Under the pieces are notes generated by a model. It was not told the origin of the DNA. It worked only from the letters and a program-made list of their open reading frames with translations, and searched no databases. From positions 15,309 through 79,308 of the forward strand of contig CAISIO010000006.1 in NCBI GenBank assembly GCA_903885445.1: 64,000 nt of DNA, in the 5' to 3' direction. How positions within the stretch are numbered: the first letter of the stretch is position 1; each line of letters opens with the position of its first letter. This document shows, piece by piece, positions 1 to 64,000 of the stretch. The DNA comes from Candidatus Staskawiczbacteria bacterium. Its GTDB lineage: Bacteria > Patescibacteriota > Minisyncoccia > Minisyncoccales > Staskawiczbacteraceae. Both the position numbers and the translations under genes were made by a program.

Positions 1-100
1 CTTCTAAAAATTTCAACTGGTTGAATAAAACAAATTTTACCGTGACATCCACGCTGGCAATATAGCAAATTTTAATTTTTTTACCGCTTTTTACTTTCAT
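1..100 (-). CDS. Glycosyltransferase (GT4-like), N-terminal fragment; gene runs off the window start
   Basis: Not in the ORF track. A minus-strand ATG at 100..98 sits 1 nt after the flippase stop. It reads MKVKSGKKIKICYIASVDVTVKFVLFNQLKFLE, an N-terminus typical of GT-B/GT4 enzymes. Only 33 codons are visible. Confidence 0.4.
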   Translation of the reverse strand, partial: MKVKSGKKIKICYIASVDVTVKFVLFNQLKFLE

Positions 101-101
101 T

Positions 102-1571
102 TTAAATTGGCTCTTTAATTGTCTTGGCTCGACTTTTAAAAAATGCAAAGAAAAATTCTTTTTCCCTCTGCCCGAAGCTTTTCATAATCAGCATAAAAAA
201 CATATACAGCACAGCTCCCCCCGCCACCGCAAATATGGTTTGTAGCGCGCCCCTTACAGAAAAGAAGGAAATAATTGCTGACATAAGCGCAGAAGCGATT
301 ATTGTTTTAACCGCGAATTTCCAGTCAATTGGAAATGAAAAAATGCGCGATGCGTAAATTGCGGTTGCCACAAGAGCCACCGTGTATGCTATTACTGTTA
401 CGGACGCCGCTCCGATAATTCCAAAATTGGGGATAAGCGCAAAATTAAGAATAAGCGCAATCGCCGCCGAAGTCGTCCATATCGCACCGTCTATCATTGT
501 TTTTTTAAAGAGAAGAAACACCTGCGAGAAAACTCCGTATATCCCGTAGAAAATAATGCTTAATACAACAAACGGAACTATGGGCGAAGCGTGAAGGGCA
601 ATTTCGGGCGTTGAAAAAACAGTAAGTATTTGTTTTGATAAAACTGTTAATCCAAATCCGGCCGGAACCGTAACAAAAAAAATATATTTCATTGAATAAG
701 AAAGATAACGTTTTACCTCATGCATATTTTGCTCTGCAAAAAACTTTGAAACAGCCGGTTGCAGAATCAACATGACGGGCATAATAAATAAGCCTATAAT
801 TAGCCCGACCGTGTAGGCCGGCGCGTAATAGCCCACAAATAATACACCCCAAAAAATAGCGATAAAATAACGGTCGCTGACCTCGACAATCCAATATGAG
901 ATATTTGACACAACAGTCGGAAGTCCGAATTTTAAATATTTCTTTATGCCAGAAAAACGAGGAATTATGAAACCGATTTTCCTTATAAGTAAAACAAACG
1001 CTAACGCGAGCATTGCCGACCTTATTAAAGCCAGCGCCAGCACTGCTCCAAAAAGTTTTTGTCCCATCACAAGCGCAATCGCCACGAATAGGACGTCTCC
1101 TCCGGCAAGGCTGAAACTTAGCAGGGCATACTTTCCAATTGCTCCGAATGCGCGGAATATCTCAACGATAAATGAATTAAGCGATTCCAGCACAATAAGG
1201 AATGCAAGAATTGCAATTAAATGAACGGGCGTTTGTAATAACGCCGAGAAAAACCCTGAGAAAAATAAAACCGGTAAAACAATTACGAGAACCGCTCCAA
1301 AGATGATGGCTAAAGCAGACCATACCTGCTCTTTTACCTCCTGCGGAGTTTTTGCATCAGGAAGAAAACGCACCAAAGCATAGGGAAGCCCCAGCATTGC
1401 TATTGGAGCCACAAAACTTATTGTTACCAGAATCTGCGTCCAAATTCCATAACTTTCCGCTCCAAGCGTTTTACTAAGCAACATAAGCAACACCACGCCT
1501 TTCGCGCGAGATAGCGCAAGCACTAAACCCAGCATGCCTATATCTTTAACAAATTTCCTGTGATGCTCCAT
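102..1571 (-). CDS. Polysaccharide/oligosaccharide flippase, Wzx (MOP/PST) family
   Basis: 489 aa and almost entirely hydrophobic helices (about 12-14 TM). It has the Wzx-type pattern and is a clear paralog of 13081..14541 (shared LGA..YGIW.Q, RFLP and GLPTVV.NISY blocks). Confidence 0.8.
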   Translation of the reverse strand: MEHHRKFVKDIGMLGLVLALSRAKGVVLLMLLSKTLGAESYGIWTQILVTISFVAPIAMLGLPYALVRFLPDAKTPQEVKEQVWSALAIIFGAVLVIVLPVLFFSGFFSALLQTPVHLIAILAFLIVLESLNSFIVEIFRAFGAIGKYALLSFSLAGGDVLFVAIALVMGQKLFGAVLALALIRSAMLALAFVLLIRKIGFIIPRFSGIKKYLKFGLPTVVSNISYWIVEVSDRYFIAIFWGVLFVGYYAPAYTVGLIIGLFIMPVMLILQPAVSKFFAEQNMHEVKRYLSYSMKYIFFVTVPAGFGLTVLSKQILTVFSTPEIALHASPIVPFVVLSIIFYGIYGVFSQVFLLFKKTMIDGAIWTTSAAIALILNFALIPNFGIIGAASVTVIAYTVALVATAIYASRIFSFPIDWKFAVKTIIASALMSAIISFFSVRGALQTIFAVAGGAVLYMFFMLIMKSFGQREKEFFFAFFKSRAKTIKEPI

Positions 1572-1574
1572 GAT

Positions 1575-2660
1575 TTAGCGTATATTTTCCAACTCATCCT
1601 TGATATCTTTAACATTTGAAATAAATTTTATATTGTTTTTTCTAAAAGCCTCATAAACATTCTCATCATAATAATCAAATAAAGGCGCGACTGAAATAAT
1701 AGGAACTTTAGGAAAAATCCAACGCGCGGTAAGCAAGGCTGTTGAGTGGCCGCCGATAATTATTTTTGGCGGTTGCGGAGCAAATATATATATCAACTCC
1801 ATAGGGATGGCTTTCGGTAAAACTAAAACTTTTTTACCCTGTTCTCGATTTAAAAAGTTGCTTGGGAGCTCTCTAGGATGGTATTTTACGGCAAGCTGCA
1901 AATTTTTGCTATCAACATATGACAAAATCTTATCTGTGATTTTTTTAAACTTCGGGTAATCTTCTTTCTTTTCGGAATATAAACCGATTAAAAGCACATC
2001 AATTTCCCTCATGTCCTGGCAATTAAAACCGAGAGAAATAAAATAATCTCCAAAAGCCGCGTCATTTTTCACCTGCAACAAATTTTCTTTATTAACAGCA
2101 ATAATTTTTTTTGTTTTCAATTCTTTCACAACCAATTCGGGAAACAAAACCTGGCAAACATCGATAACGGAAGAAGTGCCCGAAACAATCTTATCATTCC
2201 ACCATGTGCCAAAAAAAGCTTTGCAAAAAATTCTTACCAAAAAATTACTTTTAGGCATGAATTCAGAACGATAGGCCTCCGTCCCGTCCTCTAAATATAT
2301 CCCCTTACAATTTGGATTTTTATTTTTTGCATAATGCAAGGAGGCTTGAGCCTCTATACGGGAAACATTGCCCACAAATACGTTTTCAATATTGTGGCCT
2401 AAAATAAATTTATTCAAGAAAATTGCATTTCTTTTTCTTATAAGAATTTTTTCGATAAAATTTCTACTGTTATAAACTCCGGGCAAACAAATGACCTCCG
2501 AGAAAGCTTTTAAACTCGAATTTTTAAATGCTTTTGAAATGGCTTTGGCTTCAGGAAATTCAGCGACAATAAACAATACATTATCGCCTCGCTTTTCAGA
2601 AAGCGCGGCACTGTAGGCCAAAAGGCTATGATAGGGAGTAAATGCAAAGAATATATTCAT
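1575..2660 (-). CDS. Sialyltransferase-like (GT52-type) nonulosonic-acid transferase candidate
   Basis: 361 aa. It carries both bacterial sialyltransferase signature motifs in the expected order: D/E-D/E-G (YLEDGTEAY) and HP (KYHPRE). GGHSTALLT lies near the C-terminus, as in Lst-like enzymes. It is the only such protein in a cluster that makes a CMP-nonulosonate. Confidence 0.55.
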   Translation of the reverse strand: MNIFFAFTPYHSLLAYSAALSEKRGDNVLFIVAEFPEAKAISKAFKNSSLKAFSEVICLPGVYNSRNFIEKILIRKRNAIFLNKFILGHNIENVFVGNVSRIEAQASLHYAKNKNPNCKGIYLEDGTEAYRSEFMPKSNFLVRIFCKAFFGTWWNDKIVSGTSSVIDVCQVLFPELVVKELKTKKIIAVNKENLLQVKNDAAFGDYFISLGFNCQDMREIDVLLIGLYSEKKEDYPKFKKITDKILSYVDSKNLQLAVKYHPRELPSNFLNREQGKKVLVLPKAIPMELIYIFAPQPPKIIIGGHSTALLTARWIFPKVPIISVAPLFDYYDENVYEAFRKNNIKFISNVKDIKDELENIR

Positions 2661-3580
2661 TTTTTATTGTTGAAAAACCATTTCTGAGTAGCTTCCAAAC
2701 CTTTTTCTACATTATATTCCGGCTCCCAGCCCAATTCCGATCTAGCCTTAGAAAAATCAAGGCAGCTCCTTTTTTGTTCGCCGGCTTTCTGAGACATATG
2801 CACTTCCTTGAATTTTGAACCTGAAAGCTCCGTAAGTTCCGCAAACACGCGGTTTATATCTGTTTCTTTGGCTGTGCCGATATTAAAGATGCCTGTTTTA
2901 TTTTTTTCTAATGCCAAAATATTAGCTCTAACAACATCTTCCACAAAAACAAAATCCCTAGTCTGCTTACCGTCGCCATTTATAATAGGCTGTACACCAG
3001 CCAGCAATTTATCGCAAAATATTGCCACCACACCTGCTTCCCCTCTTGAATTCTGGCGCGGGCCGTAAACATTGGCAAACCTCAAAACCAAATAATCTAA
3101 ATTGTATTCTTTTTTATAAAAACCTAAATAATGTTCGACAATTAACTTTTCGATGCCGTAGGGAGACACGGGCCTCTCGGGATAATCCTCAGGAGTAGGG
3201 ACAATATCTGACTCGCCATAGATCGCTCCGCCGGTTGAAGCAAAGACTATTTTTTTAACTCTAAAATTTTTACAGTTTTCTAAAATATTTAATGCTCCTA
3301 AAATATTTGTCTTTGCACTTTCAATCGGGTTTTCCACTGATTTTCTTACGTCGATTTGCGCAGCATAGTGGAAAACAATATCCGGTTTTTCCTTAAAAAA
3401 AATCTCTGAGACCTTGGCGTCCTGAATGTCTATGTTATAAAAAACTGCCGCCGGATTTATATTTTCTTTTTTGCCGGTTGAGAGGTTATCAATAATCGCA
3501 ACCTCATTGCCCCTTCCTACTAATTTATCAACCAGGTGGCTGGCTATAAATCCTGCGCCGCCGGTTACTAAACATTTCAT
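2657..3580 (-). CDS. NAD-dependent sugar epimerase/dehydratase (GalE-like extended SDR)
   Basis: 307 aa with the TGGAGFIASHL Rossmann motif and the SPYGIEK catalytic YxxxK. There is a 4-nt ATGA overlap with the downstream gene. Confidence 0.85.
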   Translation of the reverse strand: MKCLVTGGAGFIASHLVDKLVGRGNEVAIIDNLSTGKKENINPAAVFYNIDIQDAKVSEIFFKEKPDIVFHYAAQIDVRKSVENPIESAKTNILGALNILENCKNFRVKKIVFASTGGAIYGESDIVPTPEDYPERPVSPYGIEKLIVEHYLGFYKKEYNLDYLVLRFANVYGPRQNSRGEAGVVAIFCDKLLAGVQPIINGDGKQTRDFVFVEDVVRANILALEKNKTGIFNIGTAKETDINRVFAELTELSGSKFKEVHMSQKAGEQKRSCLDFSKARSELGWEPEYNVEKGLEATQKWFFNNKK

Positions 3581-3599
3581 ATATTTATTGATTCAGTTT

Positions 3600-5537
3600 T
3601 TATAATTTTTTACACTCCCAATATACATAACTTAATTTATCATTTTCGAAAAATTCCTGCGTCTTAAATATTTCATAGTCATTCGTAATAAGATTAAGGA
3701 CATCCTCCTTATTCTCAATGCGTCTGCCCGTATCTTTAATCGAAGGATAGACCGGCATTGCTACTCCCGGTACGCCTAAAATCAAAATGCCCCCCTTCTT
3801 CAATATTCTTTTTATTTGCGAAAAAGCCTTTGCCATCCTCTCTTCTTTTATTTGTTCATAAACCCCATTAAAAATAACCATGTCAAATTCTTCGTCGGCA
3901 AATTTTGATTTTGTTATGTCGTCAACAACGTCCGGTTTCAGATTTTCGTCCACATCAGAAACGATGTAGCGAGATTTCTTAAAAAATTTTCTGTAGTCCC
4001 ACTCTGGTTTTCCCACATCAAGAACCTTGCCTCCCTCGGGCAAAAACCTCTCTTCCAGATGCGGATACTCCTCATCATTCAAAAAACTTCTTATCTGGCC
4101 GGGCCCGACTATTTTTTTTATGAAAAAAGGAACCCTGATATTATTTAATTTTTCAAATCCAAACGGAAATATGCACAAAAGCGCCAAAAATGCCGGAATC
4201 CTGATCCTGGCCAGTATTCCGTAATTATTCAAAAAAACCGCCAAAACTCCAAATGCCATAAAGCTGAAAATAACAAGCGGCAGGAACGTAAAATTCTTTC
4301 TTCTTACGAAAATTATGATGCCCTTTATAATGAAGAACAATAGAACATACCATATAAAGACCTCCGGCAGCGCCAAAGCCTGCCTCAAACTGTTTATTTG
4401 CCACGGGAAGGGGCCCAAAAAAGCAAAAACGTAAGAGAGCGAAGTATTTTCTATAAAAGTCAGAGGATTTTCCAGCCCTGTTTTAAGCATAAAAGAAGAA
4501 TTCTTATATCCTTCCGCCAGACTGAATCGCTCTTGTTCTGCTTGGGAATATTTTGAGTATTTTGGATCAACGACCTGCACGCCCTCATGTTCGACAACAG
4601 GATATGCAACTTCTTTATAGAAAGTGATGGCATTCGGATTCATAAAAGTCTGGAAGGCATTCATTCCCATATATCCGCCGCCGCCCGGAACATCCGCGTT
4701 GTTGCCCAATATCGGCAGGAAACCAAAAAGAAAAACCATTATCGCTGCATAAACAATCCTTTTTTTAATTTTCATATTGGCCAGAACCAGCCAACTCAAG
4801 AAAAATGCCAGCACAAGAGCATAGCCGATATAAAAACGAAGATAAACAAGAGCTATTAAAACAATATAAAAACCGACAAAGTATTTTACAGAAAAACCTT
4901 TAATTATTTTAAAAGAGAGCAACAGTCCTAACATAGAAAGCGTTATCACAAATGGGTCCTTTATCAGCATTGTCCCAAAAAAACCGAGACTTGGATACAA
5001 GGCGGCCAACAAGCCCGACCCAAAACTCTGCTTTTCATTGCCTCCCATTTCGCGCACCAACAAATATAGGAAAACAACCGTCAGGGCAACAAGCCAACAA
5101 TTGAAAAACCGCCCCACCAAAGAACTGGGAAATATAAAGGCGTACAAATATCCCACGAAAGCAGGATAAAGATTATAAAAAGTAACTCCTTTCAAAATTA
5201 AATTTCCGTTATGAATTGCCTGGGAAACTGCTTGGGCCTGCTCGTTATAAACCACGTAATCGCCGTAGCCGCCGGAAAAAGGCTGGAATTTTGTGTAATA
5301 AAAGAAAAGAGACGCCAAAATATATAGGAAAAAAACAACAATAAATAATAAACTTAAAGATTTTTTTTGTTTTTCATCTTTCCAGAGGCTGATAAAATAT
5401 ATGGTTGTTGTTGCAAGAAACGTAATAAGCATTGTTCCCGCGCCCAACGCTTTGTCTATACTAAAAAGCACCGCCAGCAAGATTGCTCCCAATATAATGA
5501 ACTTCTGGTACTTCGAAAAAAAATCTAAAATTTTCAT
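3600..5537 (-). CDS. Fusion protein: polytopic membrane domain (GT-C/polymerase-like) + C-terminal class I methyltransferase-like domain
   Basis: 645 aa. The first ~470 aa contain at least 10 hydrophobic helices. The last ~150 aa are soluble with an MTase-like pattern (GKVLDVG..., DMVIFNGVYEQI, LKKGGILILGVPG). Confidence 0.5.
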   Translation of the reverse strand: MKILDFFSKYQKFIILGAILLAVLFSIDKALGAGTMLITFLATTTIYFISLWKDEKQKKSLSLLFIVVFFLYILASLFFYYTKFQPFSGGYGDYVVYNEQAQAVSQAIHNGNLILKGVTFYNLYPAFVGYLYAFIFPSSLVGRFFNCWLVALTVVFLYLLVREMGGNEKQSFGSGLLAALYPSLGFFGTMLIKDPFVITLSMLGLLLSFKIIKGFSVKYFVGFYIVLIALVYLRFYIGYALVLAFFLSWLVLANMKIKKRIVYAAIMVFLFGFLPILGNNADVPGGGGYMGMNAFQTFMNPNAITFYKEVAYPVVEHEGVQVVDPKYSKYSQAEQERFSLAEGYKNSSFMLKTGLENPLTFIENTSLSYVFAFLGPFPWQINSLRQALALPEVFIWYVLLFFIIKGIIIFVRRKNFTFLPLVIFSFMAFGVLAVFLNNYGILARIRIPAFLALLCIFPFGFEKLNNIRVPFFIKKIVGPGQIRSFLNDEEYPHLEERFLPEGGKVLDVGKPEWDYRKFFKKSRYIVSDVDENLKPDVVDDITKSKFADEEFDMVIFNGVYEQIKEERMAKAFSQIKRILKKGGILILGVPGVAMPVYPSIKDTGRRIENKEDVLNLITNDYEIFKTQEFFENDKLSYVYWECKKL

Positions 5538-5559
5538 AGGTTGGGCTAATTTTTATAAA

Positions 5560-6363
5560 TTACTTTTTTGCTATAGCAATTAAATGGTTGGCAAACGGCT
5601 GCAGCATTTTTGTATCGCTCAAAAATGGATCGGCCGGCTCAAGTATTCTCGCAAAAAAGCTGCCGATATTTTTATTAATCCTATACAGTATCAGTAGGGG
5701 CGCGAACATTATTCCGTGCGCCTGGACTTGTGAGAATCCGCATGAAAGCAGTTTGCTTTTTATTTTTCCCGGAGTTTCAAATTCACTGTGGAACCTCAAT
5801 GGTTTTTTAAAAAAATATTCATTTAATTTCCTCAAAAAGTTAAGCACGGGAAAACCGTTAAGAGCATACTTATTTATAAATGTTCCGAAAAATATTCCGC
5901 CCGGCTTTAGGACTCTTAAAATTTCTTCAAACCCCGACAGATTATCCTGCCCGTTTAAATAACGGAAAACTTCTATGGCAGAAACAAAATCAAAAAAGTT
6001 ATCTTCAAAAGGCAACTTAAGCGCGTTCCCCCTTACAATCGTGCCATTTGGTAGTTTGCCTTGGGCATACTTTAGCATATTTTCCGACGGCTCGACACCG
6101 GCTACATTAAAGCCGGCATCGAAAAGTTTTTTTAAATCGTCTCCCGTACCGCACCCTACATCCAAAATTTTGGCTCCTTTGGGCAGTTTGGCGATTTCCT
6201 TATAAAAAATCTTTTCAATTTGTTTTCTACCGTAAGTAAAATCTGAAGAAAAATAATCTTTTTCTTCATCTTTATGCTGGCCGGCAAACCAATCTGCGGT
6301 TTCGTCATGAATTGAAACGGCGGTATTCCTAGCCCAAATTTTTTTATCTTTATTTTCAGTCAT
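5560..6363 (-). CDS. Class I SAM-dependent methyltransferase
   Basis: 267 aa with the SAM-binding motif ILDVGCGTGDD and a downstream LKPGGIFF block. Confidence 0.85.
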   Translation of the reverse strand: MTENKDKKIWARNTAVSIHDETADWFAGQHKDEEKDYFSSDFTYGRKQIEKIFYKEIAKLPKGAKILDVGCGTGDDLKKLFDAGFNVAGVEPSENMLKYAQGKLPNGTIVRGNALKLPFEDNFFDFVSAIEVFRYLNGQDNLSGFEEILRVLKPGGIFFGTFINKYALNGFPVLNFLRKLNEYFFKKPLRFHSEFETPGKIKSKLLSCGFSQVQAHGIMFAPLLILYRINKNIGSFFARILEPADPFLSDTKMLQPFANHLIAIAKK

Positions 6364-7246
6364 TGGCTGTTACTTTATTTGTTAATTCTCCCATATTTAA
6401 GCTTTCCATGCCATATTTTAAGGACAATTCAGAAAAATAGCTTAATATTTCCCTTAAAAATTGTACATTTTTTTTAAACTCTCTGCCCGCTCCCAAATTA
6501 TACGGGTGCCACCAAAGATGGTAAACCAAATTATTCTTTGCGGCATATTTCATATCAGAAAGGATTCTGCGCAATTTTAACGGCTCAAAAAATGCCAAAA
6601 ATCTATCATACGGCCTAAAAAATCTGCTCGCAGGAATGTTTAAAATACCGGCACTCGGTTTTTTCAAATCAAACGCATTATGCCCGCTTATATTTATATA
6701 AGAATCAGCCAGCCGGCCCAGCCTGCAGAACAATGGTTCTTTCCCGCCTTTTCTGGCTTCGTACATCCAACTTTGCGGATTTCCGCGGAAAGCAGTAATG
6801 CCTTCTTTTTGGCAAATCTGCAAATACTCTTCATTTACCTGGTTATGCGGGAAAACAATGCTTTTTATTTTTATGCCGTTTCTCCGGGCGATACCAACGG
6901 CATTTTTTAGATCGGAGGCAAAATCATCTTTATCTTGACCATCAGCAAGGCAACAGTAATGCGTAAAAGTGTGCGTGCCGATTTCCTGGTTAGGACAAGA
7001 CAAGATTGATTTTATTGAAGTCATCGCATAGCGCAGCGGATCTTCCTTCCCGTTTCCAGAAAAAAGTAACCCAACAGTTGCCCAGGTTGCGTGGATTTTG
7101 TGTTTTTTAAATAATTCAAGCATTGTGGGAATTCCTTTTTGCACTTCCCAAAGCATCTTTTGTTGAAAAGAGGGCGACAAAGGTTTTTCCTCCATTCCCC
7201 AGGCGAGCTCAAAATCCAATGAAATTGTAAAAACGCCTCTTTCCAT
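6356..7246 (-). CDS. Polysaccharide deacetylase-like (CE4-type) protein
   Basis: 296 aa with an FTISLDFELAWG N-terminus and an HTFTH His cluster, typical of this fold. It is embedded in the glycan operon with an 8-nt overlap. Confidence 0.55.
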   Translation of the reverse strand: MERGVFTISLDFELAWGMEEKPLSPSFQQKMLWEVQKGIPTMLELFKKHKIHATWATVGLLFSGNGKEDPLRYAMTSIKSILSCPNQEIGTHTFTHYCCLADGQDKDDFASDLKNAVGIARRNGIKIKSIVFPHNQVNEEYLQICQKEGITAFRGNPQSWMYEARKGGKEPLFCRLGRLADSYINISGHNAFDLKKPSAGILNIPASRFFRPYDRFLAFFEPLKLRRILSDMKYAAKNNLVYHLWWHPYNLGAGREFKKNVQFLREILSYFSELSLKYGMESLNMGELTNKVTAND

Positions 7247-8238
7247 CAGCCAATTATTTTTTTAATTATATCTAACCAATCTTTCTTAAATTTGTCCATT
7301 GTGAAATTTCTTGCGAACTCCCGGCCCCTCCTTCCCATCTTTTCTCTCTGTTGCCCATTGTCCAGCAAATAGTTTACTTTTTCTTTCAGCATTTTAAAAT
7401 CAGCACAAACGACCTGTCCGCCTCCCTCCAGCAATTCTCTCATGCCTGCGATGCCCGAGCCGACAACCGGCGTTGATAGCAGCATTGCTTCATGTGCAGT
7501 CATACACCACCCCTCTTTCATTGTAGACATAGTAACCGCAACAGAAGAAGCTTTGAGCAAAATCAGATAATCTCTGTAGCCAGAATTAAAATTCAAAGCA
7601 GGGATTTTAACCATTGGCCTGCCGGATGTAACCAAATACACATCCAAGTCCTTAAGCGCCTCGTATGCTTGCACGACTCCTTTTGCTTTTTGACAATTCC
7701 CAATATAAACTATGGGTTTATCCTGCAAATTATGCTTCTTTTTAAAATCTGCAATCTCACTATCTGATATGTTAAAATCCTCCAAATTAAAACCGCAATA
7801 GATTTTATAGACGTTCTTATAGTCCTTCCTGATAAAAAAATCCTGCCAATAGCTGGAAATCGTTACGATAGCGTCAACTTTTTTTAATTGGCGGTAGAAA
7901 AAAAGTTTTTCTATCAGCGATAAGAACAGCCCCGGTACAAAAGAAAAGGCCCAAAAATCAATGTGGAAAATCAGAGCGATATTTTTCCCTGGAGTTCTTT
8001 TTTTAGAGAGTGCGACAGTTGAATAAAAATCCCTGATCCACAAGTCGCGCCGCTCATTCAACTTGAAAGAATATAAAAAAGATTCAAATATCTTAAGATA
8101 CCTTATTTTTGTTTTTTGGGCTTCCAGATCGACTAAATCTACATCAAATTCCGCAGACAGCGCGTCCTTAACCTGGTGGCTATACAGCACGCCACCATAC
8201 TTTTTTGAAGAAATTTGCGTTATTCCTATTTTCTTCAT
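7246..8238 (-). CDS. Glycosyltransferase family 4 (GT-B)
   Basis: The C-terminal EGWCMTAHEAMLLSTPVV block matches the E-x7-E region. I trimmed the start to ATG 8238 (MKKIGIT), which forms an ATGA overlap with the upstream stop at 8235. The track start at 8253 would overlap by 19 nt. Confidence 0.75.
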   Translation of the reverse strand: MKKIGITQISSKKYGGVLYSHQVKDALSAEFDVDLVDLEAQKTKIRYLKIFESFLYSFKLNERRDLWIRDFYSTVALSKKRTPGKNIALIFHIDFWAFSFVPGLFLSLIEKLFFYRQLKKVDAIVTISSYWQDFFIRKDYKNVYKIYCGFNLEDFNISDSEIADFKKKHNLQDKPIVYIGNCQKAKGVVQAYEALKDLDVYLVTSGRPMVKIPALNFNSGYRDYLILLKASSVAVTMSTMKEGWCMTAHEAMLLSTPVVGSGIAGMRELLEGGGQVVCADFKMLKEKVNYLLDNGQQREKMGRRGREFARNFTMDKFKKDWLDIIKKIIG

Positions 8239-9200
8239 ACTCTCTCCCGCCAATAATTTAAAGTATCTTCCAATGTCTTTTCAAACGGAATTTCCGGATT
8301 CCAGCCGGTCGCCTTGTTAAACTCCGAATAATCTCCTTTTAAAATTTGCACATCCGACGGCCTCATTCTTTCCGGGTCCTTTTCAACTTTTATATTTTTT
8401 ACAGTGCTAAGGCTCAAAAGAAACTCTAGAACCTTTTCTATTACCCATGTTTTACCCGAACAAATATTATATGGTTTTCCATATTCGCATTTTTCAGTTG
8501 CCAGCCAATACGCCCTTATCATATCCCTAACATCTGTATAATCCCTTTGCGCCTGAAGATTTCCTACTTTCACTATCGGTTCCTGTTTGCCTTTTTCAAT
8601 TTGGGCTATTTGTTTTGCAAAGGTTGATGTGACAAACTGCTCGCCTCTGCCCGGGCCTTCATGGTTAAACGCTCTGGTCAATACAACCTTAAGGCCATAA
8701 CTTTTATAGTATTGATAACCGAGCATTTCCTGCCCGATTTTTGAAACCGCGTACGGAGAAAGAGGCCTTAACGGATTTGTTTCTTTAATTGGAACTTCGT
8801 CTTCCGAAACCAGGCCATATTCCTCTGAAGATCCTGCAATTTGTATAATTGGATTTATGCCTAAATTTCTACAGGACTCAAAGATGTTCAACTCAGACAT
8901 TATATTATTGAAAATTGTATCTTCAGGCCCGTCCCAGGAAACCCTCACAAAGCTTTGCGCCGCTAAATGGAAAATCTTATCCGGTTTAACTTCCTGCAAG
9001 ACCCTTTCTACTGCTATCCTATTTGTCAGGTTGCACTCAAAAATTTTTATTTTATCTTTAACGCCCTCAATCCTTTTCATTTCGTCTCCCAAATGATGGG
9101 ACAAAATTGTTCCGTAAACCTCAGCCCCCGGCATCGATAAACAATATTCTGCCAAATACGAGCCTACGAAACCGCTGATTCCCGTAATTAATATTTTCAT
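8235..9200 (-). CDS. GDP-mannose 4,6-dehydratase / GDP-6-deoxy-sugar reductase-like extended SDR
   Basis: 321 aa with the ITGISGFVGSYL Rossmann motif and SPYAVSK (YxxxK). The overall layout matches the Gmd/Rmd family. Confidence 0.75.
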   Translation of the reverse strand: MKILITGISGFVGSYLAEYCLSMPGAEVYGTILSHHLGDEMKRIEGVKDKIKIFECNLTNRIAVERVLQEVKPDKIFHLAAQSFVRVSWDGPEDTIFNNIMSELNIFESCRNLGINPIIQIAGSSEEYGLVSEDEVPIKETNPLRPLSPYAVSKIGQEMLGYQYYKSYGLKVVLTRAFNHEGPGRGEQFVTSTFAKQIAQIEKGKQEPIVKVGNLQAQRDYTDVRDMIRAYWLATEKCEYGKPYNICSGKTWVIEKVLEFLLSLSTVKNIKVEKDPERMRPSDVQILKGDYSEFNKATGWNPEIPFEKTLEDTLNYWRERV

Positions 9201-9232
9201 ATTTTATTTTATTTAATGATATTTACTATAAC

Positions 9233-10414
9233 CTATTTATGTAAAAAATCCCATTGCTTAATGATATTTTTGATATCAAAATATTCAGCCCTCCTCAAGG
9301 ATTTCCCGGCCAAATCGCTCCTTAATTTTTCATCTTCCAGAATTTTGATTATAACCTCGCTTAGAATACGTTCTTCCCTAGCTAAAGGTTGGGTTGCCTT
9401 ATAAAAATTGCCATCGCATACAGGCGCCAAAACTCCGTATTGGGAGAACTCTATTTTATCTGTCTCAAAATTAAAATCGGTATCCGGCGCTAATATTTCT
9501 CTTGCGCCAGATCTAAAATCAGCAGAAATTATTGGCACACCGCAAGCCATGGCTTCCATGGCGGCCATTGGCAAGCCCTCCCACAAAGAGGGCAAAACAA
9601 ATAATTTTGACTTGGCAATGAATTTAAAAGGATTCTTCTGCCAGCCCAACAAAAAAACGTCTCTTCTCAAACCATAACCGTCAATCAGCTCCTTGAAATA
9701 CGGCTTTAACTCGCCATCTCCTAAAATAACCAGTTTTAAATTTTTTATTTCTTTTTTCGCCGCGCTAAATGCTCTTATCAGGTGCCACTGCCCTTTTTGC
9801 CTAACCATCCTTCCTGCGCTGATTACTACCGGATTTTTAAATATCTCCTTATGCTCAAGCTCAAGTTCCTTTTTTGATGATAGCTGTATTTTCCCTACAT
9901 CAATCGGATTATAAATAGTAGTAATTTTTTCTCCTTTCACCCCGAAATTTTTTACAAGGTCAGCGGCTGAAGCCTTAGAAACCGGGATGATCTTTAATGC
10001 TTTGTTAAATAATATTCTTGCTAGAATCATGAACAAAAAATTAAATAAACCCTTCTGCTCTTTCGACAAAAACATATCAACCCGGATAATTGAATTTTTA
10101 TTGGAAAGGATATTAATAATGTTAGCTGAATTACCTAGGCTTATTACCCAGTCCGGTTTTTCCTTAAAAACTATTTTTTTAAACCTATAAAGCCGCACGA
10201 AAAAAGCGCAGATCCTTTGTAAAAAATTAGTTGAAAGCGGAACGCCCAAGCTTACCAAATTTCCTTTATACGGAAATGACACCCTATCTTCGAAAAGCAC
10301 CAGGGTTTGCTTTATGTTTTCTGGCAAATTTAAAGAAATTTCCGAAACGACTCTTTGGCCTCCGGCCTGGTATAAATCAGGTAAAAGGAAAAATAATTTT
10401 TTACCGCTCTTCAT
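9233..10414 (-). CDS. Glycosyltransferase family 4
   Basis: 393 aa with the GT4 C-terminal block LPSLWEGLPMAAMEAMACGVPIIS. It is a tandem paralog of the C-terminal half of 10401..13106. Confidence 0.8.
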   Translation of the reverse strand: MKSGKKLFFLLPDLYQAGGQRVVSEISLNLPENIKQTLVLFEDRVSFPYKGNLVSLGVPLSTNFLQRICAFFVRLYRFKKIVFKEKPDWVISLGNSANIINILSNKNSIIRVDMFLSKEQKGLFNFLFMILARILFNKALKIIPVSKASAADLVKNFGVKGEKITTIYNPIDVGKIQLSSKKELELEHKEIFKNPVVISAGRMVRQKGQWHLIRAFSAAKKEIKNLKLVILGDGELKPYFKELIDGYGLRRDVFLLGWQKNPFKFIAKSKLFVLPSLWEGLPMAAMEAMACGVPIISADFRSGAREILAPDTDFNFETDKIEFSQYGVLAPVCDGNFYKATQPLAREERILSEVIIKILEDEKLRSDLAGKSLRRAEYFDIKNIIKQWDFLHK

Positions 10415-13106
10415 AATTTTCTCTTAAAAAATCCCAATTATTCATGATTTTAAAAACATCAAAATCAGCTGCCCTGTTTAAAGATTTCCTTCTCAGATCG
10501 TCGGCAATTTTTTCATCGGTTAGAACTTTTATTATCGCCTCTTTCAATAATTTTTCGCTTATTTCTAATCCGGCAGACGCCTCTGGCGGCTTTCCAGCCC
10601 CTCGATCGCAAAGAGGCGGGGTCACAATCCCGTATTCTTTATATTCAATTCCTTCCACCTTGGTTTCTATATCCGTTTTCGGAGATAAAATCTCCACCGG
10701 ACCATATTTGCAGCTCGTTGTTATTATGGGCAAACCGCAAGCCATGGCCTCTATAATAACCATAGAGAATCCCTCAATTAAAGAAGATGAAACAAACACT
10801 TTGGACTTAGCCAAAAATTTGAAAGGGTTCTTTTGCCAGCCGAGAAAATAAACGTCTTTTTCGAGTCCCAAGTCTTTAGCTACTTGTTTTAAATCCTGCT
10901 CAAGCTCGCCCGAACCCAAAATAACCAGCTTAGCGTTTTTTACTTTTTCCTTTACTTCCTTAAAAACCCTTATTAAATAGCGCTGACCCTTTCGCTCCTC
11001 GATTCTGCCCACGTTTATCACAACCGGATTAGTAAAAATGTCTTCGTATTCTTGGTCTAAAGGTTCGGCAGATAAACCTGAAATTTTTTTGCTGTCTAAA
11101 AAATTGTATATGATTTTAATCTTATCTTTCTTCATTTCAAAATTATCAACCAAATCTTGCGCCACTCCCTTGGAGACGCAAACAATTTTATATGCTTTGT
11201 TGAAGAAAGTTTTAATTAAAAGCCTGCCTATGCTTCCGTGCGCGGAGGACAAAAACGTGTCGGCTCTTAATATGCTTTGCTTGCAAGAAAAAACGTTCAT
11301 CAGGTTAGCATTAAAACCAAAACTCACCACGTAATCAGGATTTTCTTTTTTTATTATTTTTCTTAGGCGTCTTATGCCAATAAAAAAATAATATATACCG
11401 GGCAATAAATGTTTGCTCAATGGAAGGCCTAAAGAAATAATTTTTCCCTTAAAGTCGTACTTAGAGGGTTCTTGGTTTGTGAAAACCACGGTAATTTTTT
11501 CTATATTTTCCGGCAAGTTAATAGACAGATCAGATATAACCCTTTCCATCCCTCCCGTGGCCAGCAAGGGCGTGAAGAAAACGACTTTTCTCGGCTTGAT
11601 ACTTAGATCGTTCCTAATCTCCGGGAGAAACGCATTATTAATTTTCTCTTTATGTAATATTCCTAATAGATTTTCGTAAATCTGTCTATAATCATTCGCA
11701 TCGTTCTTTACAACAGCAGATGTCGTGTTGCCCGGAATCGTATTCCTAAGATAGGATGCGACAAATTTATTGTTTATATTTTCCAAATCGTTTACATCAG
11801 GAATATTTTCCAAATCGTTTTTTATTTTTTCTTCCAGGTCCTTAAAGCTTTCCACTTTTCTGCAAAGAGGGTGGTAAGAATAGAACACATCACCCAAAAC
11901 ATAGACCGGTTTGCCAGACAGCGCGGCCTCAAGCCCGGGAGTGCCTGTCAGGGCAACAACCCCGGATGAATTTTTTATAATTTCTTGTATATTTTCTGTA
12001 GGAGAAACCAAAACTATGTTCGGTATTTTTTCCAACTCCTCATAAAACTGGCTGGTTCTTGCGCCCGCAGACATCGGGTGTTCCTTCACATAGAGCTTGT
12101 AGGAAAAAGGAAGGCTTAATGCAATATTTTTTACTGTATTCAACTGGTCGCAATAATATGCGGCGTAAACATTGGTTGACGATTCTGGTTGATAGTGTAA
12201 CGGGAAAAAGAAAAATTTTTCTTCATTAATGCGGCCGAAACGATCCTCAACCAGGGAACTTTCAAAAAATTTCTTTTGGTAATAAATTCGTAATTTTTTC
12301 CTTTCGGCTATAAAAAAAGCCCGGGAAAAAGACATCGCCATTGTTTCACTTTCTACGTCCAGTAATCTATACTTTTTACGTGAAAATGAATAGCGCGAGA
12401 GCGGCCGAAAAGTTTCCTTTATCCTTTTTAAAAAGTGTCTTATCAATCCTATCTGGCTAAAATAAACCTTCATCCATTTTACGTATGAAGGCATCTGTTC
12501 GTGGGTTATAAACTTATTCATAAAATCTCTTATAAAATCTTTTTCTTCTTTTAAGATGCTTTCTCTGTTTATCTCTTCAAAAGTTTTATAATATTTTGAG
12601 CACGTAAACTCTTCATCATAAATGTCTAATCTGTTATTTATCCTAGAATCGCCCACCCCCAAGTAAGCCGCGTTATTTTTTCCACAAAGGCGGCAGGCAA
12701 TCAGGGAAAACAAGCAGGCCGGCGGCTCGCTAATTACTACTCCTGGCTTCTCTCTTTCAAAAATAAATTCAAAAAATTTCACCGTGCGCAAGGTTATTTC
12801 AGACGCCCTGGCATAATCTATTTTCAAGAGAGGGCTTCTGTCGAGAATGGAAAAAAAGTCTTTCCACGGCAGCCAGGAAAAATCTTTTTTATTATCGTTA
12901 TCCGCGTGTCCGTAATTTTCTACCTGCCACTCAATCATTGAAATAAATTTCACTCCGTCGGGAAAAAATTTCTTTTTGTCGTACTCAGCGACTTTACTGC
13001 CAAAAATTACAAGACATTCGTCTCCACGCTCCAAAATCTCCGCGGATAATTTTCCGAAGAATTCCGGTAAAAACTGAAAATTACTTATTAGGAAACACCA
13101 TTTCAT
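10401..13106 (-). CDS. Fusion: capsule-polysaccharide-biosynthesis (KpsS/KpsC-like) domain + GT4 glycosyltransferase domain
   Basis: 901 aa. The N-terminal ~500 aa carry FFFFPLHYQPESS, VKEHP and LTGTPGLEAALSGKPVYVLG blocks, as in Capsule_synth-type CMP-sugar-acid transferases. The C-terminal ~390 aa are GT4 (SSLIEGFSMVIIEAMACGLPIIT). Confidence 0.55.
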   Translation of the reverse strand: MKWCFLISNFQFLPEFFGKLSAEILERGDECLVIFGSKVAEYDKKKFFPDGVKFISMIEWQVENYGHADNDNKKDFSWLPWKDFFSILDRSPLLKIDYARASEITLRTVKFFEFIFEREKPGVVISEPPACLFSLIACRLCGKNNAAYLGVGDSRINNRLDIYDEEFTCSKYYKTFEEINRESILKEEKDFIRDFMNKFITHEQMPSYVKWMKVYFSQIGLIRHFLKRIKETFRPLSRYSFSRKKYRLLDVESETMAMSFSRAFFIAERKKLRIYYQKKFFESSLVEDRFGRINEEKFFFFPLHYQPESSTNVYAAYYCDQLNTVKNIALSLPFSYKLYVKEHPMSAGARTSQFYEELEKIPNIVLVSPTENIQEIIKNSSGVVALTGTPGLEAALSGKPVYVLGDVFYSYHPLCRKVESFKDLEEKIKNDLENIPDVNDLENINNKFVASYLRNTIPGNTTSAVVKNDANDYRQIYENLLGILHKEKINNAFLPEIRNDLSIKPRKVVFFTPLLATGGMERVISDLSINLPENIEKITVVFTNQEPSKYDFKGKIISLGLPLSKHLLPGIYYFFIGIRRLRKIIKKENPDYVVSFGFNANLMNVFSCKQSILRADTFLSSAHGSIGRLLIKTFFNKAYKIVCVSKGVAQDLVDNFEMKKDKIKIIYNFLDSKKISGLSAEPLDQEYEDIFTNPVVINVGRIEERKGQRYLIRVFKEVKEKVKNAKLVILGSGELEQDLKQVAKDLGLEKDVYFLGWQKNPFKFLAKSKVFVSSSLIEGFSMVIIEAMACGLPIITTSCKYGPVEILSPKTDIETKVEGIEYKEYGIVTPPLCDRGAGKPPEASAGLEISEKLLKEAIIKVLTDEKIADDLRRKSLNRAADFDVFKIMNNWDFLRENYEER

Positions 13107-14541
13107 AAATTATATTTTTAAAAAAATTAACTTCTTTTTTGCCAACGACTTTTAATAAAAACATTAAAATAACGTAGACGGCTGCGCCCAGTAAAACAGA
13201 CGCCATAACTCTTGGAAACCCTGTCGGCCTGAACCATAATATCGATAAAACCATCAAAGCAGACGCGATAATGCTTTTGACTATGGAATCCCAATCAATA
13301 TGAAACTGAAAATCTTTGAAGGCATAATGCCAGGTTAAAATAAGTGCGCATAGATAAGATATAAAAGTTATTATAGCCGCCGCCATGATTCCAAACCTAG
13401 GAATAAAAACTATGTTTAACCCAAGGTTCAAAAAAGCGGCTATCGCCCAAATTATTGCAACAAGTTTTGTTTTTTTTACGAGATTTAAAATCTGGACGAA
13501 AAAACATATAAGACCGTACATAAACATGCTGGCGGCCACGAGAGGAACGACCATAAACGCATTATCGGCGATTTCCTTGGTAGAAAAAACCGCAAGCAAC
13601 TGGTATGACAAAAATGATAATCCGGAGGCTGCGGGAATCATCATCAATAAAAAATACTTCAAGGAGTTGCTTAAATATTTTTTTACTTCATCAAGATTAT
13701 TCTCGTCGAAAAGCTTAGGTAACACCACCGACAGAACCGATACTGTGGGAATTATAAAAAAAAGCAAGAACATTCCGACAGAATAAGCTGGCGCATAATA
13801 ACCTACAAAAAGTACTCCCAGAAAAAATCCTATTACATATCGGTCGGCCGAAGTAACCGTGGCGTAAGAGATATTATTCACTACTGTCGGCAGGCCGAAG
13901 TGCAAATATTTTTTTAGCAACGAGAAATCCGGTATTTTTACGCCGATCTTTTTTACAATATAAACAAGCGAGATAAAAAAAAGTATCACCCTGATGAGTA
14001 AAAGGGCAAAAACTGCGCCATACAATCCGTAGCCAAGAACAACAGCCGCTATAACTAATCCGGTTTCTCCAATCATTTTTAAAGACGAAAACCAGAAGTA
14101 TTTGCCCACCTCCCTTCTATAGAGCACCGCTGTAAGAAATACTGACCCTAACGACTCAAAAATGATTGCAAGTGAAAGTAGCCTAATTAGTGACGGCGCA
14201 AACTTTAAAAAGGTAGCAACCGGGACGGAAAAAATTGCCAAAAACAAAGCTAGCGCCATATTTACAAAAAAAACAATCGCCAAAGAAGAGTACACCCCTT
14301 CTTTTATTTTTTCTTCGTCTTTTTCGCCGGGCAGAAATCTTGCCATGGCCTCGCATAATCCCAAAAAAGCGAGCGGGACCAGAACGGACATTGTAATTTT
14401 CAGCTGGGACCAAATGCCATAGTCCTGTGCGCCAAGAATTTTTGTAATGATGGGCAAAAAAATTATACCCTGTATGGCTCCCAATGCGTTAAGTACACCC
14501 AAAAGAAGCGTTTGTTTCGCGAATTTTATATAAGAATACAT
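13081..14541 (-). CDS. Polysaccharide flippase, Wzx (MOP/PST) family, second copy
   Basis: 486 aa polytopic protein, paralogous to 102..1571 along its full length. Confidence 0.8.
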   Translation of the reverse strand: MYSYIKFAKQTLLLGVLNALGAIQGIIFLPIITKILGAQDYGIWSQLKITMSVLVPLAFLGLCEAMARFLPGEKDEEKIKEGVYSSLAIVFFVNMALALFLAIFSVPVATFLKFAPSLIRLLSLAIIFESLGSVFLTAVLYRREVGKYFWFSSLKMIGETGLVIAAVVLGYGLYGAVFALLLIRVILFFISLVYIVKKIGVKIPDFSLLKKYLHFGLPTVVNNISYATVTSADRYVIGFFLGVLFVGYYAPAYSVGMFLLFFIIPTVSVLSVVLPKLFDENNLDEVKKYLSNSLKYFLLMMIPAASGLSFLSYQLLAVFSTKEIADNAFMVVPLVAASMFMYGLICFFVQILNLVKKTKLVAIIWAIAAFLNLGLNIVFIPRFGIMAAAIITFISYLCALILTWHYAFKDFQFHIDWDSIVKSIIASALMVLSILWFRPTGFPRVMASVLLGAAVYVILMFLLKVVGKKEVNFFKNIIYEMVFPNK

Positions 14542-14542
14542 A

Positions 14543-15820
14543 TCAAATTTTCTTGATTAGCCCTTTTTTAAAAAATTTATCAACATACTCCAACACTTCC
14601 TTAAAATCCATATTTAGTTCATCGGCAATATCAAAAACGCTTTTGTCGCCCTCTAGGCGTAACATTATTTTTTCTACATTCTGGTTTAGTTTTTTATTTT
14701 TCCGCCAATCAATCCATAGGCCATATCCAGACAAAAACACCGGGCCCTTGAATGTTCTTTTGGGCACATAATCTTTATCTGAAATTTCGTTTTCAAAGGC
14801 GCGCAATATATCCAAAACCGTTTTTTTCGCCTCTTTCATCTTTTCAACTGAAATTATTTTGGGGCTGTCGCCCGAGGTATGGTATTCCGAGTATGGCCAT
14901 CGGCTTATAGATACCATCGGAATGTCTACGCCGGGGCCATTAAAAACCATCTCATCGTTTCTTACAATTTCTCGAAAGCCGCCTATTTTTAAATTGGGGC
15001 ATTTATTTTGCATTATTTTTTTAGCAATTCTGTCTATTTTTGTATTACCCTGTCGGCTTAGTTGTAAAGTTAAATTATTATTGTTTCCGGGCATTTCGAG
15101 AAAAATCCCGTATTTTAAGTTGGGGATTATTTTTTCGTTGCCGCTAAGATACGCGACAGAGCCGATGGTTTCGGGCAAAAATAAAAACTTATACGTATAA
15201 AAATTATTGCGCCTACTTATTTCTTTTGCCAGATCAACTAAAATAGAAACTCCTGCCAAGTCGTCATTTGCCTGGCAGGGATGGCACAAATGAGAAACCA
15301 GAACGATTGTTTTTTTACTTTTTCCTCTTATAGTACAGTCGCCCACTTTTAAATTTCCTTTTTCAAACTTTGAATCTATAAAAACCTTATACTTTTCTTT
15401 GCTCAACTCTTTTAACTTTTCATGCTGTATGCAAAAACCCCAGTCACGCTCATAATATTTAAACTCGAAAGGAATGGCCTTGGGCATATCCGGCCTTGAA
15501 CGCAGGTGTTTTAATAATTCCTTTTTCCCGATAATTTTATTTACTGGCAAAGAGTAAGACATTACGTGCAAGGGATGGTCGTTTAAATCCAAAATTCTTT
15601 TACCGCTCACTTCTTCAATATATGCTTCTTTCACCGACCATTTTTCAGGGACTGTCCATGTCCAACATTTGGTTCCAGATGGAATTTTATGAATTTTCAG
15701 CGGAATAATCTTTGAAATATATTTCAAAGATTCGTCAAAACCATCGGAAATAATATCCCTCCTTTTAAACCAAAGCGCGTCGATTAATTCCATCATTGTG
15801 TTTTTATGGTTTTTGGGCAT
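14543..15820 (-). CDS. Aminopeptidase-like (M28-fold, DUF4910/DUF2172-type) protein of glycan clusters
   Basis: 425 aa with the signature LVSHLCHPCQANDDLAGV. The small C-terminal domain looks winged-helix-like. The function of this family in glycan clusters is unknown. Confidence 0.6.
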   Translation of the reverse strand: MPKNHKNTMMELIDALWFKRRDIISDGFDESLKYISKIIPLKIHKIPSGTKCWTWTVPEKWSVKEAYIEEVSGKRILDLNDHPLHVMSYSLPVNKIIGKKELLKHLRSRPDMPKAIPFEFKYYERDWGFCIQHEKLKELSKEKYKVFIDSKFEKGNLKVGDCTIRGKSKKTIVLVSHLCHPCQANDDLAGVSILVDLAKEISRRNNFYTYKFLFLPETIGSVAYLSGNEKIIPNLKYGIFLEMPGNNNNLTLQLSRQGNTKIDRIAKKIMQNKCPNLKIGGFREIVRNDEMVFNGPGVDIPMVSISRWPYSEYHTSGDSPKIISVEKMKEAKKTVLDILRAFENEISDKDYVPKRTFKGPVFLSGYGLWIDWRKNKKLNQNVEKIMLRLEGDKSVFDIADELNMDFKEVLEYVDKFFKKGLIKKI

Positions 15821-16592
15821 AGACTTCCATTATATTTTTATAAAATGGCACTTTAATATTTTTTCTGATTCTCAAAACTTTCAAAACAAAATTCACTAAA
15901 TCTTTCACCGGCGAAGCGTATGGGGTTCCGATGTAAGGATACTCTACGCCCTTAATCTTATATCCAAAATTATTTAAAATTTGTTTCAAAACTTTGTCTG
16001 ACGGAATAAGAAAATTTCTGGGGTCGCTTAAGAGGGGCAACGTGTTAAATAATTTATAATAAATACTGTTGGCGTTTGGCGTAACCAAGAAAATTATTCC
16101 TCCGCCTTTTTTTAGCCAATAATAGCATTTTTCTATTCGGGAAATCGGATCCGGTATATGCTGTATTGTTCCGCGGAAAATAATTAAATCAAATAAATTG
16201 TCCTTAAAATCAAAATCAACAATAATCCCGTTTTTCCTGGCTTCTTCAAGAGCATAGCCGGAAATATCAACTCCATATTTTTTCCAATTCTGGCCAAACA
16301 AGGATAGAAATCCTCCCTCTCCGCACCCTATATCCAAAACATTTCCGCCCTTATTAATATCAAAATATTTTTTAATATGTTCAAACTCCTGGCGGTACAT
16401 TTCTCTCCTTTTTTCAACAATTTTCCTTTCTACATCATTTGAAGATTTTTCGTCCTCAAAGTAATCCCTCTGGTATAAATCTTGAAGCCTTAAAATGGTT
16501 TCTTTGCGCGCGCCCAAAAAGTTCCTGAAGGCCGATTCATCCTTCTTTAATAAAAACTCCGGCAAGGAATCATTTTTCTCCTGTTTTTCCAT
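15804..16592 (-). CDS. Class I SAM-dependent methyltransferase
   Basis: 262 aa with the VLDIGCGEGGF SAM motif and a LKKGGGIIFLV block. Confidence 0.85.
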   Translation of the reverse strand: MEKQEKNDSLPEFLLKKDESAFRNFLGARKETILRLQDLYQRDYFEDEKSSNDVERKIVEKRREMYRQEFEHIKKYFDINKGGNVLDIGCGEGGFLSLFGQNWKKYGVDISGYALEEARKNGIIVDFDFKDNLFDLIIFRGTIQHIPDPISRIEKCYYWLKKGGGIIFLVTPNANSIYYKLFNTLPLLSDPRNFLIPSDKVLKQILNNFGYKIKGVEYPYIGTPYASPVKDLVNFVLKVLRIRKNIKVPFYKNIMEVYAQKP

Positions 16593-16597
16593 AAATA

Positions 16598-17347
16598 TTA
16601 TTTTTGAGTATTAATTTTTATCAGATGCGGATTTTTGTCTAAAAAATCAATAACTTCTTCTATATAAAATATCTTCCCGGGTTTATAAAGATTTTTATAA
16701 ATTTCTTTTATCAGTTCAAAATCCCTTTCTATGTCTGTAGTCAAGCGGATTTCCGGCCTTTTTAACTTTCCTTCCGCGGCCACGCTTTGAAGTTTAAATA
16801 ATTCAGGGTGCCTATAAATATATGGCGTCGCGTGTTCTCTTTCATATTCTTCCGTTGCATTATTAAAAGCTTTTTCGAGGGCGCCGAGGTTAAACACTTC
16901 TACATGCAAACCAACCGGAAAAGTTTCTTCAAGCACATTTGAAGTGTAATCAGCATCAGAATCTAGGTGCCTCTCAATTACGAGATTGATTACCCCAGGA
17001 TCAGTTGCGGCGTTATCAGAAGGTATTCTAACCACAACCTCCGCGCCGAATTCTTTGGCGGCCAAATAGTGGCGCTCCAATAAATTTTTCTCGCTGCCGC
17101 GGAAATATTTAAAACCATTTTCTTCGGCAAATTTCTCCAAAATATCATTTGCCTGAGTGTCTGGCATCGCCAAAACTAGTTCATCAATATTTTTTGCGGT
17201 TTTTATTCTTTGCAAAACGTGCCACAAAAATTTTTTACCGGCTAAATCCAGCAAAACCTTGTTGGGCAATCTTGTAGATCCCGTTCTTGCCTGTACAATA
17301 GCAACAACTCTTTTTTTATTTTTTAAGGAATTTACCATGCTGTCCAT
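16598..17347 (-). CDS. Cytidylyltransferase (SpsF/NeuA/PseF-type CMP-nonulosonate synthetase candidate)
   Basis: 249 aa with VVAIVQARTGSTRLPNKVL, the canonical N-terminal motif of SpsF-type acylneuraminate cytidylyltransferases. Confidence 0.8.
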   Translation of the reverse strand: MDSMVNSLKNKKRVVAIVQARTGSTRLPNKVLLDLAGKKFLWHVLQRIKTAKNIDELVLAMPDTQANDILEKFAEENGFKYFRGSEKNLLERHYLAAKEFGAEVVVRIPSDNAATDPGVINLVIERHLDSDADYTSNVLEETFPVGLHVEVFNLGALEKAFNNATEEYEREHATPYIYRHPELFKLQSVAAEGKLKRPEIRLTTDIERDFELIKEIYKNLYKPGKIFYIEEVIDFLDKNPHLIKINTQK

Positions 17348-18138
17348 CCTCCATCAATAATAAAATTCTGGCCGGTTGCGTAGCTGGAGGCGTCGCTGGC
17401 CAAAAAAGCTATAATCCCCTTTAAGTCTTCGGGTGTACCTATTCTATTTAACATTGTTTTTGCTTTAAGCCGTTTATAAAAAACTTCATCTTTTTGCACC
17501 TCATCCCTTGGAAAAGGCCCCGGCGAAATACTGTTTACCCTGATTCCATATTGCGCCCAGTAAGAAGCTAAATATTTAGAAAGCGAAATAACAGCTGCTT
17601 TCGAAGGGCCATAGCTTGGAGTGCTATTTGATTTTGTACCTTCATAAATATTGCAATCCGGAGAGACAATCCCATACATAGAGCCGATGTTTATTATTGT
17701 TCCCCCCTTTTGTTTTAATAAGGGCAACGCGAGAGATGAACATCTAAAAACGCTTGAAAAAGTTCCTTGCACGCTTTTATCGAAGTCGTCAAAAGATATT
17801 TCTTCAATGGTTTTTTGCACTCCGTAAAAAGCGTTATTTACCAGAATGTCGATTGTTTTAAATTTCTTCCCGACTTCTTCGAAAAATATCTTAAGAGATT
17901 TATCATCAAAAAAATCTATCGCCTCTATTGAAATTTTTTGCTTTGGGTAGTCTTTTTTTAATTGGGCCGATCTCGATGAAACCTTTCTGTCAAGCAACTC
18001 TTTTTCCGTAACAGTTATTATAACATTCGCTCCCAGCTCAAGAAGGGTCTCTGTCATGGCAGAACCCAAGTGGCCAAGGCCGCCCGTGATTATTGCTGTT
18101 TTCCTTGATAAATTAAATAAATCTTTTACTTTTTTCAT
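17332..18138 (-). CDS. Short-chain dehydrogenase/reductase (classical SDR)
   Basis: 268 aa with the TGGLGHLGSAM cofactor motif, NNAF, and the YGPSKAA catalytic YxxxK. Confidence 0.85.
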   Translation of the reverse strand: MKKVKDLFNLSRKTAIITGGLGHLGSAMTETLLELGANVIITVTEKELLDRKVSSRSAQLKKDYPKQKISIEAIDFFDDKSLKIFFEEVGKKFKTIDILVNNAFYGVQKTIEEISFDDFDKSVQGTFSSVFRCSSLALPLLKQKGGTIINIGSMYGIVSPDCNIYEGTKSNSTPSYGPSKAAVISLSKYLASYWAQYGIRVNSISPGPFPRDEVQKDEVFYKRLKAKTMLNRIGTPEDLKGIIAFLASDASSYATGQNFIIDGGWTAW

Positions 18139-18881
18139 AATGGTTTTTTAAAATAATAGCCGTGGCTATCTATTTTAATCCAATTAATTTTAATATCTCT
18201 CGATTTTAAAAATTCTTCAAACGCCACTTTGTCGCCATTCCAACATCCATAATCGTCGCTTATAATGTATCCCCCGGGGACCACTAAATCGTATAAGCTT
18301 TCCAGGCAAAATTTTGTTGATTCATACCAGTCTCCATCTAGCCTCAAAACAGAGATAGAATTTATTTTCGTTTTTGGCAGAGTATTTTGAAACCATCCCT
18401 TTATAATAGAAACATTATCTAATTTTAATATTTTAACAATTCTGCAGGCGTCGCTATAACTAGCCACGCACCTGTCTATGGATATCAATCTGCCCTTCGG
18501 TTCGCCCTGTTTCCAATTAATCGCTCTTTCTCCGTCTTTCACAGTTGGCTCTGGCAACCCTTCGAAAGAATCGAACATCCATGTTTTGCGGTTTCTGGCA
18601 GTAAAAGCCATCACTGCCGCGCATCCGCCCTTCCAAACACCGCATTCGACTAAATCACCTTCTACCCCATCATTTTTCACCGCTTTCGTTAGATTATAAG
18701 CATTGTCCAATTTTTCATAGCTGACCATTGTATAAGGATAAACTTTTAGAAATAAAAATAGCTTTTCGAAATTAAATAAATCGTGCGATAGAAGTTTCCC
18801 CGAAAAAACTAGGAACCTGTAAAAATTAACCAATCTCTCGTTTTTTCTTACTATATTTTTTATTATTTCTAAATTTAACAT
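18135..18881 (-). CDS. TylF/MycF-family (macrocin-type) sugar O-methyltransferase
   Basis: 248 aa with the GDLVECGVWKGG motif and an LRLDGDWYEST metal-site block typical of TylF-class enzymes. Confidence 0.75.
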   Translation of the reverse strand: MLNLEIIKNIVRKNERLVNFYRFLVFSGKLLSHDLFNFEKLFLFLKVYPYTMVSYEKLDNAYNLTKAVKNDGVEGDLVECGVWKGGCAAVMAFTARNRKTWMFDSFEGLPEPTVKDGERAINWKQGEPKGRLISIDRCVASYSDACRIVKILKLDNVSIIKGWFQNTLPKTKINSISVLRLDGDWYESTKFCLESLYDLVVPGGYIISDDYGCWNGDKVAFEEFLKSRDIKINWIKIDSHGYYFKKPL

Positions 18882-18886
18882 AGTTG

Positions 18887-19966
18887 TTAGATTGCATCCG
18901 ACTTAATAGGATCACCGGCCAATATGTCATGCTTGGCTTTCTTCCCTAGAATAGCGGTAATTTGCGGGGGCCGCAAAAATAGCGCCGGGCGCAAAAATTC
19001 AATTTTATCGCGCGAGATGATTTCTCCTGCTTTAATATTTTCTTTGGCATAAATACCGCGCCGCTGAATAATAATCGTTTCTTTTTCTGAATTCAAAACC
19101 CGCTTTTGGCCATCTCCCAAAACTTTTTCTACCGAACGTATACTGTCTACCATAATTTTAAAAGCAGCCGCGTTCATGGCAAAAGGATGGTCATTGCCTT
19201 TGCGCTTGATATCGTCGGTAAAATGTTTTTCGACAACAACGCCTCCTAACGCCACCATGGCCATAGGTGCTGTAATGCCGCCTAGAGGATCGTCCCCGCC
19301 ACCCTCTTTTCCAATCGTATGATCGGAAAGGCCGACTTCAACGCCAAACTCTTTTTTTAGAGAAATCATGGCATTCAGATTGGAATCGGCCAACATCGAT
19401 GGATAATTAGTTGCGCACTGCAATAAAACAATTCGCTGGTTCCCGGCTTCGCGGATAACCGAAAGCGCTTGCCATATTTCTTCTTTAGAAGAAGCGCCGC
19501 ACGACAAAATAACCGGCTTTTGCTTTTGGGCAATATAGCGTAAAAATTCCAGGTTGTCTATCTCTCCTGAACCAATTTTATATGCAGGTACTCCAATCTT
19601 TTCTAATTCATCAACAGCATCAATATCATACGGACTTGAAAAAAAATCTATACCAATACTTTCACAGAAATCAGAAAATTCCCGCAGCCATTCTCTTGGG
19701 AATTCGGCATCCTTATAAACTTCCGCTACTGGTTTTTCCCATTTTATTTGGTGCGCCAGCTTCACCCCATTAAAACCTTTTTGTGACACTAACTTTGAGG
19801 ATAAAAAGTTTTGGATTTTAAAAGCGTCAGCGCCCGCTTCTTTGGCAAGTTTCGCCAGCATTTTCGCGCGCTCCAAACTGCCATCAAAATTAGAACCTAC
19901 ATCGGCTATAATATATACCGGCTGCCCCTCTCCGATTACATTGTTATTAATTTTTATGGTTGTCAT
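18887..19966 (-). CDS. Nonulosonic acid synthase (NeuB/PseI/LegI family) with C-terminal SAF domain
   Basis: Contains the YIIADVGSNFDG, AFKIQ and LSDHT blocks plus a SAF-like C-terminus. I trimmed the start to ATG 19966 (MTTIKINN), which makes an ATGA overlap with the upstream stop. The track start at 20026 would overlap by 64 nt. Confidence 0.85.
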   Translation of the reverse strand: MTTIKINNNVIGEGQPVYIIADVGSNFDGSLERAKMLAKLAKEAGADAFKIQNFLSSKLVSQKGFNGVKLAHQIKWEKPVAEVYKDAEFPREWLREFSDFCESIGIDFFSSPYDIDAVDELEKIGVPAYKIGSGEIDNLEFLRYIAQKQKPVILSCGASSKEEIWQALSVIREAGNQRIVLLQCATNYPSMLADSNLNAMISLKKEFGVEVGLSDHTIGKEGGGDDPLGGITAPMAMVALGGVVVEKHFTDDIKRKGNDHPFAMNAAAFKIMVDSIRSVEKVLGDGQKRVLNSEKETIIIQRRGIYAKENIKAGEIISRDKIEFLRPALFLRPPQITAILGKKAKHDILAGDPIKSDAI

Positions 19967-20688
19967 ATTTTTAATGTCGCAAGAATTTCTTTGTCTTCCA
20001 TATACCACTGCTTCTCCCACGTCCACAGCAATGTATTGACCGTGACTTCGCCAATAGTTTCTCCCCAGTTTGATTCCATATGGCGCAATAAAGGCGCCAT
20101 TTTAATTTCGTCTAAGGGCTCAAGAATCCGGCCGAGTGAAGTGTGAAACCATTGAGATTGCTTTTTGGGATAGGCTGGCAACGTTCCTCTTAATTTTAAA
20201 CGAAATTCTTCTACAGCCCCGGCATCTTCAAAACCTGGGACAACAATTGTCCCGTCTGGCGTGATAAAAGGATAGTGGAAAGAAATTTTAAACGGAGGCA
20301 GCTCTCTGCCCACAGACAAAGAATATTTTATGCCGGCCTGTATTTGTTCTTGCGAAAATACCTCTTCGGGACGCTGGAACAGAAAAATTTCCACATGCCT
20401 GTTTTGAGGTTTTACGCCATAAGAAATTGGATTGCCGAGCAAAGTAATAAACTTTTTCCAATAATCTTCGAACATCTTCTGGAAATATTCCGGGAAAGGA
20501 AGGCAACACACCAGCGCATAGGTATTAAAACGCCTTGGGATGGGAGAGCCGTTGGCTATTTTTGGCGTTTCATCGGAATTAAGTTCAAAAAAGAATTTCG
20601 AACCAGACACATCTCTTGGCGCCAAGTGCTTATTACGCAAAGTTGTTTCCCAGACAGTACGATATTTTTGCTCCAATGGATTTTCCAT
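19963..20688 (-). CDS. Hypothetical protein, translationally coupled between pseB-like and neuB-like genes
   Basis: 241-aa ORF. Its stop overlaps the neuB-like start (ATGA). I recognise no family. One HxS/Tx-type motif (FHTSLGR) and a degenerate one (RHVEIF) faintly recall 2H phosphoesterases. Confidence 0.6.
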   Translation of the reverse strand: MENPLEQKYRTVWETTLRNKHLAPRDVSGSKFFFELNSDETPKIANGSPIPRRFNTYALVCCLPFPEYFQKMFEDYWKKFITLLGNPISYGVKPQNRHVEIFLFQRPEEVFSQEQIQAGIKYSLSVGRELPPFKISFHYPFITPDGTIVVPGFEDAGAVEEFRLKLRGTLPAYPKKQSQWFHTSLGRILEPLDEIKMAPLLRHMESNWGETIGEVTVNTLLWTWEKQWYMEDKEILATLKI

Positions 20689-20714
20689 GCGGATGTTTAT
20701 GCGTTCAAGTTTAT

Positions 20715-21686
20715 TTACAACGTCTCGATTATTTTTTTAAAATCATCGCGAGTAAACCACTGTGTATTATTGTCGCTGGCATAATGGAATCCATCTGGAA
20801 GCTGCTTGCCTTCCGTAATATTTTTCTTATCCCAAAAAGCAAATTCGGGCTCGATGATAAAATGGTTATCAAACTCTTTGGTGTGCCTTGCTTCTTCACT
20901 GGTAAGCAAGGCTTCTTGCAATTTTTCTCCCGGCCGCATGCCAATGATTTTTATTTGGGCCTCGGGAGCAACCGCCTTTGCCAAATTCATAATTTCCATG
21001 CTGGGAGTCTTGGGAATAAACGTTTCGCCTCCCCGCATTTTTTCTAAAGAATTAATAACTAATTCCACTCCTTGCTCCATCGTCATAAAAAAACGGGTCA
21101 TTTTTTCATGAGTTACCGTTACTGTTCCGGTCTTTTTTTGTTCTAAAAACAAAGGTATGATACTGCCGCAGCTGCCTAAAACATTCGCGTACCGCACGCA
21201 ACTGAAGCGGGTTTTGCGGTCCCCGACGTAAGAGTTTGCCTGGATAAATAATTTTTCCGCACATAGCTTTGTTGCCCCGTACAAATTTACCGGGTTTACC
21301 GCCTTGTCAGAACTTATTAAAATGGCTTTTTCCACGCCATTGTCAATTGCGGCGTCTATTACATTAGCAGTCCCATTTATGTTGGTTTTAATGGCTTCAA
21401 AAGGATTGTACTCGGCAACATGCACATGCTTTAAGGCAGCCGCGTGGACTACAATATCAACACCATTCATTGCGCGGTAAAGGCGGTCTTTATCTCGCAC
21501 ATCTCCAATCAAAAATCTTAACCGCGGATCGTTGAATTTCCTATCCATTTCCACCTCGGCCAATTCTCTGTTATCATAAACGCGAACGCTTTTAGGATTG
21601 TGTTCCCTTAAAATGATTTCTATAAATTTTTGGCCAAAAGATCCGGCTCCTCCGGTGACCAATACTACTTTGTTTTCTAAGCTCAT
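20715..21686 (-). CDS. pseB: UDP-N-acetylglucosamine 4,6-dehydratase (PseB/FlaA1/CapD-type)
   Basis: 323 aa with VLVTGGAGSFGQ, HAAALKHV and the YGATKLCAEK catalytic YxxxK. The length and layout are typical of PseB/FlaA1. Confidence 0.8.
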   Translation of the reverse strand: MSLENKVVLVTGGAGSFGQKFIEIILREHNPKSVRVYDNRELAEVEMDRKFNDPRLRFLIGDVRDKDRLYRAMNGVDIVVHAAALKHVHVAEYNPFEAIKTNINGTANVIDAAIDNGVEKAILISSDKAVNPVNLYGATKLCAEKLFIQANSYVGDRKTRFSCVRYANVLGSCGSIIPLFLEQKKTGTVTVTHEKMTRFFMTMEQGVELVINSLEKMRGGETFIPKTPSMEIMNLAKAVAPEAQIKIIGMRPGEKLQEALLTSEEARHTKEFDNHFIIEPEFAFWDKKNITEGKQLPDGFHYASDNNTQWFTRDDFKKIIETL

Positions 21687-21713
21687 AAATAATGTTTTAC
21701 CTTTAAATATTTT

Positions 21714-21962
21714 TTACCATTTATCAATGGCTTTTCTGACGCGGCTTTTTATACCCAAAAAAACTTTCTCCCCTCCCTTAACTGCTTCGGGCGATAACAG
21801 CCTTAAAATTTCGCGGCCCCAAATCCTGTACTGCCCGCTGACCTTATAGGCACTTATCAACCCATCCTTAATCATCCTTTTCATCGTACTCTCGCTGATT
21901 TTTAGGAAATCACGAGTCTCTTTTGGAGTATATATTTTCTCAGGATTTATTTCTTCTATCAT
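21714..21962 (-). CDS. Excisionase-family / MerR-like helix-turn-helix DNA-binding protein
   Basis: 82 aa. IYTPKETRDFLKISESTMKRMIKDGLISAYKVSGQYRI matches the HTH_17/excisionase pattern. Confidence 0.65.
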   Translation of the reverse strand: MIEEINPEKIYTPKETRDFLKISESTMKRMIKDGLISAYKVSGQYRIWGREILRLLSPEAVKGGEKVFLGIKSRVRKAIDKW

Positions 21963-21971
21963 ATATTATTG

Positions 21972-22008
21972 ATATTAGACCCCTATCAACTAGGTGTCAA
22001 TAGGGGTC
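21972..22008 (-). promoter_or_regulatory. Sigma70-like promoter of the HTH gene with an overlapping 9-bp inverted repeat (candidate autoregulatory operator)
   Basis: On the minus strand the promoter reads TTGACA (21995-22000), N17, TAATAT (21972-21977). The perfect inverted repeat GACCCCTAT/ATAGGGGTC (21978-21986 / 22000-22008) spans the spacer and the -35. Confidence 0.45.
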
Positions 22009-22026
22009 AATAAGTATCATAAACAT

Positions 22027-22057
22027 AAAAAAAGTCCGCCACCCTCCAGTAGCGGAC
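22027..22057 (-). terminator. Intrinsic terminator of GC-rich cassette A
   Basis: The stem GTCCGC/GCGGAC (22034-22039 / 22052-22057) is followed on the minus strand by T7 (plus-strand A-run 22027-22033). It lies 29 nt downstream of the ORF stop. Confidence 0.65.
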
Positions 22058-22085
22058 GATCTTGGCGAAAACCAAGACCCCTCTC

Positions 22086-23117
22086 TTATTTTTCCTCGGT
22101 CGCGGCGGCCAACTCGCGCAAAGCCACGGCTCTGATGTGCTGAGTGCCAATTTCGGGCATGGCCAAAACATAGACCTTGGCCTCGTCAAGTTGGCCGGCA
22201 CGAATCGCCCGGCGCATGAGGACGAGCAAGGCCGTGGCCTTGCGCCCAGAATCTGTGTCGGCCTCAACGACGTTCCTGAGCATTGCCTCAGCTTGGGGCG
22301 TATTGACCGCATTGGCCTGCAGAGCCCGGACCAACTCGGCAATCGGCGCCCACGCGTCGCCGATTTTGAGCGCAGCCTGAAGGCAACTGGTCACCCAAGT
22401 ATCCCAGGCCGCATCGGTCCGATTGAGCCAGGTGAGAATCTCGATTATGTGAGCAGGCCCATTGCCCTGCGCCCAGAGCACTTCAAGCGTATGACCTCGC
22501 AAGGTCTCCTTTAGAGCCAGGAAGAGAGAACCCATCGACGAGACGATGCCGTCCATACTCTGGCCAGAAGCCCCGCGCACCAGATCCGCCTTCAGCAGGT
22601 AGTAAACCTCGAGGAAGCGGGAGATGGCCTCTCCAGCCCTATCACCCATCCTCGCCGCCGTTGTGGCTGAGCGGTGCTGCGCGTCGGCAGCAACGTCGAA
22701 ACGACCCCGTTCGTTGCACCACACGCCGATTTGGTAATCCAGCAGTGTTCTGCATCGTTGCTTCCGGGTACCTTCGGGCAACTCGGAAATCATCTGCCCT
22801 AACTGTTCAATCATCCGGGCAATTGCGGCATCCCTATCTAAGTCTGCCGGTAACCGGCGTTCCCCGTTGAGAACGCCAAGCATCACGAACGCTGCTACTT
22901 CCGGCAAGGCACTCACGCCGGCCAGAATCATCCTGCAAAGCTTCGCGTATGCTCCCGGATCTTTCTCGCCTCTCGCCACCCAGGCCTCAATTGCGCATAG
23001 CAGAACGTCAGTCTGCCAGCCGGTCCGTGGATTGCGCTGGTCGGGCGAAGTCATATCGTTCTTCGCCGTGTAGACCACCAGGGCCGCCAGTGTTGCCAAG
23101 TCGTGCATTACCACCAT
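22086..23117 (-). CDS. Hypothetical all-alpha protein (GC-rich cassette A)
   Basis: 343-aa ORF at about 60% GC in a sampled 60-nt stretch, with GC3-rich codons. GGGAG lies 8 nt upstream of the ATG. The Ala/Leu/Arg-rich helical sequence has no motif I recognise. Confidence 0.7.
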   Translation of the reverse strand: MVVMHDLATLAALVVYTAKNDMTSPDQRNPRTGWQTDVLLCAIEAWVARGEKDPGAYAKLCRMILAGVSALPEVAAFVMLGVLNGERRLPADLDRDAAIARMIEQLGQMISELPEGTRKQRCRTLLDYQIGVWCNERGRFDVAADAQHRSATTAARMGDRAGEAISRFLEVYYLLKADLVRGASGQSMDGIVSSMGSLFLALKETLRGHTLEVLWAQGNGPAHIIEILTWLNRTDAAWDTWVTSCLQAALKIGDAWAPIAELVRALQANAVNTPQAEAMLRNVVEADTDSGRKATALLVLMRRAIRAGQLDEAKVYVLAMPEIGTQHIRAVALRELAAATEEK

Positions 23118-23187
23118 GAGCCAAGCTCCCGTTTCTAGAGTTTCAGATTCTGAGTTACAGACACGTACGTAAAGAACACCGGCCTTT

Positions 23188-23216
23188 ATATTATAACCAT
23201 TTTAACAATCTGTCAA
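23188..23216 (-). promoter_or_regulatory. Sigma70-like promoter of cassette A
   Basis: On the minus strand it reads TTGACA (23211-23216), N17, TAATAT (23188-23193). The predicted leader of about 65 nt contains the shared TCTG/CTAG/AAACG motif. Confidence 0.5.
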
Positions 23217-23225
23217 TATGAGTTT

Positions 23226-23672
23226 TTATTTGTTTTTTAACCCGGCGATGCTGTTTTTTATTAGCACAGAAGAACTTTGAACTTTTTCTCCCCCCACACC
23301 GTTGATTATTTTGATATTAAATTTTTTGCAGACCTCTTTCTCGCCATCTGGTATATTATTTGCATTCCTGTCCCCGCCCTTGGCAAAATAAAGGTCTCCG
23401 GGATATTTTAGGGCGACAAATTTAAGGCTTTCTGTCTGCGTTGCGTCCCTATCAATTGACAATAAAACCTCGTCTGCGTATCTCAACGCCTTAATTATTT
23501 CTATTCTTTCCTGCTCGGGCATAAAAGGGACGCTTCCTTTTATCCTTACTTGTTCATCATTGTTTACAATTACAACTAAAAAATCTCCAAGCTTTTTGGC
23601 ATCTTTTATTAGATTTATGTGGCCTATATGCAGTGGGTTGAAATATCCCGAAGTGATTATTATTTTTTTCAT
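23226..23672 (-). CDS. Cytidylyltransferase-like nucleotidyltransferase (TagD / RfaE-domain-II type)
   Basis: 148 aa. GYFNPLHIGHINLI contains the HxGH motif, and the size and layout match small cytidylyl/adenylyltransferases. Confidence 0.75.
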   Translation of the reverse strand: MKKIIITSGYFNPLHIGHINLIKDAKKLGDFLVVIVNNDEQVRIKGSVPFMPEQERIEIIKALRYADEVLLSIDRDATQTESLKFVALKYPGDLYFAKGGDRNANNIPDGEKEVCKKFNIKIINGVGGEKVQSSSVLIKNSIAGLKNK

Positions 23673-23708
23673 TGATTTTTCTATATTTAATTTGTATCAT
23701 AAAATATC

Positions 23709-25985
23709 ATGGCAAGCAATAATAATTCGACTCCCGATAGAATTAACCTCGCCTGCAAGGCCGGGCTTTTTACTATATTGGTTCTTCCTATTTTGGTCAT
23801 CCCGCCCTGGATATTCCCGCCGGACTGGGGCAAGACTCTTATTTTCAGATGCATTTTTTCCATAATTTTGTTCCTGTTTTTTTATCAATTATTCTACAAA
23901 GAAAAACGCAGACTGCCCGAATTATTCAGAATCTCTAATTTAAAGAAAAACGCCATCTTCTGGATTTTAACTGCCCTCGGCGTGCTTTTTCTTTTATCAT
24001 CAATTTTCTCAAAAGATCCTCTTTTCAGCTTTTTAGGCTCCCCTTACCGGGGCGGAGGCTCTTTAAACTTTATATTCTATATAATATTTGCTTTAGTTGT
24101 TTTTCTGATATTCAAAGAGAAAGATTGGCAAAAGATGTGGAAGCTTTCAATTTTTATAGGAATTTTAGTTTCCTTAATAGCGATTTTCCAGGAATTCGGG
24201 ATGCTTAAAAGCATCTTTATTTCTTATGAAGGGCGCCCACCTTCAGTAATAGGAGGCCCGGAATTCTTAGGGGCGTATCTTTTGCTTTTGTTTTTTATTA
24301 CTTTATCGTTGTTCATAAAAGAAAGGAATCAACGTGCCAAAATTTTCTACGCCGTTTCGATTGCTTTGTTCTTATACGTTATTGTTTTATCAGGAAGCAG
24401 GGCCGCGTATCTTGGCTTATTAGTCGGCGGACTTTATTTCTTTCTTCTATACCCTAAAAAAATTATTGCCTTAAAAATTGCCGCCGTCTTGCTGGTTGCT
24501 TTTGGAGCCTTCACTGTTTATTACTTTAACTCCCGCGTCCCCGAAGAGCTGCCCAAATTATTAAGAGAAAATAAAGTAATAAATGAAATCAGACCAAGGC
24601 TGTCAATTAATCTTTTTTTAGCAGACCCGCGATTTTCCGCATGGCAAGTCGGGTTAAAATCAATAAAAGACGCTCCGATTCTGGGCTGGGGCCCGGAAAA
24701 CTTTTCGGTTGCCTTTGATAGGTACTACACCCCTTCTCTGCCTCAATTATCAAAAGCGTGGGGCGGATGGTGGGACCGGGCGCACAATGTTTTACTTGAA
24801 ACCGCCGTAACAGAGGGAATCCCCGCGATGCTAATATATCTTTCTCTTTTTATTGTTTTATTTTGGCAATTGCAAAAAAGCAGGGCTAAAGAAGAAAACA
24901 GAGAAACAATAATAATATTCCATGGGATACAGGCAACTTTAATCGCTTATTTTGCCGACAACTTTTTTACCTTTGACACTTTTTCAAGTTATATAATTTT
25001 CTTTTTGCTCGTCGCCTATTCGATGCATCTAATATATAAAAACCAGCAAACAGCAGAAATAAAAAATCAAACGTACAAGCGGAAAGGTAAATTCGCCACA
25101 GTGATTTTGTTTTTTGTCCTGGTTATATTCTTATGGCAATACAATATAGCGCCATTCTTGCTAAACTTACAAATAAATATCGCGGAATATTTTGTAGACA
25201 ACAAAAATTGCGCCGGCGCGTTTAAAAAAATGGACGAAATTATTCCCCAACATAGTTTTCTTGATTCTTACTCGAGATTGCAATATGTAAGCTTCATTCA
25301 AAAATGCGCGGGAATCAATCCCAATAATTCTTTAGCTTACGCTCAAAAAGGCGTAGAACTCCTCAAGGATTCCGTAAAAATTCAACCCCTTTATACCCGC
25401 TCCTGGATTTTTCTCGGAGGATTTGCAACAATAATGGCGAATTCAGAAAAAGACCAAACCAAAAAAGAATCCCTGCTTAACGAAGCCGATTATTATTTTA
25501 AAGAGGCTGAGAAGTTGTCCCTCAACCATCAGGAAACGATTCTTGCAGAAGCAAAAACGGAAATAGTTAGGGGAAATTATCAAGGCGCAAAAGAGGATGC
25601 CGAAAAATGCATTTCCTTAGATTCTAGCCTGGGAGACTGCTATTGGACAAGAGCTTTGTCTGAAATATATTTAAAAGATTTTAATAATTCTCAACTTGAT
25701 ATGCTGGTTGCCCAAAGTAAAAGATTCGACATCGGTTCTGTGCTGGCGTTAGGCCAGCTTGTAAACGCCTACTCTGCCTCAGAAAATTATATAGAACTTT
25801 CCAGCACATACGAAAAACTCGTAACGATAGATCCTAAGACCGCCCAATTCCGCTCTTCCTTGGCATTTGCTTACGCCCAAATCGGCGAATATAAAAAAGC
25901 CCGCGAACAGGCAATGATATTTTTAAAACTTATGCCAGAAGCCAAAAGCGAGGTAGATGTGTTTTTGAAAGCACTGCCTTACTAA
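23709..25985 (+). CDS. O-antigen ligase/polymerase-like (Wzy_C) membrane protein with C-terminal TPR repeats
   Basis: 758 aa. About 12 TM helices include the SGSRAAYLGLLVG loop region typical of Wzy_C. The C-terminal ~280 aa are helical TPR-like repeats. It is one of only three plus-strand genes. Confidence 0.65.
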   Translation: MASNNNSTPDRINLACKAGLFTILVLPILVIPPWIFPPDWGKTLIFRCIFSIILFLFFYQLFYKEKRRLPELFRISNLKKNAIFWILTALGVLFLLSSIFSKDPLFSFLGSPYRGGGSLNFIFYIIFALVVFLIFKEKDWQKMWKLSIFIGILVSLIAIFQEFGMLKSIFISYEGRPPSVIGGPEFLGAYLLLLFFITLSLFIKERNQRAKIFYAVSIALFLYVIVLSGSRAAYLGLLVGGLYFFLLYPKKIIALKIAAVLLVAFGAFTVYYFNSRVPEELPKLLRENKVINEIRPRLSINLFLADPRFSAWQVGLKSIKDAPILGWGPENFSVAFDRYYTPSLPQLSKAWGGWWDRAHNVLLETAVTEGIPAMLIYLSLFIVLFWQLQKSRAKEENRETIIIFHGIQATLIAYFADNFFTFDTFSSYIIFFLLVAYSMHLIYKNQQTAEIKNQTYKRKGKFATVILFFVLVIFLWQYNIAPFLLNLQINIAEYFVDNKNCAGAFKKMDEIIPQHSFLDSYSRLQYVSFIQKCAGINPNNSLAYAQKGVELLKDSVKIQPLYTRSWIFLGGFATIMANSEKDQTKKESLLNEADYYFKEAEKLSLNHQETILAEAKTEIVRGNYQGAKEDAEKCISLDSSLGDCYWTRALSEIYLKDFNNSQLDMLVAQSKRFDIGSVLALGQLVNAYSASENYIELSSTYEKLVTIDPKTAQFRSSLAFAYAQIGEYKKAREQAMIFLKLMPEAKSEVDVFLKALPY

Positions 25986-25987
25986 TT

Positions 25988-27007
25988 TTATTTCAAGTTC
26001 TCGTAATTTTGATACACCAAAGTAGAAATATTTTTTATAGCGTTTTTTAAATTATCTAAATTACCTCCTCTTGTCATAACGCAAAGCAAATACGGATTTT
26101 TAGGATAATAAATAATTCCGCAATCGTGCAATTCTATCTGTTGCGCCTGATTATTCTGTTGAATCACATGCTCGCCAAACTTATGCGCCACAGCTATATT
26201 TTGAGGCACGCCGGCAACAAGGCCGTCTTTAAATGTTGTTTCTGAAAGAATGCTCAGCGCCTTTTCTGAATCAACATTATCAAGATAAGTCGACGAATAA
26301 AGTATTCTTAAGAATAAAGAGTATGTTCTGGGAGAAATAGTAAAATCATTTTTTCCGGTAGGATTTTCTATATTTAAAGCATTATAAATGGAATCTAAAG
26401 CTGTTTGATTAATATAAGATAAAAGCAGGTATTCGGCGCCGTTATCTGAATCAATAATCATCTTATTTATTAAATCCTCCACCTTATAACTGTCGCCGAC
26501 TTTTAAATCAGACAGAGTGTTAAAAGCGTCCTGCTTTACAAAATCATCTATGTCTTTTGTGTAGACTAAATGTTTCCCAAGAATATTTTGATTTGTTTCC
26601 GACTCTTTAAAATAGGAAACCATTATCACCACTTTTAGCATGCTGGCCGGCGTATATTTCTCTGTTTCATTTACGCCAACCCATCTGCCCTTATTCAAGT
26701 CATAAAAAAACGCCGACGCGCCCGACAAAATATTGTTCCTTTCAGCGCCATTTATATAATCACTAATCTTGTTCTTTAGAGACGCCATTCCTGTCTCCTG
26801 GTCGGCTGAAGGAATAATATAGGCGAGCAACGGGTCTATAAATTTATACCCTGCGGTGTTTTCCCGTATCGGGCGTATGGTTTCTAATTTCCTGTTCAAA
26901 ACCGCCCTCTCGGCGCCAAAACCCCAAAAATATCCTATGGCAGTACCAATGGACAAAAAAAACAAAAGAAGCGCGACTATTAAAATATATTTTTTCTTTG
27001 TCTGCAT
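25988..27007 (-). CDS. Membrane-anchored class A beta-lactamase-fold serine hydrolase
   Basis: 339 aa with an N-terminal TM helix. The motifs appear in order: SxxK (SMLK), SDN (DSDNG) and a KTG-like HKFG. Confidence 0.6.
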   Translation of the reverse strand: MQTKKKYILIVALLLFFLSIGTAIGYFWGFGAERAVLNRKLETIRPIRENTAGYKFIDPLLAYIIPSADQETGMASLKNKISDYINGAERNNILSGASAFFYDLNKGRWVGVNETEKYTPASMLKVVIMVSYFKESETNQNILGKHLVYTKDIDDFVKQDAFNTLSDLKVGDSYKVEDLINKMIIDSDNGAEYLLLSYINQTALDSIYNALNIENPTGKNDFTISPRTYSLFLRILYSSTYLDNVDSEKALSILSETTFKDGLVAGVPQNIAVAHKFGEHVIQQNNQAQQIELHDCGIIYYPKNPYLLCVMTRGGNLDNLKNAIKNISTLVYQNYENLK

Positions 27008-27042
27008 TTTATAATATTACAACATTAGAAATCGACTGTAAA

Positions 27043-27067
27043 CAAAAACCCGCTTGCGCGGGTTTTT
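27043..27067. terminator. Bidirectional intrinsic terminator
   Basis: AAAAA-ACCCGC-ttgc-GCGGGT-TTTTT (stem 27048-27053 / 27058-27063). It sits between convergently ending genes. A second hairpin, GCTTTG/CAAAGC, lies at about 27080-27098. Confidence 0.7.
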
Positions 27068-27110
27068 GTTTTATTCTCTGCTTTGTTACAAGCAAAGCGA
27101 GAATTACTGA

Positions 27111-30100
27111 TTACTGAGCGCTTGTAGCTCTCACGTCGAGAGGCAAGTTCTGTACCAAGTATCCATTCAACCAATCAGCTGACGATGCAGTGATTGTGGC
27201 TGTATGTCCTACGGCTCCAGAGTTTGCGTCAGCACCTGTAGCTGCCATATCAGACCAGATAAAGTTGCTGGTGATGGCGTTGCCCGAGTTGTAAGCGTTA
27301 GCTAACTCCGCGAGATCGCCTCCAGTTGTGCTGGCTAATATGTAGTGCCTTTGAGTTCCGGTATAGTTTGTTGTACCTGTATCTGAACCCAAGCTTACTG
27401 ATACGCTATCTCTTCCGGCTGTGCTTACAACACTGAATGCGTTGCAAGTTGCCTTAACTGTGTAAGTATATGACTGGCCCGCTGGAATTACTTCCTCGGT
27501 GCTGCCTGCCATAGTTACATAGAAAGTTGTAGCGCCTGCGTTCTTAGTGATAGAAGCGGCTCCTGTTACGGCGTTTCCGCTTGCATCATCTATAGTAACC
27601 AATGATGTGATATCTGTTGAACCCCTGAAGAACTTGAAAGCGTTCAAAGCAGGAGTGCCTGTGCCAGATCCATTGTTGACTGTGATCGGGAAGCCCAACT
27701 GTTTCCAAGAAACTGGGCCTGCTGGATCAGCAGCAATTGTGAATTGGTATATAGATGCCTGAGCTCCTGATACAACTGAACCTCCAACGAAGCTGGCAGG
27801 AACAGTGACTGTCGGGAGCGAGTGGTAAACAATCTGTACATTGGCATCTTTTGCCAAACCATTGGTCGCGGCGACCGTATCAGAGTTTCCAGAGCTGTTC
27901 ATGTATTTGATTCCGCCTTGGCTATTCATGTATTTAACTTCGTCCAAGGTGACCTGAGTGTTGATGTAATCTGTTCCAGCTGTTGCTGAAGCAGGTGCCA
28001 AATCCAAGTAGACATCAACAAATTTTGTTGTGTTTGCCGGGACGGCAATTGACAATCCGCTGAAGTAGGCTGTGTCGTTGGCAGCGCTGATTTGCGTGTC
28101 AAACGGCCTTGTGCCTAATACAGTTGAACCATCCTTCAAAATAGCGTCGTTCATTGCGGCAGATGCTCCTGAAATGGTCTTAATCTTCATTTCTGTGACT
28201 GTAAAGGAGTCATTGGCAGCGGTAAATTGATATCTGCCTGCCAAAATCTGTTGTCCGCCGATAACGTTGCCTGTTTGAGGCGTGCTAGCAAATGCAGGTG
28301 TTAAATAACCTGATGTGAATATAATTTGCTGGCCGGTTGTGGTTGAGGTTGTGGAACCAGAATTTGTATCTGTGGCTGAACTGCCGGTTGTTCCATCAAC
28401 ATATGCTCCAACTCTGGCTGTACCGCTGGTGCTTGCATTTAAATCTGCAAAAACCATAAAGTCTTTTGTCGTGCCAGGAGCCAAACTATAATTTACAGAC
28501 CAAGTGTTTTGGTAAGCTGAAATAGTAGGCTTTGTTGTCGTTGTGTCATTGCCAAATTTTACATACAAGTTTGTTGCGTATGTGCTGGCAACAGCATTCA
28601 AGTTGACTTGAAGCGTGCTTACGTTGACTGTTTCAACACTGTCGTTGGACACTGTGAAGTGACCAATTTTGTAGTTGGTTACAGGAGCAACAGGGCTCTG
28701 GTTTGTGTACGCTGTGTACTTAGACAGAGTCAAGCTTCCCACTTTAACTGTCAAAGAATTAGCTGCGATTGTTCCGGCAGGAACTGTGGTTGTTGACGAA
28801 GATGTCAAACCAGTCGCGTTGCCTGCAAGTGTGAGCAATCTTGCTGTTAAAGTGTCGTTTGATTGTAGACCATATGTGCTGGCTGTGTAGCCGACCAAAT
28901 AATCATAGATATCGGCTTTCACTTCCAACGTGACCGGTGTACCTGGGGTAACGATTAACGAAGAACCCAAGGTGAATGTTGTGTAGAAAGGTGTTCCTCC
29001 GCCTCCTGTTGAAGCTGAGTTGCAGAACAAGGTTGATGTGCTGCCAATTTGTACTCCGTTGGCATACAAGGCACCATTCCTTAATCCTTTAACATCAGAT
29101 TGTGCGTTGGCGCAAGTAACATCAACTTTCAAACTGTCGATTTTAACCTTTTCGCCATTGGCCTTTATGATATATTTTGCCAATGTCTGGCTGGAAGCTG
29201 TATTGATAACATTTCCAGATGGAGAATCAGTTGCTTTGGTAACTGTTATTGTTCCAGAGCTGATTGTGCATCCATAAGTTGAGCTGTTATCATAGCAGTT
29301 TCTCAAGGCGCTGAAAGCTGAGCTGCTTACTACTGTTGGCAATACGTTTGCTCCGTATTGTGTATCAACGAAAGTTACATCAGCCGCTGTTTTTAATGAG
29401 AAGCTGAATGTTCTTGAAGAGCCGCCAATAAGGTCGGCTAAAACTTTAATTGGGTGGGTGCCTGTCTCCAATCTCTTTGGAGCGGATGTCAAATCAAATG
29501 TTATTTTGCCATTTGAATCTAATCCTGCGACCGCTGAACCAACTTGGACTCCATCAATGTATAATCTGAAATTTTGAATATCAGAGAAGTTGATGCTTCC
29601 AATTTCTGTTAAAGCTAATCTGGTCAAGTTAACTGCTCTTGTGCCGACAGAAAGACCATTGTGCTGCCAAACAGCGAAATCTGTTTGAGGATCAACGGTT
29701 GTTAAAGTTGGCAAAACAGATGTGGCGATTGCGCCAGCGAAGTTAACTGTGGCCAATGTGCTTGCGCTACCGATAAGGTTCATTGAATTTCCGGTTACTG
29801 GGAAATTGCCTCTTATGGAGCTGGCATTTGTTGTGATATCAGTTGAAGCAGCTAAGCTGACTCCCACTGTTTCTCCGGCTGTGCCGGTAACATCTGCCAT
29901 AACAGTTACGGTTATTGAACCGCCTGCTGGGACCATTAAAAGTCCTGTTGAATCGTTGAAAGAAACGACACCTGAAGAAACGCTGGCTGCGTCTGTTAAA
30001 CGAGTCGCGCCATTAAACAGGTATACGTTTACTAAATCTGAATCGGCTGAAACTCCTGTTTTATGAAGTTTCAATCCTGTTACAGTAACTTGGGCATTAT

Positions 30101-30755
30101 CTCCGTTAACAAATACAAACTTTGCTAATGGGGCTGTTGCCTGGCCAATAACAACCGAGCTTGCTGCTGGATTGTCTGCGGCTAACATTACTTGAAGGCC
30201 TGCTCCTGTTGGGATAATTACAGGTACGCCATTTCCGCAAGACTGTCCTGTTATCGGGCTAAAGCCTGATGTTGAGGTGCAACCTTGTGGCAAGGTGGTA
30301 ACTGGTGTTCCGGATGTTCCAAGAAGCGCGTTTAATGCGGCTCTTGTTTGTGGTCCAACCTGATTGGCTGGCACCATTCCTTTTGCTGCCTGGAATTGTT
30401 TAACAACTGCTAAGGTTCTTGTACCAAAGTAAGATGTTTCCATTCCCGGTGATCCTGCTCCTGATGCTGCAAGAGTATAACCGTTGGTGTTCAAAAGAAC
30501 TTGCAGACATTTTACGTCTGATCCTGTTGAACCAACTGTTAAGTTTCTTGTAAATGTAACTCCGCTGCAAGCAACTACTCCGGTTGGAACCGGGGTGGCG
30601 CCTGTGCCTCCTTGCAAAGACAATAATTGCGACTGTAAGGCCTGTATTTGGGCCAATAAGTCTGACAACTGGTCAGCTTGAGTTACTCCAGGAACAGCTA
30701 CTGCAACCATGGCTAAAGCCAATATGGTTGTTATAATTGTTCTTTTAATACTCAT
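27111..30755 (-). CDS. Giant secreted/cell-surface protein with peptidoglycan-binding domain (S-layer-like candidate)
   Basis: 1214 aa. It has an N-terminal anchor, the coiled coil QLSDLLAQIQALQSQLLSLQ, and a PG_binding_1-like segment (GSTGSDVKCLQVLLN...GPQTRAALNALL). About 1000 aa of T/S/A/G/V-rich beta-type sequence follows. Confidence 0.6.
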   Translation of the reverse strand: MSIKRTIITTILALAMVAVAVPGVTQADQLSDLLAQIQALQSQLLSLQGGTGATPVPTGVVACSGVTFTRNLTVGSTGSDVKCLQVLLNTNGYTLAASGAGSPGMETSYFGTRTLAVVKQFQAAKGMVPANQVGPQTRAALNALLGTSGTPVTTLPQGCTSTSGFSPITGQSCGNGVPVIIPTGAGLQVMLAADNPAASSVVIGQATAPLAKFVFVNGDNAQVTVTGLKLHKTGVSADSDLVNVYLFNGATRLTDAASVSSGVVSFNDSTGLLMVPAGGSITVTVMADVTGTAGETVGVSLAASTDITTNASSIRGNFPVTGNSMNLIGSASTLATVNFAGAIATSVLPTLTTVDPQTDFAVWQHNGLSVGTRAVNLTRLALTEIGSINFSDIQNFRLYIDGVQVGSAVAGLDSNGKITFDLTSAPKRLETGTHPIKVLADLIGGSSRTFSFSLKTAADVTFVDTQYGANVLPTVVSSSAFSALRNCYDNSSTYGCTISSGTITVTKATDSPSGNVINTASSQTLAKYIIKANGEKVKIDSLKVDVTCANAQSDVKGLRNGALYANGVQIGSTSTLFCNSASTGGGGTPFYTTFTLGSSLIVTPGTPVTLEVKADIYDYLVGYTASTYGLQSNDTLTARLLTLAGNATGLTSSSTTTVPAGTIAANSLTVKVGSLTLSKYTAYTNQSPVAPVTNYKIGHFTVSNDSVETVNVSTLQVNLNAVASTYATNLYVKFGNDTTTTKPTISAYQNTWSVNYSLAPGTTKDFMVFADLNASTSGTARVGAYVDGTTGSSATDTNSGSTTSTTTGQQIIFTSGYLTPAFASTPQTGNVIGGQQILAGRYQFTAANDSFTVTEMKIKTISGASAAMNDAILKDGSTVLGTRPFDTQISAANDTAYFSGLSIAVPANTTKFVDVYLDLAPASATAGTDYINTQVTLDEVKYMNSQGGIKYMNSSGNSDTVAATNGLAKDANVQIVYHSLPTVTVPASFVGGSVVSGAQASIYQFTIAADPAGPVSWKQLGFPITVNNGSGTGTPALNAFKFFRGSTDITSLVTIDDASGNAVTGAASITKNAGATTFYVTMAGSTEEVIPAGQSYTYTVKATCNAFSVVSTAGRDSVSVSLGSDTGTTNYTGTQRHYILASTTGGDLAELANAYNSGNAITSNFIWSDMAATGADANSGAVGHTATITASSADWLNGYLVQNLPLDVRATSAQ

Positions 30756-30902
30756 TTTTGTGTGTTTTTGAATTAATTTTTATTTTTTATGTTTCTCGCC
30801 TGTCGACCTTATCGCTCGCGGCTTTACGTACTAACCACGAACAATGGCTCGTCCATTGATAAATTAAATGGCAAAGAAGTACGAATCCTCCGCCACATCA
30901 AA

Positions 30903-31619
30903 TTATTTATTTATAAGCAATATCTTTTCTAGCGCATCCGTATATTTCCCCTGAAAATATAAATCTTTTGCTTCGTCCAATGCTTTATTTTGCTCGTCGG
31001 TTAATGTCATTTTGCTCAAATCCGCAATCTGGCTTTGCACAACCGCCTGGTACAAATCTTTTACATCCTGGTTGGCTGACAAATCTGTCCCTGGGACATC
31101 GGCCAATGTTTTTAAACTGTTTGCGATATCTTTCATTGTCTGAGGATCCTGCGCTGGATTGTTTTTTAAATTCTGGGTCAAATCCTTTGCCTTCGCGCTT
31201 ATATCTTTAATCGCCGACGTGCTGGTTGTTTTCTGATTCTTTGCGACTTGGACTAAATTATTCAACGCTACGGCGTCTTGTTTCACCGGGGATTGCACTG
31301 TTAAAGCTGCTGGAGTCTGTTCAGGCAAAGCTCCAGGTTGCATAAACCTGCTGAATCCGAAAACTCCAAAAACCAATAAAAGTATTGCCGCGAAAGCATA
31401 TGCTAATTTCCTTTGGCCTGTACCCCGAGGGGCAAAAAACAGCGAAGAGATAGTATCCATAAAGCTTACTGGTTTTACTTCCGAAGCCAAAATAACTGCT
31501 TCAGCCTTCTTTTCAGACAAGATTTGTGATTTAAGCAAAACAGCCCATTCTTTCCTGGGTTTGATTTCTTTGAGCGTTTTTATCTGCTCAATCAGTTGTT
31601 TTTGGGTTATTCTAGTCAT
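30903..31619 (-). CDS. Putative anti-sigma factor / membrane-anchored partner of the ECF sigma
   Basis: 238 aa with a single central TM helix (LAYAFAAILLLVFGVFGF). It lies immediately downstream of the ECF sigma gene. The assignment rests on context only. Confidence 0.4.
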   Translation of the reverse strand: MTRITQKQLIEQIKTLKEIKPRKEWAVLLKSQILSEKKAEAVILASEVKPVSFMDTISSLFFAPRGTGQRKLAYAFAAILLLVFGVFGFSRFMQPGALPEQTPAALTVQSPVKQDAVALNNLVQVAKNQKTTSTSAIKDISAKAKDLTQNLKNNPAQDPQTMKDIANSLKTLADVPGTDLSANQDVKDLYQAVVQSQIADLSKMTLTDEQNKALDEAKDLYFQGKYTDALEKILLINK

Positions 31620-31668
31620 TATATGCTCTGTATAGGTATGACGCTTGATAGTGCTAATTTGTTACAAA

Positions 31669-32178
31669 CTAAGCTTCTTTAATCATGTCCTTCAAATCAT
31701 TTAATCCCCTGTGCAACATCACCCTTACTGTTCCCGCTGGCTTACCCAATAATTCTGCTATATTCGCTATGGGCATATCTTCTAAATAATGCCAGATTAT
31801 TATGTCCTGGTGCTCTTTTTTTAGCTTTGCGATTGCTTTTTTAACTATCCCTATATCGGCGCTCAAGATTGCCTTATCCTGGGCATTTGTCCCAGGGTCA
31901 ACCATTTCTGGACCGTTATCTGCCAAGACCACTTTTGTCCTGCCCTTTTCCCTGTAATAATCAACAACCGCATTCCTGGCTATTTGATACAGAAAAGCGC
32001 CTGGATTTTTTATCTCAGAACCAGGGTTTTGGAACGCTTCCCACCCCTTGGTAAATACCTTAGATGTGACATCTTCAGCCACCTCCTGGGAATTAACCTT
32101 TAGGTAAACAAACCTATATATTTTATCGATATATTGGTCGTAAATCCGTCCAAATTGTTCGTTTAGGCTATCTGTCAT
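31669..32178 (-). CDS. ECF-type RNA polymerase sigma factor (sigma-70 family, group 4)
   Basis: 169 aa with region 2 (IYRFVYLKV...AEDVTSKVFTKGW) and region 4 (IIIWHYLEDMPIANIAELLGKPAGTVRVMLHRGL). Confidence 0.85.
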   Translation of the reverse strand: MTDSLNEQFGRIYDQYIDKIYRFVYLKVNSQEVAEDVTSKVFTKGWEAFQNPGSEIKNPGAFLYQIARNAVVDYYREKGRTKVVLADNGPEMVDPGTNAQDKAILSADIGIVKKAIAKLKKEHQDIIIWHYLEDMPIANIAELLGKPAGTVRVMLHRGLNDLKDMIKEA

Positions 32179-32190
32179 TTAAGTCTAAAT

Positions 32191-32222
32191 ATTATAACAA
32201 AAATCGTTAAAAGTCAACGATT
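32191..32222 (-). promoter_or_regulatory. Candidate promoter of the ECF sigma gene with an overlapping 7-bp palindrome
   Basis: On the minus strand it reads TTGACT (32212-32217), N15, TG-extended TATAAT (32191-32196). The palindrome AATCGTT/AACGATT (32202-32208 / 32216-32222) overlaps the -35 and spacer. Confidence 0.4.
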
Positions 32223-32286
32223 TTGTGCTCATTTTTGATAGGACAAGGTATTTATGATTGAATGTCCCATCTATTACCTTTTTGTC

Positions 32287-32922
32287 CTATCCCTTCACCC
32301 TATAAAATATCTGGTTAAAGTCCCCTAGCCTCACTATTTTACCGGCCTCAATTAACTCGTCTAAATCCCTTCTTATCGTCCTTTTTGTTATGTCCGGCAA
32401 TATCGTTTGTAAATCCATAACCTGCGCCTTTTCGTTTCTCCCCAAAAATTCAAGTATCTGTTTTTGACGGTCTTCCGCCCTGCTTAATACGGGATTGGCG
32501 ACTGCAACGGGTGCTTCTTGCGTTTTTTTATCCGGCGTTGGCGCGCCACCCATGCCCGGCAGTTTTTGGGTTAATTCTGGAGTACCCATTGGGTCGGGCT
32601 CGATCCCTTTTCTTATCTTTTCATATTCATTGGCGATGATAAGACAGTTGACCGAGTTCAACCATCCTTGTGACTTGCCAACCCATAAATAGCCCAGGAG
32701 GATATCTATATCCTCTAAAATATGTACTTTAATTTTCTCATTTTGAAATGACGCCCAGCCGCTGGTTTCGTTAATTAAAACCAAATGTTCCATTATCGAC
32801 AACGCTTTATCTTTCGCCCGGTTTTTCAACGGGTCTGACTCGGGGAAAAAATCCAAAACTTTATAAACCGCGTTTGTTAATTTTAGAATCTTGTCTTCCA
32901 TAATAGTTCCTAAATTTAACAA
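32287..32922 (-). CDS. Transcriptional regulator with C-terminal DeoR-type HTH
   Basis: 211 aa. The C-terminus ILEFLGRNEKAQVMDLQTILPDITKRTIRRDLDELIEAGKIVRLG is a DeoR-like wHTH. The N-terminal domain is unassigned. Confidence 0.5.
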   Translation of the reverse strand: MLNLGTIMEDKILKLTNAVYKVLDFFPESDPLKNRAKDKALSIMEHLVLINETSGWASFQNEKIKVHILEDIDILLGYLWVGKSQGWLNSVNCLIIANEYEKIRKGIEPDPMGTPELTQKLPGMGGAPTPDKKTQEAPVAVANPVLSRAEDRQKQILEFLGRNEKAQVMDLQTILPDITKRTIRRDLDELIEAGKIVRLGDFNQIFYRVKG

Positions 32923-33013
32923 AAATTAGGATAGAAGTCAAAAAACATCTCAAATAAGACATTCAACAATTGTAGCATAATTATTTCCATGTTTCACCTG
33001 TGAATAAGTAATT

Positions 33014-33037
33014 AAAAAACAAGCCGAGCCAGCCTGT
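33014..33037 (-). terminator. Intrinsic terminator after rlmN
   Basis: On the minus strand the stem ACAGGC/GCTTGT (one G-U pair) is followed by T6 (plus-strand A-run 33014-33019). Confidence 0.55.
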
Positions 33038-33046
33038 TTTTTAATG

Positions 33047-34063
33047 CTATTTGTTTGTCGCAAATTGCCCGCAGGCAGCCTCGATGTCGTCGCCGAATCT
33101 GTATCTTTGGGAAAATACAATTTTATTCTTTTTTAAAATTTCCTTAAATTTTTCAACTCTTTGGGTTATTGACGGCTTAAAAATTCCGGTTGCGTTATAT
33201 AAAATTAAGTTCACGTAATAAAGCGGTTTTTTCATCAACATGGCCAGTTCTTGGGCGCAGTTATCAGAATCATTAACGTCTTTTATTAAAACATATTCAA
33301 ACATAACCTGCCTGTTTGTTTTTTTTATATAGCCATCAACCGCTTTCAAAACAACCGGCAAGGGATATTTTTTGTCTATTGGCATCAGTTTTTCCCTCAG
33401 CTCATTGTTTGGAGCATGCAAAGAAATCGCCAAATTAACCTGCAAATCTTCTGCAGAAAACTTTTTTATACCCTCAACAATCCCCGATGTTGAAACAGAA
33501 ATTGACCTGGCGCCGATATTAAAAAATTCCTTGTCGTTCAAAACTCTTATTGATTTTAAAACATTTTCATAATTTAAAAATGGTTCGCCCATTCCCATGT
33601 AAGTTACATTGGTAACTTTTTTGCCTTCAGATTTCAAATATCTATCAAAAAATATAACTTGCTCTATAATTTCGTCAGAAGTTAAATTTCTTTTAAGCCC
33701 CATCTTCCCTGTAGCGCAGAACAAACATCCCAAAGGGCATCCAACCTGACAAGAAACGCAAACAGTATTCCTGCCACTCGCCTCGGGTCGAAGCGGGTCT
33801 TCGTGCCTCATTAAAACAGTTTCAATCATAAATCCGTCTTTCAAGGTAATCCTAGCTTTCACGCTGTCTTCTTTTTTAGAAACCAAAACGTCCGCCCTAA
33901 TTTCCAGCGGGCATTCTTTGTTCAACTTATCCCTCAAATCTTTAGCAAAAAAAGTCGCCTCTGACCAATCAGAGATAAAATTTTTAAAAACCGCCTCCCT
34001 CGCCTGTTTTACGCGGTACTTCGGCTCATTCTCTAAAACTTTTTCTAAATTTATTAAATCCAT
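33047..34063 (-). CDS. rlmN: 23S rRNA/tRNA adenine-C2 methyltransferase RlmN (radical SAM)
   Basis: 338 aa with the radical-SAM cluster CPLGCLFCATG preceded by CVSCQVGC. MGMGEPFLN and the C-terminal catalytic Cys region are present. Confidence 0.85.
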   Translation of the reverse strand: MDLINLEKVLENEPKYRVKQAREAVFKNFISDWSEATFFAKDLRDKLNKECPLEIRADVLVSKKEDSVKARITLKDGFMIETVLMRHEDPLRPEASGRNTVCVSCQVGCPLGCLFCATGKMGLKRNLTSDEIIEQVIFFDRYLKSEGKKVTNVTYMGMGEPFLNYENVLKSIRVLNDKEFFNIGARSISVSTSGIVEGIKKFSAEDLQVNLAISLHAPNNELREKLMPIDKKYPLPVVLKAVDGYIKKTNRQVMFEYVLIKDVNDSDNCAQELAMLMKKPLYYVNLILYNATGIFKPSITQRVEKFKEILKKNKIVFSQRYRFGDDIEAACGQFATNK

Positions 34064-34068
34064 ATATA

Positions 34069-34719
34069 TTATAAATTATTTGCCAGCCATTCTCTGAAAA
34101 GGGCTGGCCTAAAAACCGAAAGCGCATGGGCGCCGAGCTTAGCATATCGTAATTGTTTTTTATAATTTTCATTACCAGCTGGCACAAATTTCAAACCATT
34201 TTTCATAGCTTCATTCACAAACCCGCTTGTGACCCCCAATGGTACGGGGTTTATCCAATTCGCTCCTGCCTCAAGCGCTTTTTTAATGCATCTGCGAGTT
34301 GGCAAACAATGGTAATTAATAATCCACGCAGGCTCTTTTTCCCTGATACATTTAAGAACTTTTGAATAAAAAGATCCTGCGACAGCCTGTCCTTTATAAT
34401 ACTTTTTAATTAATTTCAGCAAAGCGTCTATTTTTCCCTTTGATAATCTTTCTTTTATATCAACGTAAAGCATCGCCCGACTATCTAGTGTCTTTAGCAA
34501 TAATTCAAAAGATTCCGCATTATTTTTCAGAGAAAAAAGCTTGGGGTGGTGTCCGATAAAACAACCTTTTTTATTACAAACAACGTCAATCTCCACAATA
34601 TCTGCGCGCTCTTTTATGGACCGTTCAACCGCTCGGCAAGAATTTTCCTTTATTCCTGAATGTTTGCATCCCCTGTGCCCAATTATCAACGGTAATTTTT
34701 TAGAAATATCTGAATCCAT
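34069..34719 (-). CDS. Glycerophosphodiester phosphodiesterase (GDPD) family protein
   Basis: 216 aa. IIGHRG...ENS...VEIDV is the GDPD N-terminal catalytic pattern. Confidence 0.7.
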   Translation of the reverse strand: MDSDISKKLPLIIGHRGCKHSGIKENSCRAVERSIKERADIVEIDVVCNKKGCFIGHHPKLFSLKNNAESFELLLKTLDSRAMLYVDIKERLSKGKIDALLKLIKKYYKGQAVAGSFYSKVLKCIREKEPAWIINYHCLPTRRCIKKALEAGANWINPVPLGVTSGFVNEAMKNGLKFVPAGNENYKKQLRYAKLGAHALSVFRPALFREWLANNL

Positions 34720-34764
34720 TTATGGTTTTATATTATACTTTTTCCTGACTTTTGCAAAAATTCG

Positions 34765-36876
34765 CTAAAATAATTCAGTATCGACGGTAATTGTGTAGGG
34801 AGTAACATAGTCATTAAAATCATCTCCAGCCGCATCTTCGATGTGGATTTTTAACCTGTATAATCCATCGGCTAAGGTTTTTCCCGATGTAGATATAGCA
34901 CCATTCCAAGTTTCGCTGCATTTGTTTGTTCCATCACAACTCAAGGGTAAATTATAGTCTTTTCGTATATCCGGGTCTAAGTCATTTTCAATTATCATGT
35001 GTACCCATTTAACATTTTCATTAGCAGTAAGATCAATTCGCACAGGATTTTCAGCCGGATTCGCAACAATATTTTGTGCTATCCCGTTAAAAGTATATTC
35101 TATAATTACCGGCAATACTACAGCCGGATTAACAGTAATCGTGTAAGTTGCCGTCTGTCCGACGAAAGTGATGGTTAAAACTTGGCCCGATACGGGCACA
35201 GAACTGTCAAAACCGGCGATATCCGCTGGTGCTATTGTTTCGGCTTTCGTGCTGCCATCGCTGTAAGTTCCGGTAACAACCAATCCCGTAATATCTAAAG
35301 CATCTCCGACAGTATAAATTAATTTATTCGCTGGAGTTGTAATTACAATACTTTCAATTGTCGGCAAAACTGGTTCTGACCATTTTATATTCTGGGCTTT
35401 CGGCGTAGGAGTATCAATTTCAAAATCAGATGAATTGTCGTCTGTATCTTGTTCTGCCCCGTCCGATATAAACTTCCTGCCGATGCTTTGGCCAGAGCTC
35501 GGGCTCACGGTTGCCAACAGTTCAAAATCTAGCGCGCCTCCAAAACCCAATTTGTCAGAAATGTCGCCGTTTGGATTTTTCAAGGCAAAGGAATTATTAT
35601 CGGTAACCGCATAGTCAGTAAAAATATCCGCTAAATCGGCATAATATCCGGTTCTGGCAATTAAAAAATACCCGTTTGCAGTTATTGTTTTACCAGCGAA
35701 TAAACTGCCTGGAGCATAAGTTGACCAGGCTGAGCCGGAAGCTGTCTTCTTTTGTAAATACCAGCTAGTTAAATCAACATCTTCGTTGTTTGGGTTATAT
35801 AATTCCACAAATTCCTGTTTTTCATCAGATGCGCCCGCCGGCAAAACCTCGCTTATTAAAATATTTTTAAGCACGGGCGCGACAATGCCTCCGCCACCAG
35901 ATGAAATCTGCGTTTGCGGTTGAGAATACGCCACATTCATTCTTTTTGGAGTAGGGATTTGTATTTCAAAATCAAAAGAGTTGTTATTTGTTTCCATTTC
36001 CTCTCCATTCAAGAATTTTCTGCCGATACTTTGGCCCGCGCCGGGATTTTGGGTAGATAACAATTCCTGATCTGAGGCATCTCCAAAACCTAATTTATCG
36101 GAAATATCTCCATTGGAAGTTTTCAAGGCAAAAGAATTATCATCTGTGATGGGGTTGTCTGTAAAAATATCACAGTAGTGGGTGAAATAATAACCACTCC
36201 GGCAAATTAAAAAATACCCTTGTGCCGGAATAAACTTTCCTTGGAAGCTTTCCGGTAAAACAAAAGAGCTCCAGCCATTTGCGGTTTTTGTTTTTCTTTG
36301 CAAATACCAACCGGTCAAATCAATATCTTTGCCACTGGGATTGTACAATTCCACAAATTCCTGCGTCTGGTCGCTTTGTGCCGCCGCTTGCACCTCGGAA
36401 ATTAATACATTTAGCAAACCCGTACTGCCAACCGCGATTTCGTCTGCCTTAATTTTATCTCGGTTATCATTATTTCCTTGTAAAACATCTCCGCTGGTTA
36501 ATTGGCTTTCCATTTTTTGCTCTGCAACAAGCTCTTGAACTTGGTAGCTTATAACGTCTAATTTCTCCTGGATATTGTCCAGCTGGTCTTGAACGCTTTC
36601 GCCCGTCTGCGCAGGCAGGCTTGGCGCGATAATTAGATTTTGATTTTCATTGTTATCTACGGAATCTTCAACAATCTCTTCTGGAGGAAAATCTTGGTCT
36701 GTATCCATTGCCGGGATTACATCCTCGCTTGTGGAGCTTGATGTTAAAGAGGCAGATAAAAACCTTAAAAACCCTTTGTCGGGGCTTGCAAATGCATTCC
36801 AAACAAAAAATACCGCGGTAAGAACAACGATAAAAAAACTTATTAAAAAATAAAAAACCGCGCCCCTAGAAAGCAT
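34765..36876 (-). CDS. Secreted protein with two lamin-tail domains (LTD) and C-terminal Ig-like domains
   Basis: 703 aa with an N-terminal TM/signal sequence. Two ~160-aa LTD copies are present (ISEV...EFVELYNP...DLTGWYLQ...SFAL...GDISDKLGFG...QSIGRKF), followed by beta-rich Ig-like segments. Confidence 0.7.
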   Translation of the reverse strand: MLSRGAVFYFLISFFIVVLTAVFFVWNAFASPDKGFLRFLSASLTSSSTSEDVIPAMDTDQDFPPEEIVEDSVDNNENQNLIIAPSLPAQTGESVQDQLDNIQEKLDVISYQVQELVAEQKMESQLTSGDVLQGNNDNRDKIKADEIAVGSTGLLNVLISEVQAAAQSDQTQEFVELYNPSGKDIDLTGWYLQRKTKTANGWSSFVLPESFQGKFIPAQGYFLICRSGYYFTHYCDIFTDNPITDDNSFALKTSNGDISDKLGFGDASDQELLSTQNPGAGQSIGRKFLNGEEMETNNNSFDFEIQIPTPKRMNVAYSQPQTQISSGGGGIVAPVLKNILISEVLPAGASDEKQEFVELYNPNNEDVDLTSWYLQKKTASGSAWSTYAPGSLFAGKTITANGYFLIARTGYYADLADIFTDYAVTDNNSFALKNPNGDISDKLGFGGALDFELLATVSPSSGQSIGRKFISDGAEQDTDDNSSDFEIDTPTPKAQNIKWSEPVLPTIESIVITTPANKLIYTVGDALDITGLVVTGTYSDGSTKAETIAPADIAGFDSSVPVSGQVLTITFVGQTATYTITVNPAVVLPVIIEYTFNGIAQNIVANPAENPVRIDLTANENVKWVHMIIENDLDPDIRKDYNLPLSCDGTNKCSETWNGAISTSGKTLADGLYRLKIHIEDAAGDDFNDYVTPYTITVDTELF
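35395..36417 (-). repeat. Internal tandem duplication encoding LTD copy 1 (35941-36417) and copy 2 (35395-35871)
   Basis: aa 154-312 and aa 336-494 align end to end at roughly 60% identity by eye. They are separated by a Gly-rich linker (SSGGGG). Confidence 0.75.
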
Positions 36877-36878
36877 GT

Positions 36879-37298
36879 TTAATCCTGGCAGATGCCACTA
36901 TTCTGGCATCTCCAACTGCACATTTTATTATAAATCATTTCCTTTTTGTAACCGGAGGAATCAATGCAAATAGTGTCCTTATCAACTCCTTTATCAATTC
37001 CATAGCAAACGCAATAAGCGCCTCCAGAACCGCTCATCTGCTCTGTTGAATACTGGCTGTACTTCTTTGTTATGACGTCTCTGCATTTTGTATAACCCGA
37101 ATCGCTAAAAAATCCGGCGTAACTTGTGTGTTCGCTTAAATAAACAATTCCGGATTTCTGCAGAGCATTGACATTTCCAACTAAAGCGGCGTCTTGCGCC
37201 CTTTGTGTAAAACCGGAAACATTAACCAAAACAATTGCGCCCAAAACAGAAATAACCGCAATAACCACAATCAATTCAATAATTGTGAATCCTTTCAT
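36879..37298 (-). CDS. Type IV pilin-like protein (prepilin N-terminal cleavage/methylation domain)
   Basis: 139 aa. MKGFTIIELIVVIAVISVLGAIVL is the class III signal (G/FTxxE). The C-terminus is Cys-rich. Confidence 0.75.
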   Translation of the reverse strand: MKGFTIIELIVVIAVISVLGAIVLVNVSGFTQRAQDAALVGNVNALQKSGIVYLSEHTSYAGFFSDSGYTKCRDVITKKYSQYSTEQMSGSGGAYCVCYGIDKGVDKDTICIDSSGYKKEMIYNKMCSWRCQNSGICQD

Positions 37299-37352
37299 GT
37301 TTCTATATTTTACAGCCTTTTACTTATTTATTAAAGAAGGGTGCAAGACCAT

Positions 37353-37381
37353 AAAAAAAGCTCCTCGCGAGGAGCTTTTTT
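37353..37381. terminator. Bidirectional intrinsic terminator after clpB
   Basis: A7-AGCTCCTCGCGAGGAGCT-T6, with a perfect 7-bp stem around a CGCG loop (37359-37376). Confidence 0.75.
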
Positions 37382-37388
37382 GTTTATA

Positions 37389-40088
37389 TTATTTTTTGGA
37401 TTTTGCCAGTTTTGGCACGTTTTGAATCCTTGGAAACTGTTTTGGGCTTTCAAAAACCATTTTACCTCCTTGCTCGTCAATTAAAACCCTGCTTCCTTCC
37501 GCTATTTCGTTGGTCACGATTTTAATTGATAGAGGATCCAAAATCAAACGCTGAATAACTCTTTTCATCGGACGAGCTCCTAAATTCGGGTCGAATCCTT
37601 CCTTCACTAAAAATTCCTTGGCTTTATCGGAAATCTCTATTCTAATTTCCTTGGCTGCTAAGCGTTTTTCAACCTTAGATAATTCCAAGTCAACAATTGT
37701 TTTGATTTGAACTTTTTGCAAATAATTGAAAATTACAACTTCGTCAATTCTGTTCAAAAATTCCGGCCTAAAAGAATCTCTCAGGGTATCAAATATTTTT
37801 TCGCGCATTGATTCTCTCTGCACTATTTCCTCTTTAGTGTTAAATCCTATTGATGACATTTTGTTGATGTAATCTGAACCCAAATTGGAGGTCATTATAA
37901 TAATCGTGTTTTTAAAAGACACAGTTCTTCCTTTTGAGTCGGTCAACCTGCCGTCCTCAAAAATCTGTAACAAGATATTAAAAATATCCGGATGGGCTTT
38001 TTCAACTTCGTCCAGCAAAAGCACAGCATACGGCCTTCGCCTGATTTTTTCTGTTAACTGCCCGGCCTCTTCGTATCCGACATACCCTGGCGGAGAACCA
38101 ATAATTTTAGAAACCGTGTGGCGTTCCATATATTCTGACATATCCAGCCTTATCAGCGCCTTTTCGTCGTTGAACAAAAACTCCGCCAAGGCTCTGGCTG
38201 TTTCTGTTTTTCCAACGCCAGTCGGCCCAAGAAATAAAAACGAACCTAAAGGCTTATTCTCCTCAGAAATTCCAGCTCTGGCCCTTCGGATTGCCCTTGA
38301 AATCGCAGAAATTGCTTCCTGCTGGCCGATTACCCTTCTGTTCAAAGTGTCTTCCATTGTTTCTAATTTTTTCGCTTCTTCTGTAATTAAACGCATTACC
38401 GGAATTCCGGTCCAGCGCGAGACAACCTTAGCAATTTCCTCTTCGGTAACTTCCTCCTTTAGGAACCTGTGGTCTTTTTGGATTTTTATCAATTTTTGCT
38501 CAATGGCCGCCGATTCTTTTAATAATTCGGGAATTTTTCCATATTTTATTTCAGCAACTTTTTCCAAATCCGCATCTCTCTGGGCAATTTCAGTCTGGTA
38601 AGAAAGATTATCAAGTTTTTCTCTGATATCTTTAATTTTGTTAATCAATTCTTTCTCAGCTGACCATCTTAACCTTAAAGTTTTCGACTTCTCGTTTAAA
38701 TCGGCCAATTCCCTGGAAATTACTTTTAACCTCCTTTCAGATCCTTTTTCTTTTTTTAAAGCTTGTTTTTCAATTTCCAGCTTCATAATTTCCTCGTCAA
38801 ACTTTTCCAATTCTTGCGGATCGGATTCGTTTTCCAATCTCAAGGCCGAAGCTGCTTCGTCCATCAAATCAACTGCTTTATCGGGCAAAAACCTGTCGGA
38901 AATATATCTGCTTGCCAAATCAACTGCTGCCTTTATGGCAGAATCTTTTATTTTTACTCCGTGATGGACCTCATACTTTTCCTTGATTCCGCGTAACATT
39001 GCAGTGGCATCATCCACATTCGGTTCTTGCACAAAAATTGGCTGAAATCTTCTTTCTAAAGCCGGGTCTTGCTCAATGTATTTTTGGTATTCTTTTAAAG
39101 TTGTCGCTCCAATGGCCCTTAATTCTCCGCGAGCCAAGGCAGGTTTTAATAAATTAGAAGCGTCAATCGCGCCTTCGGCAGCTCCCGCTCCCACCAAAGT
39201 ATGCAATTCATCAATAAATAAAATATACTTTCCGGCGGACCTGGATAGTTCCTTCAACAACGCCTTTATTCTCGTCTCAAACTCTCCGCGATATTTTGTC
39301 CCGGCAATTATGGAACCTAAATCCAAAGAAATAACTTCTTTATTTTTTAAAAAATCAGGCACATTTCCACGCGCAATTCTTTGGGCAAAACCCTCCACAA
39401 TCGCTGTTTTTCCAACTCCGGCTTCTCCAATTAACACCGGGTTATTTTTTGTTCTTCGAGAAATTATCTGCATCAATCTCCTTATTTCATTATCTCTGCC
39501 GACTATCGGGTCAATTTTTCCAGCAGAAGCAAGATTGGTTAAATTCCTGGTATATTTTTCAATTACCTGGTATTTTGATTCAGGCTCGGGATCTGTAATT
39601 CTTTGTCCGCCTCTTATCTGCGACAAAACTTTAATTGCCGCCTCGTAATCTAACTTTGAATTTTTTAAATTGTTTCCTTCTCCTCCGATAAAATTGATCT
39701 TTTCTAAAACATCTTTTGCTCCGGATTTAGTATCCAGCAAAGCCAAAAATAAATGCTCAACCGAGATAAACTCATCATTCATTTTTATCGCTTCCTGCCT
39801 GGCTCTGTCTAAAACTTTTGCCATATCCTGCGTAAGATAAAACTGACCAAAAGCTTGCGATGTTGAAATTGCTGGAATTTTAGCTATTTGAGTTTCAACT
39901 TTTTTTTGCAAAGACTCTCCGTCAATTCCAAGTTTCTGCAAAACCGTGTTTATAATAGAGCCTTCCTGGGTCAAGAGCACATAAAGCAAATGCAGGGCGT
40001 CAATTTGCGCCTGCCCTTTGTCTTGTGCCAATGTCTGCGCTTGCATTAACGCGTCTTGGGCTTTGTTCGTAAAATTTGCTCCGTTCAT
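37389..40088 (-). CDS. clpB: ATP-dependent chaperone ClpB (Hsp100 disaggregase)
   Basis: 899 aa with a Clp N-domain and two AAA+ modules ([16 protein letters not shown]). The long coiled-coil middle domain lies between them, and the C-terminal ClpB D2-small region is present. Confidence 0.9.
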
Positions 40089-40177
40089 GTTTGATAAGTA
40101 ATAATTTAAGTACTAATTATAATATAATACGCATTAAAGATGTATTATGATTATAATATTTTTCCCCGCCAAAATCA

Positions 40178-40204
40178 ATAGCACTCTCAAGTCAAGAGTG
40201 ATAA
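40178..40204 (-). promoter_or_regulatory. CIRCE-like operator (HrcA binding site) upstream of clpB
   Basis: aTAGCACTC-N9-GAGTGaTAA compared with the consensus TTAGCACTC-N9-GAGTGCTAA. It lies about 90 nt upstream of the clpB ATG, next to a TTGATT-N17-TATAAT promoter. Confidence 0.65.
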
Positions 40205-40209
40205 TTAGT

Positions 40210-40238
40210 AAAAAAACAGCGGTTCCCCTCGGAACCGC
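40210..40238 (-). terminator. Intrinsic terminator of GC-rich cassette B
   Basis: The stem GCGGTTCC/GGAACCGC (40219-40226 / 40231-40238) has a CCTC loop. On the minus strand it is followed, after TGT, by T7 (plus-strand A-run 40210-40216). Confidence 0.7.
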
Positions 40239-40259
40239 ATCAGAAGAATTGAACATCGC

Positions 40260-40790
40260 CTAGGCGACTGGAACCGGGTTGAGAATCTCCCGGACATTAA
40301 GTTTGGCCGGCTTATTCGCGCGGTCGAACATCACCAGGACCTCACCATGATCGCAAATACCGCAAACATCTTCTATAATAACGCCCTTGCGGCCGCGGTA
40401 TTCCACCTCGTTCCCAAACATCAATGCCGCCTGCTCTGCCAAGGGATTCAACCGTACCCCAGACATCTCAGCTTTGCATATCGGGTAGATTCTGGTTGGC
40501 CAGCTTGTTTCGCCCCCTATGCTAGCCATTGTCCTAGTGGAACTGTACCTCACGCATCCGCCCATTTGGAAAAATCCGCACCCTGCGCATTTACTCGGAT
40601 TGGCCGAGGACTCAATTCGTCCAACAACTTCAATGCCCTCGGTTAAGCATCGGGCCAGCCGAACTTTTCCATCGTACTCGACAAGAGCTTCTTCGCCCTT
40701 GCCCGCTTCCCTTGGCAGGACAGTGATTACCACGCCTACCATATCTCCTGTTGCGAACTTTGTGCCGCGATCCAAAACTTCCGTGTTCAT
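40260..40790 (-). CDS. Hypothetical Cys-rich protein (GC-rich cassette B)
   Basis: 176-aa ORF at about 53% GC by eye. Two CxxC pairs (CAGC..., CGIC) are flanked by beta-rich SH3/KOW-like segments. I recognise no family. Confidence 0.65.
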   Translation of the reverse strand: MNTEVLDRGTKFATGDMVGVVITVLPREAGKGEEALVEYDGKVRLARCLTEGIEVVGRIESSANPSKCAGCGFFQMGGCVRYSSTRTMASIGGETSWPTRIYPICKAEMSGVRLNPLAEQAALMFGNEVEYRGRKGVIIEDVCGICDHGEVLVMFDRANKPAKLNVREILNPVPVA

Positions 40791-40814
40791 AATCTTCTTT
40801 CACGTTATCAATGT

Positions 40815-40847
40815 GCCAAAACAAAAGCCCCTCTTCCGAAAGGGGCT
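40815..40847 (-). terminator. Terminator-like hairpin inside the leader of cassette B (candidate attenuator)
   Basis: On the minus strand AGCCCCT-uucggaag-AGGGGCT (40826-40847) is followed by TTTTGTTTTGG. It sits only about 25 nt upstream of the ATG at 40790 and about 110-140 nt downstream of the candidate promoter. Confidence 0.5.
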
Positions 40848-41003
40848 CGTTTGAAATTTCTAATTTTGTTTTCTATTTTAGAATGCTCAAACCAGCTCCT
40901 TTCGGGTAAGGGCTAAAAAAGAAAAACAAATTCTTTAAGCTAGTTTGATTCATATCTATATTATAAACTTACCAAATAGAAATGTCCTTGTCAATATTTA
41001 TGC

Positions 41004-41037
41004 AAAAAAACAGCAAGAGGAATCTGACCCCCCCTGC
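41004..41037 (-). terminator. Probable intrinsic terminator of the cassette C sigma gene
   Basis: On the minus strand the imperfect stem GCAGGGG/CCTCTTGC (two G-U pairs) is followed by T7 (plus-strand A-run 41004-41010). Confidence 0.4.
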
Positions 41038-41056
41038 CTTTGATTCGTTTGCGTTT

Positions 41057-41965
41057 TCACCGACAATGGCGCTCAATGGCTTGCCGAATCTTGTCGAGCG
41101 CGCCATTTTGGATTTGGCGGACTCGTTCTGTTGTCAACCCAATCATTTTGGATACACCGAGTAGTGTTTCTTTTTTTCCCCGGCGTTCAAGATCAAATCG
41201 CGCGGTTAAGACAGTTATCTCTCTCGCATCGAGAAGGCCTGGCCGGCGGATTACCAGATTCAAAACATCCACCATATCGGCTGACTTCTCCTCTTTCAGC
41301 CACTCTCCAGTGGAATCCTTCTCTAAACGAGGATCGTGCGAAACCGGAAAGCGATGGCGATATGCGCCGGTCTTCGTGGCCAGCCTACAAAACGATTTCA
41401 GGATTGCTCTGCAGGCATATGTCGAAAACCTGTACCCCCTTGCGGCATCAAACTTCTCAACCGCCCTGAGCAAGGCCATGTTGCCTTCTGCGACCATCTC
41501 GGCAAACTCAGCGTTTAATATTCTTGATCTCTTAGCCATCGCCAATACAAGCCCGAGGTTTGCCTCAACAATTCTGGCCCTTAAGCTTTGTGCTCGCTCA
41601 TACCAAAACAACATGGCTTTTGCACGCAGGTGAGAAACGCGCCTGCTCTGGGCTTCAGCCAACAGACTAAGCCTATAGCGGGCGTAGTTGTAGCGGAAAA
41701 AAAGAATGGCCTCATCCCTCGGAGCGAGACGGACTGTCCTGCTTCCTCTTAGCTCATCGTATTCACATTCAACATCCCATGAAGAGCTCCAGCCCGACAC
41801 TTCGATTAGCCTAGCCCCAGCGCCAAAATAGTCTTCTTCGGCCGAAACCGCAGAAAAACCGGCGTTAGGAACGAAATCGACTTCTTCCGGAATCTGCCTA
41901 TACAGCACCGCCTGATTAGCATCCAGCCCAGAGACCTCGGCGATTCTTTCTGCTAGTTGCGTCAT
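41057..41965 (-). CDS. Sigma-70-family RNA polymerase sigma factor (group 3-like) on GC-rich cassette C
   Basis: Region 2 is EANLGLVLAMAKR...EGNMALLRAVEKFDAARGYRFSTYACRAI. Region 4 is ITVLTARFDL...LLGVSKMIGLTTERVRQIQNGALDKIR. I place the start at ATG 41965, with GGGAGG 6 nt upstream. The track start (GTG 41995) is less likely. Confidence 0.8.
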   Translation of the reverse strand: MTQLAERIAEVSGLDANQAVLYRQIPEEVDFVPNAGFSAVSAEEDYFGAGARLIEVSGWSSSWDVECEYDELRGSRTVRLAPRDEAILFFRYNYARYRLSLLAEAQSRRVSHLRAKAMLFWYERAQSLRARIVEANLGLVLAMAKRSRILNAEFAEMVAEGNMALLRAVEKFDAARGYRFSTYACRAILKSFCRLATKTGAYRHRFPVSHDPRLEKDSTGEWLKEEKSADMVDVLNLVIRRPGLLDAREITVLTARFDLERRGKKETLLGVSKMIGLTTERVRQIQNGALDKIRQAIERHCR

Positions 41966-41999
41966 CGTATGCCTCCCGTATTTATAGTCCAACACGTTT

Positions 42000-42077
42000 G
42001 CACCTCAAACACGAAAAACGCTTTTTCGATATTTCAAGGTGCTTAATTATTTATATGCCTTAAAATTTAATTGTCAA
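42000..42077 (-). promoter_or_regulatory. Promoter and 5'-terminal stem-loop of the cassette C sigma gene
   Basis: On the minus strand it reads TTGACA (42072-42077), N16, TATAAA (42050-42055). The -35 starts 2 nt after the htrA stop. The predicted 5' end folds as GCACCT...CGAAAAA-gcg-TTTTTCG...AGGTGC (42000-42042). Confidence 0.5.
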
Positions 42078-42078
42078 T

Positions 42079-43395
42079 CTATTGCGGCCTTTCGCCCAAG
42101 ACAACATCCACGTTAATTTCTTTTCCGTCGTGCAATATTTTCAGGGTAACTTTATCCCCCGGGTTAAAGTTCATAATCTGGTTCGCCAGAGTCTTGTCTT
42201 TAGTGATTTTCTGGCCGGCTATTTCTAAAACAACATCCTTTTCTTTAATCCCCGCTTTGTCAGCCGCCGATCCTGCAGTAACAGCCGCCTCCCCCTTGCT
42301 CCCTTTCAAAACCAGCACACCATAATCAACCGATAAATTATATTTTTCCTTAACCTGAGCGTTAACTAAAACATATCTTATTCCTAAAAAAGGATACACA
42401 ATTTTATTTGTTTTTACAACTTGGTCAATATCTTTTTTAGCCATATCAATCGGAATCGCAAAGCCGATATCCTGCGCTCCTTGCGCCATGGCAGTATCAA
42501 TGCCAATAACCTCTCCTTTTAAATTAAGCAAAGGTCCGCCCGAGTTTCCAGAATTAATCGCCGCGTCCGTTTGTATAATCCCTTCCAGCGTTTCTGAAAA
42601 TCCCCCCACTTGGTCAGAGGCCGATATTGTCCTTTGCAAACCGGAAATAACGCCAACCGAAACCGTATTAGAGAATTGCCCAAGGGCGTTTCCAATTGCA
42701 ATCGCCGTCTGGCCGATTTGTATGCCCGAAGAATTGCCCAAGATTACCGGCTGGAACTTTTTGTCTGATTGTATTTTTATCACAGCTAAATCTTGGACAG
42801 GATCTAAAGCCAAAACCTTGGCAGAATATTTTTGCCCGTCGTTTGTAAAAACAGTGTATTCTGCTTTATTATCAGAAACAACGTGTTTGTTGGTTAAAAT
42901 TAATCCGTCCGGCGAAACGATAAATCCCGAGCCGGCTCCAACTTCCTGTAATTGAGTTCCTTTTTGCACTTGTTGGGGAATTTGAAAATCAAAACCCGGG
43001 AACATATCTCCAAAAGGGTTTGCACTGTCTCCAAACGGATTTATAAGCTGCTGCTCATAGACAGGGACATTTTTGGAGATGACAATACTCACCACCGAAG
43101 GCGAGACGTTTTTCGCCGCGTCAATTATTGCCTGCTCATAAGAAATATTCGAGACATAAGGGGTTGTGGCAGGCTGATTGTTTATTTTTCCAATCGTGGG
43201 TTCGGGCGCCTTAAAATAATCGAAAAAAGCCTTAGTTTGCGCCGGAAAATAACGCATAGCGGTTATCCCTACAGAAAACCCGACGACGCACCCTACGACA
43301 ATCAAACCGACGACTCCCCAACAGGTTTTATTTTTTAGTATTTTTATAACTTTGTTTTCAACTTCTTTGATATTTATTTCCGGTAGTTTATCCAT
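42079..43395 (-). CDS. htrA: HtrA/DegP-family serine protease with PDZ domain
   Basis: 438 aa with an N-terminal TM helix and the catalytic triad context TNKHVV, DLAVIK, GNSGGPL. A PDZ domain lies at the C-terminus. Confidence 0.85.
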   Translation of the reverse strand: MDKLPEINIKEVENKVIKILKNKTCWGVVGLIVVGCVVGFSVGITAMRYFPAQTKAFFDYFKAPEPTIGKINNQPATTPYVSNISYEQAIIDAAKNVSPSVVSIVISKNVPVYEQQLINPFGDSANPFGDMFPGFDFQIPQQVQKGTQLQEVGAGSGFIVSPDGLILTNKHVVSDNKAEYTVFTNDGQKYSAKVLALDPVQDLAVIKIQSDKKFQPVILGNSSGIQIGQTAIAIGNALGQFSNTVSVGVISGLQRTISASDQVGGFSETLEGIIQTDAAINSGNSGGPLLNLKGEVIGIDTAMAQGAQDIGFAIPIDMAKKDIDQVVKTNKIVYPFLGIRYVLVNAQVKEKYNLSVDYGVLVLKGSKGEAAVTAGSAADKAGIKEKDVVLEIAGQKITKDKTLANQIMNFNPGDKVTLKILHDGKEINVDVVLGERPQ

Positions 43396-43444
43396 GGTAT
43401 TAAAAAATTAAAGATTTTATCTTTTTAATTTATACGGATGAAAA

Positions 43445-44158
43445 TTAATTTTTGGTCTTATCTTTATAGTGCCCGAATTCGTAGTTAAAAATATCGGACC
43501 TTACCGGGCCTATAAAAATCATGTGCAACTCGCACAAAATATATTTTATTGTAGTCTTTATCCAGCCGTCTTTTCTAAACCTCCTATCGGAAACATTTAT
43601 TTTTACCGATTTAATAATGCCGTAATTAGCAATCTTTTGCGCCCTCCTTCCTAAATCATGGTCTTCTGCTAATTTTATTGTTTCGTCGTATCCGTTAAGT
43701 TTTAAAAAAAGGTCTCTTCTGGCCAGTATGCCCATCGCTGCATGGGGTAATATTTTTTCCACAGCGTAAATGTACCAGTTATAAAACATATTAAAGGCAA
43801 GCTTATGAATTTTCGCTCCCTCAATCGGCAATAACCCAAAAGAAGCAAAATCCAATTTCTTTTCCTCAAACTCTTTTAAAGTTTTTCCAAAAAAATCCGG
43901 TGGCAAAATCGAATCTGCGTCCAAAAATAGCAACAAATCACCCCTAGCGACCTTCGCCCCTTCGTTCCTCCCTTTTGACGGCAATCCGCCCGGAATTATA
44001 CGGCAATCATATCGCCCCGCTATTTCTAAGGTTTTATCTTTTGACCCCGCGTCAGCTAAAATAATCTCGTAATCTTTGAAATCCTGGTCTTTAATGGACG
44101 CCAAAAGCAAAGGCAAATATTTTTCTTCGTTTAAAGTTGGTACTATTATGCTAAGCAT
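43445..44158 (-). CDS. Glycosyltransferase family 2
   Basis: Contains LSIIVPTLNEEKYL, ILADAGSKDKT and the LFLDADS (DxD) motif. I trimmed the start to ATG 44158, 4 nt after the upstream stop. The track start at 44263 overlaps the upstream gene by 100 nt. Confidence 0.8.
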   Translation of the reverse strand: MLSIIVPTLNEEKYLPLLLASIKDQDFKDYEIILADAGSKDKTLEIAGRYDCRIIPGGLPSKGRNEGAKVARGDLLLFLDADSILPPDFFGKTLKEFEEKKLDFASFGLLPIEGAKIHKLAFNMFYNWYIYAVEKILPHAAMGILARRDLFLKLNGYDETIKLAEDHDLGRRAQKIANYGIIKSVKINVSDRRFRKDGWIKTTIKYILCELHMIFIGPVRSDIFNYEFGHYKDKTKN

Positions 44159-44162
44159 AGTT

Positions 44163-45209
44163 TTATTTAATGGCGACATCTTTATAATATCCTCTCTGCT
44201 CTTCCGGCAACAGTTTCGCAACATGCGACATACACCAATCAGTTCCGTTAAGTCCGCTGTCATTATCTTCTAAAAGCAGACTTTCTCCTATTGAGAGTTT
44301 TTTATTCCCCGTTGCTTTGTCAACGGTAAAAGCTGTGGGGATTATTGGGAGCTGTTCGCCAGTTAATTCTTGATACCAACGAGCAATTATTTCTATTCCG
44401 CGATAGCCTTGTTTCATTTCCTCTTTTTCCATCATATTCATTGGACCATGAGGGTTGAGAAACGGCCCCTCCGGAAAAACGCACAAAGTATCTCCACGAG
44501 AAAGAGTAGCAATCGCCTCTTGCACAAACTTCATATTTCCTCCTGGAAGCCCTGATTTTTCTCTGTCAATTATTTTTCTAAACACTTTCTTCCCGGTTTT
44601 GTCTTGCCGGGATAACGCATCTTCTTTCTCTTGCGGAGTGAGGTTAGACAAGCTCTCTTCAACCGGAATCATTCCAAGTTTTTTAAAAAACCATCTTTTA
44701 GCAGCGGGAATAATGCCGGGCCTATCCCAATCCGCCCATTCCTTGCCGACGGCAAAATGCAAATCAAAATCCTTAAAGGTCTTCATAACCGCCTCTGTGT
44801 CTCCGTTTCCAAAATGGTTGCAAATCACAATAAATGGACCTTTCTTCGGCAACTTTTCCCGCCCTTCTGTCTCAAACTTTGAGCCCCTTGTCAGCAACGT
44901 TTTTATGGCGCTAGAGACTAATCCCGGTTTGTCTTTAAGATATTCCGGTAAATATTCTTCTTGATATTCCTCGATTCTCTCTTTGTGAGACATGGTTTCG
45001 TCCGGCTTTGCTTCTGGCGGCTGTCCGTCAGCAAAAGCTCTTTCGATCTTTGCTTTCAGCCCCTCTATTTCACCCGCATCACCTTCCGCATTTTCTAGTT
45101 TTAATTCTTTACTATCCCCCTGTTTAATTTCAGGAAAAGCTACGGCCAGGCTTTCCACGTCCGGCAAATCAAAACTCGTTTCTATTTTCGGCTTTTCAGA
45201 ATTAGGCAT
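44163..45209 (-). CDS. Lysophospholipid acyltransferase (PlsC/LPLAT family) with N-terminal extension
   Basis: The HX4D motif (NHFGNGD) and the FPEG motif (VFPEGPF) are present. I trimmed the start to ATG 45209 (MPNSEKPK), just after the upstream stop at 45212. Confidence 0.65.
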   Translation of the reverse strand: MPNSEKPKIETSFDLPDVESLAVAFPEIKQGDSKELKLENAEGDAGEIEGLKAKIERAFADGQPPEAKPDETMSHKERIEEYQEEYLPEYLKDKPGLVSSAIKTLLTRGSKFETEGREKLPKKGPFIVICNHFGNGDTEAVMKTFKDFDLHFAVGKEWADWDRPGIIPAAKRWFFKKLGMIPVEESLSNLTPQEKEDALSRQDKTGKKVFRKIIDREKSGLPGGNMKFVQEAIATLSRGDTLCVFPEGPFLNPHGPMNMMEKEEMKQGYRGIEIIARWYQELTGEQLPIIPTAFTVDKATGNKKLSIGESLLLEDNDSGLNGTDWCMSHVAKLLPEEQRGYYKDVAIK

Positions 45210-45211
45210 TT

Positions 45212-46225
45212 TCAGTTGATAAATAGTTTTTTTGCTTCGTTCCAAATTGCCGGTTGGTTTTGAACCTTTTTCATCCAGTACCACCATTCTACTCCCCAAA
45301 GGTAAAATTTGTCCAATCCTGTTTGTTTTGCGTATTCTATATTCTGCGCGAAAATTTCCGGATTCATTGTTTTTGACTGCTCCTCTAAAGAAACGTCGTA
45401 AAAGGGTTTGGAAGCCCAGGGCTCGGCCTGTAATTCTATACAAATAACATCTTTGCCATATATCTTTTTTACCAGCTGCGCCTTTCTCCAATAAGTTACC
45501 GGCGACAAAAAAGAATTAACATTAAAGCCCAAATTATCAGTTACGTGCGCCCAAACCTTCCTGTACATTGTAACGCCGACGACGTCTGCTATTTTGGCCG
45601 CTTCAAACCAGTCAGACTGCTCGCCGGAATCAGAAATAATAACCTGCCTTGAAGGATCTAATGATTTTACAAACGCCACCTCTGTTTTTAAAAAATCCTT
45701 GTCATACCACGGGCATTTTCCAAAATTGAAAAGCGGCTCGTTTTCCACTTGCCAGTTAATAATCACATCGTTTGTTTTGTATCTTAAAACAACTTCTTTT
45801 ATATACTTTAAAATTTCATCTTGTTGCTGTTGTTCCGATAAATTACTTGCCCAAACCGGCACGTGGCATTCCGGCCAACGTCCGCTTTTCATTCCGACAA
45901 CATAAATAATTTTCACGTCGCTGTTTTTTGCCTGGGCCAGTTGCCAATCAATATCATTAAAATAATATTTATCTTTTTTCCCTTCAACCCAATCCCACTG
46001 AGTATGGATTTTTATATTTTTGGCGCCCAAGTCATTTATTATCGTCAAATAAGTCTCCTTCCAATTAAGCTTTAAAGATTCTGCCTGCATTTGGGAAAAA
46101 TCAACGCCCCAGGTAATACTTTTAGGGACAGAAGCTTTTCCGACAAAAAAATAACAAAAAAGAAAAACCGCTAAAGCTAAAATTATAATTAAACATAAAA
46201 TAACTATCTTTAAAAATTTTCTCAT
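45212..46225 (-). CDS. Membrane-anchored clan-A (GH5-like) glycoside hydrolase candidate
   Basis: 337 aa with an N-terminal TM helix. WQVENEP contains the NEP acid/base signature of TIM-barrel clan-A glycosidases, with a later ELQAEPW block. The family assignment is tentative. Confidence 0.45.
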   Translation of the reverse strand: MRKFLKIVILCLIIILALAVFLFCYFFVGKASVPKSITWGVDFSQMQAESLKLNWKETYLTIINDLGAKNIKIHTQWDWVEGKKDKYYFNDIDWQLAQAKNSDVKIIYVVGMKSGRWPECHVPVWASNLSEQQQQDEILKYIKEVVLRYKTNDVIINWQVENEPLFNFGKCPWYDKDFLKTEVAFVKSLDPSRQVIISDSGEQSDWFEAAKIADVVGVTMYRKVWAHVTDNLGFNVNSFLSPVTYWRKAQLVKKIYGKDVICIELQAEPWASKPFYDVSLEEQSKTMNPEIFAQNIEYAKQTGLDKFYLWGVEWWYWMKKVQNQPAIWNEAKKLFIN

Positions 46226-46226
46226 C

Positions 46227-47525
46227 TTATGCTCTATTTTTATTATTGCTGATTATTTTTTCTATGTTATATGCGCCCATTTTTTCTATTTCCACAAAAC
46301 CCTGCATTGCAGCTTCCGCCAGGTCTCCGCCATTTAAAGAATCGTAAAACCATTGGTCTGCATATTTAGGATTTTCCTCTGAAACTCCCGCTCCCACGTG
46401 TAAAAGCCATTTCTTGTTGAAGTCCTCCTGCGAGCCGATTGTCGGAGCTATAATTATAGGAATTCCCAACCCAGAGTAAAAAGAAAGCTCTGAGGGCTTT
46501 GTCCATAAAACATCTGTTTCTCGGAGCGCTTCGTTAAAAACCCTGAAATATTCGTCGGTTGTTATCCCTGAAAGCAAATGCACCCAGCCGTCCAATTCCA
46601 ATCCCTGGATATTTTCCGCAAAGTATTTCCTTAATTCTTCCCTCACGCCAACGGCAATGATAAACCTTAATTTTTTATTTTTTATCCTGTCTTTCAGGCT
46701 GTTTATTGCGTTAAGCGCTATTTCTTTTTGCGCGCCCGCTCCACCGATGGAAAACATAATTGTCAAAGGATGGTTTGATTTTTCCGGCAACTTTCCCAGC
46801 AAATCTTTTATTAAAGGATTATATGTTTTTATATATTTTTTAGTCGGGTCTAAATTCACTAAGCGATTTCTCATGTCGTCTTTTAAAATTTCCTTATTAG
46901 CGCCGATATTCTCTTGCGGCAAGGGATATCCTGTCAAAAAAATATGCTCCGGTTTAACGCCGTAAAGTTTTAACCGATCGCGGGTCCAGGTGTTGGGAGC
47001 GCAGTACTTAATTTTACTTTTTTTCGGGTCCATCGGAGCCCAAGCACGTGAGATATCAGCGTCGCATATTACGCAATAAACATCGCCCGGATAACCGAAA
47101 TGCTCAGCCATAAAAGCGGGCGTGAAAAAAGTAGAAACCATTGGCAAAGGATTTTTTTTGAACCTTTCAATCAAATCTTTTCCCCAGCCCCTTTTAATAA
47201 AATAAAAAACATTTTTTAAAGGAAAATCCGGCTTTGATAGGTCTCTTTTAGGATAATAAACCAAAATTTTCTGGAACCTGTCTAAAATAGAGAACAAAAA
47301 ATCTCCGAAAATGGGAATTCTTTTAAATCTTGAAATAAATTCGTAAGCAGACCGCGTTTGATGCCAAAAGCTTTTGTCTTTTTTTGGAATTCCCTGGTAG
47401 CTATTGGCGTTAATCACCTTTCCGCCGAAAGCGATATTCCTTAAAGGATACGCCGTGCGCTGGTGGCCATAACCCATATCAGCCGCCACAACCCATGCTT
47501 TTTTATTTTTTTTAGCTGAATTCAT
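46227..47525 (-). CDS. MGDG-synthase/UgtP-like (GT28) diacylglycerol glycosyltransferase candidate
   Basis: ADMGYGHQRTA is at the N-terminus and TKPSELSFYSGLGIPIIIAPTIGSQEDFN at the C-terminus, as in GT28 lipid glycosyltransferases. I trimmed the start to ATG 47525 (MNSAKK). The track start at 47645 runs through the neighbouring promoter region. Confidence 0.55.
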   Translation of the reverse strand: MNSAKKNKKAWVVAADMGYGHQRTAYPLRNIAFGGKVINANSYQGIPKKDKSFWHQTRSAYEFISRFKRIPIFGDFLFSILDRFQKILVYYPKRDLSKPDFPLKNVFYFIKRGWGKDLIERFKKNPLPMVSTFFTPAFMAEHFGYPGDVYCVICDADISRAWAPMDPKKSKIKYCAPNTWTRDRLKLYGVKPEHIFLTGYPLPQENIGANKEILKDDMRNRLVNLDPTKKYIKTYNPLIKDLLGKLPEKSNHPLTIMFSIGGAGAQKEIALNAINSLKDRIKNKKLRFIIAVGVREELRKYFAENIQGLELDGWVHLLSGITTDEYFRVFNEALRETDVLWTKPSELSFYSGLGIPIIIAPTIGSQEDFNKKWLLHVGAGVSEENPKYADQWFYDSLNGGDLAEAAMQGFVEIEKMGAYNIEKIISNNKNRA

Positions 47526-47568
47526 ATTATGTCTATTATACCTTATATATAAAAAAATTTTAACACGC

Positions 47569-47597
47569 TTGAATATTATCAAAATATGTGTTATTGT
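47569..47597 (+). promoter_or_regulatory. Candidate sigma70-like promoter of cassette D
   Basis: TTGAAT (47569-47574), N17, TG-extended TATTGT (47592-47597). The shared GTCTGC-GCTAGAC-AAAACGG motif starts 7 nt downstream. Confidence 0.4.
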
Positions 47598-47663
47598 ATC
47601 TATGTCTGCGCTAGACAAAACGGACGGCGCGCATAGGTCGGACATTTACAAAGGAGTCTTTTT

Positions 47664-48116
47664 GTGAGCGAGTACCTTGCACTACGAAGAAACCCATCGA
47701 CCCTTGTGATTGTCTGTAGCCAACTCTCTTACGAGGGATGGGCAACACAAGAACTCGGGCTTGGGCCGCTGGACGTCAAGCTAATTAGTGTAGCGGGCGG
47801 ACCCGCTGCACTAGCACACGGCGACCTGGTAGCAACGGACTATACCAGGATGTGTGAGTGCGTCAGCTTTCTTCTTGCCGAATTCCCATCCATTCACACC
47901 GTGATAGGCATCAACCACGGCAACAACGGAAGAAAGGGCGGCTGCGGCTACTACGAAAAAGTACTCAAAATCGTGGGCGGAGAGAAAAGCGATCTACCAA
48001 AAATAGCTCGCCAGCTAGCTATTCTCGCCAAAGACAAAACGATTAGGACATTCTACGCCGGTCTCGTTGAGACTGGCGGGTCCAAAGTCGTCTTCGAAGA
48101 AGTCTTCGCGGCATAA
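47664..48116 (+). CDS. Hypothetical protein (GC-rich cassette D)
   Basis: 150-aa ORF with a GTG start and AGGAG (47652-47656) 7 nt upstream. It is GC-rich with GC3 codons. The spacing VIVCSQ...ISVAGG...HGNNGRKGGCG loosely recalls beta-carbonic-anhydrase ligand order, but this is not convincing. Confidence 0.65.
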   Translation: MSEYLALRRNPSTLVIVCSQLSYEGWATQELGLGPLDVKLISVAGGPAALAHGDLVATDYTRMCECVSFLLAEFPSIHTVIGINHGNNGRKGGCGYYEKVLKIVGGEKSDLPKIARQLAILAKDKTIRTFYAGLVETGGSKVVFEEVFAA

Positions 48117-48139
48117 ACGTGTCGCCTCGACGACGTAAG

Positions 48140-48169
48140 CCGCAGGCATCCGCTTGCGGTAATTTTTTT
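48140..48169 (+). terminator. Intrinsic terminator of cassette D
   Basis: The stem CCGCAGGC/GCTTGCGG (48140-48147 / 48152-48159, one G-U pair) is followed by taaTTTTTTT. The T-run overlaps the comEC stop codon (48168-48170). Confidence 0.65.
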
Positions 48170-49649
48170 ACACAAAATTTTGGTTGTATTTTTTGTTCAA
48201 GAACCTGGTGCCGAAAATAATTACAAAATATAAAACAACCAGCCAAATCCAATGGACATTCTGAAAAGTTTTCATCGCCCATGGCTGAGAAAAATAATCT
48301 ATAACTTTTACAAAATAAGTTAATAAAAACCAGCAAGGAATTGATAAAATCCAGCCTAAGGTGTTGGAAAAAATTCCGATGATTGAAACTAAAAACCCTA
48401 GAATCATTAGCCACTCGACAATAGGCAAGACCAAAAGATTGGTTATTGGGGCGACAAAAGAAATATTTCCAAAATTATAAACCATCACCGGCAAAGTAAA
48501 AATTTGTGCCGCAAAGGTTGTTGAAATAATTCCTATTAAGTTTTCCGCTTTTTCTTTTGTAAAGACTTTTATGATTCTTTTGATTAACGGCTCTAAATAT
48601 ATAAGCCCGATTACAGCCAAAAATGAAAGCTGAAAACCGACGTCATACAGCAAAAGCAAGGGATTTACCAAGAGCATCACGGCGCACGCCATAACAATTA
48701 CTCTCGGTCCCATGGTCTGCCGGCCAAATTTTTGCGCCAAAAGATAAAGCCCGCCCATTATCCCCGCCCTTACGCCAGACGGAGGCAATCCGGTTAAAAT
48801 AATATAGATAAAAATAAAAAACACTGCTATGTAAAACGCTTTTCCCCGGCTAAATCCCATTGCCAGCAACAAAGACATCACAATCGCGCTCAAGATAACA
48901 ACATGGGTGCCCGATACGGCAATAATGTGCCGAAGCCCGGTTATATTGAGTTTTGTTTTCAAATCATTTGTCATTGCTCCGTTGTCACCTAAGATAGTGC
49001 CCTCTAAAATCGAACTCTGAGGCGGTAAAAAACTATGCTCAATGCTTGCCCTAATTTTTTGCTTAAAAAATAATATCTTTTCGTAAATCCAAGAAAAAAC
49101 ACCATAATCATGTTTTTGAGAAACCAACTCTATTTTTGGAAAACCCATAACAGAATATATATGGTCTTTCATCAAATAATTCCTGTAAGAACCGGAAAAT
49201 GTGCCATCTTCGTTTTCACCAGGAGCTTCCAATTTTCCCGTAAGTTTTATTTTGTCTAAATATTTGTATTCCGGATATTTATTTATCGTAGTCAAAACCG
49301 TACTTTCTCCAACTCTAACTTTTATCTTTTGGTAGGCGTCTCTCACGTCGGGCTCGCTGGAAATTATCCCGGTCATAACAAATTGGCCCTTTCCGTTATA
49401 TTTGCTCAACCTGTCATTGGCTATATTAAACTTTGTAATTTGCGATCTTAAAATCCCAAAAATTAAAAATAAAACACAAAAGCCAAAAACAAAGCTAATC
49501 TTCTTGAAAAAAACCGAGGCGAAAATAAGCAGTATTCCAAAAATTAAAATCCCCCAAACAAAAATTTGAGGAATTTTGATTACCGACTCCAAAAATACTC
49601 CCGCGATAAATAATATACAAAGAAAAAATAATATCTTAGACGGACTCAT
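48168..49649 (-). CDS. comEC: ComEC/Rec2-family competence channel protein (no MBL domain)
   Basis: 493 aa with an N-terminal OB/DUF4131-like segment and a polytopic competence domain (GLRHIIAVSGTHVVIL). It ends without the C-terminal metallo-beta-lactamase domain found in long ComEC proteins. Confidence 0.75.
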   Translation of the reverse strand: MSPSKILFFLCILFIAGVFLESVIKIPQIFVWGILIFGILLIFASVFFKKISFVFGFCVLFLIFGILRSQITKFNIANDRLSKYNGKGQFVMTGIISSEPDVRDAYQKIKVRVGESTVLTTINKYPEYKYLDKIKLTGKLEAPGENEDGTFSGSYRNYLMKDHIYSVMGFPKIELVSQKHDYGVFSWIYEKILFFKQKIRASIEHSFLPPQSSILEGTILGDNGAMTNDLKTKLNITGLRHIIAVSGTHVVILSAIVMSLLLAMGFSRGKAFYIAVFFIFIYIILTGLPPSGVRAGIMGGLYLLAQKFGRQTMGPRVIVMACAVMLLVNPLLLLYDVGFQLSFLAVIGLIYLEPLIKRIIKVFTKEKAENLIGIISTTFAAQIFTLPVMVYNFGNISFVAPITNLLVLPIVEWLMILGFLVSIIGIFSNTLGWILSIPCWFLLTYFVKVIDYFSQPWAMKTFQNVHWIWLVVLYFVIIFGTRFLNKKYNQNFV

Positions 49650-50360
49650 TTATCCCTGCCTGACTTGGCAATCTTTAAAATATGGAGAAATTTCTTTTAC
49701 TAATCCGTCCAAAAAATCTTTTTTAAACGGTTCTACTTTTTCAAATTCCGGGTCAATTGTTTTTTCCGCTCTAAAATTCTGCAAATAATACTTTATATTC
49801 GGTCCGCCAATCCACTTTGCTATTTCTTTAAAATCTTCTGCTGTGTGAATTGTATTAACCACGGTTGTACGAAATTCAAAATCTAAGCTGCTATTTTTTA
49901 AAAACTCCACACTTTCTTTTATTTTTTCCAATGTAATCCCTTCTGTCATAAGATTTTGGTACGCAGGATTTTTCTGGCCGGCTTTTATGTCCATTGCGAC
50001 ATAATCTATCAAATTTGACCTTACTAAATTTTTTAATAACTCCGGATTTGAACCGTTCGTATCCAGCTTTACCGCATATCCCAAATTTTTAATTTTCTCT
50101 ATAAACTGCGACAAATCTTTGTTTATTGTCGGCTCGCCCCCGCAAATCACAACTCCTTCCAGCAAACCCTTTCTACTGCGCAAAAAATCAAAAAACTCCT
50201 TCTCATCCAATCTTGGTTGTTTTACAATCTTCAAAGGCAAAACCAATTCCGAAGAATAGCACCACGGACATCTAAAATTGCATCCTGCCAAAAAAACTAC
50301 ACAGGCAATCTTGCCCGGGTAATCTATGAGAGTAGTTTTCTGTAAACCAGCTATAATCAT
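49650..50360 (-). CDS. nrdG: Anaerobic ribonucleoside-triphosphate reductase activating protein (radical SAM)
   Basis: 236 aa with the CNFRCPWC radical-SAM cluster and GGEPT. It lies directly downstream of nrdD. Confidence 0.85.
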   Translation of the reverse strand: MIIAGLQKTTLIDYPGKIACVVFLAGCNFRCPWCYSSELVLPLKIVKQPRLDEKEFFDFLRSRKGLLEGVVICGGEPTINKDLSQFIEKIKNLGYAVKLDTNGSNPELLKNLVRSNLIDYVAMDIKAGQKNPAYQNLMTEGITLEKIKESVEFLKNSSLDFEFRTTVVNTIHTAEDFKEIAKWIGGPNIKYYLQNFRAEKTIDPEFEKVEPFKKDFLDGLVKEISPYFKDCQVRQG

Positions 50361-50374
50361 GGCTTAATACTAAC

Positions 50375-50407
50375 AAAAAAACTCCCCTGTACGCAAGGGA
50401 GTTTTTT
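50375..50407. terminator. Symmetric hairpin (terminator-like) between nrdD and nrdG
   Basis: A7-ACTCCC...GGGAGT-T6 (stem 50381-50386 / 50397-50402). It lies inside what should be one nrdDG operon. Confidence 0.5.
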
Positions 50408-50413
50408 ATTTTT

Positions 50414-52579
50414 TTATGCAGCGACTTTTTGTTCTACCGGGATAACTTTTGCTACTTCTTCAACCGGGAAAGTGAATTCTTTCCTTTCTTCATACTCTTC
50501 TCTCTTTCCTTTGTGCCATTGCTGAACCGGCCTAATATATCCGACGACTCTCGAGTAGACTTCACATGGCTGTTTTATCGTGCATTGAGGACATTCAAAG
50601 TGTTCGCCGGCTATATATCCATGCGTCGGACAGATTGAAAATGTTGGAGTTAAAGTTATATATGGCAGGCTGTAATTTTCAAATACTTTTTTAACCAAAT
50701 TTTTTGCCATATTCGGGTCTGAAATTTTCTCTCCCAAAAATATATGCAAAACAGTTCCACCCGTGTATTTTGCCTGCAAATCATTTTGCAATTTCAAAGC
50801 TTCAAACACGTCATCTGTAAATCCAACCGGCAACTGGCTTGAGTTTGTATAGTAGGGAACCTCTTTTGTTCCGGCGGTAATAATATCAGGATATTTTTCT
50901 CTATCTGTTTTTGCCTGCCTATAGCTTGTGCCCTCGCCTGGAGTTGCTTCCAGGTTATACAAATTCCCTGTTTCTTCCTGAAACTTAACCATTTTTTCTC
51001 TCATGAAATCAAGCACTTCAAGCGCAAATTTCCTGCCCTTCTGCGTTGTAATATCTTCCTCTAAAAAGTTTATCAACGATTCGTTCATTCCCATAATTCC
51101 AATTGTAGAAAAATGGTTTCCAAAATAAGTATTTCTCATTTTCTTCATTTCTTCCAAATAGTGCCTGGAATATGGATAAAGTCCTTTCTCCATGAAATCA
51201 TCTAAAGCTTTTCTCTTAATCTCCAAACTTTCTTTTGCCAAATCCATCAAATGCCCCAAGCGCGTTAAATAGTCTGCTTTTGTTTTTGAAGTGTACCCAA
51301 TTCTCGGCAAATTAATTGTCACCACGCCGATTGAACCGGTTTTTGGGGAAGATCCGAACAATCCTCCGCCCCTCTTATATAACTCCCTATTGTCCAATCT
51401 CAGTCTGCAACACATTGACCTGGCGTCGTCCGGGCTCATATCAGACTGGATAAAATTTGAAAAATAATTAATCCCATACTTTGCGGTAGCCTCCCACATT
51501 GGAGCTAGGGCCGGGCTGTCCCACTGGAAATCTTTTGTAATTGAAACTGTCGGAATCGGGAAAGTAAACGGCCTGCCCGATGCGTCGCCTTCCATTAGGC
51601 CTTCATAGAACGCCCTGATAAACATATCCATTTCAGGTTGAAAATCTCCATAAGTGTCGTTCTGCACCTCTCCTCCAATAATCACCGGCTGTTTTGCTAA
51701 GAACGAAGGCGCTTTAATGTCTAAAGAAACATTCAAAAACGGAGTTTGAAAACCCACGCGCGTCGGTACCATACAACTATACAAAAATTCCTGCATCACT
51801 TGTTTTACTTGTTTGTAATCCAAATGATCGTATCTGATAAATGGCGCAAGCAAAGTATCAAAGTTTGAAATAGCATTGGCACCGGCGGTTTCTCCCTGCA
51901 AAGTAAACAAAACGTTTACCAACTGGCCCATTGCTGTGCGCAAATGTTTTGGAGGTTTGCACTCAATTTTTCCAGGAACTCCACCAAATCCTTTTATTAA
52001 AAAATCATACAAATCCCAACCGGCGCAATATGGAGCCAACAATTCCAAGTTATGAATATGAAAATCTTCATTTAGCGCGGCGTCCCTTATTTCTTTGGGA
52101 TAAATTTTATTAAGCCAATATTTTTTTGAAATATAAGAACCGACATACTGGTTTAGCCCCTGTAAAGAAAACGTCATATTGGCATTTTCTTTCACCTGCC
52201 AATCGATTTCTTTCAGATAGCTGTCAACTTTTTCCGAGGAATCGTCAGATGCTTTAGACGCTTCTCTAATCGCCCTTCTTTGCTCTCTATATAATATATA
52301 AGCTTTGGCAGTCTCAACTAAATCTTCCAGCATCAACGCCTCTTCAACAATATCCTGTATTTGTTCAATATTTGGAGCTTCTCCTTTTTTAAATCTGCGG
52401 TTCAGCAAACTTACAACTTTATCGGAAACTTTTTTGGAAACAGCGCCATCTCCCTGATTTGTCGCCACAACCGCCTTATGGACAGCTTCTTCGATTTTCG
52501 CCTGTTCAAAGGGCACTATTCTCCCGTCTCTTTTTTCCACCTTCTCAATATTATTTTTTGCTTTTAATTCTGCTTCCAT
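50414..52579 (-). CDS. nrdD: Anaerobic ribonucleoside-triphosphate reductase, class III, with ATP-cone
   Basis: 721 aa with an N-terminal ATP-cone (VEKRDGRIVPFEQAKIEEAV), a C-terminal Zn-ribbon (CPTHG...CPQC) and the glycyl-radical motif SRVVGY. Confidence 0.9.
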   Translation of the reverse strand: MEAELKAKNNIEKVEKRDGRIVPFEQAKIEEAVHKAVVATNQGDGAVSKKVSDKVVSLLNRRFKKGEAPNIEQIQDIVEEALMLEDLVETAKAYILYREQRRAIREASKASDDSSEKVDSYLKEIDWQVKENANMTFSLQGLNQYVGSYISKKYWLNKIYPKEIRDAALNEDFHIHNLELLAPYCAGWDLYDFLIKGFGGVPGKIECKPPKHLRTAMGQLVNVLFTLQGETAGANAISNFDTLLAPFIRYDHLDYKQVKQVMQEFLYSCMVPTRVGFQTPFLNVSLDIKAPSFLAKQPVIIGGEVQNDTYGDFQPEMDMFIRAFYEGLMEGDASGRPFTFPIPTVSITKDFQWDSPALAPMWEATAKYGINYFSNFIQSDMSPDDARSMCCRLRLDNRELYKRGGGLFGSSPKTGSIGVVTINLPRIGYTSKTKADYLTRLGHLMDLAKESLEIKRKALDDFMEKGLYPYSRHYLEEMKKMRNTYFGNHFSTIGIMGMNESLINFLEEDITTQKGRKFALEVLDFMREKMVKFQEETGNLYNLEATPGEGTSYRQAKTDREKYPDIITAGTKEVPYYTNSSQLPVGFTDDVFEALKLQNDLQAKYTGGTVLHIFLGEKISDPNMAKNLVKKVFENYSLPYITLTPTFSICPTHGYIAGEHFECPQCTIKQPCEVYSRVVGYIRPVQQWHKGKREEYEERKEFTFPVEEVAKVIPVEQKVAA

Positions 52580-52729
52580 ATTTTAAAATGCCTTTTTCAA
52601 AAAATTATTTAATATTTAAAAACTCGACTAGGTAAGTACATTTTACTCCAACAAAAAACCCTGTCAAATCCATTTTTAAGAACAAAATCTGTGGATAACT
52701 AATATTCTAACCCATTATCCAATTCCAAA

Positions 52730-52759
52730 CAAAAAACACCTTAATTTCAGGCGTTTTTT
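52730..52759. terminator. Intrinsic terminator after ftsZ
   Basis: A-run, then stem AACACC/GGCGTT (52735-52740 / 50-55; G-U on the minus strand), then T6. Confidence 0.55.
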
Positions 52760-52766
52760 CTATTTT

Positions 52767-53687
52767 TTACAATTTTGTTGCTATAACAGTTATCTTTATT
52801 TCTCCCTTCTTTAAATTATTGTCTTTCACCGCGCCAAAAATTATCTGGGCGTTGCGGTCAACGTTTTTAGTGATAACTTTTGCCGCTTCCTGGATTTCAT
52901 TCAAGGTGACGTCATTCCCGGCAGCTAAAAATAAAACTCCTTTGGCCCCCATAATTGAAAAATCTAACAGTGGAGAACTGATTGCAATTTCCGCCGCGCG
53001 CGGCGCTCGATTTTCGCCAGACGTTTTTCCCATTCCAAATAAGGCGTGCCCAGAATCTTTTACAATAGAAACAATTGACGCAAAATCAACGTTTATAATT
53101 CCCGGAGTTAAAACTAAATCCGTAATTGACTGCACGGCTTCGCGCAAAACATCATCGCAAATTAAAAATGCGTTTGACACCGTTGTCTTCTCGTCGATTA
53201 TTTTTAGAAGCTTATCGTTAGAAATTACCAATAATGAGTCAACTTTGTTTTTTAAATTTTCCAAAGCGGCTGCCGCGACTTTCTTTCTTTCCAACCCTTC
53301 AAAGGAAAATGGAGTTGTGACAACCGCTATAGTTAAAATGCCGAGTCCTTTTGAGATCTCAGCAATAATCGGCGAGGCGCCAGAACCTGTGCCGCCGCCG
53401 AGCCCGCAAGTCACAAAAACCATATCAGCCCCTTTCAAATTTTCCAAAATTTCATTTCTGGATTCTTCTGCAGCCTCTCTTCCTAAATCCGCATCCATTC
53501 CCGTACCCAATCCTTTGGTGATATTTTTTCCTATTAAAATCTTTTTTTCAGCTTTAGAAAAATGCAATGCCTGCGCGTCTGTGTTTACCGCCAACAACTC
53601 AACCTCATGCATCTGGAACTTCGCCATCCTGGAAACTGTATTAGAACCTGAACCTCCAACTCCAATAACTTTAATTTTCGGATTCAT
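52767..53687 (-). CDS. ftsZ: Cell division GTPase FtsZ (core only, no C-terminal linker or tail)
   Basis: 306 aa with VIGVGGSGSNTV, the GGGTGSG tubulin signature, and NVDFAS. The ORF ends right after the globular domain. Confidence 0.9.
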   Translation of the reverse strand: MNPKIKVIGVGGSGSNTVSRMAKFQMHEVELLAVNTDAQALHFSKAEKKILIGKNITKGLGTGMDADLGREAAEESRNEILENLKGADMVFVTCGLGGGTGSGASPIIAEISKGLGILTIAVVTTPFSFEGLERKKVAAAALENLKNKVDSLLVISNDKLLKIIDEKTTVSNAFLICDDVLREAVQSITDLVLTPGIINVDFASIVSIVKDSGHALFGMGKTSGENRAPRAAEIAISSPLLDFSIMGAKGVLFLAAGNDVTLNEIQEAAKVITKNVDRNAQIIFGAVKDNNLKKGEIKITVIATKL

Positions 53688-53695
53688 ATTAGCGC

Positions 53696-54919
53696 CTAGG
53701 GTTTGAAGGCTTTGAAAATCTTTCGCAATACAGAGCCAAATTTCCTGGCACCTTCCATCATACCTTCTTCTTCGCCAGAATCAACCCCCCCCAAGGCCAA
53801 TCCCGCCACAGTTGCCAACGCAGGATCGTCTTGAAGCCCCATAATACCTTGCGGGGTTCCAATTTCGCAAGCAAGCTTTAGCGTTTCTTTTGCAAGATCT
53901 TTTATCCTTGGAATTTTGGCTCCTCCGCCGGTCAAAACAATTCCTCCGGGCAACAATTCCTGCCTGCCGATTTTTTTTAATTCCTTCTGGATCAATTCCA
54001 AAATTTCAGCGACTCTTGGCTCAATAATATCCACCAAATTACGTTTCGTGAAATTAAGCGATGAAGATTTATCAAAAACTTCTATTTTCTTTTTTGCCTG
54101 CGCGGCTCTGTCTTTTTCTGTTTTCGCAAACATGCAAGTGCCATGCTGTTTTTTAATTGATTCTGCAATCGCGACTTCTGTTTTAAGACCAATGGCAATA
54201 TCGTTTGTGATATTTGCCGAACCAATCGGAAAAACAGCCAAGTGTATTAGCTCGCCTTCTTCAAAAACAGCCAGCGATGTCGTGGCAGCTCCAATGTCAA
54301 TTAAGGCGACCCCCAGCTCTTTTTGTTGCGGAGTTAAAACAGCTTTCGCGGCAGCAAGCGGCGAAGGCACCAAGTCATTAATTTGTAATTTCGCGCTCAA
54401 AACCGCTTGGGTCAAATTTGTAAAATACGGTTGAAAATAGCAAAGCAAAAGGACTTTTGCTTCAAGCCTTATACCGGTCAATCCTTCGGGCTGTTTGATT
54501 CCCTTTTGATCGTCAATAATATATTCGCGCACAAAAACATCTAAAACATCTTCGTTGTGCGGTATATTTATGGCCTTTGTAGCTTGCTTTACTCTTTCAA
54601 CATCTTCAGCTGAAATCCTCTGGTCGGCTCTTGAAACAGAAATAATTCCATCTGACGGAGTAACATAAAGATGGCTACCGCCGATATTAACATTAACCGA
54701 GCCAATTCTTCTATTGCAATCTTTTTCAATGCCGGCCATTATCATCTGCACGTTCTTCGAGGTTTCTTCTATATTCACAACAGCTCCTTTGCGGAGCCCG
54801 AAAGAAGGAACTTCCGCGTACGACAAAACTTCCCATTCTTTTCCCTTCCTTTGCGCCACCAGCGCCTTTATGCTGTGGGTGCCGATGTCTAAACCAGTTA
54901 CGATATTACCCTTCGCCAT
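53696..54919 (-). CDS. ftsA: Cell division protein FtsA (actin-like ATPase)
   Basis: 407 aa with GLDIGTHSIK phosphate-1, DIGAATT and LTGGGAK motifs. A C-terminal amphipathic helix (GSVLRKIFKAFKP) is present. Confidence 0.85.
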   Translation of the reverse strand: MAKGNIVTGLDIGTHSIKALVAQRKGKEWEVLSYAEVPSFGLRKGAVVNIEETSKNVQMIMAGIEKDCNRRIGSVNVNIGGSHLYVTPSDGIISVSRADQRISAEDVERVKQATKAINIPHNEDVLDVFVREYIIDDQKGIKQPEGLTGIRLEAKVLLLCYFQPYFTNLTQAVLSAKLQINDLVPSPLAAAKAVLTPQQKELGVALIDIGAATTSLAVFEEGELIHLAVFPIGSANITNDIAIGLKTEVAIAESIKKQHGTCMFAKTEKDRAAQAKKKIEVFDKSSSLNFTKRNLVDIIEPRVAEILELIQKELKKIGRQELLPGGIVLTGGGAKIPRIKDLAKETLKLACEIGTPQGIMGLQDDPALATVAGLALGGVDSGEEEGMMEGARKFGSVLRKIFKAFKP

Positions 54920-54921
54920 AG

Positions 54922-55302
54922 TTAAAGTTTGCTTAGATAAAATTTTTCTTTAGCTTCCATTTCTCCCGCTTCTTTTTTTGATTTTTCGTGGTCGTATCCG
55001 CACAAGTGCAAAATCCCATGAATAAAAACTTCCAGTACTTCCTCGCCTTTTTCCTTCACAATTTCCGGACAAATAATTATTTCCCCCAAATATCCGTCTT
55101 CTTTTAATTCAAAAGAAAGAACATCCGTAGGTTTATTCTTTTTTCGGAATTTTTGATTAAGCTTTTTTATCTCTTCTTCACTTACAAAAGCCAAAGATAT
55201 TGTTTGTGTTTCTCTATTTTCGCCTTTTAATACTTTTTTTGCAACTGTGGAAAAAAACCTTCTATCGGCTTGGAAATCCGTCAAATTGTTTATCTCTATC
55301 AT
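54922..55302 (-). CDS. ybeY: rRNA maturation endoribonuclease YbeY
   Basis: 126 aa with the HGILHLCGYDH zinc-binding motif. Confidence 0.9.
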   Translation of the reverse strand: MIEINNLTDFQADRRFFSTVAKKVLKGENRETQTISLAFVSEEEIKKLNQKFRKKNKPTDVLSFELKEDGYLGEIIICPEIVKEKGEEVLEVFIHGILHLCGYDHEKSKKEAGEMEAKEKFYLSKL

Positions 55303-55967
55303 TTTGGGAAATTAAGGCTGGAAATAATTTTTTCCATGGTTGCTATATAATTTTTTTGTAATCCTCCTGATGCCTCGCTGTTGGCCGGCTGTATATACGA
55401 ATATCCACTTATAACATATTGGAAACCTTGGTGCAGAAAAGAAACGTATTTTGTTCTTCCCAGTTTTGGCAAATCCAGAAATTGTTCAAATGCTTTTTCT
55501 CCGCCGATTCTAAAATTGCTGAAATCATAATTTATGGTTTTATCCGCTATACCCGGTGGTATGCAATTTATCTTAATATCCAAAATCGCTCCACTTGGAA
55601 ATCCTGTTGTGAAATATCCCGCATCCCCGAAGCCTTGCGGATATTTTTGGCTCTCCAACCTGAACCTTCCAATCTCATAAGAAGAGGCTATGGCTGATTT
55701 GTCATTTTGGCACTCTGTTAAAATATGGCCAATATTTTTTTCTGAATATAATGTTTTTCCTTCGGCAATCCAATTTTTCGGAGTTTGCAGATTAAAGCTG
55801 TAATATTTATTTTCAATTTTATAATTACTCGCATCGCTCAAGAAAAAATTCGTATAGATGGGATAGCTTAAAAGAAATCCCGCAATCAAAACAAGCACTA
55901 TAACAGCAGTTATTGCTGCCAGCGGCATATCTTTTATTCGCTCAAAAATATTAGTATGTTTAGCCAT
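55299..55967 (-). CDS. Hypothetical membrane-anchored protein
   Basis: 222 aa with a single N-terminal TM helix (LAAITAVIVLVLIAGFLL). I see no recognisable motif. A 4-nt overlap with ybeY supports coding. Confidence 0.6.
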   Translation of the reverse strand: MAKHTNIFERIKDMPLAAITAVIVLVLIAGFLLSYPIYTNFFLSDASNYKIENKYYSFNLQTPKNWIAEGKTLYSEKNIGHILTECQNDKSAIASSYEIGRFRLESQKYPQGFGDAGYFTTGFPSGAILDIKINCIPPGIADKTINYDFSNFRIGGEKAFEQFLDLPKLGRTKYVSFLHQGFQYVISGYSYIQPANSEASGGLQKNYIATMEKIISSLNFPK

Positions 55968-56091
55968 TTATATATTTTAACTCATTTTTGAAATAAAACA
56001 AAACTTCGCCAACTCACAACTTTTTACTTTCATTGAATTTTAATTATTAAAGAGTAGTCTGAAGCTAGCCCCCAAAAACGAAAGGCTGTAT

Positions 56092-56577
56092 ATGAAACTC
56101 GTAGCGATACCGATTAAAATACGGTTCAACGGAGCAACTCCTTTATCCGAGCTATATGCGCAGCTCGCAGAGCACATGGTCTCTGCGCCGTTGTACAGCT
56201 TCTTTGAGAATATGGACAATGAGCGCCTGCACTTCTGCGATACTATTGAAGAAAAGGAGATTATAGTCGTACGATTTGGAGCGTCAATGAACGAAGTGGA
56301 GGCCTTTGCCACCCTAGAAGGAACACGCTACAAAGAGAACACCCTCGTAAGCGCCAATTTAAGAGAGGCGTTAACGTGTGCGGCAGATGAAAAGTATTGG
56401 ACGCAGGGCACAAAAGGCAGAGTCGTAGTTCTGAGGGCCAAACGCGAACCGCCGTTGTCGAAAGTGGACTTCTTGTCATTGTACAAGGGTCCCGGAGAAA
56501 AAAGGGTCATAAAGCCTTACGCCGTGAAAATATTCCCGGCAAGTACTTGGTTCTTGGCAAAAGAAAAGGAATCCTAA
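56092..56577 (+). CDS. Hypothetical protein (intermediate-GC cassette E)
   Basis: 161-aa ORF on the minority strand at about 47% GC by eye. AAAGG lies 6 nt upstream of the ATG. A hairpin, GGAATCCT/AGGATTCC (56568-56599), spans the stop, and a T7 run lies at 56637-56643. Confidence 0.6.
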   Translation: MKLVAIPIKIRFNGATPLSELYAQLAEHMVSAPLYSFFENMDNERLHFCDTIEEKEIIVVRFGASMNEVEAFATLEGTRYKENTLVSANLREALTCAADEKYWTQGTKGRVVVLRAKREPPLSKVDFLSLYKGPGEKRVIKPYAVKIFPASTWFLAKEKES

Positions 56578-56641
56578 TCCTGAAAAGGAAAAGGATTCCA
56601 GCAGATATGGCGTTGTTCCCTCCGGAGCCCCGCCTCTTTTT

Positions 56642-59338
56642 TTAATAACTCCAATTAAAATCGCCTTTTGTTGTTGCAATCTTTAAAACCTTCAACCCGC
56701 CCAATGACTTCAAAATTATTCCCGAAGAATCTTTTCCGATTAATTTTGTATTTTTCCCATCGTAAACCGCCAAAATATTATAATTCTTTTTTGATTGGAC
56801 GTACTGGAAAAGCGCTTTCAAATTTTTGTTCTTGTCATAAAGCCAAACAAAAGCCATAAGATTTTTACTAATATCAGTTGCAACTCCATTATATTTTAGA
56901 GATTTGATCTCTCCCGACATTGTAATCTTTCTGTTTTTATCTTTCAATTTTATTTCTGTTATATTTCCGGCCTGGTCTGTTAAAGTAATCGTATCGTCGC
57001 TATCTTTAACTAAAACCAAAGAAGCATCTGAAATATTATCTGTTCCTGTAAATTTTAAATCTTTGACATTTTGGTCAAACTGAATCATAACTTCCGGCGC
57101 GGTTTTATCTATAACAAAATTTATTGTTTGTTCCGGTTCATTGTTGCCCGCTTTATCTGTGGCAAAAAATGCCAAAACGTGTTTGCCTTCTTTTGAAACT
57201 GAAAAATTTACAACCTCTCCGCTGACTGTTCTGTAATCGTCTCCATCTAATTTATATTCCACATTTAAAACTCCAGACAAACCATCGGTTGCTTTTATGT
57301 TTATCGCTACTTCGCTTCTATAAAAATTTGTCTGGCCAGCAGTTCCCGATAAGGTCGCAACGGAAACCGGGGGCAAGACATCTTCTGACGACGCGGCGTC
57401 AACAGTTGCCGACGGTAAAATTACTTGTTCCTGCGAAGCTGGAGTTTGTTTAACGGCCAGAGAAGTTGTGCCATCTGCATTATTTATGTTTACATTTCCG
57501 GTCAAACTGGTTGTAACCGGCAAGTTGCTAAACACTTCTGTATTTGTTATTTGGCTATTATTTATATCCTGGCTTTTGATTGTGTAAGTCCCCGCATCGG
57601 TTCCTTGCATATTTATATTATAAATTTGCCCGCTGTCTTGCGGAAGATAAATAAATTTATGGTCGCCCAAAATTTCAAAGTCGGCATTTGGAATTTCGTT
57701 TATAACGTTTCCATCATCAGCCAAGCCCAATCTATTTCCATTTTGATCTGTCACAAAAATATTCACCGGCGAAAAAACAGAAATCGCTTTTCCGTTCAAA
57801 CTACACTTTGAAATATCCTGCGTGATTAAATCATTTCCCCAAAAATCTTTTCCCGTGTTTAAATTACTGCCTGATATTAAATTAACAATCTCTTGCCTAA
57901 TTCCATCTTCGCTTGGCATTTTACCGTGGTCAGAGACTAAAGCGTAGTATTTATTATTCTGGTCAATCGGCAAATTTGTCGCAGATTCCAACGGAACTGT
58001 GTTGTCGCCAGCATTATACTCTACCGTTGCGTAACCTATACTATTAATGCCCAGTGGAGTTTTAGTTTTTGTTTCTATAAGCCTCGTAATTGTTCCCGAT
58101 TTGCATCCATCTATTGCATAAAGACTGATTCCCGCGCTGCTTAAATTAAAATCATCGAAAGCTTGAGTGTGCAGATTTCCCGAATTAGTTAATGCCTGAG
58201 AATTAAGACCGTGGTCGCCAGTTAAAAAACTTTTCGATTCAGCATAATTTAAATCTTTTTCAATCGGCTGTCCGGAAGTAAAATCAATTTGCGAGACAAA
58301 ACTTCCTTTCACATTAAAATATTTCTGCGTCGGCAAAAGGTCATAAACCGCCGGCATATTTTGCGATATCTTTTTAATTTCCTGGTCATTTAAACCCGGC
58401 ACATCAAGATTATCTCCCTGCACCAAAACTTTTATTGCTTTCGGCGCGCCGGTATTTGGCACTCCAACAAAAACTGCTTTCCCGATATGATTATCTGCCG
58501 GATGATTCATTGCATAACTTTTCACAATCAATCCTCCCAAACTATGAGCGATAACATCAACTTTGCTAGCTCCGGTTTGCGTTAAAATATCCTGTATTTT
58601 TTTCGCCAACAAATCCGCATTCGTTTTCCCGTCATTATATTTCCCCGAAGCTCCATATCTCCAATCATACGGAAACGTAAATAAATCTTGGTTTTCTATA
58701 TACCCTTGACCGGTGAATTCTGCAACGATGCCGTCGTAGTAATCATATTTGATTGGTCCTATATTCTTTGAACCTAAAATATTGTAAGTATACACCGTCG
58801 GTTCGCTTGGCATTAGGATGCTATTAAAAGATAGCGCGTCCATAAAGTTATCGGAGTTAAGAGGATTAACCATCCTGGCAACATCTGCCCACAATAATTC
58901 ATTTCCATTTTTCATCTCTGTTCCTAATAATCCCGGCACAATTAAAACCGGCGTTGTACTTTTAATATTATTAAAGGTGCAAATAATGTTTTCAAAAGGT
59001 TTTGGAGAAAAAATTACACTGTCTGGCTGATAAAAAAATACTTCGCTTGGATTATTACTTGCGCAAAAGATACTGCCAATTTTCAAACCGGAAACATTGT
59101 TTTGAGCAAGAGAATAAGAACCGTACGGGCCTAAAATAGTAATGGTTTTCGAAGCAGATAAATTGCTTGTTTGTAAATCAAATGCCTGAACATTTTGCAA
59201 ATTAAAATGGAAAGGAGCATCAGCTCCTTGCGTGTTAACGATAACAGTTACATTCGCCGTGGGAACCGGCATAGATTGGGAAGACGCCGGCGCGAAAATA
59301 ACGACTAAAGCTAAAAATATTATAATTTTGTTTTTCAT
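56642..59338 (-). CDS. Secreted alpha/beta-hydrolase lipase/esterase (LCAT/PGAP1-like) with C-terminal Ig-like domains
   Basis: 898 aa with a signal peptide and the nucleophile elbow VIAHSLGG. It has a long beta-rich C-terminal half with repeated Ig-like segments. Confidence 0.6.
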   Translation of the reverse strand: MKNKIIIFLALVVIFAPASSQSMPVPTANVTVIVNTQGADAPFHFNLQNVQAFDLQTSNLSASKTITILGPYGSYSLAQNNVSGLKIGSIFCASNNPSEVFFYQPDSVIFSPKPFENIICTFNNIKSTTPVLIVPGLLGTEMKNGNELLWADVARMVNPLNSDNFMDALSFNSILMPSEPTVYTYNILGSKNIGPIKYDYYDGIVAEFTGQGYIENQDLFTFPYDWRYGASGKYNDGKTNADLLAKKIQDILTQTGASKVDVIAHSLGGLIVKSYAMNHPADNHIGKAVFVGVPNTGAPKAIKVLVQGDNLDVPGLNDQEIKKISQNMPAVYDLLPTQKYFNVKGSFVSQIDFTSGQPIEKDLNYAESKSFLTGDHGLNSQALTNSGNLHTQAFDDFNLSSAGISLYAIDGCKSGTITRLIETKTKTPLGINSIGYATVEYNAGDNTVPLESATNLPIDQNNKYYALVSDHGKMPSEDGIRQEIVNLISGSNLNTGKDFWGNDLITQDISKCSLNGKAISVFSPVNIFVTDQNGNRLGLADDGNVINEIPNADFEILGDHKFIYLPQDSGQIYNINMQGTDAGTYTIKSQDINNSQITNTEVFSNLPVTTSLTGNVNINNADGTTSLAVKQTPASQEQVILPSATVDAASSEDVLPPVSVATLSGTAGQTNFYRSEVAINIKATDGLSGVLNVEYKLDGDDYRTVSGEVVNFSVSKEGKHVLAFFATDKAGNNEPEQTINFVIDKTAPEVMIQFDQNVKDLKFTGTDNISDASLVLVKDSDDTITLTDQAGNITEIKLKDKNRKITMSGEIKSLKYNGVATDISKNLMAFVWLYDKNKNLKALFQYVQSKKNYNILAVYDGKNTKLIGKDSSGIILKSLGGLKVLKIATTKGDFNWSY

Positions 59339-59371
59339 AAAGCTCTGTTACTTATTTATTATTTTTATAAA

Positions 59372-59725
59372 TTACATAACTAGCTCCATATGGCTTAACA
59401 TATTAACTATGCCAAAAATGGCAGAAAACCATAATAATAAAATAGCCAGTCCGATAATTAATATTTTTTTCTTAAATTTTATACTCATTATTAATAGACC
59501 AAGAATACCAAACCATTCAATTCCCATCGCTAAAAGTAGGTAGCCAATATGATCAGTAAAAAATTGTTGACCTACAACATAATAAATCGGCGACTTAATA
59601 TTTGTTTCCGAAAAATTATTTAAAAAAGATAAAATGGACAGTGGCGTAAAATAAAATAAAATTTCGGGGACGACGAACATAGCGACGAAAACCCACAACC
59701 AAATTTTTTGTACTTTTGACATCAT
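59372..59725 (-). CDS. Small hydrophobic membrane protein
   Basis: 117 aa with 3-4 predicted TM helices. I recognise no family, and it is not SMR-like. Confidence 0.55.
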   Translation of the reverse strand: MMSKVQKIWLWVFVAMFVVPEILFYFTPLSILSFLNNFSETNIKSPIYYVVGQQFFTDHIGYLLLAMGIEWFGILGLLIMSIKFKKKILIIGLAILLLWFSAIFGIVNMLSHMELVM

Positions 59726-59787
59726 GTTTTACTATTTTAATTTATATTTATTAATTATACCAACTCTGAAAGATTTTTTCTACAAAC

Positions 59788-60065
59788 AAAAAAAGACCCC
59801 ACTTCTGCAGGTTAGGTTTGCTACGCGGAGGAGTGCGTAGCGAGAGGAAAAAACCAATGCGAGCAGATGTGGGGACATATTTAGAGAGGACACGGCCAGG
59901 AGTTTGGGGCGAAAGGACGCTCATTCATCGAACGAAGCGAACAATCACACCGAAGGCACCGGAACTATCAGAGTGGAGGGGTTTTGAAGGTCTGTTGGCC
60001 TCCACTATTCTGTTACGTGCCCCTATCCTGGGCGTGTCCTCATGGGACGAATGAACTGTCTATAC
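59788..60065 (-). ncRNA. Candidate structured non-coding RNA of unknown class (about 270 nt)
   Basis: GC-rich region with no ORF. Nested long-range helices: 59886-59900/60027-60041 (14 of 15 bp), 59906-59910/60019-60023, and hairpin 59973-59979/59999-60005. The 3' stem 59797-59808/59863-59874 (11 of 12 bp), with inner hairpin 59820-59826/59835-59841, is followed by T7 on the minus strand. Confidence 0.45.
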
Positions 60066-60068
60066 CTA

Positions 60069-60097
60069 TTTTTAACAAAAGCCAGACCGCACGTCAA
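60069..60097 (-). promoter_or_regulatory. Candidate promoter of the structured RNA
   Basis: On the minus strand it reads TTGACG (60092-60097), N17, TAAAAA(T) (60069-60074). It lies between the cassette F terminator and the first helix. Confidence 0.35.
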
Positions 60098-60116
60098 TGG
60101 GCCGACTTGGTAAAAC

Positions 60117-60143
60117 AAAAAAAAAGCAAACCCGAAGGCTTGC
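60117..60143 (-). terminator. Intrinsic terminator of cassette F ORF
   Basis: On the minus strand GCAAGCC-uucg-GGTTTGC (60126-60143) is followed by T9 (plus-strand A-run 60117-60125). It lies 28 nt after the stop. Confidence 0.7.
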
Positions 60144-60170
60144 ACGTTGCGTCTCACAAATATTGGCGCC

Positions 60171-60857
60171 CTACCCGATAGGAATGAATCCTCTCTCGCG
60201 GAGGGTTTGTAAAAGTTCGATGTTTCCGTCAACTTCGCCCAATGCCGCTGTCGGCTCACCGTCGTAGTCGAGCAGCACCTCCCAGGCAAGCGGGTCTGCC
60301 ACTGGCAACCACAGGCCTGTACCGGTATTGGCACACCACCACTTCCTCCCGCAACTGCAGGCGAAACACCTCTTGGGGAACTTCCCACCGGTGGCTTCTT
60401 GCCAATCAAATACCTGGCCCTCTTGTGTCGCCATCAGTTGGATGCATAAGCAATGACCGGCGTAGAGCTTGCGGGGTCCCGTGTATCTCTGCGCTTCAAC
60501 CAACGCCTGACCGGTCCGAAGGAAAAACTCGATCTGCGTGGCGACGAATGCCTCCATCGCCTCGTTGACGGCGGTGTTGGCAGTGAAGAGGGCTGCGCCA
60601 TCAGCGCCGACCCAGCAGAATTTGTCGCCCTCTTTGGGCCGTGAAACAACCCATTGACTCGTTTCATTGAGAACAAGCTCCTCGGCGACCCAGGGATCAT
60701 TGAATTCGATCCCGTGCTCGATGTAGTCCTTGCCGGTTATGCGCCCCCTAGCGACTCTTTCTCCTTCCGCCCCATCGATTGACTCAATCGTGAAATGGAT
60801 GCAATGGCATCCGGGGACCAATTCGTACTCTGGGCCTTTCCACTCGAATAGCAACAT
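60171..60857 (-). CDS. Hypothetical Cys/Trp-rich protein (GC-rich cassette F)
   Basis: 228-aa ORF that is GC-rich with GC3 codons. GAGGAG (60864-60869) lies 6 nt upstream of the ATG. The Cys clusters GCHCIH, GHCLC and CFACSCGRKWWC suggest metal binding. I recognise no family. Confidence 0.7.
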   Translation of the reverse strand: MLLFEWKGPEYELVPGCHCIHFTIESIDGAEGERVARGRITGKDYIEHGIEFNDPWVAEELVLNETSQWVVSRPKEGDKFCWVGADGAALFTANTAVNEAMEAFVATQIEFFLRTGQALVEAQRYTGPRKLYAGHCLCIQLMATQEGQVFDWQEATGGKFPKRCFACSCGRKWWCANTGTGLWLPVADPLAWEVLLDYDGEPTAALGEVDGNIELLQTLRERGFIPIG

Positions 60858-60908
60858 GACCGTCTCCTCGTGTTTTTTTCTCGTTTCACTGGCTAGCGAC
60901 GATAATAT

Positions 60909-60937
60909 AATTTAAAACTTTTATTAACTTTTGTCAA
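60909..60937 (-). promoter_or_regulatory. Candidate sigma70-like promoter of cassette F
   Basis: On the minus strand it reads TTGACA (60932-60937), N17, TAAATT (60909-60914). The shared GTC-GCTAGCC-AGTG-AAACGAG motif (60880-60900) starts about 9 nt downstream. Confidence 0.45.
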
Positions 60938-60967
60938 CAAAAAACCGCCCCCGACCCGCAAGCGGGT
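60938..60967 (-). terminator. Probable terminator after the GatB/YqeY-domain gene
   Basis: On the minus strand ACCCG-cuug-CGGGT (60954-60967) is followed by CGGGGGCGG and T6. It directly abuts the -35 of cassette F. Confidence 0.45.
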
Positions 60968-60992
60968 ACCCCGAGGACGATTTTTACTTTGA

Positions 60993-61490
60993 TTATTTAG
61001 ATAATAACTCTTTTACGATTTTGGAAATTTCAGAGTTATCTGCTTTGCCTTTAACTTTTGGCATCAAGTCTGCCATTATCTTTCCCATATCTTTCATTTC
61101 GCTGGCGCCGGTTTTTGTGATTGATCCTGCAACTAATTTTTTTAATTCTTCTGTTGATAATTGTTCGGGCAAATACTTTATCAAAATTTCTATCTCTTTT
61201 TTTTCTCTGTCTGCCAACTCCGGCCTATTGCCTTGTTCGTACAGAACAATTGCGTCTTTTCTTTTTTTAATTTCCGCAGATACTACCTCTAGTATCTGCT
61301 CATCGGTCAATTCCGATTCTTTTATCAAATTTTCTTCTGTTGCGTCGGGCCTTTCTTTTGACATCTTATATCTTTTGTCTTTCTCTTTTGTGAGAACAGA
61401 AGCTAACAGCATACGCAAAGTTCCAAGCAAAAACTGATTACCTGCTTTCAGCGCGTCAGTAGTATCTTTTTGTATTTGCTGTTTTAACAT
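60993..61490 (-). CDS. GatB/YqeY domain-containing protein
   Basis: 165 aa that aligns along its full length with YqeY (YLPEQLSTEELKKLV...GASEMKDMGKIMADLMPKVKGKADNSEISKIVKELL). Confidence 0.85.
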   Translation of the reverse strand: MLKQQIQKDTTDALKAGNQFLLGTLRMLLASVLTKEKDKRYKMSKERPDATEENLIKESELTDEQILEVVSAEIKKRKDAIVLYEQGNRPELADREKKEIEILIKYLPEQLSTEELKKLVAGSITKTGASEMKDMGKIMADLMPKVKGKADNSEISKIVKELLSK

Positions 61491-61501
61491 TTGAATTTAA
61501 A

Positions 61502-61720
61502 CTACTTAGGCTTAGCCATTTTGTCCTCCACCAACTTTTCGGCTCTTCTCCTGACTTTCCTCAAGGCAGATCTCTTTTTGACCAACGCGGATTTTGCCCT
61601 TTTAAAAAACTGCCCTTTTCTTATTTGCAAAAGAGTGCCCGATTGCCTGACGGTTTTCGTAAAGCGGTGCACCAAATTCTGCGAAGTTTCTTTGTCTTTT
61701 TTTGTTACTTGTACTGGCAT
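61502..61720 (-). CDS. rpsU: 30S ribosomal protein S21
   Basis: 72 aa and highly basic. The MPVQV start, the FTK..RQSG.L...RK..F.KR pattern and the K/R-rich tail match S21. Confidence 0.7.
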   Translation of the reverse strand: MPVQVTKKDKETSQNLVHRFTKTVRQSGTLLQIRKGQFFKRAKSALVKKRSALRKVRRRAEKLVEDKMAKPK

Positions 61721-61749
61721 ATTATTTTTTTATTTTATAATTATTTTAA

Positions 61750-63036
61750 TTACTTTTTGCTGATTTTTTCTTTCATTTCTTCTACGACCTTGTCTAATTT
61801 TATTTCTTTTTGGGTCCCTGTATCCATATCCCTTAAAGTTATAAAATCTTCCAATGCTTCTTTTTGCCCGAAGATAAGAACCCATTTTATATTCATTTTG
61901 TTTGCGGTTCTTAGCTGGGTTTTTAAAGAATCTTTTGAAAATGATTCTGCAACAGGAATTTTAGCGTCGCGGAATTCTTCAAACAGTTTCATACTCTTTC
62001 GTTTTGCCAAGCTTCCCAATTGAGCTAAAAATATTTTCGGCTCTTCGACGGGCTTGCCTGTTTTCATCTCTCGCGATTTCATCAAGCTCACAATTCTTTC
62101 TATTCCGCTGGCCGATCCGCATCCTGGCGTATCTCTGCCTCCCAGCATTTTTGCCAAATTGTCATATCTTCCGCCTCCGCTTAATGTGCCCAGTGATTTT
62201 CCATCTTCTGAAGTTTCAACAATTTCAAAAACTGTTCTTGTGTAATAATCCAACCCGCGGACTAAATATGGATTTAGTGTGTAGGGTAATCCCAGCTCAT
62301 CTAAAAATTCCAAAACTTCTTTAAAGTGCGCGTGGCATTTTTCGCAAAGGTGGTCTATTGTCTGCGGAGCTCCAGCTTTCACTCTCTGGCATTTTTCTTC
62401 CTTGCAGTCTAAAATCCTCAATGGATTTTCTTTCAGCCTTCTCTGGCAATCCGGGCACAAGGATGCGCGCCTTGATTTAAAATAACTTGCCAATATTTTT
62501 TTAAAATACGGTCTGCATTCTGAATCTCCAATGGAGTTAACTTCAATCGTTAAATTTTTAAATCCCAGCTCTTTCAAAACATCATAACTCATCTGGATAA
62601 TCTGGCTATCTAATGAAGGATTGCCTTCTCCAATTATCTCAAATCCATACTGGTGAAACTGGCGAAATCGTCCGGCCTGCGGCCTTTCATATCTGAAAAA
62701 CGGGCCCACATACCAAAGTTTTACAGGCTGTGGCATATTATGCATTCCGTTTTCTAAATAGCTTCTCATTACCGGGGCTGTGCCTTCAGGCCTCAAAGCA
62801 ACCAAATCATTTCCCTTTGTTCTAAAGGTGTACATTTCTTTACCCACAATGTCTGTGTCGTCTCCAACTGCCTTTTGAAAAACCTCAGCAAACTCCACAA
62901 TTGGGGTTTCAATTTTATCAAAAGTGTATGAGCTGGCGACAGACTCGACAACCTTCTGTACTCTTTTAAAATAAACCTGGTCGGCTGGCAGTACGTCGTG
63001 CATCCCTGCTAATGTTTGATATTTTATTTTTGCCAT
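61750..63036 (-). CDS. hisS: Histidine--tRNA ligase
   Basis: 428 aa with class II motifs including FFRYERPQAGRFRQFHQYGFE and GGGRYDNL. A C-terminal anticodon-binding domain is present. Confidence 0.9.
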   Translation of the reverse strand: MAKIKYQTLAGMHDVLPADQVYFKRVQKVVESVASSYTFDKIETPIVEFAEVFQKAVGDDTDIVGKEMYTFRTKGNDLVALRPEGTAPVMRSYLENGMHNMPQPVKLWYVGPFFRYERPQAGRFRQFHQYGFEIIGEGNPSLDSQIIQMSYDVLKELGFKNLTIEVNSIGDSECRPYFKKILASYFKSRRASLCPDCQRRLKENPLRILDCKEEKCQRVKAGAPQTIDHLCEKCHAHFKEVLEFLDELGLPYTLNPYLVRGLDYYTRTVFEIVETSEDGKSLGTLSGGGRYDNLAKMLGGRDTPGCGSASGIERIVSLMKSREMKTGKPVEEPKIFLAQLGSLAKRKSMKLFEEFRDAKIPVAESFSKDSLKTQLRTANKMNIKWVLIFGQKEALEDFITLRDMDTGTQKEIKLDKVVEEMKEKISKK

Positions 63037-63040
63037 TTTT

Positions 63041-63658
63041 TTAAAATTTAGAAATTGATGTTAATGGAAAAATTCTAAACGCCGCTTTGCCGATTATATA
63101 TTTTCTGGACAAAACGCCCCACCTTCTTGAATCATACGACTCGTTTCTATTATCTCCCATAACAAAATATTGGTCTGGGGCTAAAGTAATTTTTTCCGGC
63201 GACAACGACATTGCAGAGCCGTCAAAGCCGAACGTCTGTAACCCCGAGGGCAGATATTTCTCGCTTAAAACAACTGTTTTCCCGTCTTTGATTATTTCCA
63301 CCTTGCCGTTTACCACATCAACTGTTTCGCCCGGAAGCCCGATAACTCTTTTAATAAATCTTTGTCCTGCGTAATTTGGTATAAAACTTGCGTCAAAAAC
63401 AACTACGTCTTCCCTTTGCGGAACTGAAATCCTGTAAGAAATTTCATCAACAATCAGATAGTCTCCAGTCTCAAAGTTTGGAGCCATGGAAGCTCCGCTT
63501 ACGATAAATGGCTGGAATAGAAAATACCGAATCGGAGCTACTATCACAAAAGCGACAACCGCTATTTTGACAATCTCCCAGACAAAAGGCAGATATTTTT
63601 TGACTATCCCTTCTGATGTCTTCTTTTCTTCGATTTTATTAGGATTATTTTCTTCCAT
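63041..63658 (-). CDS. lepB: Signal peptidase I
   Basis: 205 aa with a TM anchor, the catalytic Ser box SGASMAPNF, the Lys box RFIKRVIGLPGE, and GDNRNESYDSR. Confidence 0.85.
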   Translation of the reverse strand: MEENNPNKIEEKKTSEGIVKKYLPFVWEIVKIAVVAFVIVAPIRYFLFQPFIVSGASMAPNFETGDYLIVDEISYRISVPQREDVVVFDASFIPNYAGQRFIKRVIGLPGETVDVVNGKVEIIKDGKTVVLSEKYLPSGLQTFGFDGSAMSLSPEKITLAPDQYFVMGDNRNESYDSRRWGVLSRKYIIGKAAFRIFPLTSISKF

Positions 63659-63721
63659 TTTTATTACTCACTGTATCACACTTTTTTCCTTGTTGCAATA
63701 GGGCGAAAAAGCGGTTTAAAT

Positions 63722-63757
63722 AAAAAAAGACGGCCTGGCGTTCGCGGACGCCAGGCC
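63722..63757 (-). terminator. Intrinsic terminator of GC-rich cassette G
   Basis: The perfect 9-bp stem GGCCTGGCG/CGCCAGGCC (63732-63740 / 63749-63757) is followed on the minus strand, after GTC, by T7 (plus-strand A-run 63722-63728). Confidence 0.75.
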
Positions 63758-63780
63758 AAAGGATGATATAATAACGTCTA

Positions 63781-64000
63781 CTAGTGACGCTTAAAGCTAC
63801 GGAGCTTCATGTGCCCAGGCGGGGCCTTGGGCCCTGGCTTTCTACGGTTGACCTGATCGGCCAATCCCCGATCGCGGACTACTTGCAAGAACGCGCCCTT
63901 GAATTGGTCGAACGGAAGTTCAACCAATTCTTTGTGTCCCATCACAAGGTCTTTGTAGACCGGCTCCAGCCGCTGGTCTAGGGCGTCGGGCCTTACATGC
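63781..64000 (-). CDS. Hypothetical protein, C-terminal fragment (GC-rich cassette G; gene continues beyond window end)
   Basis: Not in the ORF track. My hand translation of the minus strand gives 72 stop-free codons: ...HVRPDALDQRLEPVYKDLVMGHKELVELPFDQFKGAFLQVVRDRGLADQVNRRKPGPKAPPGHMKLRSFKRH, ending at TAG (63781-63783). The terminator lies 24 nt downstream. Confidence 0.55.
   Translation of the reverse strand, partial: HVRPDALDQRLEPVYKDLVMGHKELVELPFDQFKGAFLQVVRDRGLADQVNRRKPGPKAPPGHMKLRSFKRH

What the first reader, a model, noticed from the sequence alone, without database searches (positions are those of the whole stretch)
13081..21686. Nonulosonic-acid (sialic-acid-like) biosynthesis module with an incomplete or non-canonical enzyme set
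One co-directional operon, with several overlapping stop/start junctions, encodes the following genes:
- a PseB-type UDP-GlcNAc 4,6-dehydratase (20715-21686)
- an unknown 241-aa protein
- a NeuB/PseI/LegI-type synthase (18887-19966)
- a TylF-type O-methyltransferase
- a classical SDR
- an SpsF-type cytidylyltransferase (16598-17347)
- a second methyltransferase
- an aminopeptidase-fold DUF4910-like protein
- a Wzx flippase

Canonical pseudaminic and legionaminic pathways also need an aminotransferase (PseC/LegC), an N-acetyltransferase (PseH/LegG-like) and a nucleotide-sugar hydrolase (PseG). None of these is recognisable here.

Instead there are two methyltransferases, an SDR and two proteins of unknown function. 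This suggests either that the missing steps are encoded elsewhere, or that the product is a modified (for example O-methylated, possibly non-aminated) nonulosonate.

A host-mimicking acidic sugar on the surface of an episymbiotic, reduced-genome bacterium would be biologically interesting.
Basis: partly seen in the sequence, partly recalled or inferred. Interest (0 to 1): 0.55.

Follow-up and report, generated by a model that had tools for sequence, protein, structure and literature searches.

The report
Aminotransferase-free sialic-acid-like sugar pathway
A candidate-phyla-radiation bacterium carries a real operon for a sialic-acid-like surface sugar in which three textbook enzymes are replaced by a phosphoesterase-fold protein of unknown function plus a small reductase, and the same uncharacterised gene set also recurs in many marine, freshwater and other environmental bacteria.

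Summary
**Observation: confirmed.** All nine genes are at the stated coordinates with the stated families. No PseC, PseH, PseG, LegC or NeuC-type gene exists anywhere in the 64 kb. Six-frame searches with real DegT, GNAT and Epimerase_2 queries gave nothing better than E = 0.11.

**Origin.** The window comes from a Candidatus Staskawiczbacteria (CPR) genome.

**New result.** The "unknown 241-aa protein" (UP241) has a 2H-phosphoesterase fold (AlphaFold pLDDT 95.6; Foldseek hits to LigT and CPDase, probability 1.0).
- It lies next to PseB in 5/5 close relatives.
- It lies next to PseB in 36/39 evaluable marine-type relatives, within NeuB–PseB–UP241.
- The following gene there is either a classical SDR or a cytidylyltransferase fused to a class-III aminotransferase, never both (0/23).
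- Three marine loci carry the window's seven-gene core.
- CPR genomes with close NeuB homologues but no UP241 keep DegT and GNAT genes inside the cluster.

**Interpretation (inferred).** The "non-canonical" reading is therefore favoured over "incomplete". The likely route is:
- PseB makes the UDP-4-keto sugar.
- The SDR reduces the keto group instead of it being aminated.
- UP241 releases the nucleotide.
- A PseI-like synthase and an SpsF-type cytidylyltransferase give a CMP-activated 7-hydroxy (3,5,9-trideoxy) nonulosonate.
- The Cj1295-family DUF4910 protein and the methyltransferases tailor it.

A chemical precedent exists in *Fusobacterium nucleatum* ATCC 25586. The product itself is untested.

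The parts
21972..22000 (-). Promoter-like site (TTGACA-17-TAATAT, 10 of 12 matches) just upstream of HTH_17. A terminator-like hairpin lies at 22057-22034.
   Evidence: These are consensus matches only.
21714..21962 (-). HTH_17 small DNA-binding protein, first gene of the unit. It holds the same position in relatives.
   Evidence: Pfam PF12728. Synteny in L001 and L014. 74% identical to the L001 copy.
20715..21686 (-). PseB, the inverting UDP-GlcNAc 4,6-dehydratase.
   Evidence: TIGR03589 at 464.6 bits, cutoff 407.75. GxxGxxG, SDKA and YGATK motifs are intact.
19963..20688 (-). UP241, a 2H-phosphoesterase-fold protein. Proposed (inferred) UDP-sugar nucleotidase that replaces PseG.
   Evidence: No profile-library hit. 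AlphaFold pLDDT 95.6, pTM 0.91. Foldseek hits to 1vdx, LigT, CPDase and AKAP18 with probability 1.0, best E 1.4e-7. Adjacent to PseB in 5/5 close and 36/39 marine-type relatives. Motifs H98-V-E100 and H182-T-S-L-G-R187.
18887..19966 (-). Nonulosonate synthase, PseI-like, with a lineage-specific 11-aa insertion after the SDH motif.
   Evidence: PF03102 plus SAF. Best PDB match is PseI 8h2c at 210.7 bits, ahead of SpsE at 158 and NeuB at 139. Below both the PseI and NeuB equivalog cutoffs. Tree and insertion.
18135..18881 (-). TylF/NovP/MycF-type sugar O-methyltransferase, an accessory tailoring enzyme.
   Evidence: PF05711 at 164 bits. PDB matches 5i10, NovP and MycF. Replaced or absent in L001 and L014.
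17332..18138 (-). Classical SDR. Proposed (inferred) ketoreductase acting on the C4 keto group of the sugar, which becomes C7 of the nonulosonate.
   Evidence: adh_short_C2. Nearest NCBIfam models are PRK09186, gluconate-5-DH and KduD. S153, Y176 and K180 are intact. It is the next gene after UP241 in 25/42 marine-type loci and is mutually exclusive with the aminotransferase fusion.
16598..17347 (-). SpsF/CTP_transf_3 cytidylyltransferase, the presumed CMP-nonulosonate synthetase.
   Evidence: PF02348 at 124.9 bits. PDB 6oew at 120 bits. The PseF equivalog model scores only 20.6 bits. Fused to MT23 in L014.
15804..16592 (-). Methyltransf_23 SAM-dependent methyltransferase, a core tailoring enzyme.
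   Evidence: Fused to CT3 in L014. Present after CT3 in L039, L051 and L065.
14543..15820 (-). DUF4910/DUF2172/M28-like protein of the Cj1295 / CA_C2195 family. Proposed N5-acyl remodelling enzyme.
   Evidence: PF16254 at 258 bits and PF09940 at 116 bits. PDB 3k9t, E 3.3e-72. Literature: PMC4000134 and PMC3068675.
13081..14541 (-). Wzx-type flippase.
   Evidence: Polysacc_synt_3, Polysacc_synt and MurJ Pfam hits.
10401..13106 (-). 901-aa fusion of a Capsule_synth domain (KpsS/KpsC-like, candidate nonulosonate transferase) with a GT4 glycosyltransferase.
   Evidence: PF05159 plus GT4 domains. Weak hit to NCBIfam BFO_1060, the T. forsythia Pse/Leg-derivative transferase family. These are separate genes in L001 and L014.
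102..10414 (-). Nine further co-directional glycan genes: GT4, GMD-like SDR, GT1, deacetylase-like, methyltransferase, PMT_2 plus methyltransferase, GalE-like epimerase, alpha-2,8-polysialyltransferase-like protein (1575-2660) and a second Wzx (102-1571).
23709..25985 (+). Divergent Wzy_C/O-antigen-ligase-like protein with TPR repeats. A conserved neighbour of the module.
   Evidence: Same neighbour in L001 and L014.
23226..23672 (-). Small CTP_transf_like nucleotidyltransferase. A conserved upstream neighbour, separated here from HTH_17 by an inserted ORF.
   Evidence: Synteny.

Best explanation
The operon is a self-contained, non-canonical variant of the pseudaminic-acid-type nonulosonate pathway. 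It is not a truncated one.

Shown:
- A bona fide PseB, a PseI-related synthase and an SpsF-type cytidylyltransferase are present.
- No aminotransferase, N-acetyltransferase or PseG is present in the window.
- A 2H-phosphoesterase-fold protein (UP241) and a classical SDR are conserved partners of these genes across several bacterial lineages.

Inferred mechanism:
1. PseB converts UDP-GlcNAc to UDP-2-acetamido-2,6-dideoxy-L-arabino-hexos-4-ulose.
2. The keto group is reduced by the SDR instead of being transaminated and acetylated.
3. UP241 cleaves off the nucleotide, doing the job of PseG.
4. The synthase condenses the free 6-deoxy-hexosamine with PEP. This gives a 5-acetamido-3,5,9-trideoxy (7-hydroxy) nonulosonate.
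5. CT3 activates it with CMP.
6. The Cj1295-family DUF4910 protein, MT23 and TylF remodel and methylate it (N5 substituent and/or hydroxyl groups).
7. The Capsule_synth-GT4 protein, and possibly the polysialyltransferase-like protein, transfer it. Wzx and Wzy export and polymerise the glycan.

The order of steps 2 to 4 is unresolved. Reduction may occur on the free 7-keto nonulosonate after condensation.
For: -
- PseC, PseH and PseG are absent from the whole window, including six-frame searches.
- UP241 has a 2H fold at high confidence.
- Linkage: UP241 is adjacent to PseB in 5/5 CPR-type and 36/39 marine-type loci, and NeuB lies within 2.7 kb in 24/25.
- The gene after UP241 is the SDR in 25/42 loci. 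SDR (13/23) and a CT3-class-III-aminotransferase fusion (6/23) never co-occur (0/23). The hypergeometric P is 0.002, though the loci are not phylogenetically independent. This is what is expected if a keto intermediate is either reduced or aminated.
- L039, L051 and L065 carry the identical seven-gene set.
- NeuBs linked to PseB-UP241 form one clade, sister to PseI.
- Assignment by elimination: the minimal marine module has five genes (NeuB-PseB-UP241-SDR-CT3) for five required reactions. That leaves nucleotide release for UP241 and keto reduction for the SDR.
- CPR genomes with close NeuB homologues but no UP241 keep DegT and GNAT in the cluster.
- The SDR's nearest curated families act on free keto-deoxy sugar acids, for example KduD and gluconate-5-DH.
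- Chemical precedent: the F. nucleatum ATCC 25586 O-antigen contains L-6dAltNAc and a 5-acetimidoylamino-3,5,9-trideoxy-nonulosonate.
- The DUF4910 relative Cj1295 is genetically required for an N5-modified pseudaminic acid.
Against: - No product or enzyme activity has been measured.
- Only 64 kb of the genome was examined, out of a source contig of 151 kb. An aminotransferase elsewhere cannot be excluded.
- UP241 relatives at 41-56% identity are stand-alone genes in unrelated contexts (0/12 next to PseB). The family is therefore not dedicated to this pathway.
- The canonical 2H catalytic signature is degenerate. Motif 1 is H-V-E rather than H-x-T/S, and its His is Gly in the marine type.
- No 2H enzyme is known to hydrolyse a UDP-sugar (my own knowledge, not tested here).
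- Known UDP-4-keto-sugar reductases are extended SDRs, not classical ones. Two extended SDRs lie downstream in the operon, at 8235-9200 and 2657-3580.
Confidence: 0.5

Rival explanations
1. This is an ordinary pseudaminic acid pathway whose PseC, PseH and PseG genes lie elsewhere in the genome. UP241, the SDR, DUF4910 and the methyltransferases are then only tailoring or accessory functions.
For: Only 64 kb of the genome was seen. PseB passes the PseB equivalog cutoff. The synthase is closest to PseI. Cj1295-type proteins modify ordinary Pse in C. jejuni. Two of 65 marine-type loci do have a DegT gene within the fetched flank of up to 8 kb.
Against: The aminotransferase-free arrangement is conserved in CPR, Flavobacteriaceae and SAR86 loci. 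UP241 occupies the position next to pseB. CPR genomes with 60-61%-identical NeuB keep DegT and GNAT in the cluster. The strict alternation between SDR and aminotransferase fusion argues that amination is optional and encoded locally.
Confidence: 0.15
2. The pathway is non-canonical, but UP241 is not the nucleotidase. It could bind the nucleotide as a PseB partner, isomerise or epimerise the 4-keto intermediate using the invariant Glu100/His182 pair, or remove a phosphorylated by-product. Nucleotide release would then be done by another protein or occur spontaneously.
For: The first 2H catalytic His is lost in the marine type, while Glu100, Asp145, His182 and Arg187 stay invariant. AKAP18-type 2H domains bind nucleotides without known catalysis (Foldseek hits). 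Stand-alone family members exist. Fusaminic-type sugars differ from Pse in configuration, which would require an extra epimerisation.
Against: The five-gene marine module has no other candidate for the obligatory release of the free sugar. The fold belongs to a phosphoesterase superfamily.
Confidence: 0.2
3. The classical SDR, the two methyltransferases and DUF4910 together build and attach a methylated acyl substituent at N5, comparable to the di-O-methylglyceroyl group of C. jejuni. The C4/C7 keto group would be reduced by one of the downstream extended SDRs, or retained.
For: Cj1295 is required for Pse5(2,3-di-O-methylglyceroyl)7Ac. Two methyltransferases would match a di-O-methyl group. 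In SAR86 locus L009, DUF4910 is paired with a formyltransferase. GalE-like and GMD-like extended SDRs are present at 2657-3580 and 8235-9200.
Against: The SDR follows UP241 directly in 25/42 marine loci, where DUF4910 and MT23 are often absent. DUF4910 appears in only 5/65 and MT23 in 4/65 of the fetched stretches. TylF is not conserved even among close relatives. No ACP, glycerate-activating or acyl-ligase gene is in the operon.
Confidence: 0.1

Closest known systems
Canonical CMP-pseudaminic acid pathway (PseB, C, H, G, I, F) of Campylobacter jejuni and Helicobacter pylori
   Same: It starts with a true PseB equivalog. It uses a PEP-condensing synthase whose best solved relative is C. jejuni PseI. 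It ends with a CTP_transf_3-family cytidylyltransferase.
   Different: There is no PseC, PseH or PseG. The synthase and cytidylyltransferase fall below the PseI and PseF equivalog cutoffs. A 2H-fold protein and a classical SDR take the place of the missing enzymes. The predicted product has a hydroxyl at C7 instead of an acylamino group.
DUF4910 / CA_C2195 / Cj1295 'modified polysaccharide' neighbourhoods (PMC4000134, PMC3068675), including the SpsE/SpsF-type clusters of Clostridium acetobutylicum
   Same: Both combine DUF4910+DUF2172, an SpsE-type synthase, an SpsF-type nucleotidyltransferase, an epimerase/dehydratase, SAM methyltransferases, glycosyltransferases and an exporter.
   Different: The published neighbourhoods include aminosugar N-acetyltransferases, ACPs and ATP-grasp ligases. 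Neither paper mentions a 2H-fold partner of the dehydratase. Here there are no acyl-transfer genes.
[quoted passage not shown]
   Same: This is the only natural 3,5,9-trideoxy (7-hydroxy) nonulosonate found in the literature searches. It co-occurs with 6-deoxy-L-AltNAc, which is the sugar expected from reducing the PseB product.
   Different: It is known only as a chemical structure. No biosynthetic genes were found in the searched literature. No UP241 homologue was attributed to Fusobacterium among the few hits that carry a source name. The configuration and substituents of the product here are unknown.
2H phosphoesterase superfamily (LigT, CPDase, AKAP18, Usb1)
   Same: UP241 shares the fold (Foldseek probability 1.0). 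It has a second motif, H-T-S-L-G-R, typical of the superfamily.
   Different: It matches no Pfam 2H family. The first motif is H-V-E, or G-x-E in the marine type. Its context is nucleotide-sugar metabolism rather than RNA or cyclic-nucleotide metabolism.
Tannerella forsythia Pse/Leg-derivative transferases (Tanf_01245, TFUB4_00887, BFO_1060)
   Same: The N-terminal half of the 901-aa protein weakly matches the BFO_1060-family model and the Capsule_synth family. This fits a CMP-ulosonate-dependent transferase.
   Different: The score (34.9 bits) is far below the model cutoff of 200. Here the domain is fused to a GT4 domain.

Membership tests
Canonical pseudaminic acid pathway | PseB, the inverting UDP-GlcNAc 4,6-dehydratase | tested here: met
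   TIGR03589 at 464.6 bits, cutoff 407.75. Catalytic motifs are present.
Canonical pseudaminic acid pathway | PseC, a DegT-family aminotransferase | tested here: not met
   No DegT or other aminotransferase domain in any scanned ORF. tblastn with three DegT queries and one class-III aminotransferase query gave a best E of 0.11. This applies to the 64-kb window only.
Canonical pseudaminic acid pathway | PseH, a GNAT N-acetyltransferase | tested here: not met
   No acetyltransferase domain in the Pfam scans. GNAT queries gave a best E of 0.11.
Canonical pseudaminic acid pathway | PseG, a GT-B UDP-sugar hydrolase | tested here: not met
   No Glyco_tran_28_C or PseG-like domain in any scanned ORF. 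No PseG query sequence was available for a six-frame search.
Canonical pseudaminic acid pathway | PseI, pseudaminic acid synthase | tested here: inconclusive
   It belongs to the NeuB family with a SAF domain. The best PDB match is PseI 8h2c at 210.7 bits and 37.6% identity. TIGR03586 scores 288.7, below the 340.25 cutoff, and the NeuB model scores slightly higher at 303.3.
Canonical pseudaminic acid pathway | PseF, CMP-pseudaminic acid synthetase | tested here: not met
   TIGR03584 scores 20.6 bits against a cutoff of 205.7. The protein belongs to the SpsF-like branch of CTP_transf_3.
Legionaminic and neuraminic acid pathways | LegB-type dehydratase, LegC aminotransferase, and a hydrolysing 2-epimerase (LegG or NeuC, Epimerase_2) | tested here: not met
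   For the operon's dehydratase (PseB) the LegB model scores 62.8 bits against a cutoff of 475; the two downstream extended SDRs score 151.2 and 145, also below cutoff. No Epimerase_2 domain was found, and the Epimerase_2 query gave a best E of 0.98.
2H phosphoesterase superfamily (UP241) | The characteristic two-lobed alpha+beta fold | tested here: met
   AlphaFold pLDDT 95.6. Foldseek found 31 PDB hits at E <= 1e-3, nearly all 2H-superfamily proteins (LigT, CPDase, AKAP18, Usb1). TM-score reaches 0.72 when normalised to the target.
2H phosphoesterase superfamily (UP241) | Two H-x-T/S-x catalytic motifs | tested here: inconclusive
   Motif 2 (H182-T-S-L) is present and its His is invariant. 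Motif 1 is H98-V-E100, and its His is replaced by Gly in the marine type. No Pfam 2H model matches the protein.
DUF4910 / Cj1295 'aminopeptidase-like polysaccharide biosynthesis protein' | DUF4910 with an inserted DUF2172 domain and a C-terminal wHTH, located in a nonulosonate-type cluster | tested here: met
   PF16254 at 258 bits, PF09940 at 116 bits, and HTH_47 at 17 bits, which is below its cutoff. Full-length match to 3k9t, E 3.3e-72. Direct comparison with the Cj1295 sequence was not done. The link rests on PMC3068675 placing Cj1295 and a C. acetobutylicum protein in one PIRSF family, together with PMC4000134 naming Campylobacter among carriers of CA_C2195-like genes.
3,5,9-trideoxy (7-hydroxy) nonulosonate producers | The product carries OH rather than an acylamino group at C7 | not testable with these tools
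   This needs DMB-LC-MS or NMR of the product. Here it is inferred only from gene content and from the SDR versus aminotransferase alternation.

The most novel reading that the evidence does not exclude
UP241 founds a new class of nucleotide-sugar hydrolases built on the 2H-phosphoesterase fold. It would release the PseB 4-keto sugar itself. The synthase would then make a free 7-keto nonulosonate, which is either reduced (classical SDR) or transaminated (class-III aminotransferase fused to the cytidylyltransferase). This would be a third, 'late-stage C7' route to bacterial sialic-acid-like sugars. It would be widespread in environmental bacteria (marine, freshwater, soil) and present in CPR bacteria, giving 7-hydroxy or 7-amino products from one scaffold.
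Probability: 0.25. Interest if true: 0.8.

Novelty: new variant of a known kind. Interest (0 to 1): 0.64.

Why it matters
Nonulosonic acids are major determinants of bacterial surface recognition, affecting phage, immune and host-cell interactions. Their biosynthesis is taught as three pathways that all rely on DegT aminotransferases or hydrolysing epimerases.

- **A possible fourth solution.** A conserved, aminotransferase-free module with a new enzyme family would add another route. It would also give a genetic handle on the rare 3,5,9-trideoxy nonulosonates, which are known only chemically, and would provide new biocatalysts for sialic-acid analogues.
- **Better annotation.** About 140 metagenomic relatives were found. 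Automated annotation currently labels such clusters 'N-acetylneuraminate synthase' plus hypothetical proteins, so this would change how they are read.
- **CPR biology.** CPR bacteria depend on cell-cell contact with hosts. A strain-variable acidic, methylated surface sugar is therefore a plausible specificity determinant that can now be tested.

Tried and rejected
- **UP241 by sequence alone.** Pfam, NCBIfam and PHROGs gave nothing. A PDB profile search gave only E >= 0.34.
- **Source record.** Exact look-ups of the window's own UP241 protein and of P0191 failed. Cluster look-up returned no names or accessions.
- **GTDB representative scan.** It found only three UP241 loci, so the metagenome scan was needed.
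- **Rosetta-stone test.** P0180 and P0182 fuse an 'Epimerase' domain to a UP241-like domain, but the N-terminal part is not PseB-like (E 0.37). I rejected this as strong evidence.
- **Phase variation.** I tested whether the split DUF4910 in L002 reflects Cj1295-like phase variation. It is a single-base deletion in a non-repetitive context, so I rejected the idea.
- **Downstream extended SDRs.** I tested whether either is a recognisable UDP-4-keto-sugar reductase (WbcJ-type). They give only generic GalE-like and GMD-like matches below cutoff.
- **Literature.** Searches for 2H/LigT with Pse/NeuB/PseB, and for Patescibacteria or CPR with nonulosonic, pseudaminic or legionaminic acid, found nothing relevant. 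The Leptospira cluster paper, the SugarBase preprint and the NulO-synthase phylogeny paper added nothing specific.
- **RNA genes.** No tRNA or Rfam family is present in the window.

Full report
**1.

The nine ORFs lie on the minus strand exactly where stated. Profile searches give these identities:

| Coordinates | Identity | Key score |
|---|---|---|
| 20715-21686 | PseB | TIGR03589 equivalog, 464.6 bits (cutoff 407.75) |
| 19963-20688 | 241-aa protein, "UP241" | no Pfam or NCBIfam hit (PHROGs also negative) |
| 18887-19966 | NeuB + SAF synthase | PF03102, 255.6 bits |
| 18135-18881 | TylF O-methyltransferase | PF05711, 164 bits |
| 17332-18138 | classical SDR | adh_short_C2 |
| 16598-17347 | CTP_transf_3 cytidylyltransferase ("CT3") | PF02348, 124.9 bits |
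| 15804-16592 | Methyltransf_23 ("MT23") | 72.2 bits |
| 14543-15820 | DUF4910 + DUF2172 + M28-like | 258 and 116 bits |
| 13081-14541 | Wzx flippase | Polysacc_synt_3 and related |

- Gene junctions within the nine-gene stretch range from -17 to +26 nt.
- The unit is longer than reported. It begins with an HTH_17 gene (21714-21962). Upstream of that gene are a terminator-like hairpin (22057-22034) and a TTGACA-17-TAATAT promoter-like site (22000-21972).
- It then runs through ten more co-directional glycan genes to position 102. These include a 901-aa Capsule_synth-GT4 fusion, an alpha-2,8-polysialyltransferase-like protein and a second Wzx.
- The SDR keeps S153, Y176 and K180. PseB keeps its GxxGxxG, SDKA and YGATK motifs.

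**2. The "missing" enzymes are absent from the window**

- Pfam scans of the window's ORFs of at least 120 aa, apart from three large ORFs left unscanned (37389-40088, 50414-52579, 56642-59338), found no DegT, other aminotransferase, GNAT, hexapeptide, PseG-like or Epimerase_2 domain.
- As a check independent of ORF calling, I took real DegT, GNAT, Epimerase_2 and class-III aminotransferase proteins from related clusters and searched the window in six frames. The best hit was E = 0.11.
- The remainder of the window holds housekeeping and surface-protein genes, including FtsZ, FtsA, HisRS, ComEC and LepB.
- HisRS is 82-89% identical to sequences named Candidatus Staskawiczbacteria.

**3. The unknown protein has a 2H-phosphoesterase fold**

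- UP241 has only 43 relatives in the word-indexed 5.8-billion-protein search. The exhaustive profile search found 248 clusters at 50% identity among 1.84 billion representatives.
- With a 27-sequence alignment, AlphaFold gave pLDDT 95.6 and pTM 0.91.
- Foldseek against the PDB returned almost exclusively 2H-superfamily proteins with probability 1.0 and best E 1.4e-7. They include *P. horikoshii* 1vdx, *Deinococcus* CPDase, *E. coli* LigT, AKAP18, Usb1 and plant CPDase.
- The sequence shows a typical second motif, W-x-H182-T-S-L-G-R187. The first motif is atypical, H98-V-E100.
- Residues invariant across the family are Glu100, Asp145, Arg163, Gln177, Ser178, His182, Arg187 and a C-terminal EKQWYM block.
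- In one large relative, P0150, Pfam LigT_PEase and 2_5_RNA_ligase2 models match within the UP241-like region.

**4. The gene set is a conserved module, not a local accident**

Close relatives (65-82% identical UP241; L001, L002, L019, L014, L017, L018):
- They repeat the arrangement HTH_17-PseB-UP241-NeuB-...-SDR-...-CT3-MT23-DUF4910-Capsule_synth, and no aminotransferase was found in the stretches fetched.
- L014 is the compact form. It has no TylF, and CT3 and MT23 are fused into one 486-aa protein.

Distant relatives (24-32% identity to the window's UP241), in Flavobacteriaceae and SAR86 MAGs and in dozens of marine, freshwater and soil contigs:
- They show NeuB-PseB-UP241 with overlapping stops and starts.
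- The two subfamilies differ in motif 1, as set out. I call the window's kind type A and the marine kind type B.

Counts over non-redundant loci:

| Measure | CPR-type (type A, >= 60% id) | Type A, < 60% id | Marine type B |
|---|---|---|---|
| PseB adjacent to UP241 | 5/5 | 0/12 | 36/39 |
| NeuB within 2.7 kb | 3/3 | 0/10 | 24/25 |
| Next gene downstream is SDR | n/a | 0/11 | 25/42 |
| Next gene downstream is CT3 | n/a | 0/11 | 10/42 |
| DegT anywhere in locus | 0/5 | 0/20 | 2/65 |

- Where at least 2.3 kb of downstream sequence is available in type B loci, 13/23 have the SDR. Another 6/23 have a class-III aminotransferase fused to CT3. None have both. The hypergeometric P is 0.002, with the caveat that the loci are not phylogenetically independent.
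- L039, L051 and L065 contain DUF4910-NeuB-PseB-UP241-SDR-CT3-MT23. That is the window's core seven genes.
- In a small neighbour-joining tree, the synthases linked to PseB-UP241 (CPR and marine) form one clade sister to *C. jejuni* PseI. The second NeuB copies in the marine loci fall far away. The tree has few taxa and no support values.

**5. A telling contrast inside the CPR**

More than 120 NeuB homologues at 58-86% identity exist, and the named ones come from Patescibacteria, Minisyncoccia and Kaiserbacteria. Two of them on long contigs lack UP241:
- L015 carries a DegT aminotransferase and a GNAT acetyltransferase in the cluster.
- L016 carries two DegT genes, a GNAT and Epimerase_2 in the cluster.

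So where CPR bacteria make a diamino nonulosonate, the genes sit in the cluster. The window type has UP241 and the SDR instead.

**6. Mechanism (inference)**

After PseB, a free 6-deoxy-hexosamine must be produced for the synthase. Canonically this takes PseC, PseH and PseG. The minimal marine module has five genes for five necessary reactions:
- dehydration (PseB)
- a fate for the 4-keto group
- nucleotide release
- PEP condensation (NeuB)
- CMP activation (CT3)

By elimination, the SDR reduces the keto group and UP241 releases the nucleotide. UP241 has a nucleotide-binding phosphoesterase fold, which fits that role.

The strict either/or between the SDR and the aminotransferase fusion is what a keto branch point predicts. 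The product with the SDR would be a 5-acetamido-3,5,9-trideoxy (7-hydroxy) nonulosonate.

Two observations hint that the keto group may be processed after condensation, on a free 7-keto nonulosonate:
- The SDR's nearest curated families are dehydrogenases of free keto-deoxy sugar acids, such as KduD and gluconate-5-DH.
- The alternative enzyme is a class-III aminotransferase fused to the cytidylyltransferase.

I cannot decide the order of these steps from sequence.

**7. Tailoring and transfer**

- The DUF4910 protein matches 3k9t (CA_C2195) over its full length, E 3.3e-72.
- Das et al. 2014 documented conserved neighbourhoods of this family with SpsE, SpsF, an epimerase/dehydratase, methyltransferases and glycosyltransferases. 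They proposed a non-peptidase role in sugar transacylation or deacylation (PMC4000134).
- Hitchen et al. 2010 showed that Cj1295 is required for the 5-N-(2,3-di-O-methylglyceroyl) form of pseudaminic acid. They place Cj1295 in the same aminopeptidase-like PIRSF family as a *C. acetobutylicum* protein, and they proposed that it cleaves the C5 acetamido group (PMC3068675).
- In SAR86 locus L009, DUF4910 is paired with a formyltransferase. In the CPR type it is paired with MT23, which is fused to CT3 in L014.
- I therefore infer N5 remodelling plus methylation.
- TylF is related to the sugar O-methyltransferases NovP and MycF. It is accessory, because close relatives lack or replace it.
- The Capsule_synth domain of the 901-aa protein weakly matches the BFO_1060 family (34.9 bits, below cutoff). 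That family includes the *T. forsythia* Pse/Leg-derivative transferases supported by knock-outs. This domain and the polysialyltransferase-like protein are the candidate nonulosonate transferases.

**8. What is known, and what differs**

- The closest characterised system is the Pse pathway, but three of its six defining enzymes are absent and two more fall below their equivalog cutoffs. It should not be filed as a Pse pathway.
- A natural 3,5,9-trideoxy nonulosonate is known chemically. It occurs in the *F. nucleatum* ATCC 25586 O-antigen together with 6-deoxy-L-AltNAc. I found no genetics for it.
- No paper in the searchable library links a 2H or LigT protein with PseB, NeuB or Pse. None links Patescibacteria or CPR with nonulosonic acids.
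- That library lacks most subscription journals, so prior description cannot be excluded.

**9. Weak points**

- UP241 relatives at 41-56% identity are stand-alone genes in unrelated contexts. These are closer to the window's copy than the marine PseB-linked ones are. This remains unexplained.
- The first 2H histidine is missing in the marine type, so the chemistry may not be that of a classical 2H enzyme.
- Two extended SDRs in the operon could be the true 4-keto reductases.
- Only part of the genome was seen.
- No chemistry was measured.

**10. Verdict**

The finding is real. Its "non-canonical" reading is the better supported one. It generalises to a widespread, apparently undescribed variant of nonulosonate biosynthesis with a new accessory enzyme family. 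I rate it a new variant of a known kind, with interest of about 0.64.

Noticed in passing
window 22086-23117 (-): A 343-aa Ala/Leu-rich ORF with GC about 0.49 (background about 0.39) and no Pfam or PHROG hit. It is inserted between the small CTP_transf_like gene and HTH_17, which are adjacent in syntenic loci L001 and L014. It has its own promoter-like site (23216-23188), identical in its hexamers to the one before HTH_17, and a strong terminator-like hairpin (22057-22034). It looks like a foreign insertion.
   Followed up: partly
window 1575-2660 (-) and 102-1571 (-): A full-length match to PF07388, alpha-2,8-polysialyltransferase (64 bits), followed by a second Wzx flippase at the distal end of the same co-directional gene array. 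This hints at a polymer of, or capped by, the nonulosonate in a CPR bacterium.
   Followed up: no
window 18887-19966 (-), protein residues about 218-228: The synthase carries an 11-residue insertion (GKEGGGDDPLG) immediately after the metal-binding SDH motif. The CPR-type relatives L001 and L014 share it. It is absent from the marine module synthases and from PseI, SpsE and NeuB. The marine synthases read SCH instead of SDH.
   Followed up: partly
L005:10675-12780 and L038, L044, L075, L088, L095: A 701-aa fusion of a CTP_transf_3 cytidylyltransferase with a class-III (Aminotran_3) aminotransferase directly follows UP241. It is mutually exclusive with the SDR.
   Followed up: partly
P0085, P0150, P0144, P0162 (profile-search hits): UP241-like domains are embedded in very large multidomain proteins. 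Partners include NACHT+HEAT, PHP+LigT_PEase+HEAT, HD+APH+AKAP7-like, and UDPGP. The family therefore has lives outside glycan biosynthesis.
   Followed up: partly
L002:15530-15630 versus L001:17700-17800: The DUF4910 gene is split by a single-A deletion in one metagenome copy of an otherwise near-identical contig. The site is not a homopolymeric tract, so it is probably an assembly error or a simple frameshift and not Cj1295-like phase variation.
   Followed up: yes
L008:6233-7891, L009:1915-4139, L005:3316-5025: The marine loci carry a second, very divergent NeuB that lacks the SAF domain. It is next to, or fused with, another CTP_transf_3 gene, and in L005 and L009 a D-2-hydroxyacid dehydrogenase is also nearby. 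This suggests a second ulosonic-acid pathway in the same locus.
   Followed up: no
window 10401-13106 (-): Capsule_synth and GT4 domains are fused into one 901-aa protein here. In L001 and L014 they are separate genes: Capsule_synth of 475 aa, and a methyltransferase+GT4 protein of about 687 aa.
   Followed up: no
window 27111-30755 (-) and 34765-36876 (-): Two very large probable surface proteins lie just beyond the glycan locus. One is 1214 aa with a PG_binding_1 domain. The other is 703 aa with Lamin-tail and Big_3 domains. An ECF-type sigma factor and a radical-SAM gene are nearby.
   Followed up: no

Follow-up and report, generated by a model that had tools for sequence, protein, structure and literature searches.

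Seven short GC-rich segments (A to G), each built around a single open reading frame, lie in the window analysed here, a stretch of 64,000 nucleotides, and the question is how they came to stand in the AT-rich backbone of a Candidatus Staskawiczbacteria (Parcubacteria/CPR) chromosome. The initial annotation read them either as repeated captures of foreign genes, derived from a host or a virus, or as a dispersed regulon. The segments, here called cassettes, are spread over 42 kb and are not arranged in tandem.

Composition and surroundings of the cassettes

The GC content of the window is 0.40. Backbone ORFs have a GC content of 0.30-0.45 and a GC3 of 0.28-0.47, and the corresponding values for the cassette ORFs are 0.60 and 0.69 (A), 0.53 and 0.58 (B), 0.51 and 0.53 (C), 0.53 and 0.56 (D), 0.48 and 0.56 (E) and 0.57 and 0.66 (F). 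Sliding-window GC blocks were found at 22024-23163, 40208-40790, 41006-42007, approximately 47600-48176, 56109-56525 and 59787-60886. Promoter-like and terminator strings were present exactly at the boundaries first given for the cassettes, whose coordinates were accurate. At four-fold degenerate sites all seven segments, including the partial G, are GC outliers relative to 47 backbone genes, with z values of 4.4 (A), 2.3 (B), 2.3 (C), 2.0 (D), 2.7 (E), 3.6 (F) and 3.4 (G), and at two-fold sites both C/(C+T) and G/(G+A) are shifted too. Amino acid use is also altered, with more Ala and Arg and less Lys, Ile, Asn and Phe. The compositional claim holds both for total composition and for synonymous sites; cassette E, previously called intermediate, is weakly GC-rich in total yet a clear outlier at its synonymous sites. 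The RSCU of A, D and F shows no correlation with that of the backbone (r = -0.13 to -0.03), whereas C is the most backbone-like cassette (r = 0.42).

Between 20.7 and 64 kb all cassette neighbours with a Pfam match belong to ordinary cellular families (ClpB, HtrA, ComEC, NrdD/G, FtsA/Z, YbeY, HisRS, signal peptidase and others), and a few neighbours have no match. No tRNA or tmRNA genes were found in the window by ARAGORN.

Comparison with mobile elements and viruses

No integrase or transposase was present among the ORFs of 20.7-64 kb, and no convincing flanking repeats were found at the cassettes, which confirms what had been noticed by eye. The flanks of D and E hold short AT-rich matches only, and A is flanked by a 39-nt direct repeat that is 72% identical and coincides with two promoters. 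The cassettes have no repeat family in common, and their 3′ ends are simple terminators of a hairpin and a T-run that differ in sequence. An IS element, transposon or MITE was rejected, as neither a transposase domain nor terminal inverted repeats nor target-site duplications were encountered. Integron gene cassettes are likewise tightly packed units of one ORF each, usually with no known function. They are however promoterless, end in attC and stand in tandem beside intI, whereas here most units come with a promoter-like site and intrinsic terminator of their own, are dispersed and have no integrase. Promoter-like -35/-10 sites are indeed present at A, C, D and F, as had been proposed, and the cassettes have no attC site in common, so that an integron origin was rejected as well.

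Prophage or virus-derived genes were also rejected, and the viral source first considered is not supported: the only PHROG match is that of C to a generic sigma factor family, and IMG/VR contained no relatives of A, B, C, E or F. Neither phage nor plasmid records contained a relative of E, and plasmid records contained none of B. Membership of an anti-phage defence system was rejected because the sole PADLOC match is a partial one between the sigma domain of C and MzaA (56 bits), with no partner genes present; the NCBIfam model of MzaA scores C at 81 bits against a cut-off of 800. The statement that no known mobile-element class explains the cassettes holds in so far as there is no element here, but hotspot turnover and single-gene transfer are known patterns.

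Cassette C is an imported sigma factor gene

Cassettes B and C both lie in the htrA-clpB interval (37389-43395, minus strand; htrA 42079-43395, clpB 37389-40088), in which a CIRCE-like operator (40178-40204) precedes clpB. Cassette C (41004-42077, minus strand) contains a sigma-70 family ORF (41057-41995), with a promoter-like site at 42049-42077, one base after the htrA stop, and a weak terminator at 41004-41038. The product has sigma-70 regions 2 and 4 (Pfam Sigma70_r2, PF04542, 2.2e-11; Sigma70_r4, PF04545, 6.5e-9; both above the curated cut-offs) and an N-terminal extension of about 130 aa, and has no equivalog-level NCBIfam match. The named sources among its best 119 homologs, which cover 86-98% of the length, are all Phycisphaerae/Planctomycetes, and two homolog contexts (L107 and L108) have 53-61% GC and MlaE/Mpo1-like synteny. 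Since full-length relatives with 47-56% identity sit in GC-rich Phycisphaerae/Planctomycetes genomes, the best hits and their source names document C as evidently the product of inter-phylum transfer from a GC-rich Planctomycetota (Phycisphaerae-like) lineage. A C-like gene is absent from the loci fetched from relatives, which span htrA ±10 kb. The codon usage of C is already largely ameliorated.

Cassettes A, B and D are old residents

Cassette A (22027-23216, minus strand) contains an ORF of 343 aa (22086-23117), a promoter-like TTGACA-N17-TAATAT (23188-23216) and a terminator of two hairpins (22027-22079). A phmmer search gave 144 representative matches, mostly of 330-350 aa, and the family of about 140 clusters has invariant residues; the closest relative among the 1.84 billion representatives searched is 45% identical. 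The AF2 model is all-helical with a pLDDT of 95.6, and its Foldseek matches are the TPR proteins LGN/Pins and Rap/NprR (TM about 0.45-0.59, 8-16% identity), with weak profile matches to LGN, so A is predicted to be a TPR solenoid. RRNPP-type receptors (Rap, NprR) and LGN/Pins scaffolds resemble A in their all-helical TPR superhelix and similar size. RRNPP receptors however have an effector or HTH domain and a cognate secreted-peptide gene, and A has the TPR fold with no HTH domain by Pfam; the likeness is that of the generic TPR fold. In relatives the synteny of A is kept, with Wzy_C, a cytidylyltransferase, an 82-aa ORF and Polysacc_synt_2 in L090 and L093. In 18 of 19 metagenomic loci the A gene has a higher GC content than its flanks, and the offset is kept in every AT-rich background among related genomes. 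The GC3 of the family is about 0.5 and independent of the GC3 of host or flanks (0.27-0.66; r = -0.04), so that in GC-rich hosts (GC3 0.57-0.66) it lies below the flanks. A deviates through fewer A-ending codons.

Cassette D (47569-48169, plus strand) contains an ORF of 150 aa (47664-48116), a promoter-like TTGAAT-N17-TATTGT (47569-47599) and a terminator (48139-48169) that overlaps the comEC stop. D adjoins the ComEC gene. The D family has 20 members (about 19 relatives), all encoded on the opposite strand in the comEC-DUF6938 gap, which varies from 1 to 2610 bp among relatives. In 20 of 20 loci the GC3 of D lay above that of the flanks, by 0.137 on average (p = 2e-6); it also follows flank GC3 (r = 0.67), and the deviation is through C-ending codons. 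When the family profile was compared with PDB, the top matches were exclusively beta-carbonic anhydrases or CS2/COS hydrolases, with E-values of 0.013-0.2. The family motifs CxDPR and GHxDCGYY, which occur in that order, match the Cys/Asp/Arg and His/Cys motifs of the zinc site in beta-class carbonic anhydrases. D differs in its weak E-values (0.013 or worse), its size of about 150 aa and the loss of the Asp-Arg dyad in the window copy and the L002 copy, which also have an insertion between His and Cys; no Pfam Pro_CA match was obtained. D may, weakly, be a divergent beta-carbonic-anhydrase-like Zn protein. Of the view that no product except the sigma factor could be assigned, the part on C is right, and A and D have now gained these readings.

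Cassette B (40210-40790, minus strand) contains an ORF of 176 aa (40260-40790) encoding a Cys-rich protein, with a terminator at 40210-40238 and no clear promoter of its own. The longer segment first proposed, 40210-40850, does hold this GC-rich ORF. Between B and C lies a small AT-rich transcription unit (40818-40994, minus strand; promoter-like site 40960-40994, terminator 40818-40848). No match to B was found in Pfam, PHROG, PADLOC, NCBIfam or PDB. An ortholog, also GC-rich and 27% identical, is located in the matching htrA-clpB slot of the closest relative, L001.

Synonymous sites are near saturation between the window genome and its closest relatives, and for this reason the offsets of A and D are not left over from a recent transfer. 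As judged from sequence comparison, the same slots or synteny in relatives show A, B and D to be apparent old residents of the lineage that evolve much faster than their flanks. The proposal of repeated capture of foreign genes consequently stands for C and fails for A, B and D.

Cassettes E, F and G and a non-coding unit

Cassette E (56033-56643, plus strand) contains an ORF of 161 aa (56092-56577), a weak promoter-like site (56033-56060) and a terminator (56609-56643) that abuts the stop of an LCAT/lipase-like gene. Searches of the family libraries, PDB, plasmid and phage records, viral contigs and the fetched loci all gave no match to E. Of cassette G (63722-64000, minus strand, partial) the 3′ end of the ORF (63783-64000, 72 codons) is visible, with a terminator at 63722-63757 and a GC content of 0.64 at four-fold sites; the fetched loci contained no homolog. 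Provisionally, E and G are orphans in the collections searched.

Cassette F (60117-60937, minus strand) contains an ORF of 228 aa (60171-60857) with a Cys-rich C-terminal half, a promoter-like TTGACA-N17-TAAATT (60909-60937) and a terminator (60117-60143), and its AF2 model was poor (pLDDT 53). Two full-length homologs, 46% and 39% identical, are at or near native composition (GC 0.49 in a contig of 0.45, and 0.32 in a contig of 0.31), and a homolog of the N-terminal domain follows clpB in L008. By these comparisons the F family appears to be small and to be GC-rich in the window copy and not elsewhere. Cassettes E, F and G are possible imports.

The structured RNA that had been assigned to cassette F is real, but it is not part of that cassette. 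It forms a GC-rich non-coding unit 3′ of F (59788-60097, minus strand; transcript about 265 nt) with its own promoter-like TTGACG-N17-TAAAAT (60068-60097) and terminator (59788-59811). The unit has an MFE of -102 kcal/mol (z = -6.1 against shuffles) and a 16-bp closing stem in which 59886-59901 pairs with 60026-60041, and it contains no ORF longer than 78 aa. No Rfam family was matched at gathering thresholds, and in E-value mode only a chance-level IMPDH match was obtained (17 bits, with the gathering score at 95). The fetched loci contained no similar sequence.

Alternative explanations

Recent, independent capture of all seven cassettes from GC-rich donors, with composition not yet ameliorated, would explain the planctomycetal relatives of C, the synonymous-site deviation in seven of seven, the much higher GC content of F in the window than in its homologs and the concentration of GC-rich ORFs in the variable fraction of the clade. 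It is nevertheless unlikely, being contradicted for A, B and D by orthologs at matching positions with synonymous sites at or near saturation. D moreover tracks host GC3 while remaining above its flanks in every genome, A stays near 0.5 even in hosts that are richer in GC, and even the nearest relative of A is distant at 45% identity. The sole proven import, C, is the most ameliorated cassette, and the strongest deviation is that of A, D and F.

A less probable alternative, and one that we regard as improbable, is that the cassettes form a dispersed regulon, either under sigma factor C or through rare GC-ending codons that tie translation to particular tRNAs, as TTA codons depend on bldA in Streptomyces. 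In its favour are the sigma factor among the cassettes, the separate transcription of most of them and the way codon usage in A, D and F departs from the backbone. However, the cassette promoters fit the housekeeping consensus TTGACA-N16-18-TATAAT, comparable matches occur at backbone genes and no extra motif common to the cassette promoters was seen. Relatives keep GC-rich A, B and D orthologs, although the loci fetched around D and B have no C-like sigma factor, and codon tuning leaves the shift in amino acid use unexplained.

That the GC-rich blocks represent structured non-coding RNA or have RNA elements embedded in them, with the ORFs as by-products of the high GC content, is very improbable. 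The unit at 59788-60097 is of this kind, and long chance ORFs arise on several frames of GC-rich DNA, but the reading is contradicted for A, C, D and F by the invariant residues and confident model of A and by homologs of C, D and F at the protein level. GC content varies with codon position as it does in coding sequence, folding z against synonymous shuffles is the same as for backbone genes and A has no local synonymous-site conservation.

Independent ENA assemblies of other samples reproduce B (L109 and L110) and D (L111 and L112) with their junctions at 99.8-100% identity, D being 100% identical over both, and A with an unchanged spacing of 108 nt to the upstream gene. Because the contexts of A, B and D are reproduced in this way, the joining of GC-rich fragments of other organisms into a CPR contig, which the sharp compositional boundaries and the planctomycetal similarity of C might suggest, can hardly be credited, all the more as MAGs of unrelated studies carry A, B and D orthologs at matching places and every block lies between an AT-rich promoter and a terminator, both fitted to the adjoining genes to the base.

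Probable gene turnover between conserved flanks

The reading we prefer, and consider rather probable, is that the cassettes are a heterogeneous group of accessory genes, dispensable and each transcribed on its own, in the few gene-turnover gaps between conserved housekeeping operons, with no new mobile element. Among 31 relatives the htrA-clpB gap varies from 141 to 5068 bp, and its content changes in nearly every one; it is empty in L005 (259 bp) and elsewhere contains mostly unrelated GC-rich ORFs in either orientation. GC peaks in relatives coincide with filled gaps, and the slot fillings are mostly mutually unrelated, 9 of 10 having no Pfam family. In 40 related loci a GC excess (above 0.08) was found in 25% of locus-unique ORFs, 16% of ORFs present in 1-4 loci, 8% of those in 5-14 loci and none of the 220 present in at least 15 loci (Mann-Whitney p = 1.5e-5). 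In most bacteria hotspot content is AT-richer than the core.

The two slots compared, htrA-clpB and comEC-DUF6938, combine conserved flanks with variable content and thus qualify as horizontal gene transfer hotspots with core genes on either side, a known pattern (Oliveira et al. 2017, PMC5635113). They resemble those hotspots in concentrating variable, mostly unrelated genes in conserved-gene intervals and in rapid turnover in which no mobile element can be recognised, consistent with exchange through flank recombination. They differ in that each unit is one gene, in a genome of about 1 Mb, that the content is GC-richer than the core, and that D and A are long-term residents and not transients. 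Single-gene transfers into streamlined Patescibacteria, some of them from other phyla and including transcription-related genes, are described in PMC12455944, and cassette C fits the account given there; the parts of that source consulted describe neither GC-rich single-gene blocks nor families that stay GC-rich after long residence.

The GC excess would have two sources, the donor composition of imports into a recipient of 40% GC and, for A and D, a gene-specific compositional equilibrium. This equilibrium would most likely come from GC-biased repair at frequently recombining loci, or from selection on codon choice. GC-biased gene conversion normally has a small effect in bacteria, with a higher GC3 in the more frequently recombining genes (Lassalle et al. 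2015, PMC4450053), and it offers a neutral route to a gene-specific offset that outlasts synonymous saturation. Unlike the effect described there, the offsets of A and D are 0.1-0.3 in GC3, reach amino acid composition and differ in kind; since D shifts C-ending and A shifts A-ending codons, one common force for both is doubtful.

Under gene turnover in such gaps, gain, replacement and loss of genes would follow DNA uptake and proceed by recombination within the conserved flanking sequence, and no dedicated element would be needed. The genes that survive would carry an ordinary host-type promoter and their own terminator, and this would be the reason that the segments look like neat cassettes.

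Seven GC-rich cassettes in a CPR chromosome

The window has a GC content of 40.1% and nearly all of its ORFs are on the minus strand. HtrA (42079-43395) shares 70-75% identity with proteins from MAGs of Candidatus Staskawiczbacteria, and the order NrdD - radical SAM - ComEC - DUF6938 - GH2-like - GT2 - HtrA - ClpB is conserved in dozens of relatives, which together identify the backbone as a Parcubacteria/CPR chromosome, as the initial annotation had guessed. The seven GC-rich single-gene segments singled out there, cassettes A to G, are real compositional features. At 4-fold degenerate sites all of them lie 2.0-4.4 SD above 47 backbone genes (G over its visible part, 63783-64000, minus strand), and 2-fold sites move in the same direction. 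GC and GC3 are 0.60 and 0.69 in the ORF of A (22086-23117, minus), 0.53 and 0.58 in B (40260-40790, minus), 0.51 and 0.53 in C (41057-41995, minus), 0.53 and 0.56 in D (47664-48116, plus), 0.48 and 0.56 in E (56092-56577, plus) and 0.57 and 0.66 in F (60171-60857, minus), a GC3 range of 0.53-0.69 as opposed to 0.28-0.47 in the backbone. Ala and Arg are increased and Lys, Ile, Asn and Phe decreased in the encoded proteins. The borders first proposed match GC blocks and promoter-like and terminator strings. The promoter-like sites fit the TTGACA/TATAAT consensus and similar matches precede backbone genes; in the sequence upstream of B no convincing promoter of its own was found.

In the part from 20.7 to 64 kb, ORFs of 100 aa or more were scanned against protein families and belonged to an ordinary cellular family or had no match. 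The families included ClpB, HtrA, ComEC, NrdD/G, FtsA, FtsZ, YbeY, HisRS, signal peptidase, YqeY, a native ECF sigma factor and glycosyltransferases. No integrase or transposase was among these ORFs, in agreement with the first reading. A 1214-aa ORF (27111-30755, minus) with an N-terminal peptidoglycan-binding domain has an odd composition (GC2 0.52, G in only 6% of 4-fold sites, C/(C+T) 0.55) and probably encodes a repetitive, strongly codon-biased surface protein.

Resident genes A, B and D

Chimeric assembly was rejected, as independent ENA contigs reproduce A, B and D with their junctions or spacing: B (40172-40814) and D (47524-48201) recur at 99.8-100% identity on short contigs of other assemblies, spanning both D junctions and the B/clpB junction, and on another contig A again lies 108 nt from the upstream gene. 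In four other assemblies (L109-L112) B and D are each isolated contigs of 640-706 bp that break at near-identical points just beyond the cassette, two of them terminating in 20-33 nt unmatched in the window; these breakpoints suggest that strains differ, or that coverage changes, at the cassette borders.

Orthologs of A, B and D occupy the same places in MAGs of unrelated studies. Between this genome and its nearest relatives 0.38-0.48 of 4-fold sites are identical, with 0.30-0.33 expected, and the 4-fold identity of D and B to the nearest relatives equals expectation. With synonymous sites near saturation and orthologs at the same places, recent capture of A, B and D is not sustained, and comparison of the sequences identifies all three as resident genes of the lineage. 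The excess of synonymous matches in A over its flanks is marginal only and within noise; since A is thus not measurably younger than its flanks and synonymous sites are near saturation, the compositional offsets have persisted far beyond the time in which a donor signature would be expected to decay. Codon usage (RSCU) correlates with that of the backbone at −0.10 and −0.13 in residents A and D and at 0.42 in the import C; this also counts against recent capture, as the deviant codon usage sits in the residents and not in the import.

HMMER, run in full over 1.84 billion representatives, gave 144 relatives of A, mostly of 330-350 aa, the best with 45% identity. Its predicted structure is a confident TPR superhelix (pLDDT 95.6), resembling LGN/Pins and Rap/NprR at the level of fold only. 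The neighbourhood common to the window and the loci L090 and L093 consists of a Wzy_C O-antigen-ligase-like gene, a cytidylyltransferase, an 82-aa ORF and Polysacc_synt_2, and in two other loci (L094 and L103) the A gene again follows a Wzy_C gene. In 18 of 19 metagenomic loci A has a higher GC content than the flanking sequence. Its GC3 ranges from 0.36 to 0.61 against 0.27-0.66 in the flanks, the two being uncorrelated (r = −0.04), and falls below that of the flanks in GC-rich hosts. A conserved element embedded in or overlapping A was rejected because pairwise 4-fold matching is flat along the gene (0.28-0.48). In one metagenomic locus (L087, 187-429) a small GIY-YIG domain ORF is immediately upstream of the A-family gene. 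The regions around A (21979-22007, minus, and 23185-23223) hold a 29-nt palindrome and a 39-nt direct repeat. The near-perfect palindrome, ACCCCTATTGACACCTAGTTGATAGGGGT, overlaps a promoter-like site downstream of A and may be an operator; the two copies of the direct repeat, 72% identical, are this downstream promoter region and the promoter region of A itself, and they flank A.

The ortholog of B in the closest relative (L001) is only 27% identical, with the Cys spacing kept and in the same slot between htrA and clpB, while ClpB and HtrA are 92% and 75% identical between the two genomes. TTATCACTC-N9-GAGTGCTAT (40178-40204, minus), which has the B terminator on one side and the promoter-like site of clpB on the other, closely resembles the CIRCE/HrcA operator consensus, TTAGCACTC-N9-GAGTGCTAA, which suggests that clpB may be under heat-shock control.

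Iterated search of the fetched loci gave 20 members of the D family, each situated between comEC and DUF6938, encoded on the other strand and 16-47% identical to D of the window, compared to 46-84% for the flanks; D is absent in some relatives, such as L005, L009 and L012. The family consensus contains the motifs CxDPR and GHxDCGYY, and the top PDB hits of its profile are solely beta-carbonic anhydrases and CS2/COS hydrolases, at weak E-values (0.013-0.2); the copy in the window has lost the Asp-Arg dyad. In all 20 loci D has a higher GC3 than the core genes flanking it (mean +0.137, Wilcoxon p = 2e-6), and its GC3 follows that of the flanks (r = 0.67), and by tracking its flanks at a constant offset D behaves as a resident gene. 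The excess is carried by C-ending codons, a bias that looks like translational selection. In one relative (L007) the comEC/DUF6938 slot contains two D-family paralogs in tandem (4446-4931 and 5150-5563), and a D homolog with GC3 of 0.82 occurs in a Parcubacteria MAG labelled 'viral-cat' (L039, 2186-2773).

A sigma factor from another phylum

Cassette C carries sigma-70 regions 2 and 4 (Pfam). Its best 119 homologs are full-length (coverage 86-98%, about 312 aa, identity 47-56%), and all those with a source name are from Phycisphaerae or Planctomycetes. Two of the closest are on contigs of 53-61% GC, in a conserved MlaE - Mpo1-like - sigma order beside giant ORFs. No homolog of C was present in any of the relatives' loci compared, which cover the region around htrA. 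Judged by best hits and source names, C appears to be foreign and derived from another phylum, the Phycisphaerae/Planctomycetes, and the transfer would not be very recent, since its codon usage already correlates with the backbone. The proposal of repeated capture of foreign genes thus holds for C and fails for A, B and D. In contrast to foreign, GC-rich C, the native ECF-type sigma factor (31669-32178, minus) has the usual backbone composition (GC 0.41). The alternative proposal, a dispersed regulon under C, is unsupported: the promoters are generic, and the relatives' D and B orthologs are GC-rich although the loci fetched around them contain no C-like sigma.

Cassettes E, F and G and two small transcription units

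Among the six complete proteins only sigma factor C was matched in Pfam, PHROGs, PADLOC and NCBIfam. Two full-length homologs of F, with 46% and 39% identity, have native or near-native composition on their contigs, and a homolog of an F domain is located after clpB in one relative (L008); structure prediction of F from a 3-sequence alignment reached a pLDDT of 53. E has no relatives in family libraries, PDB, plasmids, phages, viral contigs or fetched loci, and G has no homolog in the fetched loci.

The structured RNA first described as part of F is instead a separate GC-rich non-coding unit (59788-60097, minus) of ~265 nt that has a promoter-like site and a terminator to itself. A 16-bp stem closes its multi-branch fold (MFE z = −6.1). 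The unit matched no Rfam family, had no similar sequence in any fetched locus and may represent a novel small RNA. C is followed, and B preceded, by an AT-rich mini transcription unit (40818-40994, minus) made up of a promoter-like site, ~110 nt and a strong terminator, and within it is a 35-nt imperfect inverted repeat (40829-40912).

Slots of gene turnover and GC-rich variable genes

The distance between htrA and clpB varies from 141 to 5068 bp across 31 relatives and is 259 bp in L005, and filled gaps contain GC peaks of up to 0.64. Their ORFs vary in orientation, are mostly mutually unrelated and in 9 of 10 tested cases had no Pfam family. When ORFs of at least 120 aa were counted in 40 related loci, a GC excess above 0.08 was found for 25% of those unique to one locus, 16% of those in 1-4 loci, 8% of those in 5-14 loci and 0 of 220 in 15 or more loci (Mann-Whitney p = 1.5e-5). 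By these shares seven cassettes per 42 kb are normal for the clade, in which GC richness is a mark of the variable gene fraction. The accessory genome of bacteria is usually AT-rich, the opposite of this pattern.

Discussion

The idea of a new cassette system dissolves into known processes: the turnover of genes at hotspots, a single transfer between phyla, and genes of the lineage itself that evolve fast. In the slots, genes would be gained, swapped and lost through recombination in the conserved flanks following DNA uptake; the gene for ComEC adjoins D. Such a mechanism matches the hotspot pattern of gene turnover known in other bacteria (PMC5635113) and is consistent with single-gene transfer in Patescibacteria (PMC12455944). 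The GC excess may in part be donor composition, as almost any donor would be GC-richer than a recipient of 40% GC. For A and D a gene-specific equilibrium is favoured, brought about either by selection on codons or by GC-biased conversion where loci recombine (PMC4450053), and a single cause is disfavoured because their signatures differ.

Viral relatives of A, B, C, E and F were not found in IMG/VR, nor relatives of E in plasmid or phage records or of B in plasmid records. Membership of an integron, transposon or prophage was rejected, with no recombinase among the scanned ORFs, PHROG matching only sigma C, and a search for terminal repeats and target duplications flanking the cassettes giving nothing convincing. 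One common donor was rejected as the cassettes are unlike one another in codon usage. Selection for RNA structure was rejected by comparing ORF folding energies with synonymous-codon shuffles, the cassette z-scores (0 to −2.8) lying within the backbone range (+1.1 to −3.3).

Beyond these processes stands the observation that resident families stay GC-rich, or at a fixed GC3, whatever the host genome. Staskawiczbacteria and related Parcubacteria could conceivably hold a fast-evolving accessory gene class compositionally uncoupled from the genome, a reading we consider rather unlikely. Its basis is that family A has GC3 near 0.5 across host GC3 of 0.27-0.66 and that family D exceeds its flanks by ~0.14 in each of 20 genomes at near-saturated synonymous divergence. 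If true, this reading would call for a gene-specific force that has not been described in the protein-coding genes of streamlined bacteria, such as strong GC-biased conversion at recombination-prone loci or codon usage selected for a purpose other than the cell's bulk translation. More speculatively, codons might be tuned to a GC-rich partner organism, at which the Phycisphaerae-derived sigma hints.

CPR bacteria have tiny genomes, and their gain and retention of new functions are poorly understood. A literature search gave no description of GC-rich single-gene islets in CPR. This locus shows that a streamlined CPR chromosome can incorporate single genes, even a sigma factor of another phylum, under promoters of host type and without a mobile element; these genes gather in few gaps between core operons, and the variable genes of the clade are GC-richer than the core, opposite to the usual bacterial pattern. 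The Planctomycetes origin of sigma C would be a testable clue to physical association. If the offset of A and D is due to biased conversion or unusual codon selection, it would give a handle on recombination and expression in unculturable organisms, and GC-rich islets in AT-rich MAGs would not automatically mean recent transfer or contamination.

Follow-up and report, generated by a model that had tools for sequence, protein, structure and literature searches.

Among the trans-acting small RNAs (sRNAs) of bacteria, RsaE/RoxS and the RNAIII hairpins of Firmicutes carry C-rich or anti-Shine-Dalgarno loops. As for the Candidate Phyla Radiation, its organisms have few recognisable regulators, and the literature that we searched held no description of a regulatory RNA from this group. 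Here we analyse one stretch of 64 kb (64,000 nucleotides, hereafter the window) from Candidatus Staskawiczbacteria (Patescibacteria / Candidate Phyla Radiation), whose genome has a GC content of about 40% and in which an earlier note had pointed to a free-standing structured RNA between a GC-rich gene (c228) and the gene of a small membrane protein (m117). Like RsaE/RoxS and RNAIII, the candidate would stand alone with its own promoter and intrinsic terminator, and its predicted stable hairpins expose pyrimidine-rich loops, ACUCCUCC and UUUCCUCUC, that might pair with ribosome-binding sites of the GGAGG type. Unlike them, it shows no sequence or Rfam similarity and no supported target, and it stands as an orphan instead of belonging to a conserved family; most sRNAs with such C-rich loops are also smaller and less elaborately folded.

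Three further groups of described RNAs invite comparison. With raiA, HEARO, OLE, ROOL and GOLLD, the candidate shares the character of a GC-rich, highly structured RNA without an open reading frame (ORF) in an AT-rich genome, and sometimes an association with mobile DNA. However, those families are defined by covariation across many homologues, whereas the candidate is a single sequence and matches no model at E<=10. With RNase P RNA, tmRNA, the large SRP RNA and 6S RNA, it shares a length of about 270 nt, a promoter and a terminator of its own and a GC content above that of the genome, but it has no match in Rfam or ARAGORN and is absent at the syntenic site in about 50 related genomes. Its order of promoter, structured domain, intrinsic terminator and downstream gene is that of terminator-type riboswitch leaders, from which it differs in that the downstream m117 has its own conserved promoter and the m117 orthologues occur without the element. 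The reading that we put forward, and which we hold at about even chances, is that the minus strand of the region encodes a structured sRNA that is transcribed independently, was acquired horizontally and stands as an orphan. It is offered as a candidate for an unclassified bacterial small-RNA gene, predicted from a single sequence with strong thermodynamic and signal support.

Along the minus strand of the window, the genes for an S26 signal peptidase, HisRS, ribosomal protein S21 (assigned by reading the sequence, not by a database match) and YqeY are followed by c228, the candidate RNA, m117 and an LCAT-like lipase of 898 aa, and further on by YbeY, FtsA and FtsZ. The genes and signals immediately around the candidate are the following.

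60171-60857, minus strand: c228, a GC-rich gene of 228 aa
60117-60143, minus strand: intrinsic terminator of c228, not part of the RNA, with a 7-bp stem (60143-60126), a UUCG loop and T9
60069-60097, minus strand: promoter-like element, with the -35 box TTGACG (60097-60092), a 17-nt spacer and TGn-TAAAAA (60074-60069), or alternatively an 18-nt spacer and AAAAAT
59788-59796, minus strand: UC and U7 tract directly 3' of the 12-bp 3' stem, a predicted intrinsic terminator by its match to the consensus
59754-59782, minus strand: promoter of m117, not part of the RNA, TAGAAA-N17-TGgTATAAT, between the T-run and the ATG
59372-59725, minus strand: m117, a membrane protein of 117 aa

To place the locus among its relatives, HisRS was used as the query, which returned 50 loci, nearly all from Staskawiczbacteria at an identity of 54-91%, with one outlier (L055, Bryobacteraceae, 41%); in the related genomes, the view extended 10 kb to either side of HisRS. 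The backbone S26-HisRS-S21-YqeY ... YbeY-FtsA is kept in about 50 Staskawiczbacteria loci, and the interval between YqeY and YbeY differs in content among the relatives and ranges in length from about 70 bp to about 7 kb. In locus L025, a different GC-rich gene (330 aa), with its own TTGACA promoter and terminator, lies exactly at the position of c228 and the RNA. Since this spot takes up another cassette, the interval is variable, and the candidate RNA and c228 have GC contents of 52% and 57%, we place both in a GC-rich, apparently horizontally acquired island at a cassette hotspot between YqeY and YbeY. There, the candidate unit looks like one more promoter-to-terminator cassette, only without an ORF. 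At the syntenic position in the approximately 50 related genomes the RNA is absent, and it is therefore not a conserved housekeeping gene of the YqeY-YbeY locus. Elsewhere in this neighbourhood, a second non-coding RNA had been suspected upstream of the S26 peptidase gene, where small GC-rich ORFs are found.

Regarding the signals that bound the unit, the TTGACG-N17-TAAAAA element reported earlier is indeed present on the minus strand at 60097-60069, with an imperfect -10 box, TGnTAAAAA, which lacks the canonical final T at 17-nt spacing. A strict pattern, TTGAC[AG]-N16-18-TA[ACT]AN[AT], has five matches on both strands (128 kb); one is upstream of the candidate RNA, and c228, nrdD and the sigma-factor cassette each have one of the remaining four at 52-61 nt before their start codon. 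By an estimate from base composition, about 2.7 matches per 128 kb are expected by chance, and far fewer in the approximately 6% of intergenic DNA on the gene strand. Because the strict pattern is rare and few intergenic chance matches are expected, the TTGACG element is probably a real promoter; a more general promoter scan was noisy, with 57 promoters found against 36.5 expected. The position of the -10 box would put the transcription start at about 60062-60060.

At the other end, the U7 that had been described after the 3' domain lies at 59794-59788 on the minus strand. No T-run follows the stem on the plus strand, and the direction of the terminator is thereby fixed. The terminator of c228, which had likewise been located upstream of the candidate, was recovered at 60143-60126 with its T-run, and because c228 ends in this strong terminator of its own, the candidate RNA would not be a read-through 3' UTR. 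Judged by consensus, the layout of a stand-alone sRNA gene is present, namely a putative sigma-70-type promoter and an intrinsic terminator on the same strand.

The transcript so delimited is predicted to fold into two domains behind a short tail, with the following parts.

60042-60062, minus strand: inferred 5' tail, set by promoter spacing, predicted single-stranded and mostly unpaired in the partition function
59886-60041, minus strand: 5' domain of 156 nt, closed by helix P1 and holding hairpins P3 and P4, z -5.62
60006-59999 with 59979-59972, minus strand: P3 hairpin, with a 19-nt loop at 59998-59980
59939-59918, minus strand: P4 hairpin, with the triloop GAU
59797-59874, minus strand: 3' domain, whose long-range stem (59874-59863 with 59808-59797) encloses GGUUU/AAACC (59855-59851 with 59819-59815) and a 7-bp hairpin
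59850-59842, minus strand: pyrimidine-rich loop UUUCCUCUC, predicted unpaired
59834-59827, minus strand: exposed loop ACUCCUCC on the 7-bp GC hairpin (59841-59835 with 59826-59820), predicted unpaired

The complementarity that the earlier note had found by hand was reproduced. P1 (60041-60027 with 59900-59886) has 14 of 15 pairs with one C.C mismatch and was independently recovered as an inverted repeat, I1 (16 nt, 94%); a 19-nt loop, CCAACAGACCUUCAAAACC, caps the hairpin 60005-59999 / 59979-59973; and the pairing of 59874-59863 with 59808-59797 surrounds a perfect 7-bp hairpin, 59841-59835 / 59826-59820, with the loop ACUCCUCC. For the proposed extension of P1 by a GGGGC/GCCCC helix (60023-60019 with 59910-59906), the complementarity exists, but the helix is absent from the minimum free energy (MFE) structure, where it competes with the pairing GGGGCAC/GGUGCCUU in the central junction, and enforcing it costs just 0.4 kcal/mol (-101.5 vs -101.9). 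Owing to this small gap, the pairing in the central junction is ambiguous, while P1, P3, P4 and the 3' domain are robust in the predicted fold. For the 3' domain, the MFE structure makes up 33% of the ensemble. AAAACC (59985-59980) and GGUUUU (59855-59850) may form a loop-loop contact. No tandem or direct repeats were found in the candidate RNA, and no flanking direct or inverted repeats delimit an element.

The fold of the candidate region is exceptionally stable, more than chance would give. For the region of 291 nt, RNAfold against 200 dinucleotide shuffles gave z values of -6.0 (minus strand) and -4.8 (plus strand); taken separately, the 5' domain scored -5.6 and the 3' domain -6.35, and for each of them 0 of 200 shuffles was as good. 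Across the 64 kb, 456 minus-strand windows of 280 nt had a mean z of -0.57 (sd 1.33), and that of the candidate, at -6.8, ranked second. GC-richness is no explanation for this stability, because GC-rich coding windows inside the cassette genes score just -2.5 to +0.6. The sole stronger window, 21981-22260 (z -6.2 to -7.3), is the 3' end of another GC-rich cassette and contains a pair of terminator hairpins together with a palindrome resembling an operator and one long hairpin; folding this extreme is thus rare within the 64 kb but not unique to the candidate locus. Another cassette 3' end, 63715-64000, reached a z of -4.6.

With respect to coding potential, the earlier statement that the region has no plausible ORF holds for the minus strand, where the first ATG opens only 6 codons and a 57-codon frame runs through the terminator. 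For the plus strand the statement is less secure, as the following ORF annotated there keeps a small probability of being a gene.

59857-60054, plus strand: ORF of 65 aa (P0004), a CDS of the public record, with AGAGGA 8 nt before its ATG

The GC content by codon phase is flat on the minus strand (0.55/0.53/0.49), whereas in six cassette genes GC2 is lower than GC1 and GC3 by 0.12-0.2. The predicted transcript is pyrimidine-rich (C 0.30 vs G 0.22), which is opposite to the skew of the cassette genes' sense strands. As a test for a pseudogene, translations in six frames were compared with Pfam and, by blastx, with all ORFs in 854 kb of related loci, and neither comparison gave a match. Elsewhere in the window, the plus-strand cassette c150 carries its own terminator.

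The known RNA classes were ruled out for the candidate by Rfam and ARAGORN. Over the whole window, the 4227 models of Rfam 15, which include RNase P, tmRNA, SRP, 6S, riboswitches, ribozymes, HEARO, raiA and Y RNA-like families, gave 0 matches at the gathering threshold; between 59600 and 60300 there were just three chance-level matches at E<=10, with 17-25 bits against gathering scores of 70-100, and on the candidate RNA alone there was none at E<=10. ARAGORN found 0 tRNA or tmRNA genes in the window. This agrees with the earlier failure to match the sequence by eye to tmRNA, RNase P RNA, SRP RNA or riboswitch classes, and the search of Rfam proposed at that time, now run, assigns the RNA to no known family.

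Searches for relatives were likewise negative in each collection. No homologue of the candidate RNA was detected by blastn and nhmmer in the 50 syntenic Staskawiczbacteria loci, or by blastn in phage and plasmid collections. Exact 18-22-mers from five parts of the RNA had 0 or only chance matches in viral contigs; a 20-mer match in three of these contigs lies, as read from its context, in coding DNA of a GC-rich phage, with no similarity in the flanks. In metagenome contigs, one exact 18-mer had 31 matches, none extending past 18-23 nt. A covariance model of the 5' domain built from the single sequence recovered only itself over 854 kb, and no copy of the RNA accompanies the other cassettes in the window. 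The candidate is thus an orphan in the sense that no relative was found within these searches, and with no homologue found for covariation of its helices, its structure is predicted from a single sequence.

The relation to the two neighbouring genes can be read from their homologues. Besides itself, m117 has five homologues, and their contigs together with two genome loci provide six orthologous contexts (L024, L025, L091-L094). In all six, the promoter block ...tcttt.cagagttg(g)tataattaataaatat is retained immediately ahead of the gene, and the upstream neighbours differ in all of them, being a STAS-like gene, a 137-aa membrane protein, Maf or another GC-rich cassette. None of the six (0/6) carries the candidate RNA, so that the co-occurrence with the 117-aa gene that had been suggested for checking was not found in these loci. 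Homology of these loci with the window begins only at about 59764-59789, and in the closest relative, L091 (85% nucleotide identity), it starts at about 59764, just downstream of the T-run of the RNA.

For c228, only two homologues exist among 5.8 billion proteins, with identities of 46% and 39%, and the co-occurrence suggested for this gene also failed, as their contexts are without the RNA. The five contigs concerned (L001-L005) represent unrelated, Patescibacteria-like contexts with no similar RNA downstream, and viral contigs held no relative of c228. Its structure prediction is poor (pLDDT 53), and there is no PDB match at E<0.5. A functional link between the RNA and c228 was rejected on the basis of these homologue loci. 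An RNA partner of a neighbouring protein, such as a type III antitoxin, a guide or omega RNA or a retron non-coding RNA, was also rejected, there being no co-occurrence, no ToxI-like tandem repeats and no RT, TnpB or IscB domain in the scanned neighbours. The candidate RNA is independent of both neighbouring genes.

If the sRNA reading is right, transcription would start from the TTGACG-N17-TGnTAAAAA promoter just past the terminator of c228 and yield an RNA of about 270 nt from the minus strand, with its ends near 60062 and 59790. A static 5' domain would form, with the 15-bp closing helix, a multi-branch core and the 19-nt apical loop, and the long stem of the 3' domain with U7 would end transcription ahead of the separate m117 promoter. 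As its most likely mode of action, in which we have low confidence, the RNA may act in trans by base pairing through its exposed pyrimidine-rich loops ACUCCUCC and UUUCCUCUC, mimicking an anti-Shine-Dalgarno (anti-SD) sequence. A Shine-Dalgarno (SD)-like motif occurs in 5 of the 56 genes of the window, and four of these five are GC-rich cassette genes, with the following motifs.

c343: GGGAG
sigma cassette: GAGG
c150: GGAG
c228: GAGGAG

Since both loops resemble an anti-SD, cassette mRNAs could be bound by the RNA at their SDs; that of c228 has the leader sequence GAGGAGACGG. Nevertheless, the complementarity of the loops to the SD is just about 6 nt and generic. The best duplex with the ribosome-binding site of c228 has -22.5 kcal/mol (P=0.035 vs shuffles) and involves the 3' strand of P1, a buried segment; after multiple looks, this predicted pairing is not convincing. 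Local target prediction ranked c228 third and put an epimerase gene at the top (-29 kcal/mol), no target was statistically supported, and an unrestricted prediction with duplexfold returned meaningless giant duplexes. For the anti-SD mechanism specifically, the probability would be well under half of that given to the sRNA as such. We also entertained the idea that the RNA is a self-contained mobile 'RNA cassette', which would come from a pool of GC-rich promoter-plus-terminator units inserting between Patescibacteria housekeeping genes and would act as an anti-SD decoy or repressor. This we consider very unlikely; if true, translation of the foreign cassette genes that carry an SD, c228 among them, would be selectively tuned in a host that lacks SDs on its native genes.

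Among the rival explanations, one takes the region as a non-functional remnant, that is, the decayed shell of a GC-rich cassette in which ORF and function are lost while the promoter, the terminator and some of the body persist, so that the fold would simply reflect the GC-rich foreign DNA and the terminator within it. Such decay is consistent with an imperfect -10 in the promoter and with the region being a singleton, for which no relative was found, in a hotspot of cassette gain and loss, and the 3' ends of cassettes can fold strongly too, as seen at 21981-22260 (z -6.2) and 63715-64000 (z -4.6). However, the 156-nt 5' domain retains its z of -5.6 without the terminator, the coding DNA of GC-rich cassettes stays at -2.5 to +0.6, neither residual codon periodicity nor protein similarity to loci ORFs or Pfam is left, and the structure is framed exactly by a promoter and a terminator, neither of them disrupted; we regard a remnant as unlikely. 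The frame on the opposite strand calls for a different account, in which a small protein gene (65-78 aa, 59857/59818-60054) forms a GC-rich cassette in the opposite orientation and the RNA structure is incidental. A stop-free frame of 93 codons does cross the region, yet frames of such length occur in 9% of shuffles. Its codon-usage score of 0.06 bits/codon lies above that of off-frame cassette windows (-0.20 +/- 0.10) and below that of in-frame ones (0.20 +/- 0.10), but choosing an open frame inflates the score, and GC1/2/3 is flat (0.55/0.55/0.51). The AGAGGA 8 nt before the ATG has the style of the cassette ribosome-binding sites, G exceeds C as in cassette sense strands, and the ORF is called as CDS P0004 in the public record; against these stand the failure to find a plus-strand promoter or terminator, unlike in cassette c150 with its own terminator, the overlap of the 5' end of the ORF with the minus-strand terminator, an AlphaFold single-sequence prediction with a pLDDT of 59.5 and a pTM of 0.20, and the ORF itself as its sole match among 5.8 billion and 1.84 billion proteins. 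On balance, a plus-strand gene seems decidedly improbable to us.

The two readings that remain tie the structure to a gene or to DNA itself. A cis-acting leader, or terminator-type riboswitch, controlling m117 had been offered in the earlier note as the alternative to an independent transcript, and while the independent transcript gained support from its promoter, terminator and structure, this alternative failed. The arrangement is suggestive, with promoter, structured domain and terminator followed by the gene on the same strand, whose ATG lies 62 nt past the T-run where about 60 nt had been given; by inspection, and with partial support from the predicted fold, the GGGG run at 60023-60020 could pair with any of three C-rich segments, among them the 5' strand of the terminator, and might in principle form an antiterminator. 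Yet m117 has a TGnTATAAT promoter of its own, placed after the T-run and ahead of the ATG, whose block is conserved in the six orthologue loci, where the RNA is missing throughout and the upstream neighbours are unrelated. Typical riboswitch P1 stems are far less static than the 15-bp GC-rich P1 of the candidate, and no Rfam riboswitch matches at E<=10. The comparative data have largely refuted the riboswitch reading, which we rate as extremely improbable. Scarcely more credit goes to a DNA-level element of a mobile unit that would work in folded form as single strand or duplex, for instance as a site of recombination or as an origin of transfer or of single-strand replication. Among the scanned neighbours of the candidate, no integrase, Rep, relaxase or transposase was found, no flanking direct or inverted repeats delimit an element, no copy goes with other cassettes in the window, and the homologues of c228 move without it; in its favour are the good folding of both strands (z -6.0 and -4.8), the position inside the acquired island at the cassette hotspot, and the motif GTTAGGT, which matches the integron core GTTRRRY, though at chance level by estimate.

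The structured sRNA has points against it as well. Finding no homologue means no covariation and no evidence of selection on the predicted structure, a pyrimidine-rich transcript is unusual for structured RNAs, and the 3' end of the cassette at 21981-22260 is similarly extreme in its folding. In addition, the -10 of the putative promoter is imperfect, and an open frame of 93 codons runs along the plus strand, where an SD-like motif is present and codon usage scores at an intermediate level. Nevertheless, the free-standing RNA, with its stable fold, its sequence signals, no ORF on its own strand and its independence from the neighbours, is the best available reading of the region, under which it would be both transcribed and functional. 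If verified, a 270-nt structured RNA with its own promoter in an acquired island would be an early example of its kind in the Candidate Phyla Radiation, and it would provide an entry point to how ultra-small bacteria handle foreign genes.

The GC-rich cassettes are lone genes of 51-60% GC, against about 38%, interspersed among conserved housekeeping genes, and every such gene has a TTGACA-type promoter and an intrinsic terminator of its own. The majority of them are ORFans, and the interval between YqeY and YbeY is a hotspot whose cassette content differs between Staskawiczbacteria. The cassettes are located as follows.

Window 21976-23194, GC-rich cassette
Window 40240-40808, GC-rich cassette
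Window 41057-42014, GC-rich cassette
Window 47646-48179, GC-rich cassette
Window 60112-60905, GC-rich cassette
Window 63700-64000, GC-rich cassette, at the S26-upstream hotspot
L025 (a related locus) 7290-8440, GC-rich cassette

The second hotspot lies immediately upstream of the S26 signal-peptidase gene, where many Staskawiczbacteria have GC-rich stretches of 300-450 nt encoding small R/K-rich ORFs of about 90-100 aa. These ORFs resemble neither each other nor the window, and the stretches had no match in Rfam. Examples from related loci, among further ones, are listed here.

L007 8737-9200, S26-upstream GC-rich stretch
L013 8793-9205, S26-upstream GC-rich stretch
L033 8748-9178, S26-upstream GC-rich stretch
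L016 4764-5139, S26-upstream GC-rich stretch

The top window of the 64 kb for fold stability is 21981-22260 on the minus strand (z of -7.3 with 20 shuffles and -6.2 with 200), which is the 3' end of the GC-rich 343-aa cassette. It contains an imperfect hairpin of about 50 bp inside the coding region of that cassette and two terminator hairpins, together with a 10-bp palindrome overlapping the promoter of an 82-aa HTH gene that lies downstream. In L001, a contig with a homologue (P0002) of the 228-aa cassette gene, successive genes are flanked by three GC-rich elements that are related to one another, measure 50-70 nt, terminate in terminator-like hairpins and look like a dispersed repeat family.

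L001 5770-5840, GC-rich element
L001 6760-6835, GC-rich element
L001 7520-7575, GC-rich element

A hypothetical protein of 65 aa, P0004 (59857-60054, plus strand), is publicly annotated opposite the candidate structured RNA. Neither a search of 5.8 billion proteins nor one of 1.84 billion gave a homologue of it, and it is probably a spurious gene call over the structured RNA. A near-consensus promoter, TTGACG-N16-TATAAT (11/12 matches; 56260-56287, minus strand), lies antisense within the plus-strand 161-aa ORF at 56092-56577 and 293 nt upstream of a 222-aa gene. This would make either the ORF spurious or the leader of the 222-aa gene long.

Shine-Dalgarno motifs (GGAG, GAGG or AGGA at -20..-4 of the start) occur in only 5 of the 56 window genes scored, and four of the five are GC-rich cassette genes.

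22086-23117, cassette gene with Shine-Dalgarno motif
41057-41995, cassette gene with Shine-Dalgarno motif
47664-48116, plus strand, cassette gene with Shine-Dalgarno motif
60171-60857, the 228-aa cassette gene, with Shine-Dalgarno motif

The AT-rich native genes, in contrast, are nearly devoid of such motifs. In this largely SD-less host, the foreign cassettes appear to arrive with ribosome-binding sites of their own.
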